48,898 nt of DNA from a virus. Its lineage: Duplodnaviria > Caudoviricetes. Every line of letters begins with the position of its first letter. The stretch's first letter is position 1. The position numbers and the translations under genes were made by a program. This document shows positions 1 to 48,898 of this stretch, piece after piece. The notes beneath the pieces were generated by a model, which did no database searches, was not told where the DNA came from, and saw nothing but the letters and a program-made list of their open reading frames with translations. The DNA is taken from positions 1 to 48,898 of the IMG/VR virus record IMGVR_UViG_3300048999_000260; one strand, 5' to 3'.

Positions 1-234
1 GGGCTGGAGCGTCGCTGGTTCCAGGACCCGCGCGCCAACCAGACACCGCGGTATCGGCCGAACTCGTACGCGGCGAACGCGTGGCACTACGACGTCGTGC
101 AGGCCAAGCGCCGTCAGGCCATCGCGCTCGGCGCCGTGGCCGTGCCGTGGCGCGATCTGCCGGACCTGATCAAGCACCGCATGGAGCACGGCGTGTGCCG
201 TGACACGGGGGGTGATCACCGTGAGGAACCGTGA
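1..234 (+). CDS. DUF4031-like protein, 5'-truncated by window edge
   Basis: Frame 1 reads GLERRWFQ...WHYDVVQAKRRQAIALGAV to TGA at 232-234; GLxRxWFQ/HYD/KRxxAIxxGA pattern recognised from DUF4031. Confidence 0.65.
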   Translation, partial: GLERRWFQDPRANQTPRYRPNSYAANAWHYDVVQAKRRQAIALGAVAVPWRDLPDLIKHRMEHGVCRDTGGDHREEP

Positions 235-309
235 CTTCTGACCCGGCACGCTGGCCAAGTCCGCCGTCCGGAAGCGTGAAGAAATCAAGGTCGGACGTCT
301 GGTATCGTG

Positions 310-612
310 GCCGGTAGTCGGGGTCCGTCCACGCGGTTCGGTCTCACACGGGAGGATCGACCGCGTGCCGCCCGACCGCATCGGACGGCGGTGACCTGCG
401 AAGCTCGGTCGTCCGAACCCCCGCCGTCGGACGTCGGTGTACCGGCCGGCGTCCGGCGGCACCCACGCTTACACGCCTGGTCGCGCGCCACCGCGGTGGT
501 ACGCGGCGCCCGCACCGCCCGCTGTCACTACGAGCCCCGGCCGGCACGGTCACGCCGTTGGTCCTGCCGACCGGACGGCCGTCCCCTCCGACTTCTCATC
601 GGAGGGGCCGGC
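310..612 (+). ncRNA. candidate structured non-coding region upstream of tRNA
   Basis: No credible ORF; several hairpins (GGCCGGTA/TACCGGCC, CACGCGGT/ACCGCGTG, CGTCCGA/TCGGACG, CCCCTCCGA/TCGGAGGGG); TATCGT -10-like box at 303-308. Confidence 0.3.
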
Positions 613-636
613 CACCTTACACCACAACTTCACAGG

Positions 637-722
637 GGAGGGTAGCGACCGACGGTGGTCTCCCGGTCTTGAAAACCGGTGCCGGGCAACGCGTCCCGCG
701 GGTTCGACTCCTGTACCCTCCG
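637..722 (+). tRNA. tRNA-Ser(UGA) with long variable arm, probable 8/4 allo-tRNA-like fold
   Basis: GGAGGGTA/TACCCTCC acceptor stem; GACC/GGTC D stem; CCGGT-CTTGAAA-ACCGG anticodon arm (TGA at 670-672); V arm CGGG..CCCG; GTTCGACT T loop; G discriminator; CCA not encoded. Confidence 0.85.
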
Positions 723-723
723 C

Positions 724-810
724 GGTGATCGCTCGTCCGACCGGGATCGGAAAGCGAGGATCACTAGGTGGCCGGTCGGTCTTGTGGTCACGTGCTCGAC
801 GACCGGCCAC
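724..810 (+). terminator. tandem hairpins after tRNA (terminator or processing structure)
   Basis: GTGATC..GATCAC stem, then perfect 11-bp GTGGCCGGTCG/CGACCGGCCAC. Confidence 0.4.
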
Positions 811-840
811 CGTCTACATCGGACAGAGGAAGAAGAGACC

Positions 841-1068
841 ATGTCGTGGTACATCGTGACCGTGGAGGCGATTCCGATGGCGGGCGTCGCGCTGACCATG
901 CCGGGCTGCGTCTTCAGCGAGGAGTGCAGCAACCAGGGCGGCGCCGAGCACAGCGTGATCCTCGGGCACGACGAGCTCGAGGCGATCCGACGGTCATCGA
1001 TCCGCATCATGCGCACCGAGCGGATCCCGGACCACGTCGTTGCCGCCATCCGGAAGTCCGCCGGCTGA
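841..1068 (+). CDS. hypothetical protein (75 aa)
   Basis: ATG 841 after AGAGGA RBS; GC3-rich codons. Confidence 0.7.
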   Translation: MSWYIVTVEAIPMAGVALTMPGCVFSEECSNQGGAEHSVILGHDELEAIRRSSIRIMRTERIPDHVVAAIRKSAG

Positions 1069-1273
1069 CGCGCGCTACGCTGGCGCGGCAGCGGCCCCCG
1101 GCATAGATGACCGGGAGCTGGATCGCATCCTCCAGCACCACCTACAACTACATACTGACGGTTCTTCAGAACCGATCCGCGGGCCGGGCCACCCCTGTCG
1201 TCCGGTCCGCGGATCGACACATCCCACCGCTAAGTCCGGGTACGTTAAGTCCCGACGAGGTAAGGAACGTCAC

Positions 1274-2056
1274 ATGCCCCACGAGCACGTCAACTCATCG
1301 ATCGTCGACGCGACGCTTGACCCGATCACCGTTGATCCGGATCACCCGAACGGCATCATGCGGGTCCCCGAGCGCGTCACCGTGATCTGGAACCGGCCGG
1401 CCGCGCCGCACGCGTACGCCGATCCTCAGGACGGTTACGTGCAGATCGTCTCGGAGCAGCTGGGCAGCGAGGCGCGGTTCCCGTCGCCGAAGATGATCGA
1501 GATCGATTCGGCCGCGCCGCACGCGTTCAACGCCCTGGATGCCGAGGACGAGGCGAAATACGTCGGTTCCGGGCCGACTGAGGTGCACTGCCGGTGGTGC
1601 GGCCAGACCGCTGCCGACGGTCCTCACGGGATCATCGATCCGACGAAGCCGCATCTCTTTCGCGCTGAGCCTGACAGTACAAACCACCGTAGTCCCGGCT
1701 GTGTCCACTGTGGACAGACGTACGGGGCTGGCCCGCACGTCTCTGCCACCGCGGAACGTAACGTCGCGCTCGCAGGGATGCTATCTGATCCGGAACGAGC
1801 ACCGCATCGCTTCAAGGCCGTCGCCACCTCGGATCCGGACTCGGACCAGGACATCTGCGAGCACTGTCAGCTGACGCGCCGTGAGGGCAATCACGACGGT
1901 TACAAGACCGGACCGCACCGGATTTTCACCGAGGGTGAGCCGACGTGGTCCGAACCGTGCACCGGCCTCGCGGTCACGTTGACCCGGGCTGATCTGAACC
2001 GCCTCATCAAGATGTTGCGCCGCGCGCGTGACGACGCCTACGGAGCCGACGCATGA
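1274..2056 (+). CDS. hypothetical phage protein with three PHxF..CxxC..H putative zinc-binding repeats
   Basis: ATG after AAGGA; motifs CRWC, CVHC, CEHC; C-terminus LNRLIKMLRRARDDAYGADA typical of actinophage small proteins. Confidence 0.75.
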   Translation: MPHEHVNSSIVDATLDPITVDPDHPNGIMRVPERVTVIWNRPAAPHAYADPQDGYVQIVSEQLGSEARFPSPKMIEIDSAAPHAFNALDAEDEAKYVGSGPTEVHCRWCGQTAADGPHGIIDPTKPHLFRAEPDSTNHRSPGCVHCGQTYGAGPHVSATAERNVALAGMLSDPERAPHRFKAVATSDPDSDQDICEHCQLTRREGNHDGYKTGPHRIFTEGEPTWSEPCTGLAVTLTRADLNRLIKMLRRARDDAYGADA

Positions 2057-2226
2057 GCACCGTGATTCCGATGATCTTAACCAACGTCGGTACATTCATC
2101 TGCGGGATGCTGTTTGCGACGGCGCGAGCCAGGCGTCGGCGAACGCGCGACATCTTGATGGGCTTCGGCGCCGGCCGGAACGTCGCCGGTCACCGCGGAC
2201 CGTCCGATGTGGACGGTGCCGCGTGA
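2053..2226 (+). CDS. small membrane protein (57 aa)
   Basis: ATGA overlap with previous stop; MSTVIPMILTNVGTFICGMLFA followed by basic run. Confidence 0.55.
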   Translation: MSTVIPMILTNVGTFICGMLFATARARRRRTRDILMGFGAGRNVAGHRGPSDVDGAA

Positions 2227-2654
2227 CCGGCCATCGGCGCGGGCCGGACTACGCGGAACCATCGAGCGTCATCGTGGCCGACTACCTGCTCGAGCGATTG
2301 CGCGAGCAGCCGGGTGCGAGCGACGTCATCGAGATGATCAACGGCTTCCCGCTCCGCGCGACCGATCTCCGGGTCGTCGTCGACGCGTTAGTGTCGTGCC
2401 GACGCGACGTGAAGACCGCGCATCAGACGCGCTTCCACGAGCGACGGCTGACACACACGCTACTGCCGTCCGATCGGCTGGCGATCGCCTACCGCACCGC
2501 CGAGTGCAACTGCGGTGTGCGCGGCAACGTCGTTGACCTGGCCGCGGCCGAGGTGTGGCACGCGATGCACGAGCGCTGGCCGACCGAGTCCGCGGCTGAG
2601 CTGGCGACGCGCATGCGATCGTCGCTGCGCGACCCGGATACCATCGGGAGTTGA
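2223..2654 (+). CDS. hypothetical protein
   Basis: GTGA overlap start inside ORF 2028..2654. Confidence 0.65.
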   Translation: MTGHRRGPDYAEPSSVIVADYLLERLREQPGASDVIEMINGFPLRATDLRVVVDALVSCRRDVKTAHQTRFHERRLTHTLLPSDRLAIAYRTAECNCGVRGNVVDLAAAEVWHAMHERWPTESAAELATRMRSSLRDPDTIGS

Positions 2655-2655
2655 G

Positions 2656-2952
2656 ATGTGTCGCACGCCGGAGATCGTTACCACCACGCGATCGCGTCCG
2701 TTCACGTCCGAACCCGCGACGTCGGGGCACTGCGTGAACTGCGGCCGCGCGGCGCACCGGTGTCCGGCGTGCGACACGTTTCGCTGTGACAGCGACATCC
2801 ACTTCTCGATCATGGGACAGGTTCCACTGGCGTGCGTCGTCTGTCAGCCAGCCGGGATCCGGAGTTGGGTGGGGCCGAGCAGCTCGATGCCCGGCATGGC
2901 CGAGATCGGCTGGGTTCCAGCCGGCCAACCGACGCCGTGGGAGCTGCCGTGA
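2656..2952 (+). CDS. Cys-rich (zinc finger-like) hypothetical protein
   Basis: ATG after GGGAG; CVNC, CPAC, CVVC. Confidence 0.6.
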   Translation: MCRTPEIVTTTRSRPFTSEPATSGHCVNCGRAAHRCPACDTFRCDSDIHFSIMGQVPLACVVCQPAGIRSWVGPSSSMPGMAEIGWVPAGQPTPWELP

Positions 2953-3050
2953 CCGGCCAACAGCTCGCGCTGCTGCTCGTCCTACTGCTCGTGGCCGCGC
3001 TGGTGTTCCTCTTCTCCAAGTGGTGGCTTCACGTGGTGGCGGTCACGTGA
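2949..3050 (+). CDS. single-TM peptide (33 aa)
   Basis: GTGA overlap; LALLLVLLLVAALVFLF. Confidence 0.5.
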   Translation: MTGQQLALLLVLLLVAALVFLFSKWWLHVVAVT

Positions 3051-3112
3051 CTTAGCTCTACCGATCCGGCGTACGCTGACCGCATCCGGACCAACTGACC
3101 AGAGGAAAGAGC

Positions 3113-3202
3113 ATGACACGACGCACGTGGTTCATCGCGGTTTGGATCGCCATTGGCCTCGCCGCGGTCTTCGCCTACTGGTCGGCGACGGTGACGCCGT
3201 GA
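3113..3202 (+). CDS. single-TM peptide (29 aa)
   Basis: AGAGGA RBS; MTRRTWFIAVWIAIGLAAVFAYWSATVTP. Confidence 0.55.
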   Translation: MTRRTWFIAVWIAIGLAAVFAYWSATVTP

Positions 3203-3423
3203 ACCCACGTCCGTCCGTCTGCCGGATGGTTCACCTCATCGACCGGTACTCGCCGCACGACTGCCTCGCCGCGATCGTCACGCGCGTGCCGAACGGCGCC
3301 GTTTGGCTGGTCGATCTCGCGGTGTTTAACCGTGGCATCGACTTCATGAACGGTGTCTCGTTCGAGGAGTCCGGTACGATACCGGGCACGTGGCACTGGC
3401 CCGAGCGGGTCGAGGAGTCGTGA
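3199..3423 (+). CDS. conserved small phage protein
   Basis: PSVCRMVH...AAIVTRV...GTWHWPERV pattern common in phage hypotheticals. Confidence 0.7.
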   Translation: MNPRPSVCRMVHLIDRYSPHDCLAAIVTRVPNGAVWLVDLAVFNRGIDFMNGVSFEESGTIPGTWHWPERVEES

Positions 3424-3424
3424 C

Positions 3425-3676
3425 GTGGGACTCGCGGACGAACGCGCGCAGCTCGCGCAGCTCGCTGACGATCGCACGCTGGTCGAACGCGTCACGGGCG
3501 TACAGGCCGACATCGAGTCGACCCGCGCGCAGGCGGTTAACCTGCTCGGAGAGGGACATCCGGGCGCAGCGGTGGTCAACGGCGCCGGAACCAACGCGAT
3601 CAACGCGTTGGCCGGCGCGTACGACGCGATCGAGCGGTTCCTGCAAGAGATCTTGAACGCGGCCGGAGGAACATGA
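3425..3676 (+). CDS. helical hypothetical protein
   Basis: GTG after GAGGAG; amphipathic helix-turn-helix pattern. Confidence 0.65.
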   Translation: MGLADERAQLAQLADDRTLVERVTGVQADIESTRAQAVNLLGEGHPGAAVVNGAGTNAINALAGAYDAIERFLQEILNAAGGT

Positions 3677-4032
3677 TGACCAATCCTGACGACGTCAGCG
3701 AAGACGAGAAGCGCCGCCGAGGCGAACGACTGCTCGATGCGATCTTCGCGCCGAGTGGTGTAGAGGAGACGACGCACGAGAGCGACTGCTTCGCCTGTGA
3801 TCTGGCGTCGGAGATCGCTGGTTCGATCGCGGCGTACGTCCACTTTGGAACGCGCGTCCGCGTCAGCCGAGCGGTGGAGACCGACGGCTGGCAGGAGCCG
3901 GCCACGCTGGACTACGACGAGGCGGTTCCCGGCGACACGCGCCTGGACATGGCGTATCGGATCGCCGCGCACGAGCTGCACAAGAAGCTGCCCGGTCACG
4001 CGCCGAACAGCGAACCGCGGAAGACCTCATGA
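3673..4032 (+). CDS. hypothetical protein
   Basis: ORF track; GGAGGA RBS; ATGA overlap. Confidence 0.7.
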   Translation: MMTNPDDVSEDEKRRRGERLLDAIFAPSGVEETTHESDCFACDLASEIAGSIAAYVHFGTRVRVSRAVETDGWQEPATLDYDEAVPGDTRLDMAYRIAAHELHKKLPGHAPNSEPRKTS

Positions 4033-4352
4033 CGGAAGATCAGCTACCGGACCGCGTGCGCGCGGCCGAGGAGAACCGCGAGTTCCGTCAGCTGCTCGAG
4101 CAGTCATCGATCGGCCAGCCGCCCAAGGGCTTCGAGAACGAACCGGCCATCGGCAGCGGCATGTGTGAGACGTGTCGATCGGACTGGTGCGGCGAGATCG
4201 ACTGCCTGACGGCGGGCTGCGCGTGCACGTGTATCGCGGACAAGAGCGCGCTTCACCGTGACATGCTCGAGATCTACGACAACGACAACCCGGAAAGTCT
4301 GTACGATGTCGCGTGTTCGCTGTACGGCAGGGGCTGGCGCCGTGAAGGCTAA
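4029..4352 (+). CDS. Cys-rich hypothetical protein
   Basis: ORF track; CETC..C..C..CACTC. Confidence 0.65.
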   Translation: MTEDQLPDRVRAAEENREFRQLLEQSSIGQPPKGFENEPAIGSGMCETCRSDWCGEIDCLTAGCACTCIADKSALHRDMLEIYDNDNPESLYDVACSLYGRGWRREG

Positions 4353-4614
4353 CGTGTACACGCTCGACGTCTCGTGGGGGCGCGGCCAGTCCGCCGACTG
4401 GATGCGCACCGACATGCGCTTCGGCGACGGTCGGCGACACGTCGGCACGACGCACACGCTGGCAAGCACCCATGACATGTCCGTCGAGGAGGTCGCCGAG
4501 GTCATGGTCGAGTCCGTGTCGATCGCGATCGACGCCCTCGCATTGATGCTGCCGGAGCTTGAGTACGTGAATCACGAGGAGTTCGAGAAGCTGGTCGGAG
4601 AGAAGGAAACATGA
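4342..4614 (+). CDS. hypothetical protein
   Basis: GTG start in ORF 4258..4614; coupled to neighbours. Confidence 0.6.
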   Translation: MKANVYTLDVSWGRGQSADWMRTDMRFGDGRRHVGTTHTLASTHDMSVEEVAEVMVESVSIAIDALALMLPELEYVNHEEFEKLVGEKET

Positions 4615-5039
4615 GCGTGATCAACCCGCATCGGTGTTGTCCGATCTGCGGTGATCGCAACTTCACCGAGGTCGCGCGGATCGACGCCGATCCGGCGATC
4701 GGCCAGGACGAGGACGAGGCGGTGTACCGCTGCGTCGCGGTGGGACACGAGTTCACGTCGAACGACCACGTGTGGGACGTTCACGAGGACGACGACTATC
4801 CACATGCGACGAACGACACGCCGGCTACGCCGCTGGCCGCGGCCGGTGTGACGCGTCACTCGGCCGATCCGTTTCGAACGGCCGACGGTGACATCCACCC
4901 GCGGCTCCGGGCCGCGATCGACGAGCGCGTCTTTGAGATCATGCACGCGCGTGACGCGCTGGCGATACGCGGCGTGCCGTTCGGACCGGCCGACATCCTC
5001 GCCGAGCTACGCAAGCGCGGAGGTGCGCATGCCGATTGA
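4611..5039 (+). CDS. hypothetical protein with N-terminal zinc ribbon
   Basis: AAGGA RBS; CPICG...CxxxGH. Confidence 0.7.
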   Translation: MSVINPHRCCPICGDRNFTEVARIDADPAIGQDEDEAVYRCVAVGHEFTSNDHVWDVHEDDDYPHATNDTPATPLAAAGVTRHSADPFRTADGDIHPRLRAAIDERVFEIMHARDALAIRGVPFGPADILAELRKRGGAHAD

Positions 5040-5196
5040 GTCGGCGCCATCGGGTCCGATGTGGACGGACATGCAGCGTCTCGAGCTCTCGCGGTACATC
5101 CAGACCGCGGCCGAGAAGCAGCTCGACATCCGACTAACCACCCACCGCGCGTCCGTGCTCGCCGTCGCGCTGCTCAACGGGGGGTGGCACCGGTGA
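5029..5196 (+). CDS. hypothetical protein (55 aa)
   Basis: GGAGGTG RBS before ATG 5029. Confidence 0.6.
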   Translation: MPIESAPSGPMWTDMQRLELSRYIQTAAEKQLDIRLTTHRASVLAVALLNGGWHR

Positions 5197-5447
5197 TCGC
5201 GAGGAAGATTCCGGTGAACTACGACATGATCCGTAAGGCGGAGATCGGTGAACGCGCGCTCGTGAAGATCCGCGAGGTTGAGATCGATCCGGATGCCAGC
5301 GCGGGCTACTTCATGATCATGCCCAGCGCGACGATCGTGGCGACGACCGAGCGTAGGGTCAACATCGACTGGGACGTTGACGGCAACATCATCGGCATCG
5401 AGCTGCTGGACATCCTGGCACCGCCGCGAAACGAGGAGACGACATGA
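5193..5447 (+). CDS. DUF2283-like protein
   Basis: DPDASAGYF...VNIDWDVDGNIIGIELLD motif. Confidence 0.7.
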   Translation: MIARKIPVNYDMIRKAEIGERALVKIREVEIDPDASAGYFMIMPSATIVATTERRVNIDWDVDGNIIGIELLDILAPPRNEETT

Positions 5448-5659
5448 TCGAGTCGGCGTTCCACCGCGACGATCACGTGCGGTACACCGGCCCTGACGAG
5501 GCCGCGGCGCCGGTCGGCGACGGCATCGACGGCACGATCGTCGAGGTCGCACAGTTTAATGACCAGCCGGTCTACGTGATCGTGTTCCCGGACCGCATGG
5601 ACCCGGTCATGATCACCGGTGACGACGAAGCGTCACGGTGGTTGACCCTTATCGAGTAA
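5444..5659 (+). CDS. small beta-barrel (SH3/KOW-like) hypothetical protein
   Basis: GAGGAG RBS; F..D.VRY...GTIVEV...Y.I.F pattern. Confidence 0.65.
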   Translation: MIESAFHRDDHVRYTGPDEAAAPVGDGIDGTIVEVAQFNDQPVYVIVFPDRMDPVMITGDDEASRWLTLIE

Positions 5660-5668
5660 GGAAAGTAG

Positions 5669-5968
5669 ATGACCGAGGAAAAGAAGATCCGCTGGTACAA
5701 CCAGAACGTCTCGCTTGGCACGGTTGTGAGCTTGACGTTGTACACGACCGCGGGACTGATCCTGCTCGCTACGATGACCGCATCGTACGGACTCGTCAGC
5801 TGGTGGCTCGTGCTTCTCGCCGCGGTCGTACCGCTGGCGTGGCTCGCGGCCCTGTTCGGAACGCTGCTGTACATCCAGTTCCGATGGGCACGACGGAATC
5901 GTACGCGGTTCACCGTGAAACTCAAGATCTTCTCCTGGACCACCGAACGGACGTGGGACTTCCGATGA
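5669..5968 (+). CDS. membrane protein (2 TM)
   Basis: AAGGA RBS; two hydrophobic segments. Confidence 0.7.
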   Translation: MTEEKKIRWYNQNVSLGTVVSLTLYTTAGLILLATMTASYGLVSWWLVLLAAVVPLAWLAALFGTLLYIQFRWARRNRTRFTVKLKIFSWTTERTWDFR

Positions 5969-6495
5969 CCGATGACAAGCCGCTGCTCGGTGATCCGGAG
6001 AGCAACGCGGAGTTCGACGCCGGCGTGGACGCGATCCTCGCGAAGGCCGGCGTGAAGCCGTTGTCCAATCCGGACCGCGTGAAGACGCCGTCCACGGAGG
6101 AAAGCAAGGCCAGCCACGAGGCCGCGCAGCGCGCGACCGGCTCGCCGACCGGACGCACGAGCGCGTACCTACCGTCGTATCCGGGACGCAAGGATTACGA
6201 CACCGAGATCATGTCGCAGATGATCACGAGGTCGACGTTCCCGTGGATCGGCGTGCTTGGCAGCGCGCAGGCCGCCGGTCACGAGGTGTCCGTCCATCTG
6301 CGACAGGACCCGGTTCCCGGGTTTCGTGGCAGGATCGTCAACGAGCCGCCGCTGACGGACCTCGATGAGCTTGCCGCGGCATCGGTCAAGACCGTCAAGC
6401 TGGAGCGCGACACCGGCAGCGCGCCGCGGCGCGAGGTCACGACGGTGCTCATCGCCGATATCGTTGCGATCACGGTAATCGAGAAGAAGTCATGA
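5965..6495 (+). CDS. hypothetical protein
   Basis: ATGA overlap start in ORF 5638..6495. Confidence 0.65.
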   Translation: MTDDKPLLGDPESNAEFDAGVDAILAKAGVKPLSNPDRVKTPSTEESKASHEAAQRATGSPTGRTSAYLPSYPGRKDYDTEIMSQMITRSTFPWIGVLGSAQAAGHEVSVHLRQDPVPGFRGRIVNEPPLTDLDELAAASVKTVKLERDTGSAPRREVTTVLIADIVAITVIEKKS

Positions 6496-6671
6496 CGCTT
6501 GGTGAGCTCCTCGAGCGGATCGGTCGCATGCGATGGGAGGGCGAGCATAACACGCCGATCTACGTGACCGATCCGGCGAACCGCTGGCACCGCACCGAGG
6601 TCACTGACATCTTCCGCGACAGCGACGGTCACATCGTCCTCGAGGTGCCCGAGGTGATCCATGAACCGTGA
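6492..6671 (+). CDS. hypothetical protein (59 aa)
   Basis: MTLGELLERIG...GHIVLEVPEVIHEP, translated by hand; ATGA overlap. Confidence 0.6.
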   Translation: MTLGELLERIGRMRWEGEHNTPIYVTDPANRWHRTEVTDIFRDSDGHIVLEVPEVIHEP

Positions 6672-6915
6672 GCTCAGCGACGAGCCGCCGCCCGGACCGG
6701 AGCGCCGGCGCAGCCACCGTCCACATCGGACACCGCGTCGAGGCGTCCGCGTCGGCACCGCGGCGTGGTACCTTCTGATCACCGCGTTCATCGCGTTCAT
6801 GCTGCTGATGCTGCTTACCGACATCTGGCCGTTCGGGCACGAGATGATCATTCAACACACGTGGAAGCCGGTATGTGACTACGGCCACGGACGACTGGAG
6901 TTCTGTAAGCCATGA
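6661..6915 (+). CDS. membrane protein
   Basis: GAGGTG RBS; one TM segment. Confidence 0.6.
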   Translation: MNRELSDEPPPGPERRRSHRPHRTPRRGVRVGTAAWYLLITAFIAFMLLMLLTDIWPFGHEMIIQHTWKPVCDYGHGRLEFCKP

Positions 6916-7400
6916 CCGCACCGCGTGCCGACACGGGCACCTGCGAGAACTGCGAACGTCCGAATCGCGCGCGGTTTCCGGACCCTCTCACCGACATGCG
7001 CATCTGCCTCGACTGCTGCGCGGAGTCGGCCACCCGGATCCAAGACACAGCCGGCCGGTTCATCTGCCCGCGTCGGATCGAGATTCCGTCGACGTTTCGG
7101 CTCGCGCCAGCCGACACGTGGCAGGACCGCTTCGGCAAGCTGTACTGCGCGCACTGCGGTTCCTTACACCCCATCGCTTTCATGCGCGCCGTCGCTAACG
7201 GCATCGAGCTCGGACCCACCGACAAGTCGTACAAGATCTACGTTGGTGCCAGCGGCGGTGATAAGTTCTACTTTCAACACCTGTCCGTCGACGACCGGAT
7301 GACCTTCATTCAGCTGCTCAACGCGAAGGTGCCGCACTTCGGCTCGCCCGGTTACCTCTACACGCGACCGTTCTTCATCGCACCCTTAGGAAAAGACTGA
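6912..7400 (+). CDS. hypothetical protein with CxxC motifs
   Basis: ORF track; CENC, CLDC, CAHCGSLHP. Confidence 0.7.
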   Translation: MTAPRADTGTCENCERPNRARFPDPLTDMRICLDCCAESATRIQDTAGRFICPRRIEIPSTFRLAPADTWQDRFGKLYCAHCGSLHPIAFMRAVANGIELGPTDKSYKIYVGASGGDKFYFQHLSVDDRMTFIQLLNAKVPHFGSPGYLYTRPFFIAPLGKD

Positions 7401-7906
7401 TGACCGAAGAAAAACCGCCCGTCACCCCGCACGAACCGCCGTGGTGGGACGGCATCGCGTTCCGGCCGGCCGAGCACCACATGATCACGGCCGCGACCGG
7501 TGCGGCCGCGGCACGCACCGCGTTCCGGGACAAGACCGTGCCACCGTGGCGCAACCCCACGCGTGAGATGATCGACACCGCGCGCGCGACCACCGAGTAC
7601 GTCGGTCCGTCGTCACCCACGAGTCTCATCGTGTACATCACGATCGGCAACTCGGACGACAAGCTCCAACAGCACGACTGGGCGAACCTCATTCGTGAGC
7701 TCAAGGCGACGCTGACCGACTTCAGCGGTCGCACGCACATCGAGGCGTACTCCGCGCCGGACGCGACGTGGCAGAACATGTGCATCTGCAAGGAGGTCGA
7801 ACGCACCGACCTGGACCGGCTTCGCGCCGCGCTGCGCGCGCTGCGCACGACGTACCACCAAGACAGCGTCGCGCTCGTCACGGCGGGACGAACGGAGCTC
7901 GTATGA
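7400..7906 (+). CDS. hypothetical protein
   Basis: ORF track; TGATG coupling; VYITIGNSDDKL.Q..W motif. Confidence 0.7.
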   Translation: MTEEKPPVTPHEPPWWDGIAFRPAEHHMITAATGAAAARTAFRDKTVPPWRNPTREMIDTARATTEYVGPSSPTSLIVYITIGNSDDKLQQHDWANLIRELKATLTDFSGRTHIEAYSAPDATWQNMCICKEVERTDLDRLRAALRALRTTYHQDSVALVTAGRTELV

Positions 7907-8199
7907 CCGACTGGCTTGACGAGTTCATCGACACGCTCGATGACATCGTCGACGCGATCTTCTCCGGCTCAGACCGGATCTACGACACACGCGTCACCCG
8001 GAACCGCGACAAGCCTCATCGCTGTCCGCGCTGCCACGCCGTGGCATTCCGTGGGTGTAAGGCTTTGCACGCGTGGACCGTGATCAGCTGTCACCGCTGC
8101 GAGGTGTGGTGGCGCTACGGTCCGCGCTGGACGACGAAGCTCGGCAACCGCTGGCACGCCGTTCGCCAGGCCCGGTGGAAGCGTCATTTGAAGCCTTAA
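7903..8199 (+). CDS. zinc ribbon hypothetical protein
   Basis: ATG 7903 after GGAG; CPRC, CHRC. Confidence 0.6.
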   Translation: MTDWLDEFIDTLDDIVDAIFSGSDRIYDTRVTRNRDKPHRCPRCHAVAFRGCKALHAWTVISCHRCEVWWRYGPRWTTKLGNRWHAVRQARWKRHLKP

Positions 8200-8245
8200 G
8201 TTGGTCGCGTCGTACGATCGGACCGAGGAAACGGAAGGAACAAAG

Positions 8246-8803
8246 ATGAGGTTTAAGACGGAGAGGCTGCGGGTCGCGGTCGAGTCCGCGATCACGCAGC
8301 ATGAGATCGAGCATAACCGCGCAAACAACAGCCGGCGAAGGCAGCGCGCCGACGCCGAGCAGCAATGGGTCGAGACGTACAACGCCAAGTGGGAGCAGGC
8401 GATCCCGCGCATCCGCGCCGCGATTCGCGCCGGTCGACCGATCACCGTCAAGGAGGTCGCGACCCGGAACGATCACTATCGCGACACCGTGGCACTGTTC
8501 GCGGACAACAACCGCTCGGGTGACGAACCTCACGTGATCCCCCACGACCTGATGGTCATGCGCAACGCGCTCCGTCTGGTTGAGGACGACGAGGTCACCA
8601 CGACGTCACTGCGCACGCTCGGAGTCAGCTCGACCATGCTGCGCACCGTGTGCGACCTCGCGCGCGAGGACATCGCGAAGCAGCAACGTGAGATGAACGC
8701 GCAGACCACCGCGAAGCCGAAGCCGGTCAAGACTAAGCCGCGCGCGCGAAAGCCGATCACCGCCGCGATCGCGGTGACCACCGTCCCGCAGGATCGATCG
8801 TGA
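8246..8803 (+). CDS. basic helical hypothetical protein
   Basis: ATG after AAGGA; TACGAT -10-like box at 8213. Confidence 0.7.
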   Translation: MRFKTERLRVAVESAITQHEIEHNRANNSRRRQRADAEQQWVETYNAKWEQAIPRIRAAIRAGRPITVKEVATRNDHYRDTVALFADNNRSGDEPHVIPHDLMVMRNALRLVEDDEVTTTSLRTLGVSSTMLRTVCDLAREDIAKQQREMNAQTTAKPKPVKTKPRARKPITAAIAVTTVPQDRS

Positions 8804-9060
8804 CCATCCAGAACCACAGGAACGAGGGTGTCGTCCCGTCGGCCGGTGACGTCCTCGCGTGGATGGGCGCTCACGTGATCGTCAACCGCATCGGTCGGAC
8901 GCGGACGTGGGCCGACGTCAAGGTGCGTCAGCTCAGCGGTGCGATGTGGAGCAAGCGCATCCGGTTACCGCTGCCGGCCGACGCGCGGCCGTGCGAGCAT
9001 CCGACCGACGAGCACTGCGAGTGCGCGCGGATTCCAGACACCGGCTTCGAGGAGACGTAA
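8800..9060 (+). CDS. hypothetical protein
   Basis: ORF track; coupled. Confidence 0.6.
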   Translation: MTIQNHRNEGVVPSAGDVLAWMGAHVIVNRIGRTRTWADVKVRQLSGAMWSKRIRLPLPADARPCEHPTDEHCECARIPDTGFEET

Positions 9061-9269
9061 TGGTGCGAAACTACGTACCCCGCAAGGTATCACCGCGGCG
9101 ATCACTGCGCATCTCGGTCTGGGTCTCCGACGTGGAGAAGACGACCGTCGAGGAGGCGGCCGCGATCGAAGGCGTTAGCGTGGCGCAGTTCATCCGTGAC
9201 GTGACCTTGGGTGCGGCCAGCGCGACGCTCGTAGAGGAGACCGAGCGCCTCCGAGATGACGTCGCATGA
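9060..9269 (+). CDS. ribbon-helix-helix DNA-binding protein (DUF1778/MobC-like)
   Basis: RISVWVSDVEKTTVEEAAAIEGVSVAQFIR; TAATG coupling. Confidence 0.7.
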   Translation: MVRNYVPRKVSPRRSLRISVWVSDVEKTTVEEAAAIEGVSVAQFIRDVTLGAASATLVEETERLRDDVA

Positions 9270-9415
9270 TCATCTGGATCATCACCGTGTCGCTGTTCGT
9301 GATCGTCGGCGGTGCGCTGGTTATCGTGGAGATCTGCGACGATCGAGCGTGGAGGCGGTACAACCGGCAGCGTGACGAGCGCATCAGGCGGTTTATCCGT
9401 GACATTCGGTACTAG
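9266..9415 (+). CDS. small membrane protein (49 aa)
   Basis: MIIWIITVSLFVIVGGALVIV..., ATGA overlap. Confidence 0.55.
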   Translation: MIIWIITVSLFVIVGGALVIVEICDDRAWRRYNRQRDERIRRFIRDIRY

Positions 9416-9435
9416 CCGTTGTGACATAAGGAAAA

Positions 9436-9954
9436 GTGATGACTGAGGACAAGAAGAGGTTCGACACGTCCGAGTTGCCTCCGTTTCCGTGGCAGCTTGT
9501 TGACGGCACGGTCTACGCCGCGGACGGGCAGATCCTGCTCGTCGTCATGGCACCGGTCGGCGGCGAGGTCGTCGACGCGATGAACATGCTCGCCGAGGAC
9601 GGCTGGTTCACGCCGATCTCCGAGCACATGCAAGAGGCGTATAACGCGTACGTCCGCGCCGACACGCGCAACCAGACCGCACTCACGCAGATCGAGAAGT
9701 ACCGCAAGGACGGCGTGATCGAGACCGGCTCGCCGGGGATCGACCTGCAGACGCCCGCCGAGATGCTCGACGTGCTTCACGACGTGCTGTCCGGCGGCGG
9801 CTCGATGACGTACTTTCCCTGCCAGTATGCGGTGATTCCGAACATCGGTGACGAGGGGATGTGCGTCGCGCACGCCACCGCGGAGTTCGACGGCAAGCGA
9901 TATTGCCAGCCGCACGCCAAGGCGCTCGAGGAGAAGTGGGGTGCGTCGTTGTGA
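9436..9954 (+). CDS. hypothetical protein
   Basis: AAGGA RBS; ORF track. Confidence 0.7.
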   Translation: MMTEDKKRFDTSELPPFPWQLVDGTVYAADGQILLVVMAPVGGEVVDAMNMLAEDGWFTPISEHMQEAYNAYVRADTRNQTALTQIEKYRKDGVIETGSPGIDLQTPAEMLDVLHDVLSGGGSMTYFPCQYAVIPNIGDEGMCVAHATAEFDGKRYCQPHAKALEEKWGASL

Positions 9955-10391
9955 CCGTCCGAATCGCTGACCTCAACCGGCCGGTCGAGCCGTCACCGAC
10001 CTTGTTCAAGATCAGTGCGCGACATCAGCGGATCACCACCGATATGTGCGCGTATGTCCTGTCCAATCTGGACGGTGATCTCACGGTGAATGCGCTCGCA
10101 ACCAAGGCCGGCTACAGCCGATCACACTTCTCGCGCATGTTTCGACGGATCATGGATCTGCCGCTTAACACGTACGTGACGAACGCGCGCATGGACAAGG
10201 CGGCGGAGCTGCTACGCGAGACCAACCTCACGGTGGTCGCGATCATGCACCGCGTCGGGTACGAATCGACCAGCGCGTTCGCCACGACGTTCCGCGGTCG
10301 GACCGGATCGTCACCGCGCGAGTACCGCGACCGGTCGCGACTAGATGCGGAGATGCGGCGCTGCGCCGCGCAGAACGGACTCCAGGAATGA
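9951..10391 (+). CDS. stand-alone AraC-family HTH regulator (MarA/SoxS-like architecture)
   Basis: LTVNALATKAGYSRSHFSRMFR...ARMDKAAELLRET...VGYESTSAFATTFR..TGSSPREYR. Confidence 0.9.
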   Translation: MTVRIADLNRPVEPSPTLFKISARHQRITTDMCAYVLSNLDGDLTVNALATKAGYSRSHFSRMFRRIMDLPLNTYVTNARMDKAAELLRETNLTVVAIMHRVGYESTSAFATTFRGRTGSSPREYRDRSRLDAEMRRCAAQNGLQE

Positions 10392-10870
10392 GCCACGAGA
10401 CATCACAGGAGATCGCGACGTCGGCCGGTTCGACCGACGCACCGACGTACGACCCGTCGCTGCTCGAGACGGCACTCGGACCGATCACCGCGCGGGAGTT
10501 CGACGCCGCGGAGGACTACACGAAGCCAGCGCTGTGGGCGTGGCTGATCGCCATCGTGAACCTCACCGACGCGGAGCTCTATCACGCCAGCCGATCGGCC
10601 ATCTACGAGTCCGCACTTGTGAACCGGTTCTCACACCGCATCAACTTCGAGCACGTTCACTGCAAGGCGACGGCGTGCTACTCCGAGGCCGAGCGCCGGT
10701 TGAAGCTCGAGAAGCACGCGGAAGACTGCCGGCCGTCCGGGATCTACGGTCGTGCGCACGCCGACGTGATGACCGCCTACGGCTACGAGCCGTCGTCGCC
10801 CATCCGGCCGTGTACGTGCGGCGCCCGCTACCCTGATCGACATGGGGAGGCACCGTCCGATGTGGACTGA
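10388..10870 (+). CDS. hypothetical protein
   Basis: ORF track; coupled. Confidence 0.7.
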   Translation: MSHETSQEIATSAGSTDAPTYDPSLLETALGPITAREFDAAEDYTKPALWAWLIAIVNLTDAELYHASRSAIYESALVNRFSHRINFEHVHCKATACYSEAERRLKLEKHAEDCRPSGIYGRAHADVMTAYGYEPSSPIRPCTCGARYPDRHGEAPSDVD

Positions 10871-11084
10871 GCGCAAGGTTCTCGTGACGTGGACCAACTG
10901 GACGTTCGGACCGTGGTACGCCGTGCTCAACGGTGACCAGGTGTGGGGGATCGACATTGGCCCGCTCGAGATCATGTGGCGCCGGCGTCGACTGCCGCCA
11001 CCCAAGCAACTTCATCCACGCGTGCGCGACGGGCGTACGATAGTGACACGTCAAGGTCACGGCGGACATCCCCCGACCCCGTGA
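10860..11084 (+). CDS. Trp-rich hypothetical protein
   Basis: GGAGG RBS before ATG 10860. Confidence 0.55.
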   Translation: MWTERKVLVTWTNWTFGPWYAVLNGDQVWGIDIGPLEIMWRRRRLPPPKQLHPRVRDGRTIVTRQGHGGHPPTP

Positions 11085-11194
11085 CGTTGACGCGGAGGGA
11101 CCGGCCGATACCATCGCGCGCCGTTGTCACGAATGACGATCGATGACCGGGGAACACCGGTCCCTCCATCCACAACCGACTGAGGAAAAGACCG

Positions 11195-11584
11195 ATGTGG
11201 ACGATCGCAAAGACCCTCGCGCAGGACGTGATCTGGATCACGCAGGACGGCCGGCGCGTGCTGATCGCCGAGATGGCGCAGTCGCACCGGCTGAACACCC
11301 ACGCGTACCTGCTGCGTCGCGCCGCGGAGATCCACGAGCACGTGCGTTGGCTGCGCGTTCGTGCGACGCTCAACGAGATCCGTCGACTGTCCGAAGCGGA
11401 CCAGCTTGAGGGCGCACAGCCGTTCATCGAGATCGAGATGGATCCGGAGAGGTGGATCCGCGCGACGCCGTTCATGATCGCGCTCGAGAAGGCGATCCGC
11501 GATCACGGCGCCGAGGACGGCGAGGTCATCGACGTGGCGTACGAAGGTTGGGTCGACGTCGTGGTGCGGAGGTTGATCGGATGA
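11195..11584 (+). CDS. hypothetical protein
   Basis: GAGGA RBS; WITQDGRRVLIAEM...H..N motif. Confidence 0.75.
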   Translation: MWTIAKTLAQDVIWITQDGRRVLIAEMAQSHRLNTHAYLLRRAAEIHEHVRWLRVRATLNEIRRLSEADQLEGAQPFIEIEMDPERWIRATPFMIALEKAIRDHGAEDGEVIDVAYEGWVDVVVRRLIG

Positions 11585-11826
11585 CCGAGCACGGTGATAA
11601 CTACCTCGTCGAGTTTCAGGTCTTGACGTTCGGCTTGATCTACGCGTCCGTTTGCACCTCCTTGGGAGAGCAGGAAACCACGGAACGTCTCAACCTCACG
11701 CATCCGACCGGGCTGTCGTGGGGCTGGACGCCGTCGACGGATGCGCGGTTCGTGACTGGCCAGCCGAACCCGTGTAAGTGCGAGATTCAGCCGGATACGC
11801 ACGAGCATCGCCTGTATACGTGTTAG
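11581..11826 (+). CDS. hypothetical protein
   Basis: GGAGG RBS; ASVCT...HPTG...PNPC.C...H.H motif. Confidence 0.7.
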   Translation: MTEHGDNYLVEFQVLTFGLIYASVCTSLGEQETTERLNLTHPTGLSWGWTPSTDARFVTGQPNPCKCEIQPDTHEHRLYTC

Positions 11827-11867
11827 ATTGAGACCGCCCTACCGATCGCGCGGGTCGGGATGGCACC

Positions 11868-11940
11868 GAGATCGGCAAGTCGATTGAATCCGCGGCACGG
11901 GCAGTCGGCTTGCCGGTCTCACCCTTACGAGGGGGACCGG
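11868..11940 (+). promoter_or_regulatory. intergenic RNA hairpin with alternative fold
   Basis: 19-bp stem 11868-11886/11902-11920 with three G-U pairs; competing CCGGT/ACCGG hairpin topped by CCCT-TACG-AGGG. Confidence 0.55.
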
Positions 11941-11955
11941 AGGAAGAGAGCGCCC

Positions 11956-12240
11956 ATGAAGCGCGTACGTGGCAAGGAAAAGAGACTGATCACGCTTCTT
12001 GAGACGGTGACCGGCACGACCGCACCGCAGATCAACAAGTTTGCCGTACTGCTGGCCGAGCTCGTCCGGCAACGCGACGCATATCACCGTGAGCGCAACG
12101 CCGCGAACGCGGAGGTGATTCGCTGGCGCCGTCGCGCGCGTCGCGCTGATCAACACGTCGTGCGGCTCCAGCGTGACCTGCGTGACGCGCAGACGATCCG
12201 CGGAAATCTGTCAACGAGGAGCGAGGACATAGGACGATGA
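11956..12240 (+). CDS. coiled-coil hypothetical protein
   Basis: ATG 11956 in ORF 11860..12240. Confidence 0.6.
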   Translation: MKRVRGKEKRLITLLETVTGTTAPQINKFAVLLAELVRQRDAYHRERNAANAEVIRWRRRARRADQHVVRLQRDLRDAQTIRGNLSTRSEDIGR

Positions 12241-12473
12241 AGATCGAATCGGACAAGAAGTCCGGTGATGGCATCAATAAGGCGCTGACGATCGTCGACG
12301 TCAAGGCGTATCTCGCGAAGCTCGAGCTTCTCGGTGTGGCGGACACCACGCGCGTCAAGGCGCGGACGACGATCCGCAATCACGTGTACGAGCTGACGGT
12401 GGACACCGACGACGTGCGCCCGCCGGCCGTCGGTGAACCGGGTCACGAGAAGTGGCCGGGCGGACTGCGATGA
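12237..12473 (+). CDS. hypothetical protein
   Basis: ORF track; AGGA RBS. Confidence 0.65.
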   Translation: MKIESDKKSGDGINKALTIVDVKAYLAKLELLGVADTTRVKARTTIRNHVYELTVDTDDVRPPAVGEPGHEKWPGGLR

Positions 12474-12766
12474 ACTGGGATAAGCGGCCGGATGAGCTGC
12501 GCGACCGCGTGAAGTCCCTACCTGGCAAGAAGAACACGCGCGAGTGGTGCCGTGGCAAGGTCGGCCGGTATCACGACGTCGAGGTGCGCCGGCAGCCGCA
12601 CGTCAGCGATGACACGGCGTGTCACCGCTGGCCATTCGGTAATAGCTCCTATCAGATCTGGCTGTGCTATCACCAGATTTACTGCGTGAACTGCGGCAAG
12701 ATCCTCAATCACTCTTTGGGAGACGACTGTCCGGACCGGACAGACGGACCCGAGGTCACCGCGTAA
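12470..12766 (+). CDS. hypothetical protein with Cys/His motifs
   Basis: KKNTREWCRGKVGRYH...CYHQIYCVNCGK. Confidence 0.7.
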   Translation: MNWDKRPDELRDRVKSLPGKKNTREWCRGKVGRYHDVEVRRQPHVSDDTACHRWPFGNSSYQIWLCYHQIYCVNCGKILNHSLGDDCPDRTDGPEVTA

Positions 12767-12854
12767 ACCCAATGACACCTGCATTCTGAGGCTGCGGTAC
12801 GGTTTCGACACCAGGAACTCAGACCAACTCGATCCCCGACAGAGGACAAAGATC

Positions 12855-13601
12855 ATGGCGAAGCAGGGGCAGATCCTCGCGCTCGAGAAGACCGCGAAGG
12901 GCGTGGCCGAGTCAACACTCACCAAGTCGTACCACGTTCTGCAGAAGGACGCGCTGCTCAACGGCATCTCACGTGTGTACACCGCGAAGCTCGAGGACGG
13001 CGACCAGTTCCCGCCCGAGCGAACGCGGGTCCAGGTGCGTGTCCACGAGGAGATCGCGAAGGTGGCCACGGCCGTCGGTCGCGCGCTCGATCTCGCGGCC
13101 ACCAAGGAGAAGACCAACACGTACGCCAAGGCCGATCTTGTCGTCGACGGCGCGACGCTTGTCAAGGACGTGCCGGCTGGCGTGCTGATGATGCTCGAGC
13201 GCGAGCTGATCAACGTCGAGACGTTCGTGTCCAAGCTACCGACGCTGGACATGGCGGAGGACTGGCACTTCGACGACAACACCGACTCGTTCGCGACCGG
13301 ACAGACGCAGACCGCGAAGTCCGTACGCGTGCCGCGCAACCACGTGCTCGCCGAGGCGACGCCGCAGCACCCGGCGCAGGTCAAGGTCTACGAGGAGGCG
13401 CAGGTCGTCGGCACGTGGACGCAGACCAAGTACTCGGGCGCCTTGCCGGCCAAGGAGGTCACGGATCTCAAGGACCGCGTGCGGAAGCTGCGCGACGCCG
13501 TCAAGGTAGCGCGCGAGGAGGCCAACACGGCCACGGCCACCGACCTGCCGGTCGGTGACACGCTGCTCGGCTACGTCTTCGGCGGTACGCTGCCGAGGTA
13601 A
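12855..13601 (+). CDS. conserved 248-aa protein of unknown function (resembles DUF7873 family, from memory)
   Basis: QILALEK...GISRVY...PPE..RVQ...VPRNHVLAEATPQHPAQV...KYSGALPA...AVKVAREEAN; AGAGGA RBS. Confidence 0.8.
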   Translation: MAKQGQILALEKTAKGVAESTLTKSYHVLQKDALLNGISRVYTAKLEDGDQFPPERTRVQVRVHEEIAKVATAVGRALDLAATKEKTNTYAKADLVVDGATLVKDVPAGVLMMLERELINVETFVSKLPTLDMAEDWHFDDNTDSFATGQTQTAKSVRVPRNHVLAEATPQHPAQVKVYEEAQVVGTWTQTKYSGALPAKEVTDLKDRVRKLRDAVKVAREEANTATATDLPVGDTLLGYVFGGTLPR

Positions 13602-13810
13602 GATCTCCCTGGTGGGGACCGGGAGAAACGGTGGAAGCGTCCACATCGGACCGGTACGACGCGCCTCTGGTTGGGGCCCGCGTATGACCCGGCCGGTTGG
13701 GGTTACCGTAGTGGGACGCAGTGCGGAAGGGGTTAACCCGCACACCTAAGACTCCGCTGTCAGAGGTGGAGCAGGTCCGGATCGGTTTCGTCGCCGGTCC
13801 GGACACGGCA

Positions 13811-13843
13811 CAGACTCATCCTCAGATTCATCCTTAGATTCGA
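13811..13843 (+). repeat. 12-nt imperfect tandem repeat
   Basis: CAGACTCATCCT CAGATTCATCCT TAGATTCGA. Confidence 0.8.
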
Positions 13844-13844
13844 C

Positions 13845-13918
13845 GCTCGTACAGTGCAGGTTCGAATCCTGCCCCGCCGACCACGCCGGCGGGTGGCCCA
13901 ACTGGCAGAGGCGCGAGC
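13845..13918 (+). ncRNA. circularly permuted tRNA-like module 1 (YrlA-like)
   Basis: GCTCG-TACAGT-[GCAGG TTCGAAT CCTGC]-CCCGCCG ACCA-cgc-CGGCGGG-TG-[GCC CAACTGGCAGA GGC]-G-CGAGC. Confidence 0.85.
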
Positions 13919-13948
13919 ATGTCATCCTTGCGCCACAGACTCAGTAGT

Positions 13949-14109
13949 GTCACTGGGTTCCGTATCTACCGTTCGACATCGTTACCGCATCACGTGGGTT
14001 CGAATCCCTCCCTCGGCACCAAACTCATGCCGAGGTCGTCTAGCTGGCAGGACGTTGCGGTCTAAGGATTTAGTGTCGGACTTAATTGTGACGGAGCTCA
14101 ATTGGTGAC
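13949..14109 (+). ncRNA. circularly permuted tRNA-like module 2 on a long closing stem (YrlA-like)
   Basis: ACCGCA-TCAC-[GTGGG TTCGAAT CCCTC]-CCTCGGC ACCA-aactcat-GCCGAGG-TC-[GTCT AGCTGGCA GGAC]-GT-TGCGGT; outer stems 13971-79/14073-81, 13955-63/14091-99, 13949-54/14104-09. Confidence 0.85.
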
Positions 14110-14114
14110 GGGAC

Positions 14115-14187
14115 CGTGAAGTAGCTCAACTGGCAGAGCTACGGCCTATTAAGCCGTTGGTTGTGGGTTCAAGTCCCACCCTCACAT
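14115..14187 (+). tRNA. tRNA-like gene with ATT anticodon (nominal Asn), weak acceptor stem
   Basis: TA-GCTC AACTGGCA GAGC; ACGGC CTATTAA GCCGT; GTGGG TTCAAGT CCCAC; acceptor CGTGAAG/CCTCACA has two mismatches; no CCA. Confidence 0.75.
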
Positions 14188-14201
14188 AAACACTCCCTTT
14201 A

Positions 14202-14240
14202 GGCGGGGGCCGCTGGTTATGCGGCTCCCGCCCCTTTAAA
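14202..14240 (+). terminator. intrinsic terminator
   Basis: GGCGGGGGCCGC-TGGTTAT-GCGGCTCCCGCC followed by CCTTTAAAA. Confidence 0.7.
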
Positions 14241-14302
14241 ACCCTAAGCATGAACCGGACGGGCTGCTATCGTCGTCCGCCTGGAAAGCCTGAGGAGATC
14301 AG

Positions 14303-14539
14303 ATGTCCGAGGTCATTCGCCGCACGCGGTTGCTGCTCCTGTTCATCGAGATGATCATGATGCTTGGCATGCCCGTTCCGAGCCGTCTGATCGGTATGCG
14401 CCAGCGGTTCGCCACGTGGCGCTGGGAGCGCCGGCGCACGCGGTCGCTGCCGACGAAGACGCGTGGCTACGAGCAGCTGCTTCGGTTGAACCCCGGGCTG
14501 ATCCCCTCACCGAGTCTTCGAAGGATCACGACGCGATGA
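14303..14539 (+). CDS. hypothetical protein
   Basis: GAGGAG RBS. Confidence 0.6.
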   Translation: MSEVIRRTRLLLLFIEMIMMLGMPVPSRLIGMRQRFATWRWERRRTRSLPTKTRGYEQLLRLNPGLIPSPSLRRITTR

Positions 14540-14976
14540 CACAGACCGAGGAAACGCAGGAAGAGAACGAGTTCCCCTACAGCCAGCATCCGCACGAATA
14601 CGCGGGCAGCAACTCCGAACGACAGTCCGTCGGTGACCCCGGTCACTGCGAGGCCTGCTGTTCCGTCGGTCATGTGGTCGCGCACCCCGACCTCGGTTGT
14701 GGCGACGTCGGTTGCGATTCGGATCACGTCGGCGAGGACCTGCCCGATCCGCCACCGTTGTCCACCCGCGTGCGCGAGCCGGACGACTTACCGGAGCCGT
14801 ACGCTGGCGACGTCACGTGGCCGGACGTTGAGGACGTCGACGACATGCCGATCGCCGCGCAGTTCGAGGAGGCCATGTCGGCGCTGATGAACCAGGCTGA
14901 CGCCGCGACCGAACGCATCGAGACCTTGTACCGCAACGGAATCCGAGAAATCAGGGAGCTCGTTCGTGGATCGTGA
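14536..14976 (+). CDS. acidic protein with Cys/His cluster
   Basis: ATGA overlap; HCEACCSVGHVVAHPDLGCGDVGCDSDH. Confidence 0.7.
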   Translation: MTQTEETQEENEFPYSQHPHEYAGSNSERQSVGDPGHCEACCSVGHVVAHPDLGCGDVGCDSDHVGEDLPDPPPLSTRVREPDDLPEPYAGDVTWPDVEDVDDMPIAAQFEEAMSALMNQADAATERIETLYRNGIREIRELVRGS

Positions 14977-15202
14977 GAAGATCGAGCAGAAGTTCAGCTA
15001 CCACCCGCCATCCAACAACGAGGTGATCCACGCACACGAGTGGACGCGCGAGCGGTTCATGGACCTGGCCTTTCAGGTCAACGCGTTCCTGCCGGACTGC
15101 GACGAGAAGGACGACGCCATCAAGGCGATCGACCACGCGGCCATGCTTGTGAACGCCGCGATCGCGCGAACGCAGCTCAAGCGACAGGCCCTCACCGGAT
15201 AA
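14966..15202 (+). CDS. small helical-hairpin protein, Acb2/Tad1-hairpin-like (candidate nucleotide sponge)
   Basis: IEQKFSYHPP...LPDCDEKDDAIKAIDHAAMLVNAAIAR matches the F.YH.P...P..REK..A...LEEA.M..NAAIAR family pattern. Confidence 0.6.
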   Translation: MDREKIEQKFSYHPPSNNEVIHAHEWTRERFMDLAFQVNAFLPDCDEKDDAIKAIDHAAMLVNAAIARTQLKRQALTG

Positions 15203-15227
15203 GCCCTTCCCCCGATCCGGTGAGTTC

Positions 15228-15289
15228 GAGCCGGCCGGCCCACCACGTGCCCCCGATTTCACGTGGCGGTTCGGCCGGCTCTTTTTATT
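15228..15289 (+). terminator. intrinsic terminator ending accessory region
   Basis: GAGCCGGCCG/CGGCCGGCTC stem plus TTTTTATT; preceded by a second 10-bp hairpin at 15191-15224. Confidence 0.8.
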
Positions 15290-15323
15290 GTGTCATAGGG
15301 ACGTCCTGTTAGGATCTTTTGCT

Positions 15324-16769
15324 ATGGACGTGTCGCGCGCGGATGTCGGCCGGGAGGCCGCGCTGGCGCTTCAGCGCGCGATCGAGACCGTGTCACGCGC
15401 GACGTGGCGGCCGCTGCCGCACCAGATCCCGCCGGTCGGCGACTGGTATGGCTGGCTGCTGCTGGCCGGCCGAGGTGCCGGTAAGACGGACACCTGCGCG
15501 AAGTACGTGGTCGACCACGTCAACGGGCCACCGTGCATCCCCGGCCCCGTTCCACATTGGATCTCGATCATCGCGCCGACGCTCGGTGACGCGGCAACGG
15601 CGTGCTTCTCCGGACCGTCCGGCATCCGCGCGCACGACGACACGGCACGCATGGGTAGCTTCAAGGGTGGTCTCGCCATCCACTGGCCGAATGGCTCGGT
15701 AGCGAAACTGTTCGGCGCGCGGTCACCGGATGACGTGGACCGGCTGCGAGCCGGTGGTAACCGATGCCTCGCGTGGCTCGAGGAGCTCGCCGCGTGGCGA
15801 TATCTCGAGGACTGTTGGGACCAGATGCGTTTTGGTCTGCGTACCGGCAAGCGTCCACATTGGATCGGATCGACCACGCCGAAGCCGCGTGTCTTGATCA
15901 AGCGCCTGGACAAGGGCGAGGTCCGGAACACCATCGTCACGCGCGCGACCATGTACGACAACCCGTACCTCCCGGATCAAATCAAGGGTGACCTGGAGGA
16001 GACATACGGCGGCACCGCGCTCGGCGCGCAGGAGCTGCTCGGTCGTGTCGTCGAGCAGGACGAGAACGCCCTGTGGAAGCGGGCAAATCTCGAACGCGAT
16101 CGCGTAAAGCTTGATCTGGTACCGGCGTTCACACGCATCACGGTAGGTGTCGACCCGTCCGGCGGCCGCGGCGAGCAGGGCATCGTGGTCGTCGGTAAGC
16201 ACGACATCATCCATCAGCCGACCGACGCCGAGATGGCTGCCATCGCCAACACGTTGGGTACCGGACGTGGCGCACCGCTGGCGTGGCAGCAGAGCGCGAA
16301 GACCGCGGCCATCCGCAAGGAGACCCACGGCTACGTCATTGGCGATTACACGTGCCGGCTGCCGCCGGATGGCTGGGGCCGACGCGCGGTCCAGGCCGCC
16401 GTTGACATGGAGGCCGACGACATCGTGGTTGAGACCAACTTCGGTGGTGACATGGCTGTCGCCGTGCTTGAAGGCGCGATCGATCACATGGGTCTTTCCA
16501 TTCCGGTCAAGACCGTCGTCGCGTCGCGCGGCAAGCACGTTCGCGCGCAGCCGGTGGCCGCGATGTCGGCGCGCGCGAAGTGGCACATGGCCGGTGAGTA
16601 CGAGGAGCTTGAAGATCAACTCTGCACGTGGACGGAGGAGGCCGACTACTCGCCGGACCGGTTGGACGCGATGGTCTGGCCAGCGTGGCATCAGAAGATG
16701 GTACGTGCTCGGGCCTTGCAGAGCGTTGGCACGTGGGGTGGCCAGGCGATGAACCAGAAGATCGGATGA
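15324..16769 (+). CDS. terminase large subunit
   Basis: Walker A AGRGAGKT, Walker B-like AWLEEL, nuclease VGVDPS, ETNFGG, SPDRLDA; ATG 15324 possibly leaderless (TAGGAT at 15310). Confidence 0.95.
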   Translation: MDVSRADVGREAALALQRAIETVSRATWRPLPHQIPPVGDWYGWLLLAGRGAGKTDTCAKYVVDHVNGPPCIPGPVPHWISIIAPTLGDAATACFSGPSGIRAHDDTARMGSFKGGLAIHWPNGSVAKLFGARSPDDVDRLRAGGNRCLAWLEELAAWRYLEDCWDQMRFGLRTGKRPHWIGSTTPKPRVLIKRLDKGEVRNTIVTRATMYDNPYLPDQIKGDLEETYGGTALGAQELLGRVVEQDENALWKRANLERDRVKLDLVPAFTRITVGVDPSGGRGEQGIVVVGKHDIIHQPTDAEMAAIANTLGTGRGAPLAWQQSAKTAAIRKETHGYVIGDYTCRLPPDGWGRRAVQAAVDMEADDIVVETNFGGDMAVAVLEGAIDHMGLSIPVKTVVASRGKHVRAQPVAAMSARAKWHMAGEYEELEDQLCTWTEEADYSPDRLDAMVWPAWHQKMVRARALQSVGTWGGQAMNQKIG

Positions 16770-17083
16770 CCTTGGTAATCTTCGTACTGTCGCAGGCTAC
16801 GGCCGAGACGATTCCGGCATCGGCGTTCTTACAATACGGTGCGATCGGACTCATCGCGGCACTTGCACTCGCGGCCGTACGCGTGCTGTTCAAGCGTGAG
16901 ATCGCACAGCACGAACAGGATCGTCAACGCGCCGACCGGCTTGAGACGGAGCTTAAGCTGCTTAACGGTACGATTCAAGAGAAATATCTGACCGTCTTGG
17001 CGCAAGCCACCGCCGCGATGTCCGAAGCGTTTGACGTGATCAAAGCAGCCGACGGGACATACCGTGATGACAAACGGCGATGA
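16766..17083 (+). CDS. membrane protein (TM plus coiled coil), lysis-cassette type
   Basis: FLQYGAIGLIAALALAAVRVLFKRE...RADRLE. Confidence 0.75.
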   Translation: MTLVIFVLSQATAETIPASAFLQYGAIGLIAALALAAVRVLFKREIAQHEQDRQRADRLETELKLLNGTIQEKYLTVLAQATAAMSEAFDVIKAADGTYRDDKRR

Positions 17084-17243
17084 GCAGAAGCGAACGGACC
17101 ACGTGATTGGTGAAGCGCAAGACAGTCACGAGGAACTGCTGGCAGCGATCACGAAGCTGGAACGGTACGCGAACGCGTTGCGGCGCGCCGCGGATCGGAC
17201 ACGACCGCCGGGTGACGGAGAGGGTGGTTTATATGATCAGTGA
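17067..17243 (+). CDS. small helical protein (58 aa)
   Basis: MTNGDEQKRTDHVIGEAQDSHEELLAAITKLERYANALRRAA..., fills gap between neighbours. Confidence 0.5.
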   Translation: MTNGDEQKRTDHVIGEAQDSHEELLAAITKLERYANALRRAADRTRPPGDGEGGLYDQ

Positions 17244-17667
17244 GGAGGAGGCGCGGCACCTCGAGGCCGTGTCCGCCGATCTCCGTGATCTCGTGCAGGG
17301 GCTACGCGATGACATGGCACGTGCGGCCAACGTGCGCAACGATCTCACCCGGCTGACGAAGAGCGGTCGGCTGACGCGTGCGATCGTCGTCGTGCAGTCC
17401 GTGATCATCGTCTTGATGCTCGGTGGTGGTGCGCTGCTGCTGTCTACCAACATCAAGTTGAACTCCGTTGTCGCACAGCTGAACGAGGTCGTTCGCATTC
17501 AGCACGATTCGGCGCTGTGCCCGCTGTACCAAATCTTCATCAATGCGGATACGCCGGCCGCACGTGCGGCTGCCGAGAAGCGCGGTGACGACATGGAACA
17601 ACGGGATCGATCGTTCGCCACCATCCGACAGAGTTACGCTGCGTTGAACTGTCAAGCAATCAAGTAG
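17233..17667 (+). CDS. membrane protein with coiled coils
   Basis: ATG 17233; central TM; C-terminal Cys pair. Confidence 0.75.
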   Translation: MISEEEARHLEAVSADLRDLVQGLRDDMARAANVRNDLTRLTKSGRLTRAIVVVQSVIIVLMLGGGALLLSTNIKLNSVVAQLNEVVRIQHDSALCPLYQIFINADTPAARAAAEKRGDDMEQRDRSFATIRQSYAALNCQAIK

Positions 17668-17681
17668 GAAGCTGACGTACC

Positions 17682-18284
17682 ATGGCGGAAAGCGATGACG
17701 TCAACGTCACCGAGGCGCGACGTTGGGCGAAGTCCGAAGGCTACGACGTTCCGGCGCGCGGCGCGTTGAAGGCGGAGATCCTGGAGGCGTACCGCAATCG
17801 CGACCAGCCGCAGGACGTCACGCCGGACGACGCGCCGACCGGCCAGGTCGACGCGGCCGGGATCACCGACGAGGTGACCACGACGATCGACAGTGGTGAC
17901 GAGACGGCCGAGGACAGTTCGACTGACGACGGGTCCACATCGGACGGTGACGCGTTTACAGCATACGTCGCGGGCTACCGGCGCGCGCGTGGGATCGCGG
18001 ACGACGTCGAGGACGCCGTAGTCATGGAGGGTTCGCGGCAGCGCAACCGCGTCAGCATCCAGACGCTCGAGAACGGCTTCATACACTACCAGCGGCACGC
18101 CGGTACCGATGAGGTGCAGGCGCGACTGGTTGCGCTTGGGTTCCTCAACGGGTACGCGTCCGGACAGGCGGACGAGAACACGGTGCAGGCGTACGCGCGC
18201 TACCAGGACAGCATCGGTCTGCCCGGTACCGGTATCCCGGAGCGGACCTCCCTGGAGGAGCTAGGCTTCGACGTCATCGAGTAA
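17682..18284 (+). CDS. Lsr2-like DNA-binding domain fused to peptidoglycan-binding-like domain
   Basis: EARRWAKSEGYDVPARGALKAEILEAY; VQARLVALGF...GQADENTVQAYARYQ...TGIP. Confidence 0.75.
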   Translation: MAESDDVNVTEARRWAKSEGYDVPARGALKAEILEAYRNRDQPQDVTPDDAPTGQVDAAGITDEVTTTIDSGDETAEDSSTDDGSTSDGDAFTAYVAGYRRARGIADDVEDAVVMEGSRQRNRVSIQTLENGFIHYQRHAGTDEVQARLVALGFLNGYASGQADENTVQAYARYQDSIGLPGTGIPERTSLEELGFDVIE

Positions 18285-18342
18285 GAACGGCCGAGCGGGT
18301 ACGATCCTCGCGACAACGCCACGATGGCGAAAGGGAAAGCCC

Positions 18343-18702
18343 ATGAGTCCGAAGTCCTGGCTCGCCGCGATCGGCGCGGTCGCGAGCCTGCTGGTCGCGT
18401 TCCTCAGCGACAACACCATCACGCTTCACGAGTGGATTCTCCTCGGCGGTTCGTTCGCCGTCGCCGTGAACATGTTCGTGGTGCCGAACCTCGATGCCGG
18501 TCTGGCCAAGTACGCGAAGGCGATCGTGGCCGCGGTGATCGCGCTGTTCTCGATCCTGCTGGTCGTGATCCCCGGTGGCGTGACCACGGCCGAGTGGATC
18601 CAGGTCGGCATCGCCGTCGCGGCCGCGCTCGGCATTCCCGCGCTGCCGGCACCGCAGTTCCCGGCGGTACCGTCCAAGGTGGAACCGAACCCGCCGGTCT
18701 GA
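18343..18702 (+). CDS. holin-like 4-TM membrane protein
   Basis: Four hydrophobic segments; internal duplication (ITLHEWI / VTTAEWI). Confidence 0.7.
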   Translation: MSPKSWLAAIGAVASLLVAFLSDNTITLHEWILLGGSFAVAVNMFVVPNLDAGLAKYAKAIVAAVIALFSILLVVIPGGVTTAEWIQVGIAVAAALGIPALPAPQFPAVPSKVEPNPPV

Positions 18703-18711
18703 GTCATCTCA

Positions 18712-18748
18712 TAGGAGGCGCGGAACGCCAAGCGATCCGCGCCTCTTA
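18712..18748 (+). terminator. hairpin after holin-like gene
   Basis: AGGAGGCGCGGA/TCCGCGCCTCTT. Confidence 0.55.
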
Positions 18749-18768
18749 CCAACTCGTAAGGAGAACAC

Positions 18769-19344
18769 GTGTCGGCGACTCTTCCGCGCACACGGCTACG
18801 CCTTCGGTCGGCGCTTACGATCGACGAGCTTCGCGAGTGGTGTCCGGAACCACACGATCATCGGCGGTATGGTCGCGGTCACGGCGAACGTGTGGACACG
18901 TTGATCGAGGTGGCTCATCATCTTCCTGCTGCCATCACGACGATCGGTGACCTGTCGTGCGGCAACGCCATGATCGCGCGCAGCTTTCCGAACGTGCGGC
19001 TCACGCTTGGTGACTTCGCGCCCGGCTATGAAATTCAGGGCAAGATCGAGGACACGATCGGCACGATCGATCCGGTCGACCTGTACGTTCTCACCGAAAC
19101 CTTGGAGCACCTCGATGATCCCGGTGCCGTGCTGCGTGAGATCCGCGACAAGACCAGGTTCCTGCTGGTATCGACGCCGGTCGACTGCTGGGAGGACACC
19201 AACCGGGAGCATTACTGGGCCTGGTCACGTGAGGGCGTCGAGGAGCTGATGACCGACGCTGGCTTCACCGTACTGACGTACAACATCATCGATTCCCGCA
19301 CGTACGGTGAGCCGTACTGCTACGGGATCTGGAGCTGTGAGTAG
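18769..19344 (+). CDS. class I SAM-dependent methyltransferase
   Basis: IGDLSCGN, TETLEHLDDP, LLVSTP. Confidence 0.85.
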   Translation: MSATLPRTRLRLRSALTIDELREWCPEPHDHRRYGRGHGERVDTLIEVAHHLPAAITTIGDLSCGNAMIARSFPNVRLTLGDFAPGYEIQGKIEDTIGTIDPVDLYVLTETLEHLDDPGAVLREIRDKTRFLLVSTPVDCWEDTNREHYWAWSREGVEELMTDAGFTVLTYNIIDSRTYGEPYCYGIWSCE

Positions 19345-19392
19345 TAAAGTCTGACGTTGCGGACCAATACGAAGTAGACGAAAGCGAGACCA

Positions 19393-20589
19393 ATGACGTT
19401 GATGAGGTCCTGCGGGCACGAAGGTCGCTACGTGCTTGACCTTCCGGCGACGCCGCTCGCCGACTCGTTCACCGACACGCCGAACGCGCCGGCACCGCGC
19501 TACCCGCTCGGATTGAAGTATTGCGAAAACTGCACGATGGTCGAGAACACGACGTTCGTCGATGATGACGTCCTGTTCGGCCAGGACTACGCGTTCTTCA
19601 GCGGCGGCTCGCCCGCACTCGTGAACTACTTCGGTATCTACGCCGACTGGATCAAGCAGAACTTCCCTGATCAGATCAAGCACGGCGTGGTGGAAATCGC
19701 GTCGAACGATGGCACGCTGCTCGAACACTTCCGCGACGGTCCGCATCTCGGCATCGATCCAGCCGGACCACCGTCGCACTTCGCAGAGTCCATTGGCTTG
19801 ACCGTGCTCAACGAGCCGTTCACGCAACGTCTCGCGATCGCCTTGCCCCAGAACCAACTCGTGATCGCGAACAACGTGATCGCACACGTCACCAATCTCG
19901 ATGACTTCCTCGCTGGTGTCGCGTGGCTGGTCGGTGATACCGGCCGCGCGGTCTTTGAGTTCCAGTACCTGCCGGATCTGCTGCTCGGCAACCAGTTCGA
20001 TCTCGTGTATCACGAGCACCGCCGGTTCCTCGCGCTGACCTCGTTACACAGCAGCGTGAAGTCGCACGGCCTCGCCATCGTGGACGCCATGCTCACGCCG
20101 ACGCAGGGCGGCTCGATCCGGGTCGTCCTCGCACCGACGTACATGAAGCTCAAGCGTACGGTCCGCGCGAACGCGCTGACGGCCGGCGAGTTCTCGCTGT
20201 GGGACCTCGCGACGTTCACCGACTTCGCCGCGCGCGTCGCCAGCATCTCGGTTCGTTTGCACCTCATGGTCGAGGAGCTCGTCACCGACGGCTACGACGT
20301 CGCGCTGTACGGCGCGCCAGCCAAGGCCACGACGTTGCTGTATCAGACCGATCTCGCACGTCACCTCAACTACGCGGTCGACCTGACGCCCTACAAGCTC
20401 GGGAAGTACATGCCCGGTACCGATATTCCCGTGATCGGTCCGGTGGACGAACAGCAACGTGACGACAAGGCGGACGCATACGTGCTCGCGATTCCGAACT
20501 ATCTCGGTTCGGTGATCCGGCGCGAGAGGTCGTTCTTGGTCCGCGGCGGCAAGTTCGTCGTGCCGCTACCGAAGCCGGTGATCATCTGA
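19393..20589 (+). CDS. NDP-hexose C-methyltransferase (TylCIII/TcaB9-like)
   Basis: LDLPATPLADSF, CENC zinc site, VVEIASNDGTLL, ANNVIAHV, FDLVYHEH, QGGSIR, YGAPAKATT, KFVVPLP. Confidence 0.9.
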   Translation: MTLMRSCGHEGRYVLDLPATPLADSFTDTPNAPAPRYPLGLKYCENCTMVENTTFVDDDVLFGQDYAFFSGGSPALVNYFGIYADWIKQNFPDQIKHGVVEIASNDGTLLEHFRDGPHLGIDPAGPPSHFAESIGLTVLNEPFTQRLAIALPQNQLVIANNVIAHVTNLDDFLAGVAWLVGDTGRAVFEFQYLPDLLLGNQFDLVYHEHRRFLALTSLHSSVKSHGLAIVDAMLTPTQGGSIRVVLAPTYMKLKRTVRANALTAGEFSLWDLATFTDFAARVASISVRLHLMVEELVTDGYDVALYGAPAKATTLLYQTDLARHLNYAVDLTPYKLGKYMPGTDIPVIGPVDEQQRDDKADAYVLAIPNYLGSVIRRERSFLVRGGKFVVPLPKPVII

Positions 20590-21530
20590 TGCGCGCACTC
20601 GTAACCGGCGTGACCGGCATGGACGGCTGGCACCTCGCGGAACACCTCCGTGACACGGGTTGGACGGTCATCGCGCTGATCCACGGACAGCGCGAGCGTG
20701 TGCTGCCGCAGGGTGTTCACGGCGTGCAGGCTGACCTGCTGGACCAGTCCAATCTCGTGAACGTGCTGCGCGACATCCAGCCTCACACCGTGTTCAACCT
20801 CGGCGCGATCACATCTATCGGCATCAGCTGGAAGCAGCCCGACCTCATGGCAAACGTCACCGGCCTCGGCGTGTTGCGGCTGCTAGACGCGATCCGATTG
20901 GTGAACAAGGACATCCGATTGGTCCAGGCCAGCACGGCCGACCAGTTCGGCCACAACGACGGCACGCCCATGGACGAGATCACACCGTTCGCGCCGCGAA
21001 CCCCGTACGGCGTCGCAAAGCAGTTCGCTCACGACATGTGTCTGTCATACCGCGAGGCGTACGACATGCACGTGTCAACGTTGATCCTCTTTAACCACAG
21101 CAGTCCACGACACGGCAAGGAGTTCATCGTCCGCAAGGTGACCACGAATGTCGCGCGGATCAGCACCGAGGTCTCGGCCGGCCAACGCGTTCGTCCACTT
21201 CAGCTCGGTAAGCTTGATGCCGTTCGCGATTGGGGTTACGCACCGGACTATGTACGTGCGTACCCGATGGCGGCCGCGCAGCTCGTACCTGATGACTACG
21301 TGATCGCGACCGGCGTCGGCCACTCCGTGGAGGACCTGGTGCGCACGGCCTTTGACGCCGTCGATCTCGACTGGTCGCGGTACACCACGTTCGATCACGA
21401 TATCGGCCGGCCAGCTGACGTGGCCACGCGGATCGGAAACTACGACAAGGCGAACCGCGTACTCGGTTGGAAACCGACGATCTTCTTTGATGACATGATT
21501 CAGACGATGGTGCTTCTGGAGGACATGTGA
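20589..21530 (+). CDS. gmd: GDP-mannose 4,6-dehydratase
   Basis: ALVTGVTGMDG, PRTPYGVAK (YxxxK), FNHSSPRHG.EFIVRKVT, LGKLDAVRDWGYAPDYV. Confidence 0.9.
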   Translation: MRALVTGVTGMDGWHLAEHLRDTGWTVIALIHGQRERVLPQGVHGVQADLLDQSNLVNVLRDIQPHTVFNLGAITSIGISWKQPDLMANVTGLGVLRLLDAIRLVNKDIRLVQASTADQFGHNDGTPMDEITPFAPRTPYGVAKQFAHDMCLSYREAYDMHVSTLILFNHSSPRHGKEFIVRKVTTNVARISTEVSAGQRVRPLQLGKLDAVRDWGYAPDYVRAYPMAAAQLVPDDYVIATGVGHSVEDLVRTAFDAVDLDWSRYTTFDHDIGRPADVATRIGNYDKANRVLGWKPTIFFDDMIQTMVLLEDM

Positions 21531-22168
21531 TCACCGTGACGATCGTCACGCCGACCATGGTCGGTCGTGAGATCGTATTGCTTGATCGCTGCATTCCATC
21601 CGTGCAACGGCAGTCCACATCGGACCTTGTCGTCGAGCACCTGGTCGTCAGCGATCCGAACCCGGACCTCGCCAAGCAGATTCGCGAGGACTACCCGTAC
21701 GTCCAGTTCGTACAGCTCAACGATACGTGGCGCGACGGTAAGCGCGACCAGTCAATCGGCGCGTTTCCCTGGTACATCGGGTCCATGCTCGCGCAGGGTG
21801 ACTACGTCGGCTTCCTTGGTGACGACGACGAGCTTCTCTCTCATCATGTAAACACGCATATCGACATGATGGAGACGACCGGTGCGGACTTCAGCGTGAG
21901 TCGTGTGGAATTCCAGGTCGACGGCAACGTCGTGTTTACGGTCGGTCACCCGGGTATGGCGTGGACGCAGCTCGACAGCGACGGTGTCATGTGTCGGCGA
22001 TCCGCGCTTCGGCACGCGAACTGGGACCCGTTCGATCTCGAGCCACCGACGGCCGATGCCGCGGACTATCGGCTCGTGCGTGACTGGAAGACCGCCGGTC
22101 TCAACGGTGTGTTCATCGATGTGATTACCGCGATTCACCACAACGGCTGGGCCGGAGGAGCGACATGA
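21527..22168 (+). CDS. glycosyltransferase family 2
   Basis: VTIVTPT...CIPSVQRQ...LVVSD...AQGDYVGFLGDDDEL. Confidence 0.85.
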   Translation: MITVTIVTPTMVGREIVLLDRCIPSVQRQSTSDLVVEHLVVSDPNPDLAKQIREDYPYVQFVQLNDTWRDGKRDQSIGAFPWYIGSMLAQGDYVGFLGDDDELLSHHVNTHIDMMETTGADFSVSRVEFQVDGNVVFTVGHPGMAWTQLDSDGVMCRRSALRHANWDPFDLEPPTADAADYRLVRDWKTAGLNGVFIDVITAIHHNGWAGGAT

Positions 22169-22893
22169 TTGTCATCGGAACTACGCTTACTACATACGCC
22201 ATGCTTGATCCGGAACGGTCGTACATGTGGGACGCGTGGCTGCGGCACGCCGAGCTGATCATCGAAACCGCGCCGGACGAGGTGCGGTACTTCGTGGCGA
22301 TCGAGACCGACGCGCGTGGCATCGAACCGTTCCAGCCGCTGCTCGACCGGCTCGAGAAGATCGGCGGTGAGTACTGGCGCTTCGATCTGGACGACGGCCG
22401 GCGAGACGTGCACACGTTCAACCGGCTTCGACACATCACGCTAGGGCAGAACCTGCTCTCCGACTACGCGCACGCCAACGGCGCGACTCACTTGCTCCAC
22501 ATGGCTGCGGACTGCGAGCCGACGCCGGCCGTGCTGCCGAAGCTGCTCGCGGTGAACGCGCCGCTCGCCGCGGCGTACTGCCCGACGTACGGACTGCGCG
22601 GCGAGGAGTTGACCGTGCAGTACCCGGACTTCCCCGTGACCGGACCGTCACTGGTCGCGTCGCCGTTCGCCGCGGTTTGCGTGTTGATCCAGCGCGAGGT
22701 GTTCAAACGACTGAAGTTCCGGTACGACATCGATCTCGGTATGTCCGATGACCCGTCGTTGTGTTACGACCTCAAGGAGGTCTTCGACGAGGAGGTGCGG
22801 ATTCGACTGGACTGCATCGCGACGCATCACCCGACGATCATCTCGTCGATCGAGACCCGGTATCCCGGACTGGACATGAGCGTGCAGCGGTGA
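22165..22893 (+). CDS. putative GT-A-fold glycosyltransferase
   Basis: ATHLLHMAADC (degenerate DxD position), CVLIQREVF, SDDPSLC, CIATH; cluster context. Confidence 0.55.
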   Translation: MIVIGTTLTTYAMLDPERSYMWDAWLRHAELIIETAPDEVRYFVAIETDARGIEPFQPLLDRLEKIGGEYWRFDLDDGRRDVHTFNRLRHITLGQNLLSDYAHANGATHLLHMAADCEPTPAVLPKLLAVNAPLAAAYCPTYGLRGEELTVQYPDFPVTGPSLVASPFAAVCVLIQREVFKRLKFRYDIDLGMSDDPSLCYDLKEVFDEEVRIRLDCIATHHPTIISSIETRYPGLDMSVQR

Positions 22894-23273
22894 GTGATCC
22901 GTTCGTCCTCACACTCATGATCTTGACCACATTTCGATTGACCAGGTTAATCACCAGTGACTCGTTTCCGCTCGTGCGACTGCCACGCGAGTGGCTGCTT
23001 GAGAAGGCGATCGAGAATCGCATCGAGGACGCGAGCTACGAGACCGTCGACGACGCGACAGACGAGCACGTTCGGACCTACCGTGGCTTCTGGTACCACC
23101 TCGCCGATCTGGTCACGTGTCCCTGGTGTGTCAGCGTTTGGGTGGCCGGCGTGGTGACGTTCATCACCGTGCTAGTATCTCCCACAGGACTTTCGATGCC
23201 CTGGCTGTGGTTCGGCGCGACGGCCGGCGGCGCGGCGATCACGGCCCAGTTGGTGGCGAAGCTGATGGACTAG
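22890..23273 (+). CDS. DUF1360-like membrane protein
   Basis: FRLTRLITSDSFP...LVTCPWCVSVW; directly upstream of portal. Confidence 0.8.
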   Translation: MSDPFVLTLMILTTFRLTRLITSDSFPLVRLPREWLLEKAIENRIEDASYETVDDATDEHVRTYRGFWYHLADLVTCPWCVSVWVAGVVTFITVLVSPTGLSMPWLWFGATAGGAAITAQLVAKLMD

Positions 23274-23286
23274 ACCGGGAGGCGCC

Positions 23287-25056
23287 ATGGCTTGGTGGGC
23301 ACCGTGGCGCCGACCGAGGTCGTCCACAGTGGACGGTGCGCTGACCGCGGCCGCGTCACCGATGAACAACGGTGACAAGCGTCGTAGCACCACGCCGAGC
23401 TACCAGAGCTGGCAGTCCGAGGCGTGGGCGTACTACGACTCCCTCGGTGAGTTCCGCTACGCCGTCGAGTGGAAGTCTGAGATGATCAGCCGCGTGCGGC
23501 TGCGCGTCGGCGAGATCTTGCCCGGCCAGGACGAACCCCGCATCATCGATAAGGGACCGGCCGCGGATCTGATCAACGAGCTCTGCGGTGGCATCGGTGG
23601 CCAGTCCGAGATGCTCGCCAACATGACCACGCAGATCAACGTACCCGGTGAGGCGTACGTCCTCGGTGAGACCATCGACGACGTCAACCACTGGAGCGTC
23701 AAGTCCGCGGACGAGGTGCGCGTTCGGCGCGCCAAGACGGCCGACGGTCGCGAGTCGCTCTACGAGACGATCGATGAGGCCACGTCGGACAACACGGTGA
23801 TGAACTGGCGGTCGGTCGATCCGGAGTCTTTGCTGGTTCGCGTGTGGCGACCGCACAAGCGCTATCACCACGTTGCCGACTCGCCGGCGCGGTCGATGCG
23901 TTCGACCATGCGTGAGCTCGAACTCGTGAACCGTAAGATCCAGGCTCACTATCTCTCGCGGCTCGCGTCGGCCGGCGTCTTCGTCGTGCCAGACGAGGTG
24001 ACCTTCCCGACGCGACCGGAGTTCGACGGCGCGCCCGACGCGTTCATCGCCGAGTGGATCCAGATGGCGAGCGAGGCCATCGAGACGCCGGGCAGCGCGT
24101 CAGCCGTCGTGCCGATCCCGATGAAGGTGCCGGGCGAGTACGCGAAGTCCTTTAACTTCATCGACTTCTCGCTCAAGGAGGACGAGAAGACGATCGAGAA
24201 GCGCGAGTCGGCGATTCGTCGACTCGCCAATCAGGTCGACGTACCGGCCGAGATCCTGCTCGGCATGGGTGACGTCAACCACTGGTCGGCGTGGCAGCTC
24301 GAAGAGGGTGCGATCAAGACGCACATCTCGAGCGACGTCGAGGTGATCTGCGCTGCGCTGACGGCCGGTTACCTGCGACCGCGTATGAAGGCCGATGGTC
24401 TGGATCCCACGAACATCGTCGTCTGGTACGACACGTCGGAGCTGACGGCGCGGCCGAACAAGACGGACATCGCGAAGGACCTCTACGACCGGCTCGAGAT
24501 CAACGGCAAGGCGTACCGGCGTGAAGCCGGATTCGACGAGGACGACGCACCCACGAAGGAAGACCTCAAGGAGATGGCGCTGCGTAAGCTCGCCATCAAC
24601 CCGCAGGTCGGCATGGCAGCGCTCGCCGAGCTGGTCGATGAACCGGCCCTGGCCCCAACCCCGGATACCGGACCGCCACAAGAGGTCCCACCGGAGCAGA
24701 AGCCAGAGAACAACCCGCGGCAGCAGGGACCTCCGCCAACGAAGGACGAACCGCCACCGACGCCGGGAACCGACAAGGCCACGCAGGCCGCGGCGCGCCA
24801 CCGTGTCCTATTTGGACTCAACGAGTGGACGCTTTATCATCCCGGTTGCTGTCACGGCGCGCTCATGTCATGCCCGGTCACCGAGGGTACGCGGTTCCTC
24901 AGCATCTTTCCGGGACAGACCGGCACGTACGAGTGCTGGCTCGCCGACAACGGCGAGTTCATCCTTGGCCGGCGCACATACGAGCGACTGGACGACATGC
25001 TGAAGGGACACACCCGCAACCTCAAGTCCAAGGTCCTGAGCAATGGTCACCATTGA
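23287..25056 (+). CDS. portal protein
   Basis: WQSEAWAYYDSLGEFRY, NVPGEAY, RVWRPH, DSPARS, ILLGMGDVNHWSAW; cluster-B-like actinophage portal. Confidence 0.9.
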   Translation: MAWWAPWRRPRSSTVDGALTAAASPMNNGDKRRSTTPSYQSWQSEAWAYYDSLGEFRYAVEWKSEMISRVRLRVGEILPGQDEPRIIDKGPAADLINELCGGIGGQSEMLANMTTQINVPGEAYVLGETIDDVNHWSVKSADEVRVRRAKTADGRESLYETIDEATSDNTVMNWRSVDPESLLVRVWRPHKRYHHVADSPARSMRSTMRELELVNRKIQAHYLSRLASAGVFVVPDEVTFPTRPEFDGAPDAFIAEWIQMASEAIETPGSASAVVPIPMKVPGEYAKSFNFIDFSLKEDEKTIEKRESAIRRLANQVDVPAEILLGMGDVNHWSAWQLEEGAIKTHISSDVEVICAALTAGYLRPRMKADGLDPTNIVVWYDTSELTARPNKTDIAKDLYDRLEINGKAYRREAGFDEDDAPTKEDLKEMALRKLAINPQVGMAALAELVDEPALAPTPDTGPPQEVPPEQKPENNPRQQGPPPTKDEPPPTPGTDKATQAAARHRVLFGLNEWTLYHPGCCHGALMSCPVTEGTRFLSIFPGQTGTYECWLADNGEFILGRRTYERLDDMLKGHTRNLKSKVLSNGHH

Positions 25057-26506
25057 CCCGCATGACGGGTCCGTTGTAGACGATCAGGTGGCCGCGTTTC
25101 ACGACGCGCTGATGACCGCGCTTACCGACGTGCTCGAGCGAACGTCGAAGATGATCGATCCGCACGGTCCGGTTCACAGCAGCAACATCATGCGCACGTT
25201 CTGGAAATCCAAGGTGGACGGTCTCGTCGACAAGCTCGAGGCCGTTGTGATCAGCGCGGCGGACCGGACACGCACGCAGCTTCAGTCACACGTGGACGCG
25301 ACCGCGCCGGTAGCCGTCAATCACGGTGGTGATCTCCTGCGCGCGCAGCTCAAGGCGGCCGGTCGCCGTTCGTACGTGAAGACATCACGGACCGCTGCCG
25401 GCTTTGTGATTCCCTCGCCGGTCGAGCTGTTCGCGGAGATCTACCTGCGATCACGTCGTGGCTTCCTGCTCGATCTCGGCACTGACGCGTGGAACATGGT
25501 CCGCGGCGAGCTGCTCGCTGGAATGAACAACGGCGAGGGGATCGGTGAGCTGCGCTCACGTGTCATGTCCGTGGCCGACGTCGCGCAGCCGCGCGCCGAG
25601 CGGATCGCCCGCACCGAGGTGGTCGGTGCCACCAACGCCGGCGCGATCGAGCAGGTGCGAGCGTCCAAACTGGACGCGACCAAGACGTGGCTCGCCACGA
25701 ACGACAACCGGACGCGTCAATCGCACGCGGACGTCGACGGCACCACCGTCCCCTTGAACGACACCTTCCTGGTCGGTGGCGTGCTTATGGACCGGCCACA
25801 TGATCCGACGGCACCACCGGACGAGGTGATCCAGTGCCGGTGCACGCTGACATTCGAGATCCCCGACGACGCGGTGACCGCCGCGGCGTTCGGAAATCCC
25901 GACCAGCCCAGGGATTACCACGGGCGATGGGGTCACGGCGGTGTCAGTGGTGATCTCGCGTTGACCGGCCAAGACGCTTACAACCACGTCGTGGAAAAGC
26001 AGGGCGACGTCACAGATTCGGCACAACGACGTGCGCTTGACGGCTACTTCGGCGATTCCAGTGGACTCAACAGCAAGCTACGTACGCAGAAGTCCGCGGC
26101 GTCGACCGACAAGCGAGCGATCGCGATCAAGCAGGCGATCGACCAGCACGGCGCGCTGACGGACCAGCCGATCCTGGTGCACCGCGCGGTTTCTAGCGCG
26201 GAGACCGTATTCGGAACCAAGGACATGAAGTCGTTGGTCGGCGCGCAGGTGAAGGACCACGCATTCGTGTCGACGTCCACCGAACGGAACCTCGCGGAAT
26301 GGTTCGTGGGTGGTGACGATGGTGCCATCTTCAACATTACGGTTCCGGCGCATACCAAGGTTCTCGCGATGGATGCGGCACGTGGCATGAAGCACAACAC
26401 CGAAAGCGAACGTGAACTTCTTCTTGATACCGGAACCGCGTGGAAGATCACGAAGGTCGAACGTGACGAGACTCAAGGCTGGAACATCGACGCGGAGGTG
26501 GTCTAG
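25043..26506 (+). CDS. MuF-like minor head protein fused to C-terminal ADP-ribosyltransferase
   Basis: RAERIARTE, KTWLATNDNRTRQSH, EVIQCRC (MuF); LNSKLR, LVHR, FVSTS, ERELLL (R-STS-ExE mART). Confidence 0.9.
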   Translation: MVTIDPHDGSVVDDQVAAFHDALMTALTDVLERTSKMIDPHGPVHSSNIMRTFWKSKVDGLVDKLEAVVISAADRTRTQLQSHVDATAPVAVNHGGDLLRAQLKAAGRRSYVKTSRTAAGFVIPSPVELFAEIYLRSRRGFLLDLGTDAWNMVRGELLAGMNNGEGIGELRSRVMSVADVAQPRAERIARTEVVGATNAGAIEQVRASKLDATKTWLATNDNRTRQSHADVDGTTVPLNDTFLVGGVLMDRPHDPTAPPDEVIQCRCTLTFEIPDDAVTAAAFGNPDQPRDYHGRWGHGGVSGDLALTGQDAYNHVVEKQGDVTDSAQRRALDGYFGDSSGLNSKLRTQKSAASTDKRAIAIKQAIDQHGALTDQPILVHRAVSSAETVFGTKDMKSLVGAQVKDHAFVSTSTERNLAEWFVGGDDGAIFNITVPAHTKVLAMDAARGMKHNTESERELLLDTGTAWKITKVERDETQGWNIDAEVV

Positions 26507-26509
26507 TCC

Positions 26510-27091
26510 ATGGAGACCGTGGCGGAACGCACCACGTACACAAGACCAGATCAGATCGAGATCACGTGGCCGGACGGTCACGTCTCGAGCGCGTTCGGCA
26601 AACCGGATCAGGCACGTGACTGGCACGGCCGCTGGGGTGGTGGCGGAGGCGGCGCGCACGTTGCGCCCGAGAAGGAGTACAAGGCCACGTTCCGGCAAGC
26701 GCAGGACAAGATCGCCAACGCGCCGGTCCCGACGGCGTTGCAGGTGACGAAGGCGCGCGCCGAGCTTCAGAAGGCCAAGGAGGGTAAGGGTCGCGCGGGC
26801 GGCGATTCGCGCGGCGGCAGCTCAAAGGATCGGCGGAAGCAGCGTGAGAACCTCTTCAAGGAGTTCGGCGGCGAGAGTAAGGGCTACGTCGTCTGTCACG
26901 GCTGCGGGTTGAAGACGCATCACACCGATGACCCGGCGCAGAACCCGAACGGCTACGCCAGGTTCGAGCGCGGCAAGATCTTCGTCAAGGCGCAGGGTGG
27001 CGGTTATCAGTTGAAGAACCTGCTGCCCGAGTGCTTTGGCTGCAACCGATCCAGGAACGATCAGATGCTACGACCGGAGAACGCGCCATGA
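26510..27091 (+). CDS. HNH-like zinc-finger protein with N-terminal PDQxRDxxGRW tag
   Basis: CHGCG...GGGYQLKNLLPECFGCNRSR. Confidence 0.7.
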   Translation: METVAERTTYTRPDQIEITWPDGHVSSAFGKPDQARDWHGRWGGGGGGAHVAPEKEYKATFRQAQDKIANAPVPTALQVTKARAELQKAKEGKGRAGGDSRGGSSKDRRKQRENLFKEFGGESKGYVVCHGCGLKTHHTDDPAQNPNGYARFERGKIFVKAQGGGYQLKNLLPECFGCNRSRNDQMLRPENAP

Positions 27092-27876
27092 CCACCGTGC
27101 GAGCGAAGCGTCTGGGGTGGAACGAAACCACGAATATCACCGCGACCGATGAGCTGGATCCCTACGACTACACCGATGCCGTCGTGGAGGGTGATCTCCA
27201 AAAGATCAAGGTCGACAGCGGGGTTCTTCACTATACGAACTACGTGGTGGCCGGCCAGCCGGTCGATCCGGACACGATCGAGGAGATTGACGATCAGGGC
27301 GACGCGTCGACCGCGGCCGTGGTTCGGTCCAACGTGGACAGCGGGTTCACGTCCGGCATGATCGCGCTCGTGCCGACCGCGGAGGACGCCGCGCGGTTGG
27401 CACTCGACGAGGACAACGGCGAACCGGCCAACGAGCTGCATCTCACGCTGTGCTTCCTCGGTGACGCCGCGGACTACCCGCAGGAGCAGCGCGACGCGCT
27501 GGTCACGTCGATCGAGGACCTGGTTGAGACCAGTCAACTCGGTCCGGTGCAAGGCAACGCGTTCGGCGTGAACTACTGGAACCCGGCAAGCGACGATCCG
27601 GCGTGGGTCCTCGCCGTGGGTTCCACACCGGACAACGGGCTGACCGAGGTGTACGGCCTGGCGTACGAGGCGATCTACAACACCTCACTGTCCGTTCCGG
27701 ACCAGCACAAGCCGTGGGTCCCGCACGTGACGATCGCGTATGGGATCGAACCAATTCTTGAAGAGATGGAAGCGCGTCTCGGACCGATCACGTTCGATCG
27801 AATTCGGGTGGCATTCGGTGACGAGTACCACGACGTGGTGCTTACGGATGAGCGTGCTACTCTAACCGAATCCTAG
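27088..27876 (+). CDS. 2H phosphoesterase (2'-5' RNA ligase/Acb1-like) with acidic N-terminal domain
   Basis: Two HxT motifs: LHLTLCFLG and PHVTIAY; ATGA overlap. Confidence 0.85.
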   Translation: MTTVRAKRLGWNETTNITATDELDPYDYTDAVVEGDLQKIKVDSGVLHYTNYVVAGQPVDPDTIEEIDDQGDASTAAVVRSNVDSGFTSGMIALVPTAEDAARLALDEDNGEPANELHLTLCFLGDAADYPQEQRDALVTSIEDLVETSQLGPVQGNAFGVNYWNPASDDPAWVLAVGSTPDNGLTEVYGLAYEAIYNTSLSVPDQHKPWVPHVTIAYGIEPILEEMEARLGPITFDRIRVAFGDEYHDVVLTDERATLTES

Positions 27877-27887
27877 GAGGTAGCGCG

Positions 27888-29930
27888 ATGCCCTGGCACA
27901 AGGTCGAGAATCATGCGGAGTGCCCGGCCGGTAAGCCGTGGGCCGTCGTCAAGGACAGCGACGGATCGGTGGCCGGCTGTCACGCCAACGAGTCCGAAGC
28001 GAACGATCACATGAAGGCGTTGTACGCCAACGAGTCCGGCACCGGTACGCAGCTCGGCGGTAAGCCGAAGCCCGGTACCCCGCCGGACAAGCGACTCCAC
28101 GAGAACCCCGGCGGTAAGAAGGGCGCGGACGGTAAGCCGGTCGACGGTAAGCCGGTCGACGGCAAGCCGGCTGACGGCAAGCCGGTCGACGAGACCGACG
28201 ACACCTCCAAGAAGAAGAAGGTGCCACCGCCGTTTCCGCCGAAGCAGAAGGTGAAGGCCACCGTCGACGAGGTGACCGACGAGTTCGTGTCGATCAACTT
28301 CGACAAGGACACCACCGCTACCGAGGTCCAGACCACCGCCCCGTGGGAGGGCGTGATCTGCGTCGAGGGCGTGACAACCGGCGACGGGCGCGAGTTCGCA
28401 CCGGAGTCGCTGTCCTGGGGTGATCTGCCGGTACCGCTCCGCTGGAACAAGGAAGACTCGCACGGCGGGATGCCGAGCACGGTCGCCGTGAACGTCGGCA
28501 ACATCACGGCGATCGAGCGTGACGGCAACCAGATCAAGGCCAGCGGCAACATCGACCTGTCCACCGAGGACGGTCGCACGGTCTACGGCAAGATCAAGGG
28601 TGAGTTCCTCCGCGGCGTGTCGATCGACGCGGACAGCATCACCGACGCCGACATGGAGATGATCTTCCCGGACACCAGCACGAGCGGCGAGGAGAAGTCC
28701 GAAGCGGACGAACTCATCGAGATGCTGTTCGCGATGCCGGAGAAGGTCATCTTCCACGCCGGCCGCATTCGCGCGGCCACGCTGTGCGACATCCCGGCGT
28801 TCGTCGAGGCGTACATCCAGCTGACGGACGAGACGCTCTCGGACGCGACCGTGGCCGCACTCGCCGCGCGACCGACCGTGACGCGCGCCGTCGCGCTGCA
28901 CACGACCGGGACGTCCGACGCCGCGTGGGACAGCACGGCGCACGTGAAGCGGTTGGCGCTCAAGCGATCCACGGCGAACGCGCGCGCCGCATCGGCGTGG
29001 TGCGACACCGAGGACGGTGGTGAGAACGGTGGCAACTACATGTTCCTCCACCACGAGATCGCGGAGGACGGCGCCGTCGGACCGGCCAACCTCACGGCGT
29101 GCGCCGCGGGAATCGCGGCGCTCAACGGAAACCGCGACAGCACGACGCTGTCGCTCACCGACCGACGCGCCGTGTACGCGCACCTCGCCAAGCACCTGCG
29201 AGACGCTGGCCGCGAGGCGCCGCCGGCCAGCTTCGAGACCGCGGTCACCGCGGCTGCCGCCGTCGATGACCGGCCGCCGGCCGAGTGGTTCACCGATCCG
29301 AAGCTGTCGCTGCCGACGACGATCACCGTCACCGACGACGGCCGGGTGTACGGCCACGCCGCGATGTGGGGCGAGTGCCACGTCGGGATCGCCGACGCGT
29401 GCGTGACCCCGCCGTTCGAGGACAGCCACCCGTACTACATGACCGGTGAGGTCGCATGCGCCGACGACACGCGGGTCGCGGTTGGACAGATCACCCTCGG
29501 TACCGGTCACGCGAGCCTCAGCCTCGGGGCGTCGCAGGCCGCGGATCACTACGACAACACCGGGTCCGCGGTCGCGGACGTCGCGGTGGGCAACGACGAA
29601 CACGGGATCTGGGTGGCCGGCGCGGTCCGGCCGGGCACCGACGTTCACCGCGTTCGTGAGCTCCGCGCGTCCGGCCAAGTCTCCGGTGACTGGCGCCGCA
29701 TCGGCGGCCAGCTCCGGTTGGTCGGCCTGCTCGCCGTCAACGTGCCGGGCTACCCGGTGCCGAAGATCGGAACGCGCGTCGCGTCCGGCGCGCAGCTCGC
29801 GCTCGTGGCGGCCGGTCGACCGAACGTGGTAAGCCCGGCGTACAGCGAATCCGAGCTCGTGCAGCTCGCCATGCGCACCATGCGCAGCCAGCTCGCCGCA
29901 CGTGTCGGCCGCGTGCGAAAGGAGGTGTAG
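27888..29930 (+). CDS. capsid maturation protease, multidomain
   Basis: WEGVICVEGVTTGDGREF, GVSID, RIRAATLCDIPAF, PPAEWFTDP, GRVYGH, SGDWR; lies between portal and capsid. Confidence 0.85.
   Translation: MPWHKVENHAECPAGKPWAVVKDSDGSVAGCHANESEANDHMKALYANESGTGTQLGGKPKPGTPPDKRLHENPGGKKGADGKPVDGKPVDGKPADGKPVDETDDTSKKKKVPPPFPPKQKVKATVDEVTDEFVSINFDKDTTATEVQTTAPWEGVICVEGVTTGDGREFAPESLSWGDLPVPLRWNKEDSHGGMPSTVAVNVGNITAIERDGNQIKASGNIDLSTEDGRTVYGKIKGEFLRGVSIDADSITDADMEMIFPDTSTSGEEKSEADELIEMLFAMPEKVIFHAGRIRAATLCDIPAFVEAYIQLTDETLSDATVAALAARPTVTRAVALHTTGTSDAAWDSTAHVKRLALKRSTANARAASAWCDTEDGGENGGNYMFLHHEIAEDGAVGPANLTACAAGIAALNGNRDSTTLSLTDRRAVYAHLAKHLRDAGREAPPASFETAVTAAAAVDDRPPAEWFTDPKLSLPTTITVTDDGRVYGHAAMWGECHVGIADACVTPPFEDSHPYYMTGEVACADDTRVAVGQITLGTGHASLSLGASQAADHYDNTGSAVADVAVGNDEHGIWVAGAVRPGTDVHRVRELRASGQVSGDWRRIGGQLRLVGLLAVNVPGYPVPKIGTRVASGAQLALVAAGRPNVVSPAYSESELVQLAMRTMRSQLAARVGRVRKEV
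28128..28187 (+). repeat. 4 x 15-nt tandem repeat encoding DGKP(V/A)
   Basis: GACGGTAAGCCGGTC x2, GACGGCAAGCCGGCT, GACGGCAAGCCGGTC. Confidence 0.95.
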
Positions 29931-29933
29931 ACC

Positions 29934-29999
29934 ATGTGTGGATGTCGGAAGAACAAGGTCATCGTGACCACCGATCAGGGCAGCGACAAGAGCCAGTGA
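29934..29999 (+). CDS. 21-aa Cys-rich micropeptide MCGCRKNKVIVTTDQGSDKSQ
   Basis: Strong AAGGAGGTG RBS overlapping the end of the protease gene. Confidence 0.6.
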   Translation: MCGCRKNKVIVTTDQGSDKSQ

Positions 30000-30112
30000 C
30001 CGTCCACCTGCGACGGTGATCCGCTGCCGTGGTGGTGAGATCACTTTGTGATACGCTACGCATCATTGCATAGCGCTTGAGGTAGTTGAGCGTTTTCCTT
30101 AGGGAGTAACCA

Positions 30113-31864
30113 ATGGCTGATGAGCTGGTGCAGGTCCCGACCGACCTGAAGCTTCTCAGTGACGACGAGCTGGCCACACTCGAGACGCAGGCCACGGAGG
30201 AGTTCGACCGGCTCAACGGCCAGGACGACGTTACCCCCGAGGCGCTCGAGCAGCTCATGTCACTGACGGACGGGATCGAGCGGCTCCGCATGGAGCAGAA
30301 CGCCCGCACCGCGCGGTACCGCGAGGAGGCCGCGGCCGAGAAGCTGCGCCTGTCCGCGGCGCGCGAAGACCTGAACGGTCGCGTTCACGCGGCCGGTGGC
30401 GACAAGCCGACCCGTCGGCTCGCCAGCGACACCGAGGATCCCATCGACGCCGAGTCGATCACGGCCGCGGCCGCGCGCGGTGCGACCGCCGCGCTCGTGG
30501 CTGCGCTCGGCGAGGGCAAGCTGGACTTGCAGACGACGATCAAGCGCGCGTCGCTCTCCGAGGCGCGCCGGCACGCGCCGACGCCGGCCGCTCCGAAGAA
30601 GCGGATGGCGATCACCGCCGCCGTGGACATCCCTGGCCTGGCGCGGAACGACGACCTGTCCAATCTGGACGCTCTCGGCGAGGCCTTCCACAAGCGTGCC
30701 CGGTCGATGACCACCACGACCGACAACCCGCAGTACCAGCTCGTGGCGTCGGTCCGCAACGACTTCGAGTACACCGTCGACGACCGCACCTCCCCCGGCC
30801 AGGTCGAGGAGCTCTTCCGCCGGCTGGTGAACGAGGACACCAAGAACGCGCTCGTCGCCGGCGGTGGCTGGTGCGCGCCGTCTGACATCCGATACGAGTT
30901 CTTCAACATCGCCGGTGGCGTCCGCAAGGTGGACCTGCCGACGTTCGGCGTGACGCGCGGTGGCATCCGCTTCCCGACCTCGCCGTCGATCGCGGACGCC
31001 TTCGGTACCACCGGCCTCGCGCCGTACGCCGTCGCGTACTCGAACACCTCGGTTCCGTGGATCTGGTCCGAGACCGACGACCAGGCCGCAGCCACCGGCA
31101 CCTCACCGCGCAAGCCGACGCTGCGCGTGCCGTGCCCGTCGTTCAACGAGCGGCGACTCGAGTGCTACGGCATCACGGTCACCGCGGGCAACCTGTCGGA
31201 TGACGCGTACCCCGAGGCGACGACCAACTTCCTGAAGCTGGTCACCGCCGCGCACGAGCACGCCATGAACAGCCGGACGCTCGCGCAGATGCAGGCGTTG
31301 TCGGCGGCCGCCGTGACGACCGGTTCGTACGCGGTCACCGGGCAGCCGGCGTACAACGCGATCACCGGCGGCATCGCGCTGGCCGCGGTCGACTACCGCG
31401 CCAAGTACGGCATGGACGAGGACGCGATCCTCGAGGTCGTCCTCCCGATCTGGGTCGTGGACGTCATCGTCGCCGACCTCGCGCACCGGCGTGAGGCGGA
31501 GTTCGTCGCGGTCACCGAGTCGCAGATCCAGGCGTGGCTCAACTCGCGCGGTGTGCGCGCGCAGTTCGTCGACGACTACCAGGTGCGTGGCGCGTTGCAG
31601 TTCGGCAACGCCACCTCGATGATCGCGTGGCCGACGTCGGTCACGTTCATGCTGTACGCGGCCGGAACCTTCATGTACGGCAACGGCCTGCAGCTCGACC
31701 TCGGTGTCGTCCGCGACAGCACACTCAACGCGGCCAACGACCACACCGCGGCCTGGTCCGAGGAGTGCCACCTGGTGGCCATGGTCGGACACGAGTCCCG
31801 TCAGTACACGGTGAAGTTCGCCGTCGCCGGCGAGACCGCCCCGACCACGAACGTCGCCCTCTAA
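30113..31864 (+). CDS. major capsid protein (hexamer type, N-terminal scaffold-like region)
   Basis: ALVAGGGWCAPSDIRY, VDLPTFGVTRGGI, VPCPSF, LGVVRDSTLN, WSEE. Confidence 0.9.
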   Translation: MADELVQVPTDLKLLSDDELATLETQATEEFDRLNGQDDVTPEALEQLMSLTDGIERLRMEQNARTARYREEAAAEKLRLSAAREDLNGRVHAAGGDKPTRRLASDTEDPIDAESITAAAARGATAALVAALGEGKLDLQTTIKRASLSEARRHAPTPAAPKKRMAITAAVDIPGLARNDDLSNLDALGEAFHKRARSMTTTTDNPQYQLVASVRNDFEYTVDDRTSPGQVEELFRRLVNEDTKNALVAGGGWCAPSDIRYEFFNIAGGVRKVDLPTFGVTRGGIRFPTSPSIADAFGTTGLAPYAVAYSNTSVPWIWSETDDQAAATGTSPRKPTLRVPCPSFNERRLECYGITVTAGNLSDDAYPEATTNFLKLVTAAHEHAMNSRTLAQMQALSAAAVTTGSYAVTGQPAYNAITGGIALAAVDYRAKYGMDEDAILEVVLPIWVVDVIVADLAHRREAEFVAVTESQIQAWLNSRGVRAQFVDDYQVRGALQFGNATSMIAWPTSVTFMLYAAGTFMYGNGLQLDLGVVRDSTLNAANDHTAAWSEECHLVAMVGHESRQYTVKFAVAGETAPTTNVAL

Positions 31865-31916
31865 GTCCACACCGGACTTAGGAGTGTCCACTGTAGACGG
31901 ATGGAGGTGAGCGTGG

Positions 31917-32801
31917 GTGGTCAACCGGCGACAGATCGTGGATCCGCCCACGTTCACCCCGCTGCCGTACGGACTGCTGTCCGTCGCGCAGCATCCGACG
32001 GCCAGCGACGGTCACTGGCAGAACGGCATCACGTATCAGTCACGGTGTCTCAACGCCGGCGACACAACGTACTCCATCGACTGCGGGATGGCGGTCACCG
32101 GTACCGGACCGGCGCCGGCACCGCCGGGCCTGACGGACAACGTCGATCTCACGACGCGCGGCGCGACGTCGTTTGTGGCATACGCCGAGTTCGACTGCGC
32201 GCCGGTCGGCATGGCCAACGCCCTGCAGATCGCGGAGGACGCGCTCGCACAGTCCGCGGACTACGACGTGGAGCGCGCGTTCTGGACCGGCAAGGCCGCG
32301 AACCAGACGGTGGTTTTCCCGCATCTCGCCGCCACCGCTGATATCATCGACGGTGACACGCTGCTTCAGTCCACGGCAACCGTTGCGGCCACGGGAACTC
32401 CGGCGCCACCCGTCGCGCTTGGCCTGCTGGAGCAGGCGATCGCGGACTGCTCGAACGGGCAGGGCGTGATCCACGTGCAGCGAAAGGTGTTGCCCGCGCT
32501 GTTCAAGGCGCAGGTGATCGAGGTCCGAGCCGGACAGATCGTCACCAAGAGCGGCAACCTGGTGGCCGCCGGTGCCGGCTATCCGGGTACCGGACCGTCC
32601 GGCCAGGTGGTTACCGCGACGACGTCGTGGATGTTCGCGACCGGACCGGTCTTCGCGTACTCGAGCGCGACCAGGATCAACGACCTCCGGTCCGCATTGG
32701 ACCGGACCACGAACACGGTAAAGTACATCGCAGAACGAACGTACGTGATCGGCTGGGATTGCTGCCACGCTGCCGTACAAACCGACATCAGTGCGGCGTA
32801 G
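31917..32801 (+). CDS. second capsid protein (pentamer type)
   Basis: PLPYGLLSVA, VERAFW, ALGLLEQ, GVIH, GAGY, WMFATGPV, IAERTYVIGWDC; follows the hexamer gene. Confidence 0.75.
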   Translation: MVNRRQIVDPPTFTPLPYGLLSVAQHPTASDGHWQNGITYQSRCLNAGDTTYSIDCGMAVTGTGPAPAPPGLTDNVDLTTRGATSFVAYAEFDCAPVGMANALQIAEDALAQSADYDVERAFWTGKAANQTVVFPHLAATADIIDGDTLLQSTATVAATGTPAPPVALGLLEQAIADCSNGQGVIHVQRKVLPALFKAQVIEVRAGQIVTKSGNLVAAGAGYPGTGPSGQVVTATTSWMFATGPVFAYSSATRINDLRSALDRTTNTVKYIAERTYVIGWDCCHAAVQTDISAA

Positions 32802-32813
32802 AGGAGAAGGAAC

Positions 32814-33497
32814 ATGGCACCCACGGGAACCTGCGCGGCACCGATCAAGGGTACGCACCTCCGGCTCGTGAAGACGGACATCTGCGGTATCCCGGTGACC
32901 GGCGCGTCGTCGCTCGTGATCGTCACCAAGGGGTTCGTCCAGACGCAGATGGACCCCGACTACGAGGACGGCGTGGAGTTCTTCGAGCGCAACGCGGACG
33001 GCCAGGTCTGCGTGAACCAGAAGGACAAGCCGACCCTCAAGCGCTTCAAGCTCACCGTCGACCTGTGCGACGTGTCGCCGGACGCGATGACGTTCCTGCT
33101 CGACGCGCGGCTGATCGCAAACTCCGGAGCCACTACCGGCACGGGCTTTGCGATGCAGGCCGGCGAGCCGGACAACTACTTCTCGATGGAGGTCTGGCAG
33201 CGCGTCGCCGGCTCCGGCGCGTGTGACCCTTCCGGCAACCAGCAATTCATCTACAACGCGTGGCCGTGGGTCGGCAACGTTCAGGTCGGCAAGTACGCGA
33301 TCGAGAACAAGCGTTCGACCATGCAGTTCATGGCGGAGACGCAGGGCGCGAACCCGCTGTGGGGTCGGGGTCCTGGCACCGGTGCGAAGTGGCTGCCGAC
33401 CACGTTCGCCGCGGCGGCCGCGGATCACTGGCTGTGGAACATCACCTCGACCGCGCTGCCGACGAACTTCGACTGTGGACCGCAGCTTCTGACGTAG
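32814..33497 (+). CDS. major tail protein
   Basis: IKGTHLRLVKTDICG...TKGFVQ...NADGQVCV...FSMEVW...WGRGP. Confidence 0.8.
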   Translation: MAPTGTCAAPIKGTHLRLVKTDICGIPVTGASSLVIVTKGFVQTQMDPDYEDGVEFFERNADGQVCVNQKDKPTLKRFKLTVDLCDVSPDAMTFLLDARLIANSGATTGTGFAMQAGEPDNYFSMEVWQRVAGSGACDPSGNQQFIYNAWPWVGNVQVGKYAIENKRSTMQFMAETQGANPLWGRGPGTGAKWLPTTFAAAAADHWLWNITSTALPTNFDCGPQLLT

Positions 33498-33525
33498 GAA
33501 GAAAGCCCTAGGGAGACAAAGGAAT

Positions 33526-34260
33526 ATGGCAATCGAACAGTTCGCGCCGCTCTTTCCGCGCGGCGAGCATCCGTTCTCCCTGGGGCGTCACCTGCTTCAC
33601 GACGACGCCTCACGCAACTACGACGCGCGCATGGTCGCGTCGCTGCGCAAGCCGCGCAGCGTCGTTCACGAGTCCGCGGTTCCGCCGTGGGACCAGGGAC
33701 AGATCGGGCAGTGCACCGCGGAGGCCGCGCTCGGTCTCCTCATGACCGAACCGTTCCACCGTCCGGAGTGGAACTTCAACGGGACCGGCGCGGCGTCGGA
33801 TACGCTCGAGTTCTACCGCGAGGAGACGCGGCTCGATGACGGTTACATCCCGGGCAGCTACGAGCCGGATGACACCGGTTCGACCGGCCTCTGGTCGATG
33901 AAGGTCCTGAAGAACCGGAAGATCGCGGCGTCATATCACCATGTCTTCAGCTGGCCGGTCCTGCAGTCCGTGCTGTCCGATCACCCGGTGTCGATCGGGA
34001 TCGCGTGGTTCGGCAGCATGTTCTACCCGGACCGTCACGGCGTGGTCACGTTCGACGGCTCCGTCGACGAGCCGATCGGCGGACACCAGATCTGCGTGGT
34101 GGGCCAGGATCTCAAGCAGGAGGAGCTGATCTTCCGCAACTCGTGGGGTACCGGCTGGGGTAAGGACGGCTACGGCCGGCTGACGTTCGCGAAGGCCAAG
34201 GAGCTGCTCTTCACGTACCGCGGTGACGTCACGTATCCGATCCTCGTCGGGGAGGTCTGA
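33526..34260 (+). CDS. papain-family (C1A) cysteine peptidase
   Basis: DQGQIGQCTA (Q, C), GGHQICVVG (H), RNSWGTGWGKDGY (N). Confidence 0.9.
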   Translation: MAIEQFAPLFPRGEHPFSLGRHLLHDDASRNYDARMVASLRKPRSVVHESAVPPWDQGQIGQCTAEAALGLLMTEPFHRPEWNFNGTGAASDTLEFYREETRLDDGYIPGSYEPDDTGSTGLWSMKVLKNRKIAASYHHVFSWPVLQSVLSDHPVSIGIAWFGSMFYPDRHGVVTFDGSVDEPIGGHQICVVGQDLKQEELIFRNSWGTGWGKDGYGRLTFAKAKELLFTYRGDVTYPILVGEV

Positions 34261-34263
34261 ACC

Positions 34264-34887
34264 ATGACCGAAGGTCTCGACGTCTACGGGCGCTACAACA
34301 ACGTGACGAACTGGGGCTCCGTCAACGGGGCCAAGGACTTCGTGTGGATCAAGCTGTCCGACGGCACCACGCTCCAGAACGGACTTGGCGTCAACTACGA
34401 CTACGGGTACGTCGGTCCGGCGCGCGCGGCCGGTCTGCCGGCTGGTGGCTATCACTACGCGCAGTTCGGTGACGCCGTCGCGCAGGCGAACCTGTTCATC
34501 GACCGCTGCGAGGCGCTCGGCGCCGTCGACATCGCACCGATGCTAGACCTCGAGTCACCGTTCGTCGCGGACCAGACGGCCATCAACTTCGCCATCGCGT
34601 TCTGCAACCGCGTGCTCGCGCGCGGACACAAGCCGGCGCTGTACGCCAACAACTCGATGCTCACCACGATCCGCGGTCCGTTCAAGGCCGCGGTTCCGAA
34701 CTCGTACATCGTGGTGGCGCGCTACGGCGCCAATCCCACGGTGACGTACGATGACTGGCAGTTCACCAGCTCGGGCACCTGCCCGGGTGTGATCGGCAAC
34801 GTCGATCTCGACACCGGGATCTTCCCGGTGAACGTCCGGCCGGTTAGTGGTAACAGGCAGCAGAAGTACCAGCTCGTGAACGGTTGA
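34264..34887 (+). CDS. GH25 muramidase (endolysin catalytic domain)
   Basis: GLDV, FVWIKLSDG, GGYHYA, PMLDLE, WQFTSSG..PG..GNVDLD. Confidence 0.9.
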   Translation: MTEGLDVYGRYNNVTNWGSVNGAKDFVWIKLSDGTTLQNGLGVNYDYGYVGPARAAGLPAGGYHYAQFGDAVAQANLFIDRCEALGAVDIAPMLDLESPFVADQTAINFAIAFCNRVLARGHKPALYANNSMLTTIRGPFKAAVPNSYIVVARYGANPTVTYDDWQFTSSGTCPGVIGNVDLDTGIFPVNVRPVSGNRQQKYQLVNG

Positions 34888-34911
34888 CCGCAGGGAAAGT
34901 AGGAGCATACG

Positions 34912-35358
34912 ATGATCGGCGAATTTCAGCCCAAGTTCGACTACCGTCCGAAGTGGAAGTTGACGGACCCGGCCGACCCGACGTCCGCGTGGATCCCGGA
35001 CATCGACGCGGCCACCGGCCTGCAGGTCATCAAGCGCGTCGCGTATCAGACGTTCCACCAGCTCTTCTGGCCCGGCGACAGTACGGTTTCCAGCATCACG
35101 GCGAACGCGTGGTTCACGATCTCGAAGGGCTGGGACAACCCGACCAACCCCGTCAGCGGCACGGTCTTCTTCATCGGCACGAACGCGGACCTGTCGCCGA
35201 AGTACCTCGGCGCCGGCGGCTCGGCCGGCCAGGCGTTCACGTTGAGTCAGGACCGCGAGTTCACGACCGACCTGCCGGCCGGCACGAAGAAGATCAGCGT
35301 CCGGCTCGACCCGCACGATCACGCGGTCGGCTGGGCCATCGAAGCTCAGGCAGCGTAA
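34912..35358 (+). CDS. hypothetical protein
   Basis: AGGAG RBS; GC3-rich. Confidence 0.75.
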   Translation: MIGEFQPKFDYRPKWKLTDPADPTSAWIPDIDAATGLQVIKRVAYQTFHQLFWPGDSTVSSITANAWFTISKGWDNPTNPVSGTVFFIGTNADLSPKYLGAGGSAGQAFTLSQDREFTTDLPAGTKKISVRLDPHDHAVGWAIEAQAA

Positions 35359-35369
35359 GGGAGATCGGC

Positions 35370-35891
35370 ATGACTCGGAGCGACGTCGGACTCATCGGCT
35401 GGGGTGAGGCCGTTTTGTTCGATGTGGACGGTCACGTCAAGGCGCGCTGCGAGTTCCGGAACCTGGTCACCTCCGTTGGTGATCAGTACTACGGCGAGCG
35501 TGCGGCTGGTGTCGCGTCACCACCAGCGCAGGTGACTGGCATGAAACTCGGAACCGCTTCAACCGCGGTTGCGAAGACCGGCGCCGGTGCAGGTCTTGTG
35601 ACGTATCTTTCGGACTCACAACAAGCGTTGTCCGGAACACCGACGTCGACGCAGCCGGGTGGCGCAGGCACTGCACGAGTGATTACGTTTCAAGCGATTT
35701 GGGCCGCAGGCAAGGCAAATAGCCCTGCTACCCCGATTACCGAAGTTGTCATTGTGAACGAAACGTTGACTGATGCGCTTGGAGCTCAGGCATCAGCGAC
35801 TATCGCACGCGCACTGTTGACCGGAATTTCGAGTAAAGGTGCTAGTGACACCTTGACGGTCACATGGAACCACAGCATCTTGGGGGCGTAA
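35370..35891 (+). CDS. putative virion structural protein
   Basis: ATG 35370; NLVTSVG, MKLGT, ITEV, K...DTLTVTW pattern of tail/fibre base domains. Confidence 0.7.
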   Translation: MTRSDVGLIGWGEAVLFDVDGHVKARCEFRNLVTSVGDQYYGERAAGVASPPAQVTGMKLGTASTAVAKTGAGAGLVTYLSDSQQALSGTPTSTQPGGAGTARVITFQAIWAAGKANSPATPITEVVIVNETLTDALGAQASATIARALLTGISSKGASDTLTVTWNHSILGA

Positions 35892-36235
35892 TGAATAAGA
35901 AGCTTGTGTTTAGTGGTATCGCAGTTGTGGCCGTTACCGCTGCTGTCAACGTTGTGACAAACGCAGCAACACCGGCTTATGCCACTCTTGATAACCCTCG
36001 ATTTGTTGAAGTGCTGTCTACCGCTATTGCTGGCGGGTACGGAAATGAAGATGTTCCTTGCGCTGCAACGGAAGCGGCGATTGGTGGAGGATTCGTCATC
36101 GATGATCCGGCGCAATTGCAGGTGATTCATTCGAGCCCGATGGTAGGTATGAATCGTTGGCAGATCAGCGTCAAGAATTTGGACGCAGTTAACTCACATA
36201 ACTTTTTCGCGTATGCGGTCTGCGTCACGAGGTAA
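35891..36235 (+). CDS. secreted-type small beta protein, lower GC
   Basis: Signal-like MNKKLVFSGIAVVAV...PAYA; CAATEAAIGGGF...W...AYAVC. Confidence 0.7.
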   Translation: MNKKLVFSGIAVVAVTAAVNVVTNAATPAYATLDNPRFVEVLSTAIAGGYGNEDVPCAATEAAIGGGFVIDDPAQLQVIHSSPMVGMNRWQISVKNLDAVNSHNFFAYAVCVTR

Positions 36236-36859
36236 GTGCCCACGACCTTCTTCCTGCGAAACGAGGCGCCACCGCTTCTAGGCGGTGCACCGGCTAACAA
36301 GCTCCTCGATGAACAGCGCGGGAAGTCGGTCTTCTCCAAGGTAACCGACACTACGGCCGGCGCCACCTTCAAGCAGGTGACCGACAACTCCGGCGGTGTC
36401 GTAATCTCGTGGTATACCGAGATGCTCGACGCGGTCACGGTCTCCGGTCCGGTCTCGCTGAACCTGCGCGCGTTCGAGTCCGCGCTCACCGTGAATGCCA
36501 CGCTCGACATCAACGTGCAGTGGGTGACGGTAATCGGTAACCTACAAGGGACGATTCTCTCAGCGCGGCAGTTTCCTACTACGACCACCGAGCTGACCAC
36601 GACGGACGCCGCGTACACCGACACGTTCACGCCGACGTCCGTGAACATTCGACGTGGTGATCGCATCCGGTTGATCGTCGGCTTCCGCAACGTTGGGACG
36701 ATGGCAGCCGGGACCGCTACGCTGTCATACGGCGCAACCACGAGTGGCGGTGCCGGTGATAGCTTCATCACGTTTACCGAGAAAATCAAGACATTCGATA
36801 ACGTGGGCAACGCCTCATGGGCCGGTGCGGCACAGGGTGGAATCGCCGGTTGGTGGTAA
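36236..36859 (+). CDS. putative structural beta-sandwich protein
   Basis: ORF track; Thr/Gly-rich; GDRIRL. Confidence 0.7.
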   Translation: MPTTFFLRNEAPPLLGGAPANKLLDEQRGKSVFSKVTDTTAGATFKQVTDNSGGVVISWYTEMLDAVTVSGPVSLNLRAFESALTVNATLDINVQWVTVIGNLQGTILSARQFPTTTTELTTTDAAYTDTFTPTSVNIRRGDRIRLIVGFRNVGTMAAGTATLSYGATTSGGAGDSFITFTEKIKTFDNVGNASWAGAAQGGIAGWW

Positions 36860-36870
36860 GGGAGGATCAC

Positions 36871-37167
36871 ATGCCGAATACCATTTACACAGCATCAGTT
36901 ATTTTAAATGTCGATGACATCGAACCTGATGGTGGGATCGGTGAAGTAACGTACACCGCACCTGTCGGATGGTTTATCGTTAGTGGTGGCATCAAGGGAA
37001 TCGCCGACAACAGTAGTGACATCACTGTTCTGAACTGTTTTTCGACCGGTCAAGCTTTCACAGGTACCGTCTTGAACAGTGGTGCTACGGCGGAAAGTCG
37101 CGTGCGGTTCCAGCTCTTGCTTGTTGGAACAAATGGTGCAAACATCTCGCATGTTTCGTTGGCGTAG
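36871..37167 (+). CDS. small beta protein, lower GC
   Basis: GGAGG RBS; APVGWFIVSGG resembles part of the 35891 product. Confidence 0.7.
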   Translation: MPNTIYTASVILNVDDIEPDGGIGEVTYTAPVGWFIVSGGIKGIADNSSDITVLNCFSTGQAFTGTVLNSGATAESRVRFQLLLVGTNGANISHVSLA

Positions 37168-37179
37168 TAAGGACTGCTG

Positions 37180-37719
37180 ATGCCTGCTCAATTTTGGGAA
37201 GCGGTTCTTAACTCGCCGAACAACGGCGCCGGTGCGAACTACACCAACTCGACCACGATCACCGACGTGTCGGCCGCGCCACAACTCGTGCTGCCGGCCA
37301 ACTTCATGTATCCGGGTCAGTCGTTTCGGATGACGGCGTTCGGCACGTACGCGACGTCGGCCACCACACCGACGCTTATTCTCGGCTTCTATTACGGTGG
37401 CGTGGCTGGCACGGCATTGGCTGCCAGTACCGCCGTTACCACGACGAACACTGCAACTGTGAACTGGGCGTGGCGACTGGAGGCGACGGCAACGGTGCGC
37501 ACGGTCGGTGCCACCGGAACCGTTATCACACAAGGTTTCTTGGATATCGCCACGTCGTTGACCGCGATTACACATGTGCCGATTCCAGCGATCGCTTTGG
37601 CCACGGTGACGATTGACACGACATCTGCCAAGGCGCTGACGGTCGGTGCGACATGGGGAACTGCAGCGGCGACGAACATCTTAGTGTGCCACCAATTCCT
37701 CGTGGAGGCGATGAACTGA
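37180..37719 (+). CDS. putative structural protein (Thr/Ala-rich)
   Basis: AAGGA RBS; LPANF..PG..FR..A.G. Confidence 0.75.
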   Translation: MPAQFWEAVLNSPNNGAGANYTNSTTITDVSAAPQLVLPANFMYPGQSFRMTAFGTYATSATTPTLILGFYYGGVAGTALAASTAVTTTNTATVNWAWRLEATATVRTVGATGTVITQGFLDIATSLTAITHVPIPAIALATVTIDTTSAKALTVGATWGTAAATNILVCHQFLVEAMN

Positions 37720-38075
37720 TGGCTGATGAAATCGTGACGAAGGGTGGCGGGACGTTTCCATCTAGTCCTTACGTGTGGGCTGACTCGTGGTGGACTGTTA
37801 ACGGTGCGGAACGAAAGATCATTCTGACAATCCGCTTTGACTCACCGACAAACGGCGGTGGTACAAACGCCTTACAGGGCTTGGACTACGACCTGGATCC
37901 CGGTTGCCCGTGGGAGTACCTGATCATTACCAAGCCGGATGGTACGGTTTTGACTCGACAGATCCCACGAACGTCGCGCACCGGTACGATCACCGCGACC
38001 CAGCTGCACAACTTCGGACTCGATTCCTTTCTGGACATCGCTTCCATCACGGTGGGCAGCACTCCCCCGAGCTGA
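37719..38075 (+). CDS. hypothetical protein
   Basis: GGAGG RBS; TGATG coupling. Confidence 0.7.
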   Translation: MADEIVTKGGGTFPSSPYVWADSWWTVNGAERKIILTIRFDSPTNGGGTNALQGLDYDLDPGCPWEYLIITKPDGTVLTRQIPRTSRTGTITATQLHNFGLDSFLDIASITVGSTPPS

Positions 38076-38096
38076 CGGTAAGGGGGTGCCGCTAAC

Positions 38097-39917
38097 GTGG
38101 CCGTAGTACTCGATGCTTCCACACCAGGGTTTGTCACCGGCACCTCCAATCCGGTTACGAGCGCACCGATCATCGCGCCAGCCGGAAGCATGTTCTTCGC
38201 GATTTGCATCGCGGACGAGTCAAACACCTTCGTCATCAGCAATCCGTCCGGCAGCGCGCTGACGTGGACGTCTATCGGTGCGTCGGTCTCCGGTGCTGGC
38301 TTTACAAACATGCAGGTTTACTGGGCCTACGATCCGGTCGGCGGTAGCCGTACCGTTCGATCGACCAGAACCGGCTCGTTTACGGCGCATGGCCTTAAGG
38401 TTTTGGTGTTTACCGGAACCGAGACCACGTTCACCGGTGCCAACGGATCTGCGAAGCTCGACACCGTCAACATCGTTACGACCGCTGCCAACTCGTGGGT
38501 TTGGGCCGGTCACGGCGACGAGAATGCGGCGCTCGATACCGCGGCCACGAACTGCACGTTCAACGATGGACCGGCGGTGTTCGGCACCGGTGGCATCGCC
38601 GGTGGTATCATCAAGCGCAACGCCATTACGGCGACGTCCGGCACGAGCGTCACGATCGGTACGTCGGCTGGCACGCTGCCAGCTGTCTTGGCTTTCGAGG
38701 TCAAGGAGGGCGGCGGTGCCGCGGCGCCGTCCGGTAACGCGCTGGCCGGTCGATGGCCTAACGCGATGGCACCGGGCTTTACGCGTCGCAACGTCCAGAC
38801 CAACTTCAACACGCCGTTCCAGCTGCTCGGTTCGCAGGACGTCGCGCAGACCTACGTCAAGTCCACATCGGACCCGGTCGGCATCACCGACGCGACGGCA
38901 CTATCTCGTATCACCGTGCAGACCGATCCGGTCGGGGTCACCGACTCGGTCAAGGTCAGCCGCACGACGGCGGTCACGGATCCGGTCGGCATCACGGACA
39001 CGCGTGCCTACAACGACGGCGAGAACTACACGGATCCCGTCGGGATCACCGACGCCGCGACTCGTGTCGTAGCCGCGGTCCGCTCGCCGGCCGATCCGGT
39101 CAACGTCACGGATACGCGGACCGTCGCGCGCGGTAAGTCGCAGACGGACGCGGTCGGCATCACCGACAGCGCGACCGGTGTGATCAGCCTGACGAAGACC
39201 GTCACCGACGCGATCGGGATCACCGACGCGCAGACGAAGTCGCGCGCTGAGTCCTCCGGAGAGGCCGTCGGGCTGACCGATTCGGTATCGGTTACCAAGA
39301 CGGTGGTGCGCATCGTCTCCGATCCGGTGGGCGTACTGGATACCCGCGCGTACAACGACGGTGAGAACTACACCGATCCGATCGCGATCACGGACACGCA
39401 AACGGTCGCGCGCGGCACGTCGCGTAGCGATCCGGTGGGTATCACCGACGCGCGCACCGTCGCGGCCGGCCGGACCCGGACGGACCCGGTCAACGTCACC
39501 GACGCGCGCAACGTCGCGCGGATCAAGCCGGTCACCGATCCGATCGGCGTGACCGACAGTGCGACGGCGGCACGGTCGATCCACGTAACCATCACCGATT
39601 CCGTTGGTCTCACCGACTTCATCCCGACCGGGATCGTCCGTGACATCTGCGTGTCGTTGACCGGCGGACCGCACGTCCGGACACACGCGCTTACCGGTCC
39701 GCGGGTCGTCCCGCACACCGTCGTCGGTCCGCGCGTCGATCGCGCCGTGACCGGACCGGGTGCCGTGTCGGTCAAGATACAATCCTTGAAGGCACAGGGA
39801 CGTACGATGACCGGACCGCGCGTGCGGTCACACGCCGTCAGCGGTCCGCGGCTCCGTCCGCTGATCACCTCCGAGGGGATCCAGCCACGAACCGTAACCG
39901 GCCCAACGAATTGCTGA
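38097..39917 (+). CDS. repeat-rich putative fibre/minor virion protein
   Basis: About 14 xDPVGITD repeats plus C-terminal TGPRV repeats. Confidence 0.75.
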   Translation: MAVVLDASTPGFVTGTSNPVTSAPIIAPAGSMFFAICIADESNTFVISNPSGSALTWTSIGASVSGAGFTNMQVYWAYDPVGGSRTVRSTRTGSFTAHGLKVLVFTGTETTFTGANGSAKLDTVNIVTTAANSWVWAGHGDENAALDTAATNCTFNDGPAVFGTGGIAGGIIKRNAITATSGTSVTIGTSAGTLPAVLAFEVKEGGGAAAPSGNALAGRWPNAMAPGFTRRNVQTNFNTPFQLLGSQDVAQTYVKSTSDPVGITDATALSRITVQTDPVGVTDSVKVSRTTAVTDPVGITDTRAYNDGENYTDPVGITDAATRVVAAVRSPADPVNVTDTRTVARGKSQTDAVGITDSATGVISLTKTVTDAIGITDAQTKSRAESSGEAVGLTDSVSVTKTVVRIVSDPVGVLDTRAYNDGENYTDPIAITDTQTVARGTSRSDPVGITDARTVAAGRTRTDPVNVTDARNVARIKPVTDPIGVTDSATAARSIHVTITDSVGLTDFIPTGIVRDICVSLTGGPHVRTHALTGPRVVPHTVVGPRVDRAVTGPGAVSVKIQSLKAQGRTMTGPRVRSHAVSGPRLRPLITSEGIQPRTVTGPTNC

Positions 39918-39930
39918 CGGGACAAGACCG

Positions 39931-40269
39931 ATGACCCTGGTGATGCAGCGCGAATCGACCGAGTTCATCTACCTCGGCGTGGCCGGCAACGTGCCAAGCG
40001 TCGGCGCGGAGTGCGCGTTCTTGATCGCGGGCGTGCGACCGACGTCCGGCGACTGGAAGACCGCGATCGTCGTGATCAACGGCGATCCGCTGTACGCCAG
40101 TGCCGTGGCGTCCGGCGCGACCGGTGCGTTCTACATCGCCATCAAGATCGGTGCGTTCAGCGGCGGCACGGTTACCCTGACGGCCGGCGACTACCAGGTG
40201 TGGGTGCGGATGACCGACGCCTCAGAACAGCCCGTTCGTATCGCACCCGAGGCCTTGGAGATCGCATGA
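39931..40269 (+). CDS. putative structural protein
   Basis: RESTEFI...LTAGDYQVWVRMTDASEQPV pattern common in actinophage virion modules. Confidence 0.75.
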   Translation: MTLVMQRESTEFIYLGVAGNVPSVGAECAFLIAGVRPTSGDWKTAIVVINGDPLYASAVASGATGAFYIAIKIGAFSGGTVTLTAGDYQVWVRMTDASEQPVRIAPEALEIA

Positions 40270-40505
40270 CCGCAAGCAAACTGCAAGTTCCCTATGACTG
40301 GGATCCGGAACTCACCGATCTCATCGAGCTCGCGATCACGCCGCCAACACGCGAACCCGTGGAGACGGACTGGCAGCCGGCATACCGCGACACGGTCAAC
40401 GGCACCCGCGTCGTGTGGATTCGACCGGAACCGCAGGGCGCCAAGGTACTTGTATGGTTGCGTGACCGCAACGGTGTTCGCCAACACATGATGATCTCAC
40501 TGTGA
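40266..40505 (+). CDS. hypothetical protein (degenerate relative of upstream gene)
   Basis: ATGA overlap; P...DW..A...VWLR. Confidence 0.6.
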   Translation: MTASKLQVPYDWDPELTDLIELAITPPTREPVETDWQPAYRDTVNGTRVVWIRPEPQGAKVLVWLRDRNGVRQHMMISL

Positions 40506-40525
40506 TGACAAGGTAGGATCACGCC

Positions 40526-41314
40526 ATGACGACGGAGCTAGGTCCGTGCATGAACTGGCCGGTGGTCTGGACCTGCCAGGTACCGACCAACCAGACCGCC
40601 ACGACTGGTACCGCCGTCGCCATGGCAACCGAGATCCTCTGGGCGTTGTCCGGCCGGCAGTTCGGCACGTGTACGGTGACGATCCGGCCGTGTCGGCGCT
40701 CGTGCGCGAACGCGCCGTGGGGCTGGAACGAGATCTTTCCTGGTAACACGTGGATCCAGCCGATGCTCTACGCCGGCAACTGGTACAACATCGTCTGTGG
40801 CAACTGCTCGGGTACGGACTGCTCGTGCAGCCACGTGTCCGAGGTGATCCTGCCGGCGCCAGCCACCGAGATCACCGCGGTGAAGGTCGACGGGGTCACG
40901 CTGCTGCCCGGCGTGTACCGCCTGGACAGCAACCGGCTTCTCGTGCGAATCGGCGCCGACTGGCCGCGGTGCAACGACCTGACGCGGCACGACACCGAGG
41001 TCGGCACGTGGTCGGTCACCGCGAAGTACGGACGCGCCGTGCCGGAGGGTGGCGCGGTCGCGATCGGTGAACTCGCGTGTGAGATCAACCGGGCCATCCA
41101 CGGCGAGGACTGCCGACTGCCCCAACGTGTCACGCAGCTCGCACGGCAGGGCGTGACGATCACCTTCCCCGACTCGTCGTCGCTCTTCAAGGAGGGACGC
41201 ACAGGTCTGTACCTCACCGACATGTTCATCGCCGCCTGGAATCCCGGCGGTCTTCGCTCACCGTCACGCGTCTACTCCGTCGATCGGTCCGGACCACGGA
41301 GGGAGGGCATGTGA
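40526..41314 (+). CDS. head-to-tail adaptor
   Basis: ATEILWALSGRQFGTC..TIRPC, WPRCND, GELACE, CRLPQRV..LARQGV, NPGGL. Confidence 0.8.
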   Translation: MTTELGPCMNWPVVWTCQVPTNQTATTGTAVAMATEILWALSGRQFGTCTVTIRPCRRSCANAPWGWNEIFPGNTWIQPMLYAGNWYNIVCGNCSGTDCSCSHVSEVILPAPATEITAVKVDGVTLLPGVYRLDSNRLLVRIGADWPRCNDLTRHDTEVGTWSVTAKYGRAVPEGGAVAIGELACEINRAIHGEDCRLPQRVTQLARQGVTITFPDSSSLFKEGRTGLYLTDMFIAAWNPGGLRSPSRVYSVDRSGPRREGM

Positions 41315-41826
41315 CGAACGGACTCGTCTTCTACCAGGTCCTCAACGGGTTGTTGATCGAGGTGAACACCCGACTCATCGCCACCGCCGCCGGTCAACCG
41401 GCGCGCATGTGCGTCTACCCCGGACTGATCGCGTGGGACGAGTGCGACTGCGGGCAGCTTGCTGGCGCGATCTCACGGATCTATCTCTCGGACAACTTTC
41501 CGTTGCCGCACACCGGCCGTGGCCAGGGCGAGACGACGTCGTGTCATCCGGCGTACAAGGTGGCCGAGTGTGTCGTCAGCTTGATGCGCTGCGCGCCATC
41601 GCCAGCGACCAACGCGATCGCGCCAACGTGTGAGGCGCTCGACGCCGCGGCGCAGACGTGGGCGATCGACGCGGACGTGGCGCTTGCCGGGGTCCTATGT
41701 AAACTTGAAGACTACAAGGACGACGGCACGATCATCGATTATCGCGTGGACAACCAGATGCCCGCCGGTCCGGAGGGCGCGTGTGTGGGAACGGACGTGC
41801 ATTTCCTCGTAGGTCTGGAACTCTGA
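41311..41826 (+). CDS. neck/tail completion protein
   Basis: PG..AWDECDCGQL, MRCAP, GPEGACVG; position. Confidence 0.65.
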   Translation: MTNGLVFYQVLNGLLIEVNTRLIATAAGQPARMCVYPGLIAWDECDCGQLAGAISRIYLSDNFPLPHTGRGQGETTSCHPAYKVAECVVSLMRCAPSPATNAIAPTCEALDAAAQTWAIDADVALAGVLCKLEDYKDDGTIIDYRVDNQMPAGPEGACVGTDVHFLVGLEL

Positions 41827-41827
41827 C

Positions 41828-42232
41828 ATGGTTGTTCAACATCTCAACCAGACGGCGCTCAGCCAGTTGCTCGAGTCACCGACCGGCGGTGTCGGTCGCG
41901 AGCTGTATCGCCGCGGCATTCGCGTGCAGGCGCGTGCGCGGCAGCTCTGTCCGGTCGACACCGGCCGGCTGCGCGCGTCGATCAACGTCGAGATCACCAC
42001 GAGCCATAACCGGCTGGCATGTCGCGTCGGTACGAACGTCAAGTACGCGATGATGATCCACAACGGAACTGGCATCTACGGTCCGAAGGCGCGACCGATC
42101 CGGCCGACACACGCGTCCGTGATGGCGTTCACGCCACGTGGCGGTAACGCGATGGTCTTCGCGTCCAGCGTGCGCGGTACGCCGGCCACGCTGTTCCTCA
42201 CCGACGCGCTCAGGTTCGGCACCGCGGCGTAA
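41828..42232 (+). CDS. HK97 gp10-like neck protein
   Basis: CPVDTGRLRASI, VGTNVKYA..IHNGT, FL.DAL. Confidence 0.85.
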   Translation: MVVQHLNQTALSQLLESPTGGVGRELYRRGIRVQARARQLCPVDTGRLRASINVEITTSHNRLACRVGTNVKYAMMIHNGTGIYGPKARPIRPTHASVMAFTPRGGNAMVFASSVRGTPATLFLTDALRFGTAA

Positions 42233-42306
42233 GGAAATGTTGTGCGCTAATCGTCGTTGACCATTCGTGCGCTATACGATGATGTTCGATGACGAAAGGA
42301 CAAAAC

Positions 42307-42786
42307 ATGACGACCGTTGAAACCGCGGATGGACCGATCATCGAAACCACGCCGGCCGCATCGGCCGCACCGGTACCGGTCATCGACACGGCACCGTCCA
42401 CACTGGACACGATCGAGCCGACGGTGGTCACCGAGAACGGCGAGGAGATCTTCGACTTCACGACCGGTCGGAAGAACTTCAAGTTCAAGATCGACGATGA
42501 CGTCTTCGAGGCGATCAGCGACCTGCCCGCGTTGACCGCCATGGAATTCGGCCAGTACGCCAACACCCTCGATACGAGCAGCGATCTCGACGCGCAGGCC
42601 AAGGCGGTCGAGACCATGTTCCGACTGGTCTTGACCACCGCGTCGGCGGAGGTGTTCATCCGTCGACTGTCCGATGTGAACAACCCGATCGGTGCGCGGC
42701 CGATGAACAGCATCATGATGTGGCTCATGGAGAAGTACGGGTTCCGCCCTACCGCGCCGTCCGGGGTCTCCTCGGATGGCTCTTAA
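42307..42786 (+). CDS. tail assembly chaperone
   Basis: AAAGGA RBS; FKIDDDVF, WLMEKYGFRPT; upstream of tape measure. Confidence 0.8.
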   Translation: MTTVETADGPIIETTPAASAAPVPVIDTAPSTLDTIEPTVVTENGEEIFDFTTGRKNFKFKIDDDVFEAISDLPALTAMEFGQYANTLDTSSDLDAQAKAVETMFRLVLTTASAEVFIRRLSDVNNPIGARPMNSIMMWLMEKYGFRPTAPSGVSSDGS

Positions 42787-43109
42787 AACCACAGAACTGG
42801 TACCAGCTGGAGGGTGAATGCTCGCGACACGGCGTCGATTTGGAGTCGCTGCCGTTTCATCGCGTGCTCAACGTGGCGTACAGCTGGATCATCGAACACA
42901 CGCCGACGCAGGACGAGGACGGCAAGCCGGTCGACAAGCGTGGCGAGCTGGATGACATGCTCAAGGTACACACGTGGCCGGTACCGCGGACGATGCACGG
43001 AACCAACCGGTACAAGGAAAAGGTGAAGTCAAACGCACCGGCCTGGTGGGTCGATGACGAAGAGGCAAGTCAGAGCTTCTTGATGGAGATGGGTGTGCCG
43101 GTGCGATGA
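42720..43109 (+). CDS. tail assembly chaperone second ORF (probable frameshift extension)
   Basis: -1 frame overlap with chaperone; GVDLESLPFHRVLNVAYSW, APAWW. Confidence 0.7.
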   Translation: MAHGEVRVPPYRAVRGLLGWLLKPQNWYQLEGECSRHGVDLESLPFHRVLNVAYSWIIEHTPTQDEDGKPVDKRGELDDMLKVHTWPVPRTMHGTNRYKEKVKSNAPAWWVDDEEASQSFLMEMGVPVR

Positions 43110-46100
43110 CCGACCCGATCGACGTTGCATATGTGGAGATCCGTGCCGACGGAAGTAAGTTCGGTCCGGACGTCGCGGGCACCGTCGATCGGGAGATGGC
43201 CAAGTCCGGCAAGCAGATCAAGGACTCGATCGTCAAGCCGGTCGACGAGGCGGCCAAGCAGACCGGGTCGATCTTCTCCGGACTGGGCCAGTCCATCTCG
43301 AACGGGCTGCGTCCCGGAATCACGCAGGTCAACAACTTTCGCGCCGGCTTCAACGACTCCCGGGCCGCGGCATCGGCGTTCACCGGCACCATGGGAACGC
43401 TCGGTGGCGTAACACGGACCGCGCTCAACCCGTCGATCACCGCGCTTCAGAACTTCCACTCCGGTTTCGTCTCAACGGACGCGGCGGCCTCGGCGTTCAC
43501 CGGCCGGATGGGCACGCTCGGCGGTGTCGTTCGTAGCACGCTGAATCCGGCGATCACGAGCGTTCAGAACTTCCACTCCGGACTGGTGTCAAGTGACGCC
43601 GCGGCGTCCGTGTTCTCCGGGCGCATGGGCACGCTCGGTGGCGTGGTGACGTCGACGTTCCGCGTTGGACAGTCGGCCGTGACCGGGTTCGGCAACGTGG
43701 TCGGCAGCACGTTCCGCGGCGCGCAGACGGTAGCCAAGGACTTCGGCAACATCGGATCCCAGGTCGCCTCGAAGATCGGCAGCGCGTTCGAGACGTCGGC
43801 CCGCAACATGGAGTCACGCTTCACCGGCGCGATGACACGCATGAAGGGTGCGGCACTCGGCATCGGTGGGGCGCTCGGTGTCGGTGGGATCGGCGCGCTG
43901 ATCGGCGCTGGCATCAGCCGAATCTCAGACATCGAGCAGACGACCAAGTCACTGCAGGTCATGACAGGTTCCGCCAGTAAGGCGAAGGACGTCATGAACG
44001 AGCTGCTGACGTTCGCGAAGACCACGCCATTTTCGTTCCCTGACGTCTCCGAGATCGGTCGAAACCTCGTCGCGTTCGGTGTCGACACAAGCAAGGTCGT
44101 ACCGATCCTGAAGTCGTTGGGCGACGCGGCGTCTGCGTCCGGCCAGGGCACGCAGGCGATGCAATCGCTGGGCAACGCGATCGGTTCGGTCGCGATCGCC
44201 GGCAGCATCGGCGGTCAGGATCTCCAGTCGTTCCAGGCGGTCGGTGTTCCGGCACTGAAGATCTTGGCGAACACCGCCGGTGTGTCCGCGGACGAGATGG
44301 CCAAGCGCATCAGTAAGGGGACCGTTGACTCAAACTTTGCCATCGATTCACTGGTAAAGGGAATTGAGAACGGAACGAACGGACTTGCCGGCCAGACCGC
44401 CAAGATGGGCGGGATCATGGCGTCCCAAAAGGACACCATCGCCGGCACGATGGACTCCTTCAAGTCGTCGGTCACATCGACGATGGCGACGTTGCTCACG
44501 CCCGCAATTCCGCTGATGCGCCAGGGCGTCGGTGCGATCGGCAACGAGTTCAAGAAGTTGCCCGCCCTGATCACGACGATCAAGGACCGGCTCCAGTCAC
44601 TCGGGTTCATCGACGCGATCAAGAACATGTTCGCCGGTATCGGCAACATCATCTCCGCCATCTGGCCGGTACTCCAGCGGTTCGGCCAGGTGTTCGCCGT
44701 CGTGTTCGGCGCTGGCACGCTCGTCATCCTGCGCGCGCTCGGCGCGGCGTTCCAGTGGATCGGCGATCGCATCCGTCAGTTCCTCCCGGTGCTGCAACCG
44801 ATCGCCACGGTTCTCGGTGCGGTGTGGGGTGCCACCATGCTGCTGCGCACCGCGCTGATGCTCGGCGGTGCGGCGATGCTGGTGTGGAAGGGCATCATGG
44901 TCGCGTTCGGACCGATCATGAAGATCTTCACCGCGCTTCAGTGGGCGCTGAACGTCGCGATGAACGCGAACCCGATCAGCTTGATCATCATCGCGATCGT
45001 CGCGCTGGTCGCCGCGTTCGTGATCCTCTGGAACAAGTCGGCCGGTTTCCGTCAGTTCTGGATCGGACTGTGGCAGACCATCTCTGACTTCTTCATCGGC
45101 GTGTGGCACGGCATGCAGTCGGTCTTTACGACGGTGATCGACGCGTTGAAGAGCGCGTGGAATGCCGCGTGGAAGTTCATCAGCGACATCATCTCCGCGG
45201 TGTGGAACGGCTTCCTCAAGCCGATCTTTGACGCGATCACCGCCGCCGTGCAGGCGGTCGGTGCGGCCGCGCAGTGGTTGTGGCTGAACATCCTCCAGCC
45301 AGTCTTCAACTTCATCGGTGCCGCGGCCGTGATCATGGGTAAGATCATGCTCGGTCTCGTGCTGATTCCGCTCGTCGCGTTCTGGCAGTTCGTTCTCGCA
45401 CCGACCGCGTTGTGGCTGTGGCACAACGTGATCGAACCCGTGTTTAACGGGATCGGGGCGGTCGTTCAGTTCACGATCAACAACATCATTATCCCGATTC
45501 AGAACATGTTGGTCGCGTCGTGGAAGATCTTGGAGGCCGCGGCGCTCTGGTTCTGGCACAACGTCATCGAGCGTGTGTGGAACGGCATCGGGGCGATCAT
45601 CCAGTTCACGATCAACAACGTGATCATGCCGGTAGCCAACTTCCTCAAGGGAGGGATCGATCTTCTCGGTGCCACGTTCGTGTACCTGTGGCAGAACTAC
45701 GTGGTACCGGCGTGGAACGCGATCGGCAACGCCATCTCGTTCGGGTGGCACAACATCATCGAACCGATCTTCCACTTCATCAAGGGCGGCGTCGACTTCC
45801 TCGGTGCGACGTTCAACTACCTGTGGCACAACTACGTTGAGCCGATCTGGAACGGCATCGGCAACGCGATCAGGTTCGTATGGGACAAGGTCATCTCGCC
45901 GGCGTTCGAGGCGATCAAGAACGGTGTCAGCAGGGTCGGTGACTTCTTCAGCTCCGCTAAGGACACCGTGGAGCGGATCTGGGGCCAGCTCGGCGACATC
46001 GCGATGAAGCCGATCCGCTTCGTGGTCAACACGGTCCTGGACGACGGCCTGATTGCCGGCTGGAACAAGGTCGTGGATTTCCTGCACCTCGGCTTCCTTC

Positions 46101-47488
46101 ACATCCCGCCGATTCCGCGGCTGGCAACCGGCGGCATCATCCCCGGCTACACGCCGGGGCGTGACACGCACATGATCGCGGTCGGTGGCGGCGAGGCCGT
46201 GATGCGTCCGGAGTGGACGCGCGCGGCCGGTGCGGGCTACGTCCACGGCGCGAACCAAGCGGCTCGCTCCGGAGGAGTGGGCGGTGCGCAGTCGTTCATC
46301 CAGAGGAACGGTCTCCCGGGCTACAGCGTCGGTCAAGGTTTCGCTAACGGTGGCGTGGTTGGTTGGATCGGCAACGCACTGAGCTCGGTCGGTGACTTCG
46401 TCGGTGGTGCGTTCAACGGTCTGATGAACTTCGGCGGACAGGTACTCGACTTTATCTCAAGTCCCGTCGACAGCATGGAGAAGCTGCTCAACGGGATCAT
46501 CAGTGGTATCGGCATGAACGTCGGTGACGTCGGCAAGTTTGCGGATCTCGCCTTGCAAGCACCGAAGAACATGGTCGGTGGCATGGTCCAGAAGATCAAG
46601 GACTGGTGGAACAGCTTCATGGCGCAGTCCGGCGCGAACGTCGGTGGCGCCGGCGTGCAACGCTGGGCACCGTTGGTACTTCAGGCTTTGGCTATGCTCG
46701 GTCAACCGGCGAGCCTGTTGCCGAACGTCCTCCGCCGGATGAACCAGGAGTCCGGCGGCAACCCGAACGCCATCAACAACTGGGACTCGAACGCGGCCGC
46801 CGGCCACCCGTCGCAGGGCCTGATGCAGACGATCCCCGGTACGTTCGCCGCGTACGCCGGACCGTTCGCGTCGCTCGGGATCTTGAATCCGCTGGCCAAC
46901 ATCTACGCCGGCTTGAACTACGCGATTCATCGATACCCGTCGCTTCAGTACGCGATGGACAAGCCGGGCGGCTACGACGGTGGCGGCTGGCTGATGCCCG
47001 GCCAGTTCGGGTACAACGGAACGTCCACGCCGGAGCCGGTCTTCAACAGCGCGCAGTGGTCGGCTATCACGTCGAGCTTGGATGTCAAGAACGCGGCGTC
47101 CGAGTTGTTGAACCGGATCGCGAGCGGTGGCTCGATCTTCGAAGATCTGTCCTTCTACGGGCAGTCGCGTAACGGCGCGGCGAACAACGATCTTCTCACG
47201 AACCTGTTTGGTGCGACGTATGGCCAACAGGACTTCGGTGCGAACGGCTACAACACCGCGGTCCTCACGCAGTTTCTCAGCAGCGTCGTTACGTCGACGA
47301 CGCGCCAGACGTCCGCGACCACCGCGGTGGCGACCGCGACGCAGCGGACCACCGACACGCTGGCCGACAAGCTCGATGCGATCATCGCCCTGCTGCGGCA
47401 GCGTCAGACCTTACGTGCGGATCTGGTCCTGGACGGCAAGGTGCTCGCGCAGTGGTTCCAACAGCTTGAGACGATGGGGGGTGTGTAA
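43106..47488 (+). CDS. tape measure protein with C-terminal lytic transglycosylase domain
   Basis: 1460 aa; FAKTTPF tape-measure domain, ANPI, Trp-periodic repeats, QESGGNPNAINNWDSNA..GHPSQGLMQTI. Confidence 0.95.
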   Translation: MTDPIDVAYVEIRADGSKFGPDVAGTVDREMAKSGKQIKDSIVKPVDEAAKQTGSIFSGLGQSISNGLRPGITQVNNFRAGFNDSRAAASAFTGTMGTLGGVTRTALNPSITALQNFHSGFVSTDAAASAFTGRMGTLGGVVRSTLNPAITSVQNFHSGLVSSDAAASVFSGRMGTLGGVVTSTFRVGQSAVTGFGNVVGSTFRGAQTVAKDFGNIGSQVASKIGSAFETSARNMESRFTGAMTRMKGAALGIGGALGVGGIGALIGAGISRISDIEQTTKSLQVMTGSASKAKDVMNELLTFAKTTPFSFPDVSEIGRNLVAFGVDTSKVVPILKSLGDAASASGQGTQAMQSLGNAIGSVAIAGSIGGQDLQSFQAVGVPALKILANTAGVSADEMAKRISKGTVDSNFAIDSLVKGIENGTNGLAGQTAKMGGIMASQKDTIAGTMDSFKSSVTSTMATLLTPAIPLMRQGVGAIGNEFKKLPALITTIKDRLQSLGFIDAIKNMFAGIGNIISAIWPVLQRFGQVFAVVFGAGTLVILRALGAAFQWIGDRIRQFLPVLQPIATVLGAVWGATMLLRTALMLGGAAMLVWKGIMVAFGPIMKIFTALQWALNVAMNANPISLIIIAIVALVAAFVILWNKSAGFRQFWIGLWQTISDFFIGVWHGMQSVFTTVIDALKSAWNAAWKFISDIISAVWNGFLKPIFDAITAAVQAVGAAAQWLWLNILQPVFNFIGAAAVIMGKIMLGLVLIPLVAFWQFVLAPTALWLWHNVIEPVFNGIGAVVQFTINNIIIPIQNMLVASWKILEAAALWFWHNVIERVWNGIGAIIQFTINNVIMPVANFLKGGIDLLGATFVYLWQNYVVPAWNAIGNAISFGWHNIIEPIFHFIKGGVDFLGATFNYLWHNYVEPIWNGIGNAIRFVWDKVISPAFEAIKNGVSRVGDFFSSAKDTVERIWGQLGDIAMKPIRFVVNTVLDDGLIAGWNKVVDFLHLGFLHIPPIPRLATGGIIPGYTPGRDTHMIAVGGGEAVMRPEWTRAAGAGYVHGANQAARSGGVGGAQSFIQRNGLPGYSVGQGFANGGVVGWIGNALSSVGDFVGGAFNGLMNFGGQVLDFISSPVDSMEKLLNGIISGIGMNVGDVGKFADLALQAPKNMVGGMVQKIKDWWNSFMAQSGANVGGAGVQRWAPLVLQALAMLGQPASLLPNVLRRMNQESGGNPNAINNWDSNAAAGHPSQGLMQTIPGTFAAYAGPFASLGILNPLANIYAGLNYAIHRYPSLQYAMDKPGGYDGGGWLMPGQFGYNGTSTPEPVFNSAQWSAITSSLDVKNAASELLNRIASGGSIFEDLSFYGQSRNGAANNDLLTNLFGATYGQQDFGANGYNTAVLTQFLSSVVTSTTRQTSATTAVATATQRTTDTLADKLDAIIALLRQRQTLRADLVLDGKVLAQWFQQLETMGGV
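43334..43660 (+). repeat. 3 x 117-nt (39-aa) repeat in tape measure N-terminus
   Basis: NFxxGxxxxxAAASxFxGxMGTLGGV units starting at 43334, 43451, 43568. Confidence 0.9.
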
Positions 47489-48369
47489 TGGTCCAGACCT
47501 TTACGTGGATCGACCCGGACGGCGCGCAGACACCGCTGACGATCTCGTGGGACATCAACGGCCGGTTCATGCCACCGGTGACGTTCATCTCGGACAAGCT
47601 GCCGAACTACGACGGCGACGTGCCACGGCACGTCCGACACGAGGCACGTCTGCTGAAGATCACGGGCTTCCTGCAGGCGGCGTGTCAGTCGACGGACCCG
47701 ATCGCGGACGTCTACGCGCAGCTCGTGCATCTGGTCACCGCGATGAATCCGAAGCGCGGTATCGGCACGCTGCGTGTCATGAACGCGGCCGGCCAACAAC
47801 GCGACTTGAAGTGCTACTACACCAGCGGTCTCGAACTGCCGGAGCAGTTCGGGTCGTCCGCGGCGCGACGCGTGCATAAGATCGACCTGGTGTTCACGGC
47901 GTTCGATCCATATTGGACGGGTACGTCGACGACCGTGCTCGACTTCCCGTCGGGTGCCGCCGTCAACTTCTTCCCGTTCTTTCCGCTGCGCCTGACGACG
48001 TCGCAGATCGTCGTCTCACAGCTGATCGTGACCGATGCCACCGTGGAGACGTGGCCGATCTGGAAGCTGTTCGGTCCGGGTGGGACGATCATCTTGACCA
48101 ACCTGGACACCGGTGAGAAGACCGAACTGACGAACGGCGCCGGCGTGACGATCAGCACGGGTGACTACATCATCATTGACACGCGACCCGGTATCAAGAC
48201 GATCACGCGCGCGAGCGACGGCGCGAACCTGTGGCCGTTCATGACCCCCGACTCCACGCTGTGGTCGATCCCACCGGGAGGCGCGTACCTCGAGCTCCAG
48301 ATGACCGGTACCTCACCGGGACTTTCCGTTCTTGAGTTGACCTACGTGCCGAGGTACTTGACGATATGA
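47488..48369 (+). CDS. distal tail protein (Dit-like)
   Basis: Follows tape measure; GTLRV, FTAFDPYW, TWPIW.L.GP, IDTRPG. Confidence 0.85.
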   Translation: MVQTFTWIDPDGAQTPLTISWDINGRFMPPVTFISDKLPNYDGDVPRHVRHEARLLKITGFLQAACQSTDPIADVYAQLVHLVTAMNPKRGIGTLRVMNAAGQQRDLKCYYTSGLELPEQFGSSAARRVHKIDLVFTAFDPYWTGTSTTVLDFPSGAAVNFFPFFPLRLTTSQIVVSQLIVTDATVETWPIWKLFGPGGTIILTNLDTGEKTELTNGAGVTISTGDYIIIDTRPGIKTITRASDGANLWPFMTPDSTLWSIPPGGAYLELQMTGTSPGLSVLELTYVPRYLTI

Positions 48370-48898
48370 CCATCGACATCTTCAAGCGATTCAAGGTTTA
48401 CCTGGTCGATCCGCACGACAATCGCGCCGGCGAGATCGACGACTTTCGTTCGCTCACGGCCAAGCAGATCTGGAACAACGTCGGCACGTGGTCGATGGAA
48501 CTCGACCGCTCGTCATCGAAGCTTGTGCCGTTGACCACGCCAATGTATGGCATCGACATCTGGGACACCGCGCTCAACCAGTCGTTCCTCCGTGGGTTGA
48601 TCGACACACGTGAGCAGAAGTACGACGCCACAACGGATACGCTCACGGTCACCGGGTGGGACGACAACCAGTGGCTCAACTGGAGGCTGGCTCACCCGTC
48701 GCCGACCGAAGGCTTTCCGCCGTACACCGTCCAGGCGTATGACGTCCGGACCGGTCAGGCGTCCAACGTGATCCACCAGTACGCGGACGTCAACTTCGGG
48801 CCGAACGCCTTCTCTAGCCGCATCGTCACACCGGTGCCGTCGTTCGACGTGGGTCTCGGTGCGACGATCACCGGCCGCGCGCGGTTCGAGGTGCTGCT
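48366..48898 (+). CDS. minor tail protein (Gp37-like), 3'-truncated
   Basis: MTIDIFKRFKVYLVDPHDNRAGEIDDFRSL...WNNVGTWSMEL; open to window end. Confidence 0.8.
   Translation, partial: MTIDIFKRFKVYLVDPHDNRAGEIDDFRSLTAKQIWNNVGTWSMELDRSSSKLVPLTTPMYGIDIWDTALNQSFLRGLIDTREQKYDATTDTLTVTGWDDNQWLNWRLAHPSPTEGFPPYTVQAYDVRTGQASNVIHQYADVNFGPNAFSSRIVTPVPSFDVGLGATITGRARFEVL

Follow-up and report, generated by a model that had tools for sequence, protein, structure and literature searches.

The 13-letter near-palindrome that occurs once per 1–2 kb, mostly inside genes, in the DNA of the soil phage analyzed here (IMG/VR record IMGVR_UViG_3300048999_000260, positions 1 to 48,898, termed the window) is not private to this phage. 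It is a chromosome signature of one branch of soil actinomycetes, with the word family GTCCAC-W-K-Y-GGAC repeated through the chromosomes of many Micromonosporaceae. As the same word is found in the phage and tens to hundreds of times in host chromosomes, it is likely the site of a host DNA-binding protein. We tentatively favor, at somewhat less than even confidence, the reading that this clade-wide signature is likely bound by a dimeric nucleoid-type protein of the host, and that the phage overloads its DNA with the site, likely as a mark of self.

Over-Representation of the Dyad in the Phage Window

The original prediction listed eight exact copies, five copies with one mismatch and 11 other matches to the consensus GTCCRN3YGGAC, and all of them were recovered. 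The consensus list was nevertheless incomplete, as nine further GTCC-N5-GGAC sites were found, giving a total of 29 of this form. Its chance estimate of 0.5 consensus matches was too low (about 2–4), but the excess stands. Using 2,000 synonymous-codon shuffles, the exact word reached a mean of 0.26 and a maximum of 2 (8 observed), GTCCRN3YGGAC a mean of 2.3 and a maximum of 8 (25 observed), and GTCC-N5-GGAC a mean of 3.9 and a maximum of 11 (29 observed). Markov models of orders 1–5 predicted 1.8–2.4 sites of the last form. A spacer of five nucleotides gave 29 sites in the window, every other length from 0 to 14 gave 0–7, and among 4,096 gapped 4+4 palindromes GTCC-N5-GGAC ranked first with a z of 16.8. 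The motif was present in 27 of 64 coding contexts with a motif-compatible peptide, where codon usage predicts 3.7. Its shape is a 4-5-4 dyad with an A/T-rich center and one strong half-site, and it does not contain GATC. Five exact sites lie on the plus strand and three on the minus strand, while all called genes of the window are on the plus strand. Site spacing was no more even than random (CV 0.81, P 0.18), and regular spacing was absent in five of five phage records tested.

Exact sites inside coding sequences were located at 2202..2214 and 5054..5066 (both minus), 6719..6731 (plus), 17933..17945 (plus, Lsr2-domain/PG-binding gene), 21613..21625 (plus, glycosyltransferase gene) and 38861..38873 (plus, minor tail-type gene). 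The exact site at 10855..10867 (minus) covers the ATG at 10860, the one-mismatch site at 11190..11202 (minus) covers the ATG at 11195, and the exact site at 13639..13651 (plus) is intergenic between DUF7873 and a tRNA-like RNA block; these arrangements and the tandem pair between the capsid genes are as first described. A tRNA was the sole Rfam match. Other one-mismatch copies were found at 812..824 (plus, intergenic, 16 bp before ORF 841), 35417..35429 (minus, intergenic) and 42669..42681 (minus, in a coding sequence). The most frequent host variant, GTCCACAGTGGAC, occurs at 1703..1715 (minus, in a coding sequence) and 23322..23334 (plus, 5' end of the portal gene). All sites described from here on, except for the tandem pair, are given without strand. 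Consensus sites lie at 10061..10073 within the AraC-type HTH gene, 11389..11401 in a coding sequence, 27327..27339 in a LigT-like gene, 42396..42408 in the tail assembly region and 46206..46218 in the tape measure gene. Newly added were consensus sites at 6063..6075 (in a coding sequence), 12729..12741 and 27690..27702 (LigT-like gene), and GTCC-N5-GGAC sites at 8120..8132 (GC-rich center, may be background), 44422..44434 (tape measure gene) and 48074..48086 (distal tail gene, may be background).

The Motif in Host Chromosomes

At least 10 exact copies were counted in 29 of 61 Micromonosporaceae genomes, with a maximum of 122 and 0–1 copies of the reversed word used as control. A restriction to this family was overturned by the order-level sample, in which 57 of 251 genomes held at least 10 copies of GTCCACAKYGGAC (maximum 456; control 0–2 per strand). 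The 300 other Actinomycetota genomes contained 0–2 exact copies, which equals chance level. In an RpoB tree the motif-rich genomes fall into four clades, among which several poor lineages are interspersed, and the sampled named genomes of Streptomyces, Micromonospora and Actinoplanes were motif-poor. Independent poor lineages of the order include the Micromonospora/Actinoplanes clade, G013/G028, G023, G034, G610 and a poor clade at the base. Position by position, the base preferences in 680 kb of host DNA match those in 149 kb of phage DNA. To judge from the motif itself, a circular argument, the phage would infect a motif-rich host. The sole motif-independent hint is the DUF7873 gene-plus-RNA layout, which the window shares with Micromonosporaceae, motif-poor ones included, and among the matches listed for CRISPR spacers of 201 genomes none was to window positions 1–20000.

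The host sites stand alone, mostly within genes, in both orientations and without an insertion footprint; in the 30 sites examined the frames SDVD, STSD and VHIGR recur. They are spread round the chromosomes of three genomes (G469, G453 and G675), and in the first two they lie both close to and distant from the point opposite dnaA. Several known classes of sites were rejected on this basis. For parS/ParB, the sites are neither few nor clustered at oriC, and a canonical parS separate from the motif was present at the origin in G453, G020 and G050. For the ParB-paralogue systems Noc-NBS and KorB-OB, no extra ParB-family gene tracked the carriers: one ParB_N match was found in each of G020, G026 and G453 (rich) and G050 (poor) and two in G044, in a search that relied on the N-terminal domain. 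For matS (MatP) and SBS (SlmA), sites are neither confined to nor excluded from the terminus region of G469 and G453. The parS-like partition role and the matS-like macrodomain role offered by the original prediction therefore fail on host distribution. KOPS and Chi were rejected as no replichore polarization was found (48 of 80 sites leading, P 0.09), and REP or CGTC-tagged repeats as 0 of 30 host sites examined shared flanks and no intergenic excess was found (64 versus 54 per Mb). The available text of a survey of such repeats lists no Actinobacteria (PMC3733652). An asymmetric, transcription-oriented cluster A stoperator does not fit a dyad present on both strands.

Protein binding is suggested by the dyad with its A/T-rich center, the strong half-site and an excess of pairs with a 14-bp period. 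The dimeric protein acting across the genome that was originally proposed fits the dyad, the A/T-rich center and tandems of 14 and 21 bp; its assignment to the phage is very unlikely. The putative binder would likely be host-encoded. Genome comparisons yielded no candidate protein: neither genes peculiar to the ori region in motif-rich genomes nor a gene recurring next to tandem or triple sites were found. A single oligonucleotide could serve as bait for the binder, and the clear-cut presence or absence of the motif in hundreds of genomes could confirm it. The motif appears to be an undescribed clade-wide iterated word of antibiotic-producing actinomycetes, in a rare class that also includes USS/DUS and HIP1. 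Literature searches with the exact word and the N5 forms gave no match (supplements and most subscription papers were outside their scope), among the matches listed for GTCCACAGTGGAC forms all titles were unrelated, and a topic-level search yielded nothing on the motif.

Motif Density in Host and Phage DNA

Strong sites increase from 20 per Mb at rpoB loci and 31 in rpoB/ori regions to 55 in random chunks and 95 in the lowest-GC3 quartile of host genes, part of which excess may be driven by composition; other rich phages reach 168–269 and the window 450. A gradient is thus seen from rpoB/oriC regions, where host sites are poor, over average and atypical genes to phage DNA. For N5 sites the densest sampled hosts gave 186–200 per Mb, the window 593 and virus record G484 1,069. 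The window is 3–8 times denser than the densest hosts sampled, an excess that a denser host outside the sample would remove. Equal commonness of the motif in the host chromosome had been named as a refuting result. This holds in part: the motif is common there, but its density is one third to one eighth that of the phage.

The virus records G001, G484, G485 and G486 (44% GC) are unrelated to the window and yet motif-rich. Terminase, portal and capsid genes of such phages are unrelated to those of the window, and no DNA-binding gene is held in common in the parts sequenced. Of 160 further viral loci chosen by the motif, 9 remained enriched (P ≤ 0.001) once the site used for their selection was left out of the count. 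The rich phages, apart from the window and its closest relatives, came from a scan for the motif and so represent the tail of a distribution. G003, G004, G005, G487 and G488 (3–5 sites each) were not classed as rich, and L556 was dropped as a pentapeptide-repeat artefact. Five prophage regions in rich hosts did not exceed the host level, with 35 N5 sites over 273 kb (128 versus 150 per Mb). Saccharomonospora phage PIS 136, with the motif density of its host genus uncounted, was at background (3 versus 2.9 in 94.9 kb), and so was phiAsp2 of Actinoplanes, a genus that is motif-poor in the one named genome sampled (5 versus 5.1 expected in 50 of 58.6 kb). Judging from the prophage regions and PIS 136, many phages do without the motif. 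A reading limited to lytic phages was ruled out by the serine integrase of G484 and by provirus G002, which reaches 280 per Mb.

The excess in unrelated phages indicates that the word is important to incoming DNA. In the favored reading, a host-encoded dimeric nucleoid-type protein would bind the dyad across the chromosome, and DNA coated by it would be treated as self, so that incoming DNA survives or is retained better. Phages would accumulate sites on account of this likely treatment as self, exploiting the protein to pass as host DNA, and protection or retention would be a filter met more often by DNA moving between cells than by core genes. A specific form of this, which we hold possible though doubtful, is positive self-recognition in a large branch of actinomycetes: a conserved protein would bind GTCCAC-W-KY-GGAC, under-marked DNA would be destroyed, silenced or lost, and phages would write the word synonymously. 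If true, this would invert the avoidance of restriction sites and explain why the motif is chromosome-wide and why unrelated phages carry it in excess. The motif may further bear on anti-phage defense and on why these genera resist transformation, and may serve as a host-prediction marker for uncultured actinophages.

The same gradient could arise from a silencer or roadblock, with a host protein repressing accessory DNA and temperate or plasmid-like phages using the sites for quiescence or for retention during sporulation. This we consider improbable, although not negligible. It agrees with the scarcity of sites in highly expressed core regions and their greater number in atypical genes, with the two window sites on start codons, with the conserved pair preceding the pentamer gene, and with G484, the densest record, which carries an HTH_17 gene besides its integrase. 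Relatives at 48–55% capsid identity sit in Streptomyces assemblies, three of them on 92–96 kb contigs, and phi29 with its Spo0A boxes and parS provides a precedent (PMC2731898). However, the hosts lack an intergenic excess, most of the 29 window N5 sites lie mid-gene and turn over, the five resident prophage regions are not enriched, and tandem pairs have no shared orthologous neighbor.

A drive of the uptake-sequence type is likewise rather unlikely. Here an uptake or transfer machine would prefer DNA with the word in hosts and co-evolving phages, so that the word accumulates without any benefit per site. USS and DUS are asymmetric, unlike the present dyad. Family-level restriction, lineage variants, favored frames, turnover of positions and inverted pairs at gene ends nonetheless resemble them, and comEA-comEC is present; however, comEC was found in 43 of 44 genomes, motif-rich and motif-poor alike, and no comEA/comEC differences tracking the motif were found. 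Pasteurellaceae phages accumulate USS, but USS are reported to be richer in core than in accessory genes and near host level in phages (PMC6776037). In the present data the poorest loci are those of the core, gauged at rpoB, where highly expressed genes represent the core only narrowly; the 3–8-fold excess of phages over hosts does not extend to resident prophage regions.

Turnover of Sites and Tandem Pairs

No close named phage was found by megablast with window positions 20000–32000, and the best capsid tblastn matches of the window reached 27–35%. The nearest relatives (70% capsid identity) contain 4 distinct sites in about 9 kb versus about 0.1 expected, but of 8 aligned window sites they retain a single one at 70% nucleotide identity. 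Density thus persists between relatives while individual positions turn over, and the conservation in related phages that had been suggested as a check was not observed. Absent from L202 are the GTCC-N5-GGAC site at 24805..24817 (portal gene, newly added) and the consensus site at 25663..25675 (MuF gene). Absent from both L201 and L202 are the GTCC-N5-GGAC site at 28559..28571 (protease/scaffold gene, newly added) and the consensus site at 28697..28709, and both differ by one mismatch at the consensus site 30658..30670 (capsid hexamer gene). The consensus sites of the pentamer gene at 32523..32535 (newly added) and 32690..32702 are absent from L201. The sole positionally conserved element is the tandem pair 31865-31877 plus 31886-31898 (31865..31898, plus, 21-bp period) between the hexamer and pentamer genes. 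L001 and L201 keep it with exact consensus; among the runs, X9 has the exact consensus, X4 is unchanged and in X5 a 2-nt deletion breaks the first site. At 40–59% capsid identity, 157 viral and metagenome loci (2.13 Mb) contained 158 N5 sites versus 41–164 at other spacings, and 59 genome loci among the distant relatives were mostly near expectation.

These relatives also bear on the alternative that the phage itself encodes a regulator, or a clamp of the ParB type, acting on operators of its own in the manner of stoperators, cluster O or KorB, so that the resemblance to host chromosomes would be secondary. The original prediction had favored such candidates (RHH at 9060, AraC-type, Lsr2-like, or a repressor or ParB). 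The window does encode RHH, AraC-type and Lsr2-domain proteins, about half of the genome is probably missing from it (relatives reach 93–106 kb), the nearest clade has the motif and the 157 more distant loci do not, and the capsid-gene pair is conserved. No phage repressor was identified within the 49 kb of this partial genome. The identical word in up to 122 exact copies in host chromosomes and across four clades, and its presence in phages whose terminase, portal and capsid genes are unrelated, make it a host-lineage signature and this explanation very unlikely.

Tandem pairs of the motif were found in 19 of 40 motif-rich hosts (control 0), with 1-bp gaps in 17 and 8-bp gaps in 7 of 59 pairs, i.e., periods of 14 and 21 bp; the 8-bp gap is also that of the conserved capsid-gene pair. 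Of 39 tandem loci, roughly one in three lies between genes, in several cases convergent ones, and inverted pairs occur at gene ends. Independent minisatellites based on the motif (periods 14, 18, 21, 25 and 30 bp) were found in 8 of 60 rich genomes, and some of them are inserted within proteins in frame. They could point to a local mutational process instead of selection for binding. A host enzyme might itself make the sites in HIP1-like fashion: site-specific modification, nicking or repair would convert near-matches and duplicate the motif, with fast-evolving phage DNA equilibrating sooner. SfiI/BglI-type recognition has the same 4-5-4 geometry. Minisatellites, random spacing and turnover between relatives agree with this; however, near-matches are in excess and not depleted in the window (5 one-mismatch copies), a preference over 13 bp, center included, is long for the signal of a methylase or repair pathway, and the core-gene deficit is not predicted, recently arrived prophages aside. 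We regard it as quite unlikely.

Comparison with Known Systems

With USS/DUS the motif shares the lineage-restricted word in coding DNA, both orientations, lineage variants, inverted pairs at gene ends and phage carriage (PMC6776037). It differs in being a dyad, in core loci being poorest, in the 3–8-fold phage excess and in that no link to competence genes was found. HIP1 is a much-iterated, largely intragenic palindrome of a bacterial clade with a proposed chromosome-level role, and the main text of that paper does not contain the word "phage" (PMC5861425). Like HIP1, the motif is over-represented clade-wide, intragenic and without insertion footprint; unlike it, the motif is a 13-bp interrupted dyad of actinomycetes with lower density and a strong phage excess. 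The genome of phi29 also bears and exploits sites for host chromosome proteins, however with five parS for a known protein (PMC2731898) versus about 30 sites per 49 kb for a putative binder, whose host sites are genome-wide and not clustered at ori. The 13-bp dyad matS organizes the host chromosome and was, like KOPS, examined in enterobacterial prophages, but it is ter-restricted and avoided by them (PMC3603311), whereas the motif spans the genome and is over-represented in some phages. Gbn (SCO1839) sets the precedent of an actinomycete nucleoid-associated protein with thousands of sequence-defined sites; it binds GATCWT and is reported from Streptomyces, Frankia and Micromonospora (PMC9239103). 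As named genomes of Streptomyces and Micromonospora are motif-poor and the motif lacks GATC, it does not correspond to the Gbn site. Cluster O mycobacteriophages carry about 30 dyads as 17-bp repeats in both orientations with an A/T-rich center; these are reported to have an invariant 7-3-7 form, to keep their positions, to lie between genes in 14 of 34 cases and to be missing from the host (PMC4351075). A phage-private repeat of this type was rejected here, as the motif is 4-5-4, turns over, is mostly intragenic and is common to host chromosomes, although the positional comparison is imperfect since cluster O genomes resemble one another more closely than the window resembles its relatives. 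Other dyad lattices regarded as phage-private merit comparison with host chromosomes.

Excess and turnover of the motif in the phage genome

The original prediction described a 13-bp near-palindromic dyad (GTCCR-NNN-YGGAC) dispersed over the whole phage genome. Every listed site was present, and nine further sites were found. The form GTCC-N5-GGAC (N5 sites) occurred 29 times in the window compared to 0–7 times at other spacings, with about 2 expected from Markov models of order 1–5. Synonymous-codon shuffles (n = 2000) yielded a mean of 3.9 and a maximum of 11 N5 sites, and for the exact copies a mean of 0.26 and a maximum of 2 compared to 8 observed. The predicted enrichment thus persisted against Markov as well as codon-aware null models. 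Of 64 coding contexts whose peptide permits the motif, 27 carried it (3.7 expected). The excess is real, with sites written in at synonymous positions, and their spacing in the window was random.

The nearest readable DNA of related phages (L001/L201 and L202, 70% identity to the window) was treated as one lineage, since these loci were near-identical to each other at aligned sites. In about 9 kb of their sequence, 4 distinct sites were found, compared to about 0.1 expected. The anticipated conservation at synonymous positions was mostly not observed, as 1 of 8 aligned window sites was retained and new sites were located elsewhere in these relatives. Density was therefore conserved in the close clade, position mostly not. 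The retained element was the site pair (31865 and 31886, 21-bp period) located between the capsid genes. In three other sequencing runs its first site showed the exact consensus (X9), was unchanged (X4) or was broken by a 2-nt deletion (X5), and the second was unchanged in all three. Across 157 loci at 40–59% capsid identity no motif excess was found. Three distant relatives of the window phage (L008, L033, L068) were enriched for another gapped palindrome, either CGAA-N10-TTCG or TCGA-N11-TCGA (6–10 copies versus 0.3–1.2 expected).

Distribution in host chromosomes

The Micromonosporaceae genome used for the first host test carried 14 exact copies and none of the control, the reversed word. 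Within 61 genomes of this family, 51 had a match, 29 at least 10 exact copies (one of them, G065, flagged unpublished) and 26 at most 3; the maximum was 122, with 0–1 for the control. A sample of 300 other genomes from across the Actinomycetota had 0–2 copies each. At the level of the order, 57 of 251 genomes (one, G547, flagged unpublished) had at least 10 copies of GTCCACAKYGGAC, with a maximum of 456 in 8.6 Mb and 0–2 per strand for the control. RpoB trees (FastTree; 30 and 35 rows picked for high or low counts, with short internal branches) placed rich genomes at the base of the Micromonosporaceae, in the sister lineage G564, in a clade sister to Mycobacterium/Rhodococcus and in a clade containing Jatrophihabitans; judged by tree position and genome size, these clades may be labeled Pseudonocardiaceae-like and Frankia-like. 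Among the poor genomes were records named as Micromonospora, Actinoplanes, Streptomyces, Nonomuraea, Microbispora and Jatrophihabitans, together with six large genomes that form a basal clade. This pattern tentatively suggests an old trait with several losses. Since the word was repeated in host chromosomes, the phage could not be upheld as its owner, and an operator private to the phage is very improbable; the reading of a site for a dimeric protein gained partial support.

The consensus, GTCCAC-W-(G/T)(T/C)-GGAC, was the same in hosts and phages, with the perfect dyad GTCCACAGTGGAC preferred in hosts and GTCCACATCGGAC in phages. Thirty consecutive exact sites of the rich genome G020 shared nothing beyond the 13 bases, lay mostly in unrelated genes and were read as SDVD, STSD or VHIGR in protein. 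On three chromosomes assembled as single contigs, with 34, 46 and 98 exact sites, these were found all round in both orientations, without clustering or exclusion at the terminus. On two chromosomes with dnaA mapped, 48 of 80 sites were on the leading strand (P 0.09). Canonical parS was located separately at the origin, and 3 of 4 rich genomes examined lacked an extra ParB. Hosts showed no intergenic excess (64 versus 54 per Mb).

Strong sites per Mb amounted to 20 at rpoB loci, 31 in rpoB/ori regions, 55 in random chunks and 95 in lowest-GC3 genes of hosts, to 168–269 in motif-selected phages (G002, 65) and to 450 in the window. For N5 sites, the densest hosts sampled reached 186–200 per Mb, the window 593 and the phage G484 1069; host densities were estimated from 60–400 kb per genome. 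The motif is a word of the host lineage as a whole, brought into coding DNA by selection or by a drive, and some phages carry it more densely than any of the hosts in the sample. In rich hosts, five prophage regions including their flanks gave 37 strong sites per Mb, at or below host level. That the sites serve to silence quiet phage genomes, or to hold them, is rather unlikely.

Of 40 rich genomes, 19 had site pairs within 30 bp, compared to none for the control. Among 59 such pairs, the gap was 1 bp in 17, many of which lay within genes and were no duplicates, and 8 bp in 7, partly explained by in-frame duplication. Eight of 60 genomes had triple arrays, which were minisatellites built on the motif; two of these were inserted in frame into recognizable proteins. 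Host minisatellites with a motif-containing unit were located at L746 1500–1576, L737 1500–1610, L744 1500–1625 and L740 1500–1640; those of L746 and L737 lay, as read from translations, in a UppP-like and a DUF5682-like gene. An enzyme generating the sites appears quite improbable. An NRPS cluster chosen as such (L472, G067:C1:402000-421999) had 17 sites within 20 kb, and a single giant ORF accounted for 13 of them.

Possible function and known systems

A 4-5-4 dyad with an A/T-rich center has a helix-turn-helix-like geometry. This architecture, one strong half and the preferred 14-bp pairing suggest that a dimer may bind the 13-bp dyad. The putative dimer would be host-encoded, since the word is common to hosts and unrelated phages, and a host-encoded binder or cause is very likely. 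Position turnover, random spacing and array expansion suggest that more sites, anywhere, would be better. As the rise in density from core over accessory to phage DNA is expected of a filter on incoming DNA, we tentatively favor, at somewhat below even chances and with a presumed host, the motif as a self-mark, by which coated DNA would be protected or retained on cell entry.

Known features of Neisseria DUS, SfiI, stoperators, Noc and SlmA also served for the comparison with known systems. The motif differs from stoperators, parS, Noc/KorB sites, SBS and Chi in the respective defining test. By the published descriptions (PMC7302621 among them), the same holds for cluster O repeats (PMC4351075), matS and KOPS (both PMC3603311), REPs (PMC3733652) and Gbn sites (PMC9239103), while HIP1 (PMC5861425) is alike in distribution and phi29 parS/0A boxes (PMC2731898) are alike as a host site on a phage. 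The distribution also resembles that of USS/DUS; however, the motif differs from USS in one defining test (PMC6776037), and an uptake-type drive is unlikely. Literal-motif and topic searches of the open-access literature found no description of the motif; subscription papers and supplements may hold one.

Other phages

A scan of viral contigs revealed dense sites in G001, a phage with an unrelated terminase (8 in 15.4 kb), G484 (26 in 24.3 kb), G485 (16 in 41.8 kb) and G486 (8 in 18.6 kb), compared to 0.2–3.1 expected. A further 9 of 160 loci were enriched; all these phages and loci were found through the motif itself. Packaging and capsid genes of the four differed, and their sequenced parts had no DNA-binding gene in common with the window. 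As G486 has 44% GC, composition is not the cause of the enrichment. G484 encodes a serine integrase. Saccharomonospora phage PIS 136 and Actinoplanes phage phiAsp2 were at background. A 46% GC phage (G004:C1:6212 and 7551; L154/L155, L109) had two exact copies at a distance of 1339 bp within a longer direct repeat, probably unrelated to the motif system.

Gene content of the window

The window (48,898 bp, 64% GC; soil metagenome runs) is a partial siphovirus genome whose capsid module, of the hexamer/pentamer type, is that of cluster-B-like actinophages. All called genes are on the plus strand, and no integrase was seen among them. PHROG matches included 776 (portal), 777 (major head), 779, 792 (tail tube) and 783 (adaptor), besides tape measure and Dit. 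Capsid identity was only 27–35% to named phages and up to 85% to uncultured relatives, with contigs up to about 93–106 kb. Capsid relatives in Streptomyces assemblies (L284, L285, L288) were on 92–96 kb contigs, about one phage genome, and may be extrachromosomal phage-plasmids.

Downstream of a DUF7873 gene lie tRNA-like halves in tandem, T-arm first and D-arm second (about 13850–13912 and 13995–14050), and a tRNA (12855–14187 in total), tRNA being the sole Rfam match of the RNA region. Of 12 Micromonosporaceae loci examined, 10 had the same layout, with the protein 48–53% identical. The phage seems to have acquired a conserved protein together with tRNA-mimic or Y-like RNAs. Just upstream of the terminase, an Acb2/Tad1 hairpin-domain protein (14966–15202; Pfam PF24729, 31 bits) is a predicted signal-sponge anti-defense gene. 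An Lsr2 DNA-binding domain is fused to a peptidoglycan-binding domain (17682–18284). Between terminase and portal, a methyltransferase, C-methyltransferase, GDP-mannose dehydratase and glycosyltransferase block (18769–22893) suggests methylated-sugar decoration of virion or DNA. Inside the head module, a MuF minor head protein carries a fused ADP-ribosyltransferase domain and is followed by an HNH nuclease and a LigT-like phosphoesterase (25043–27876).
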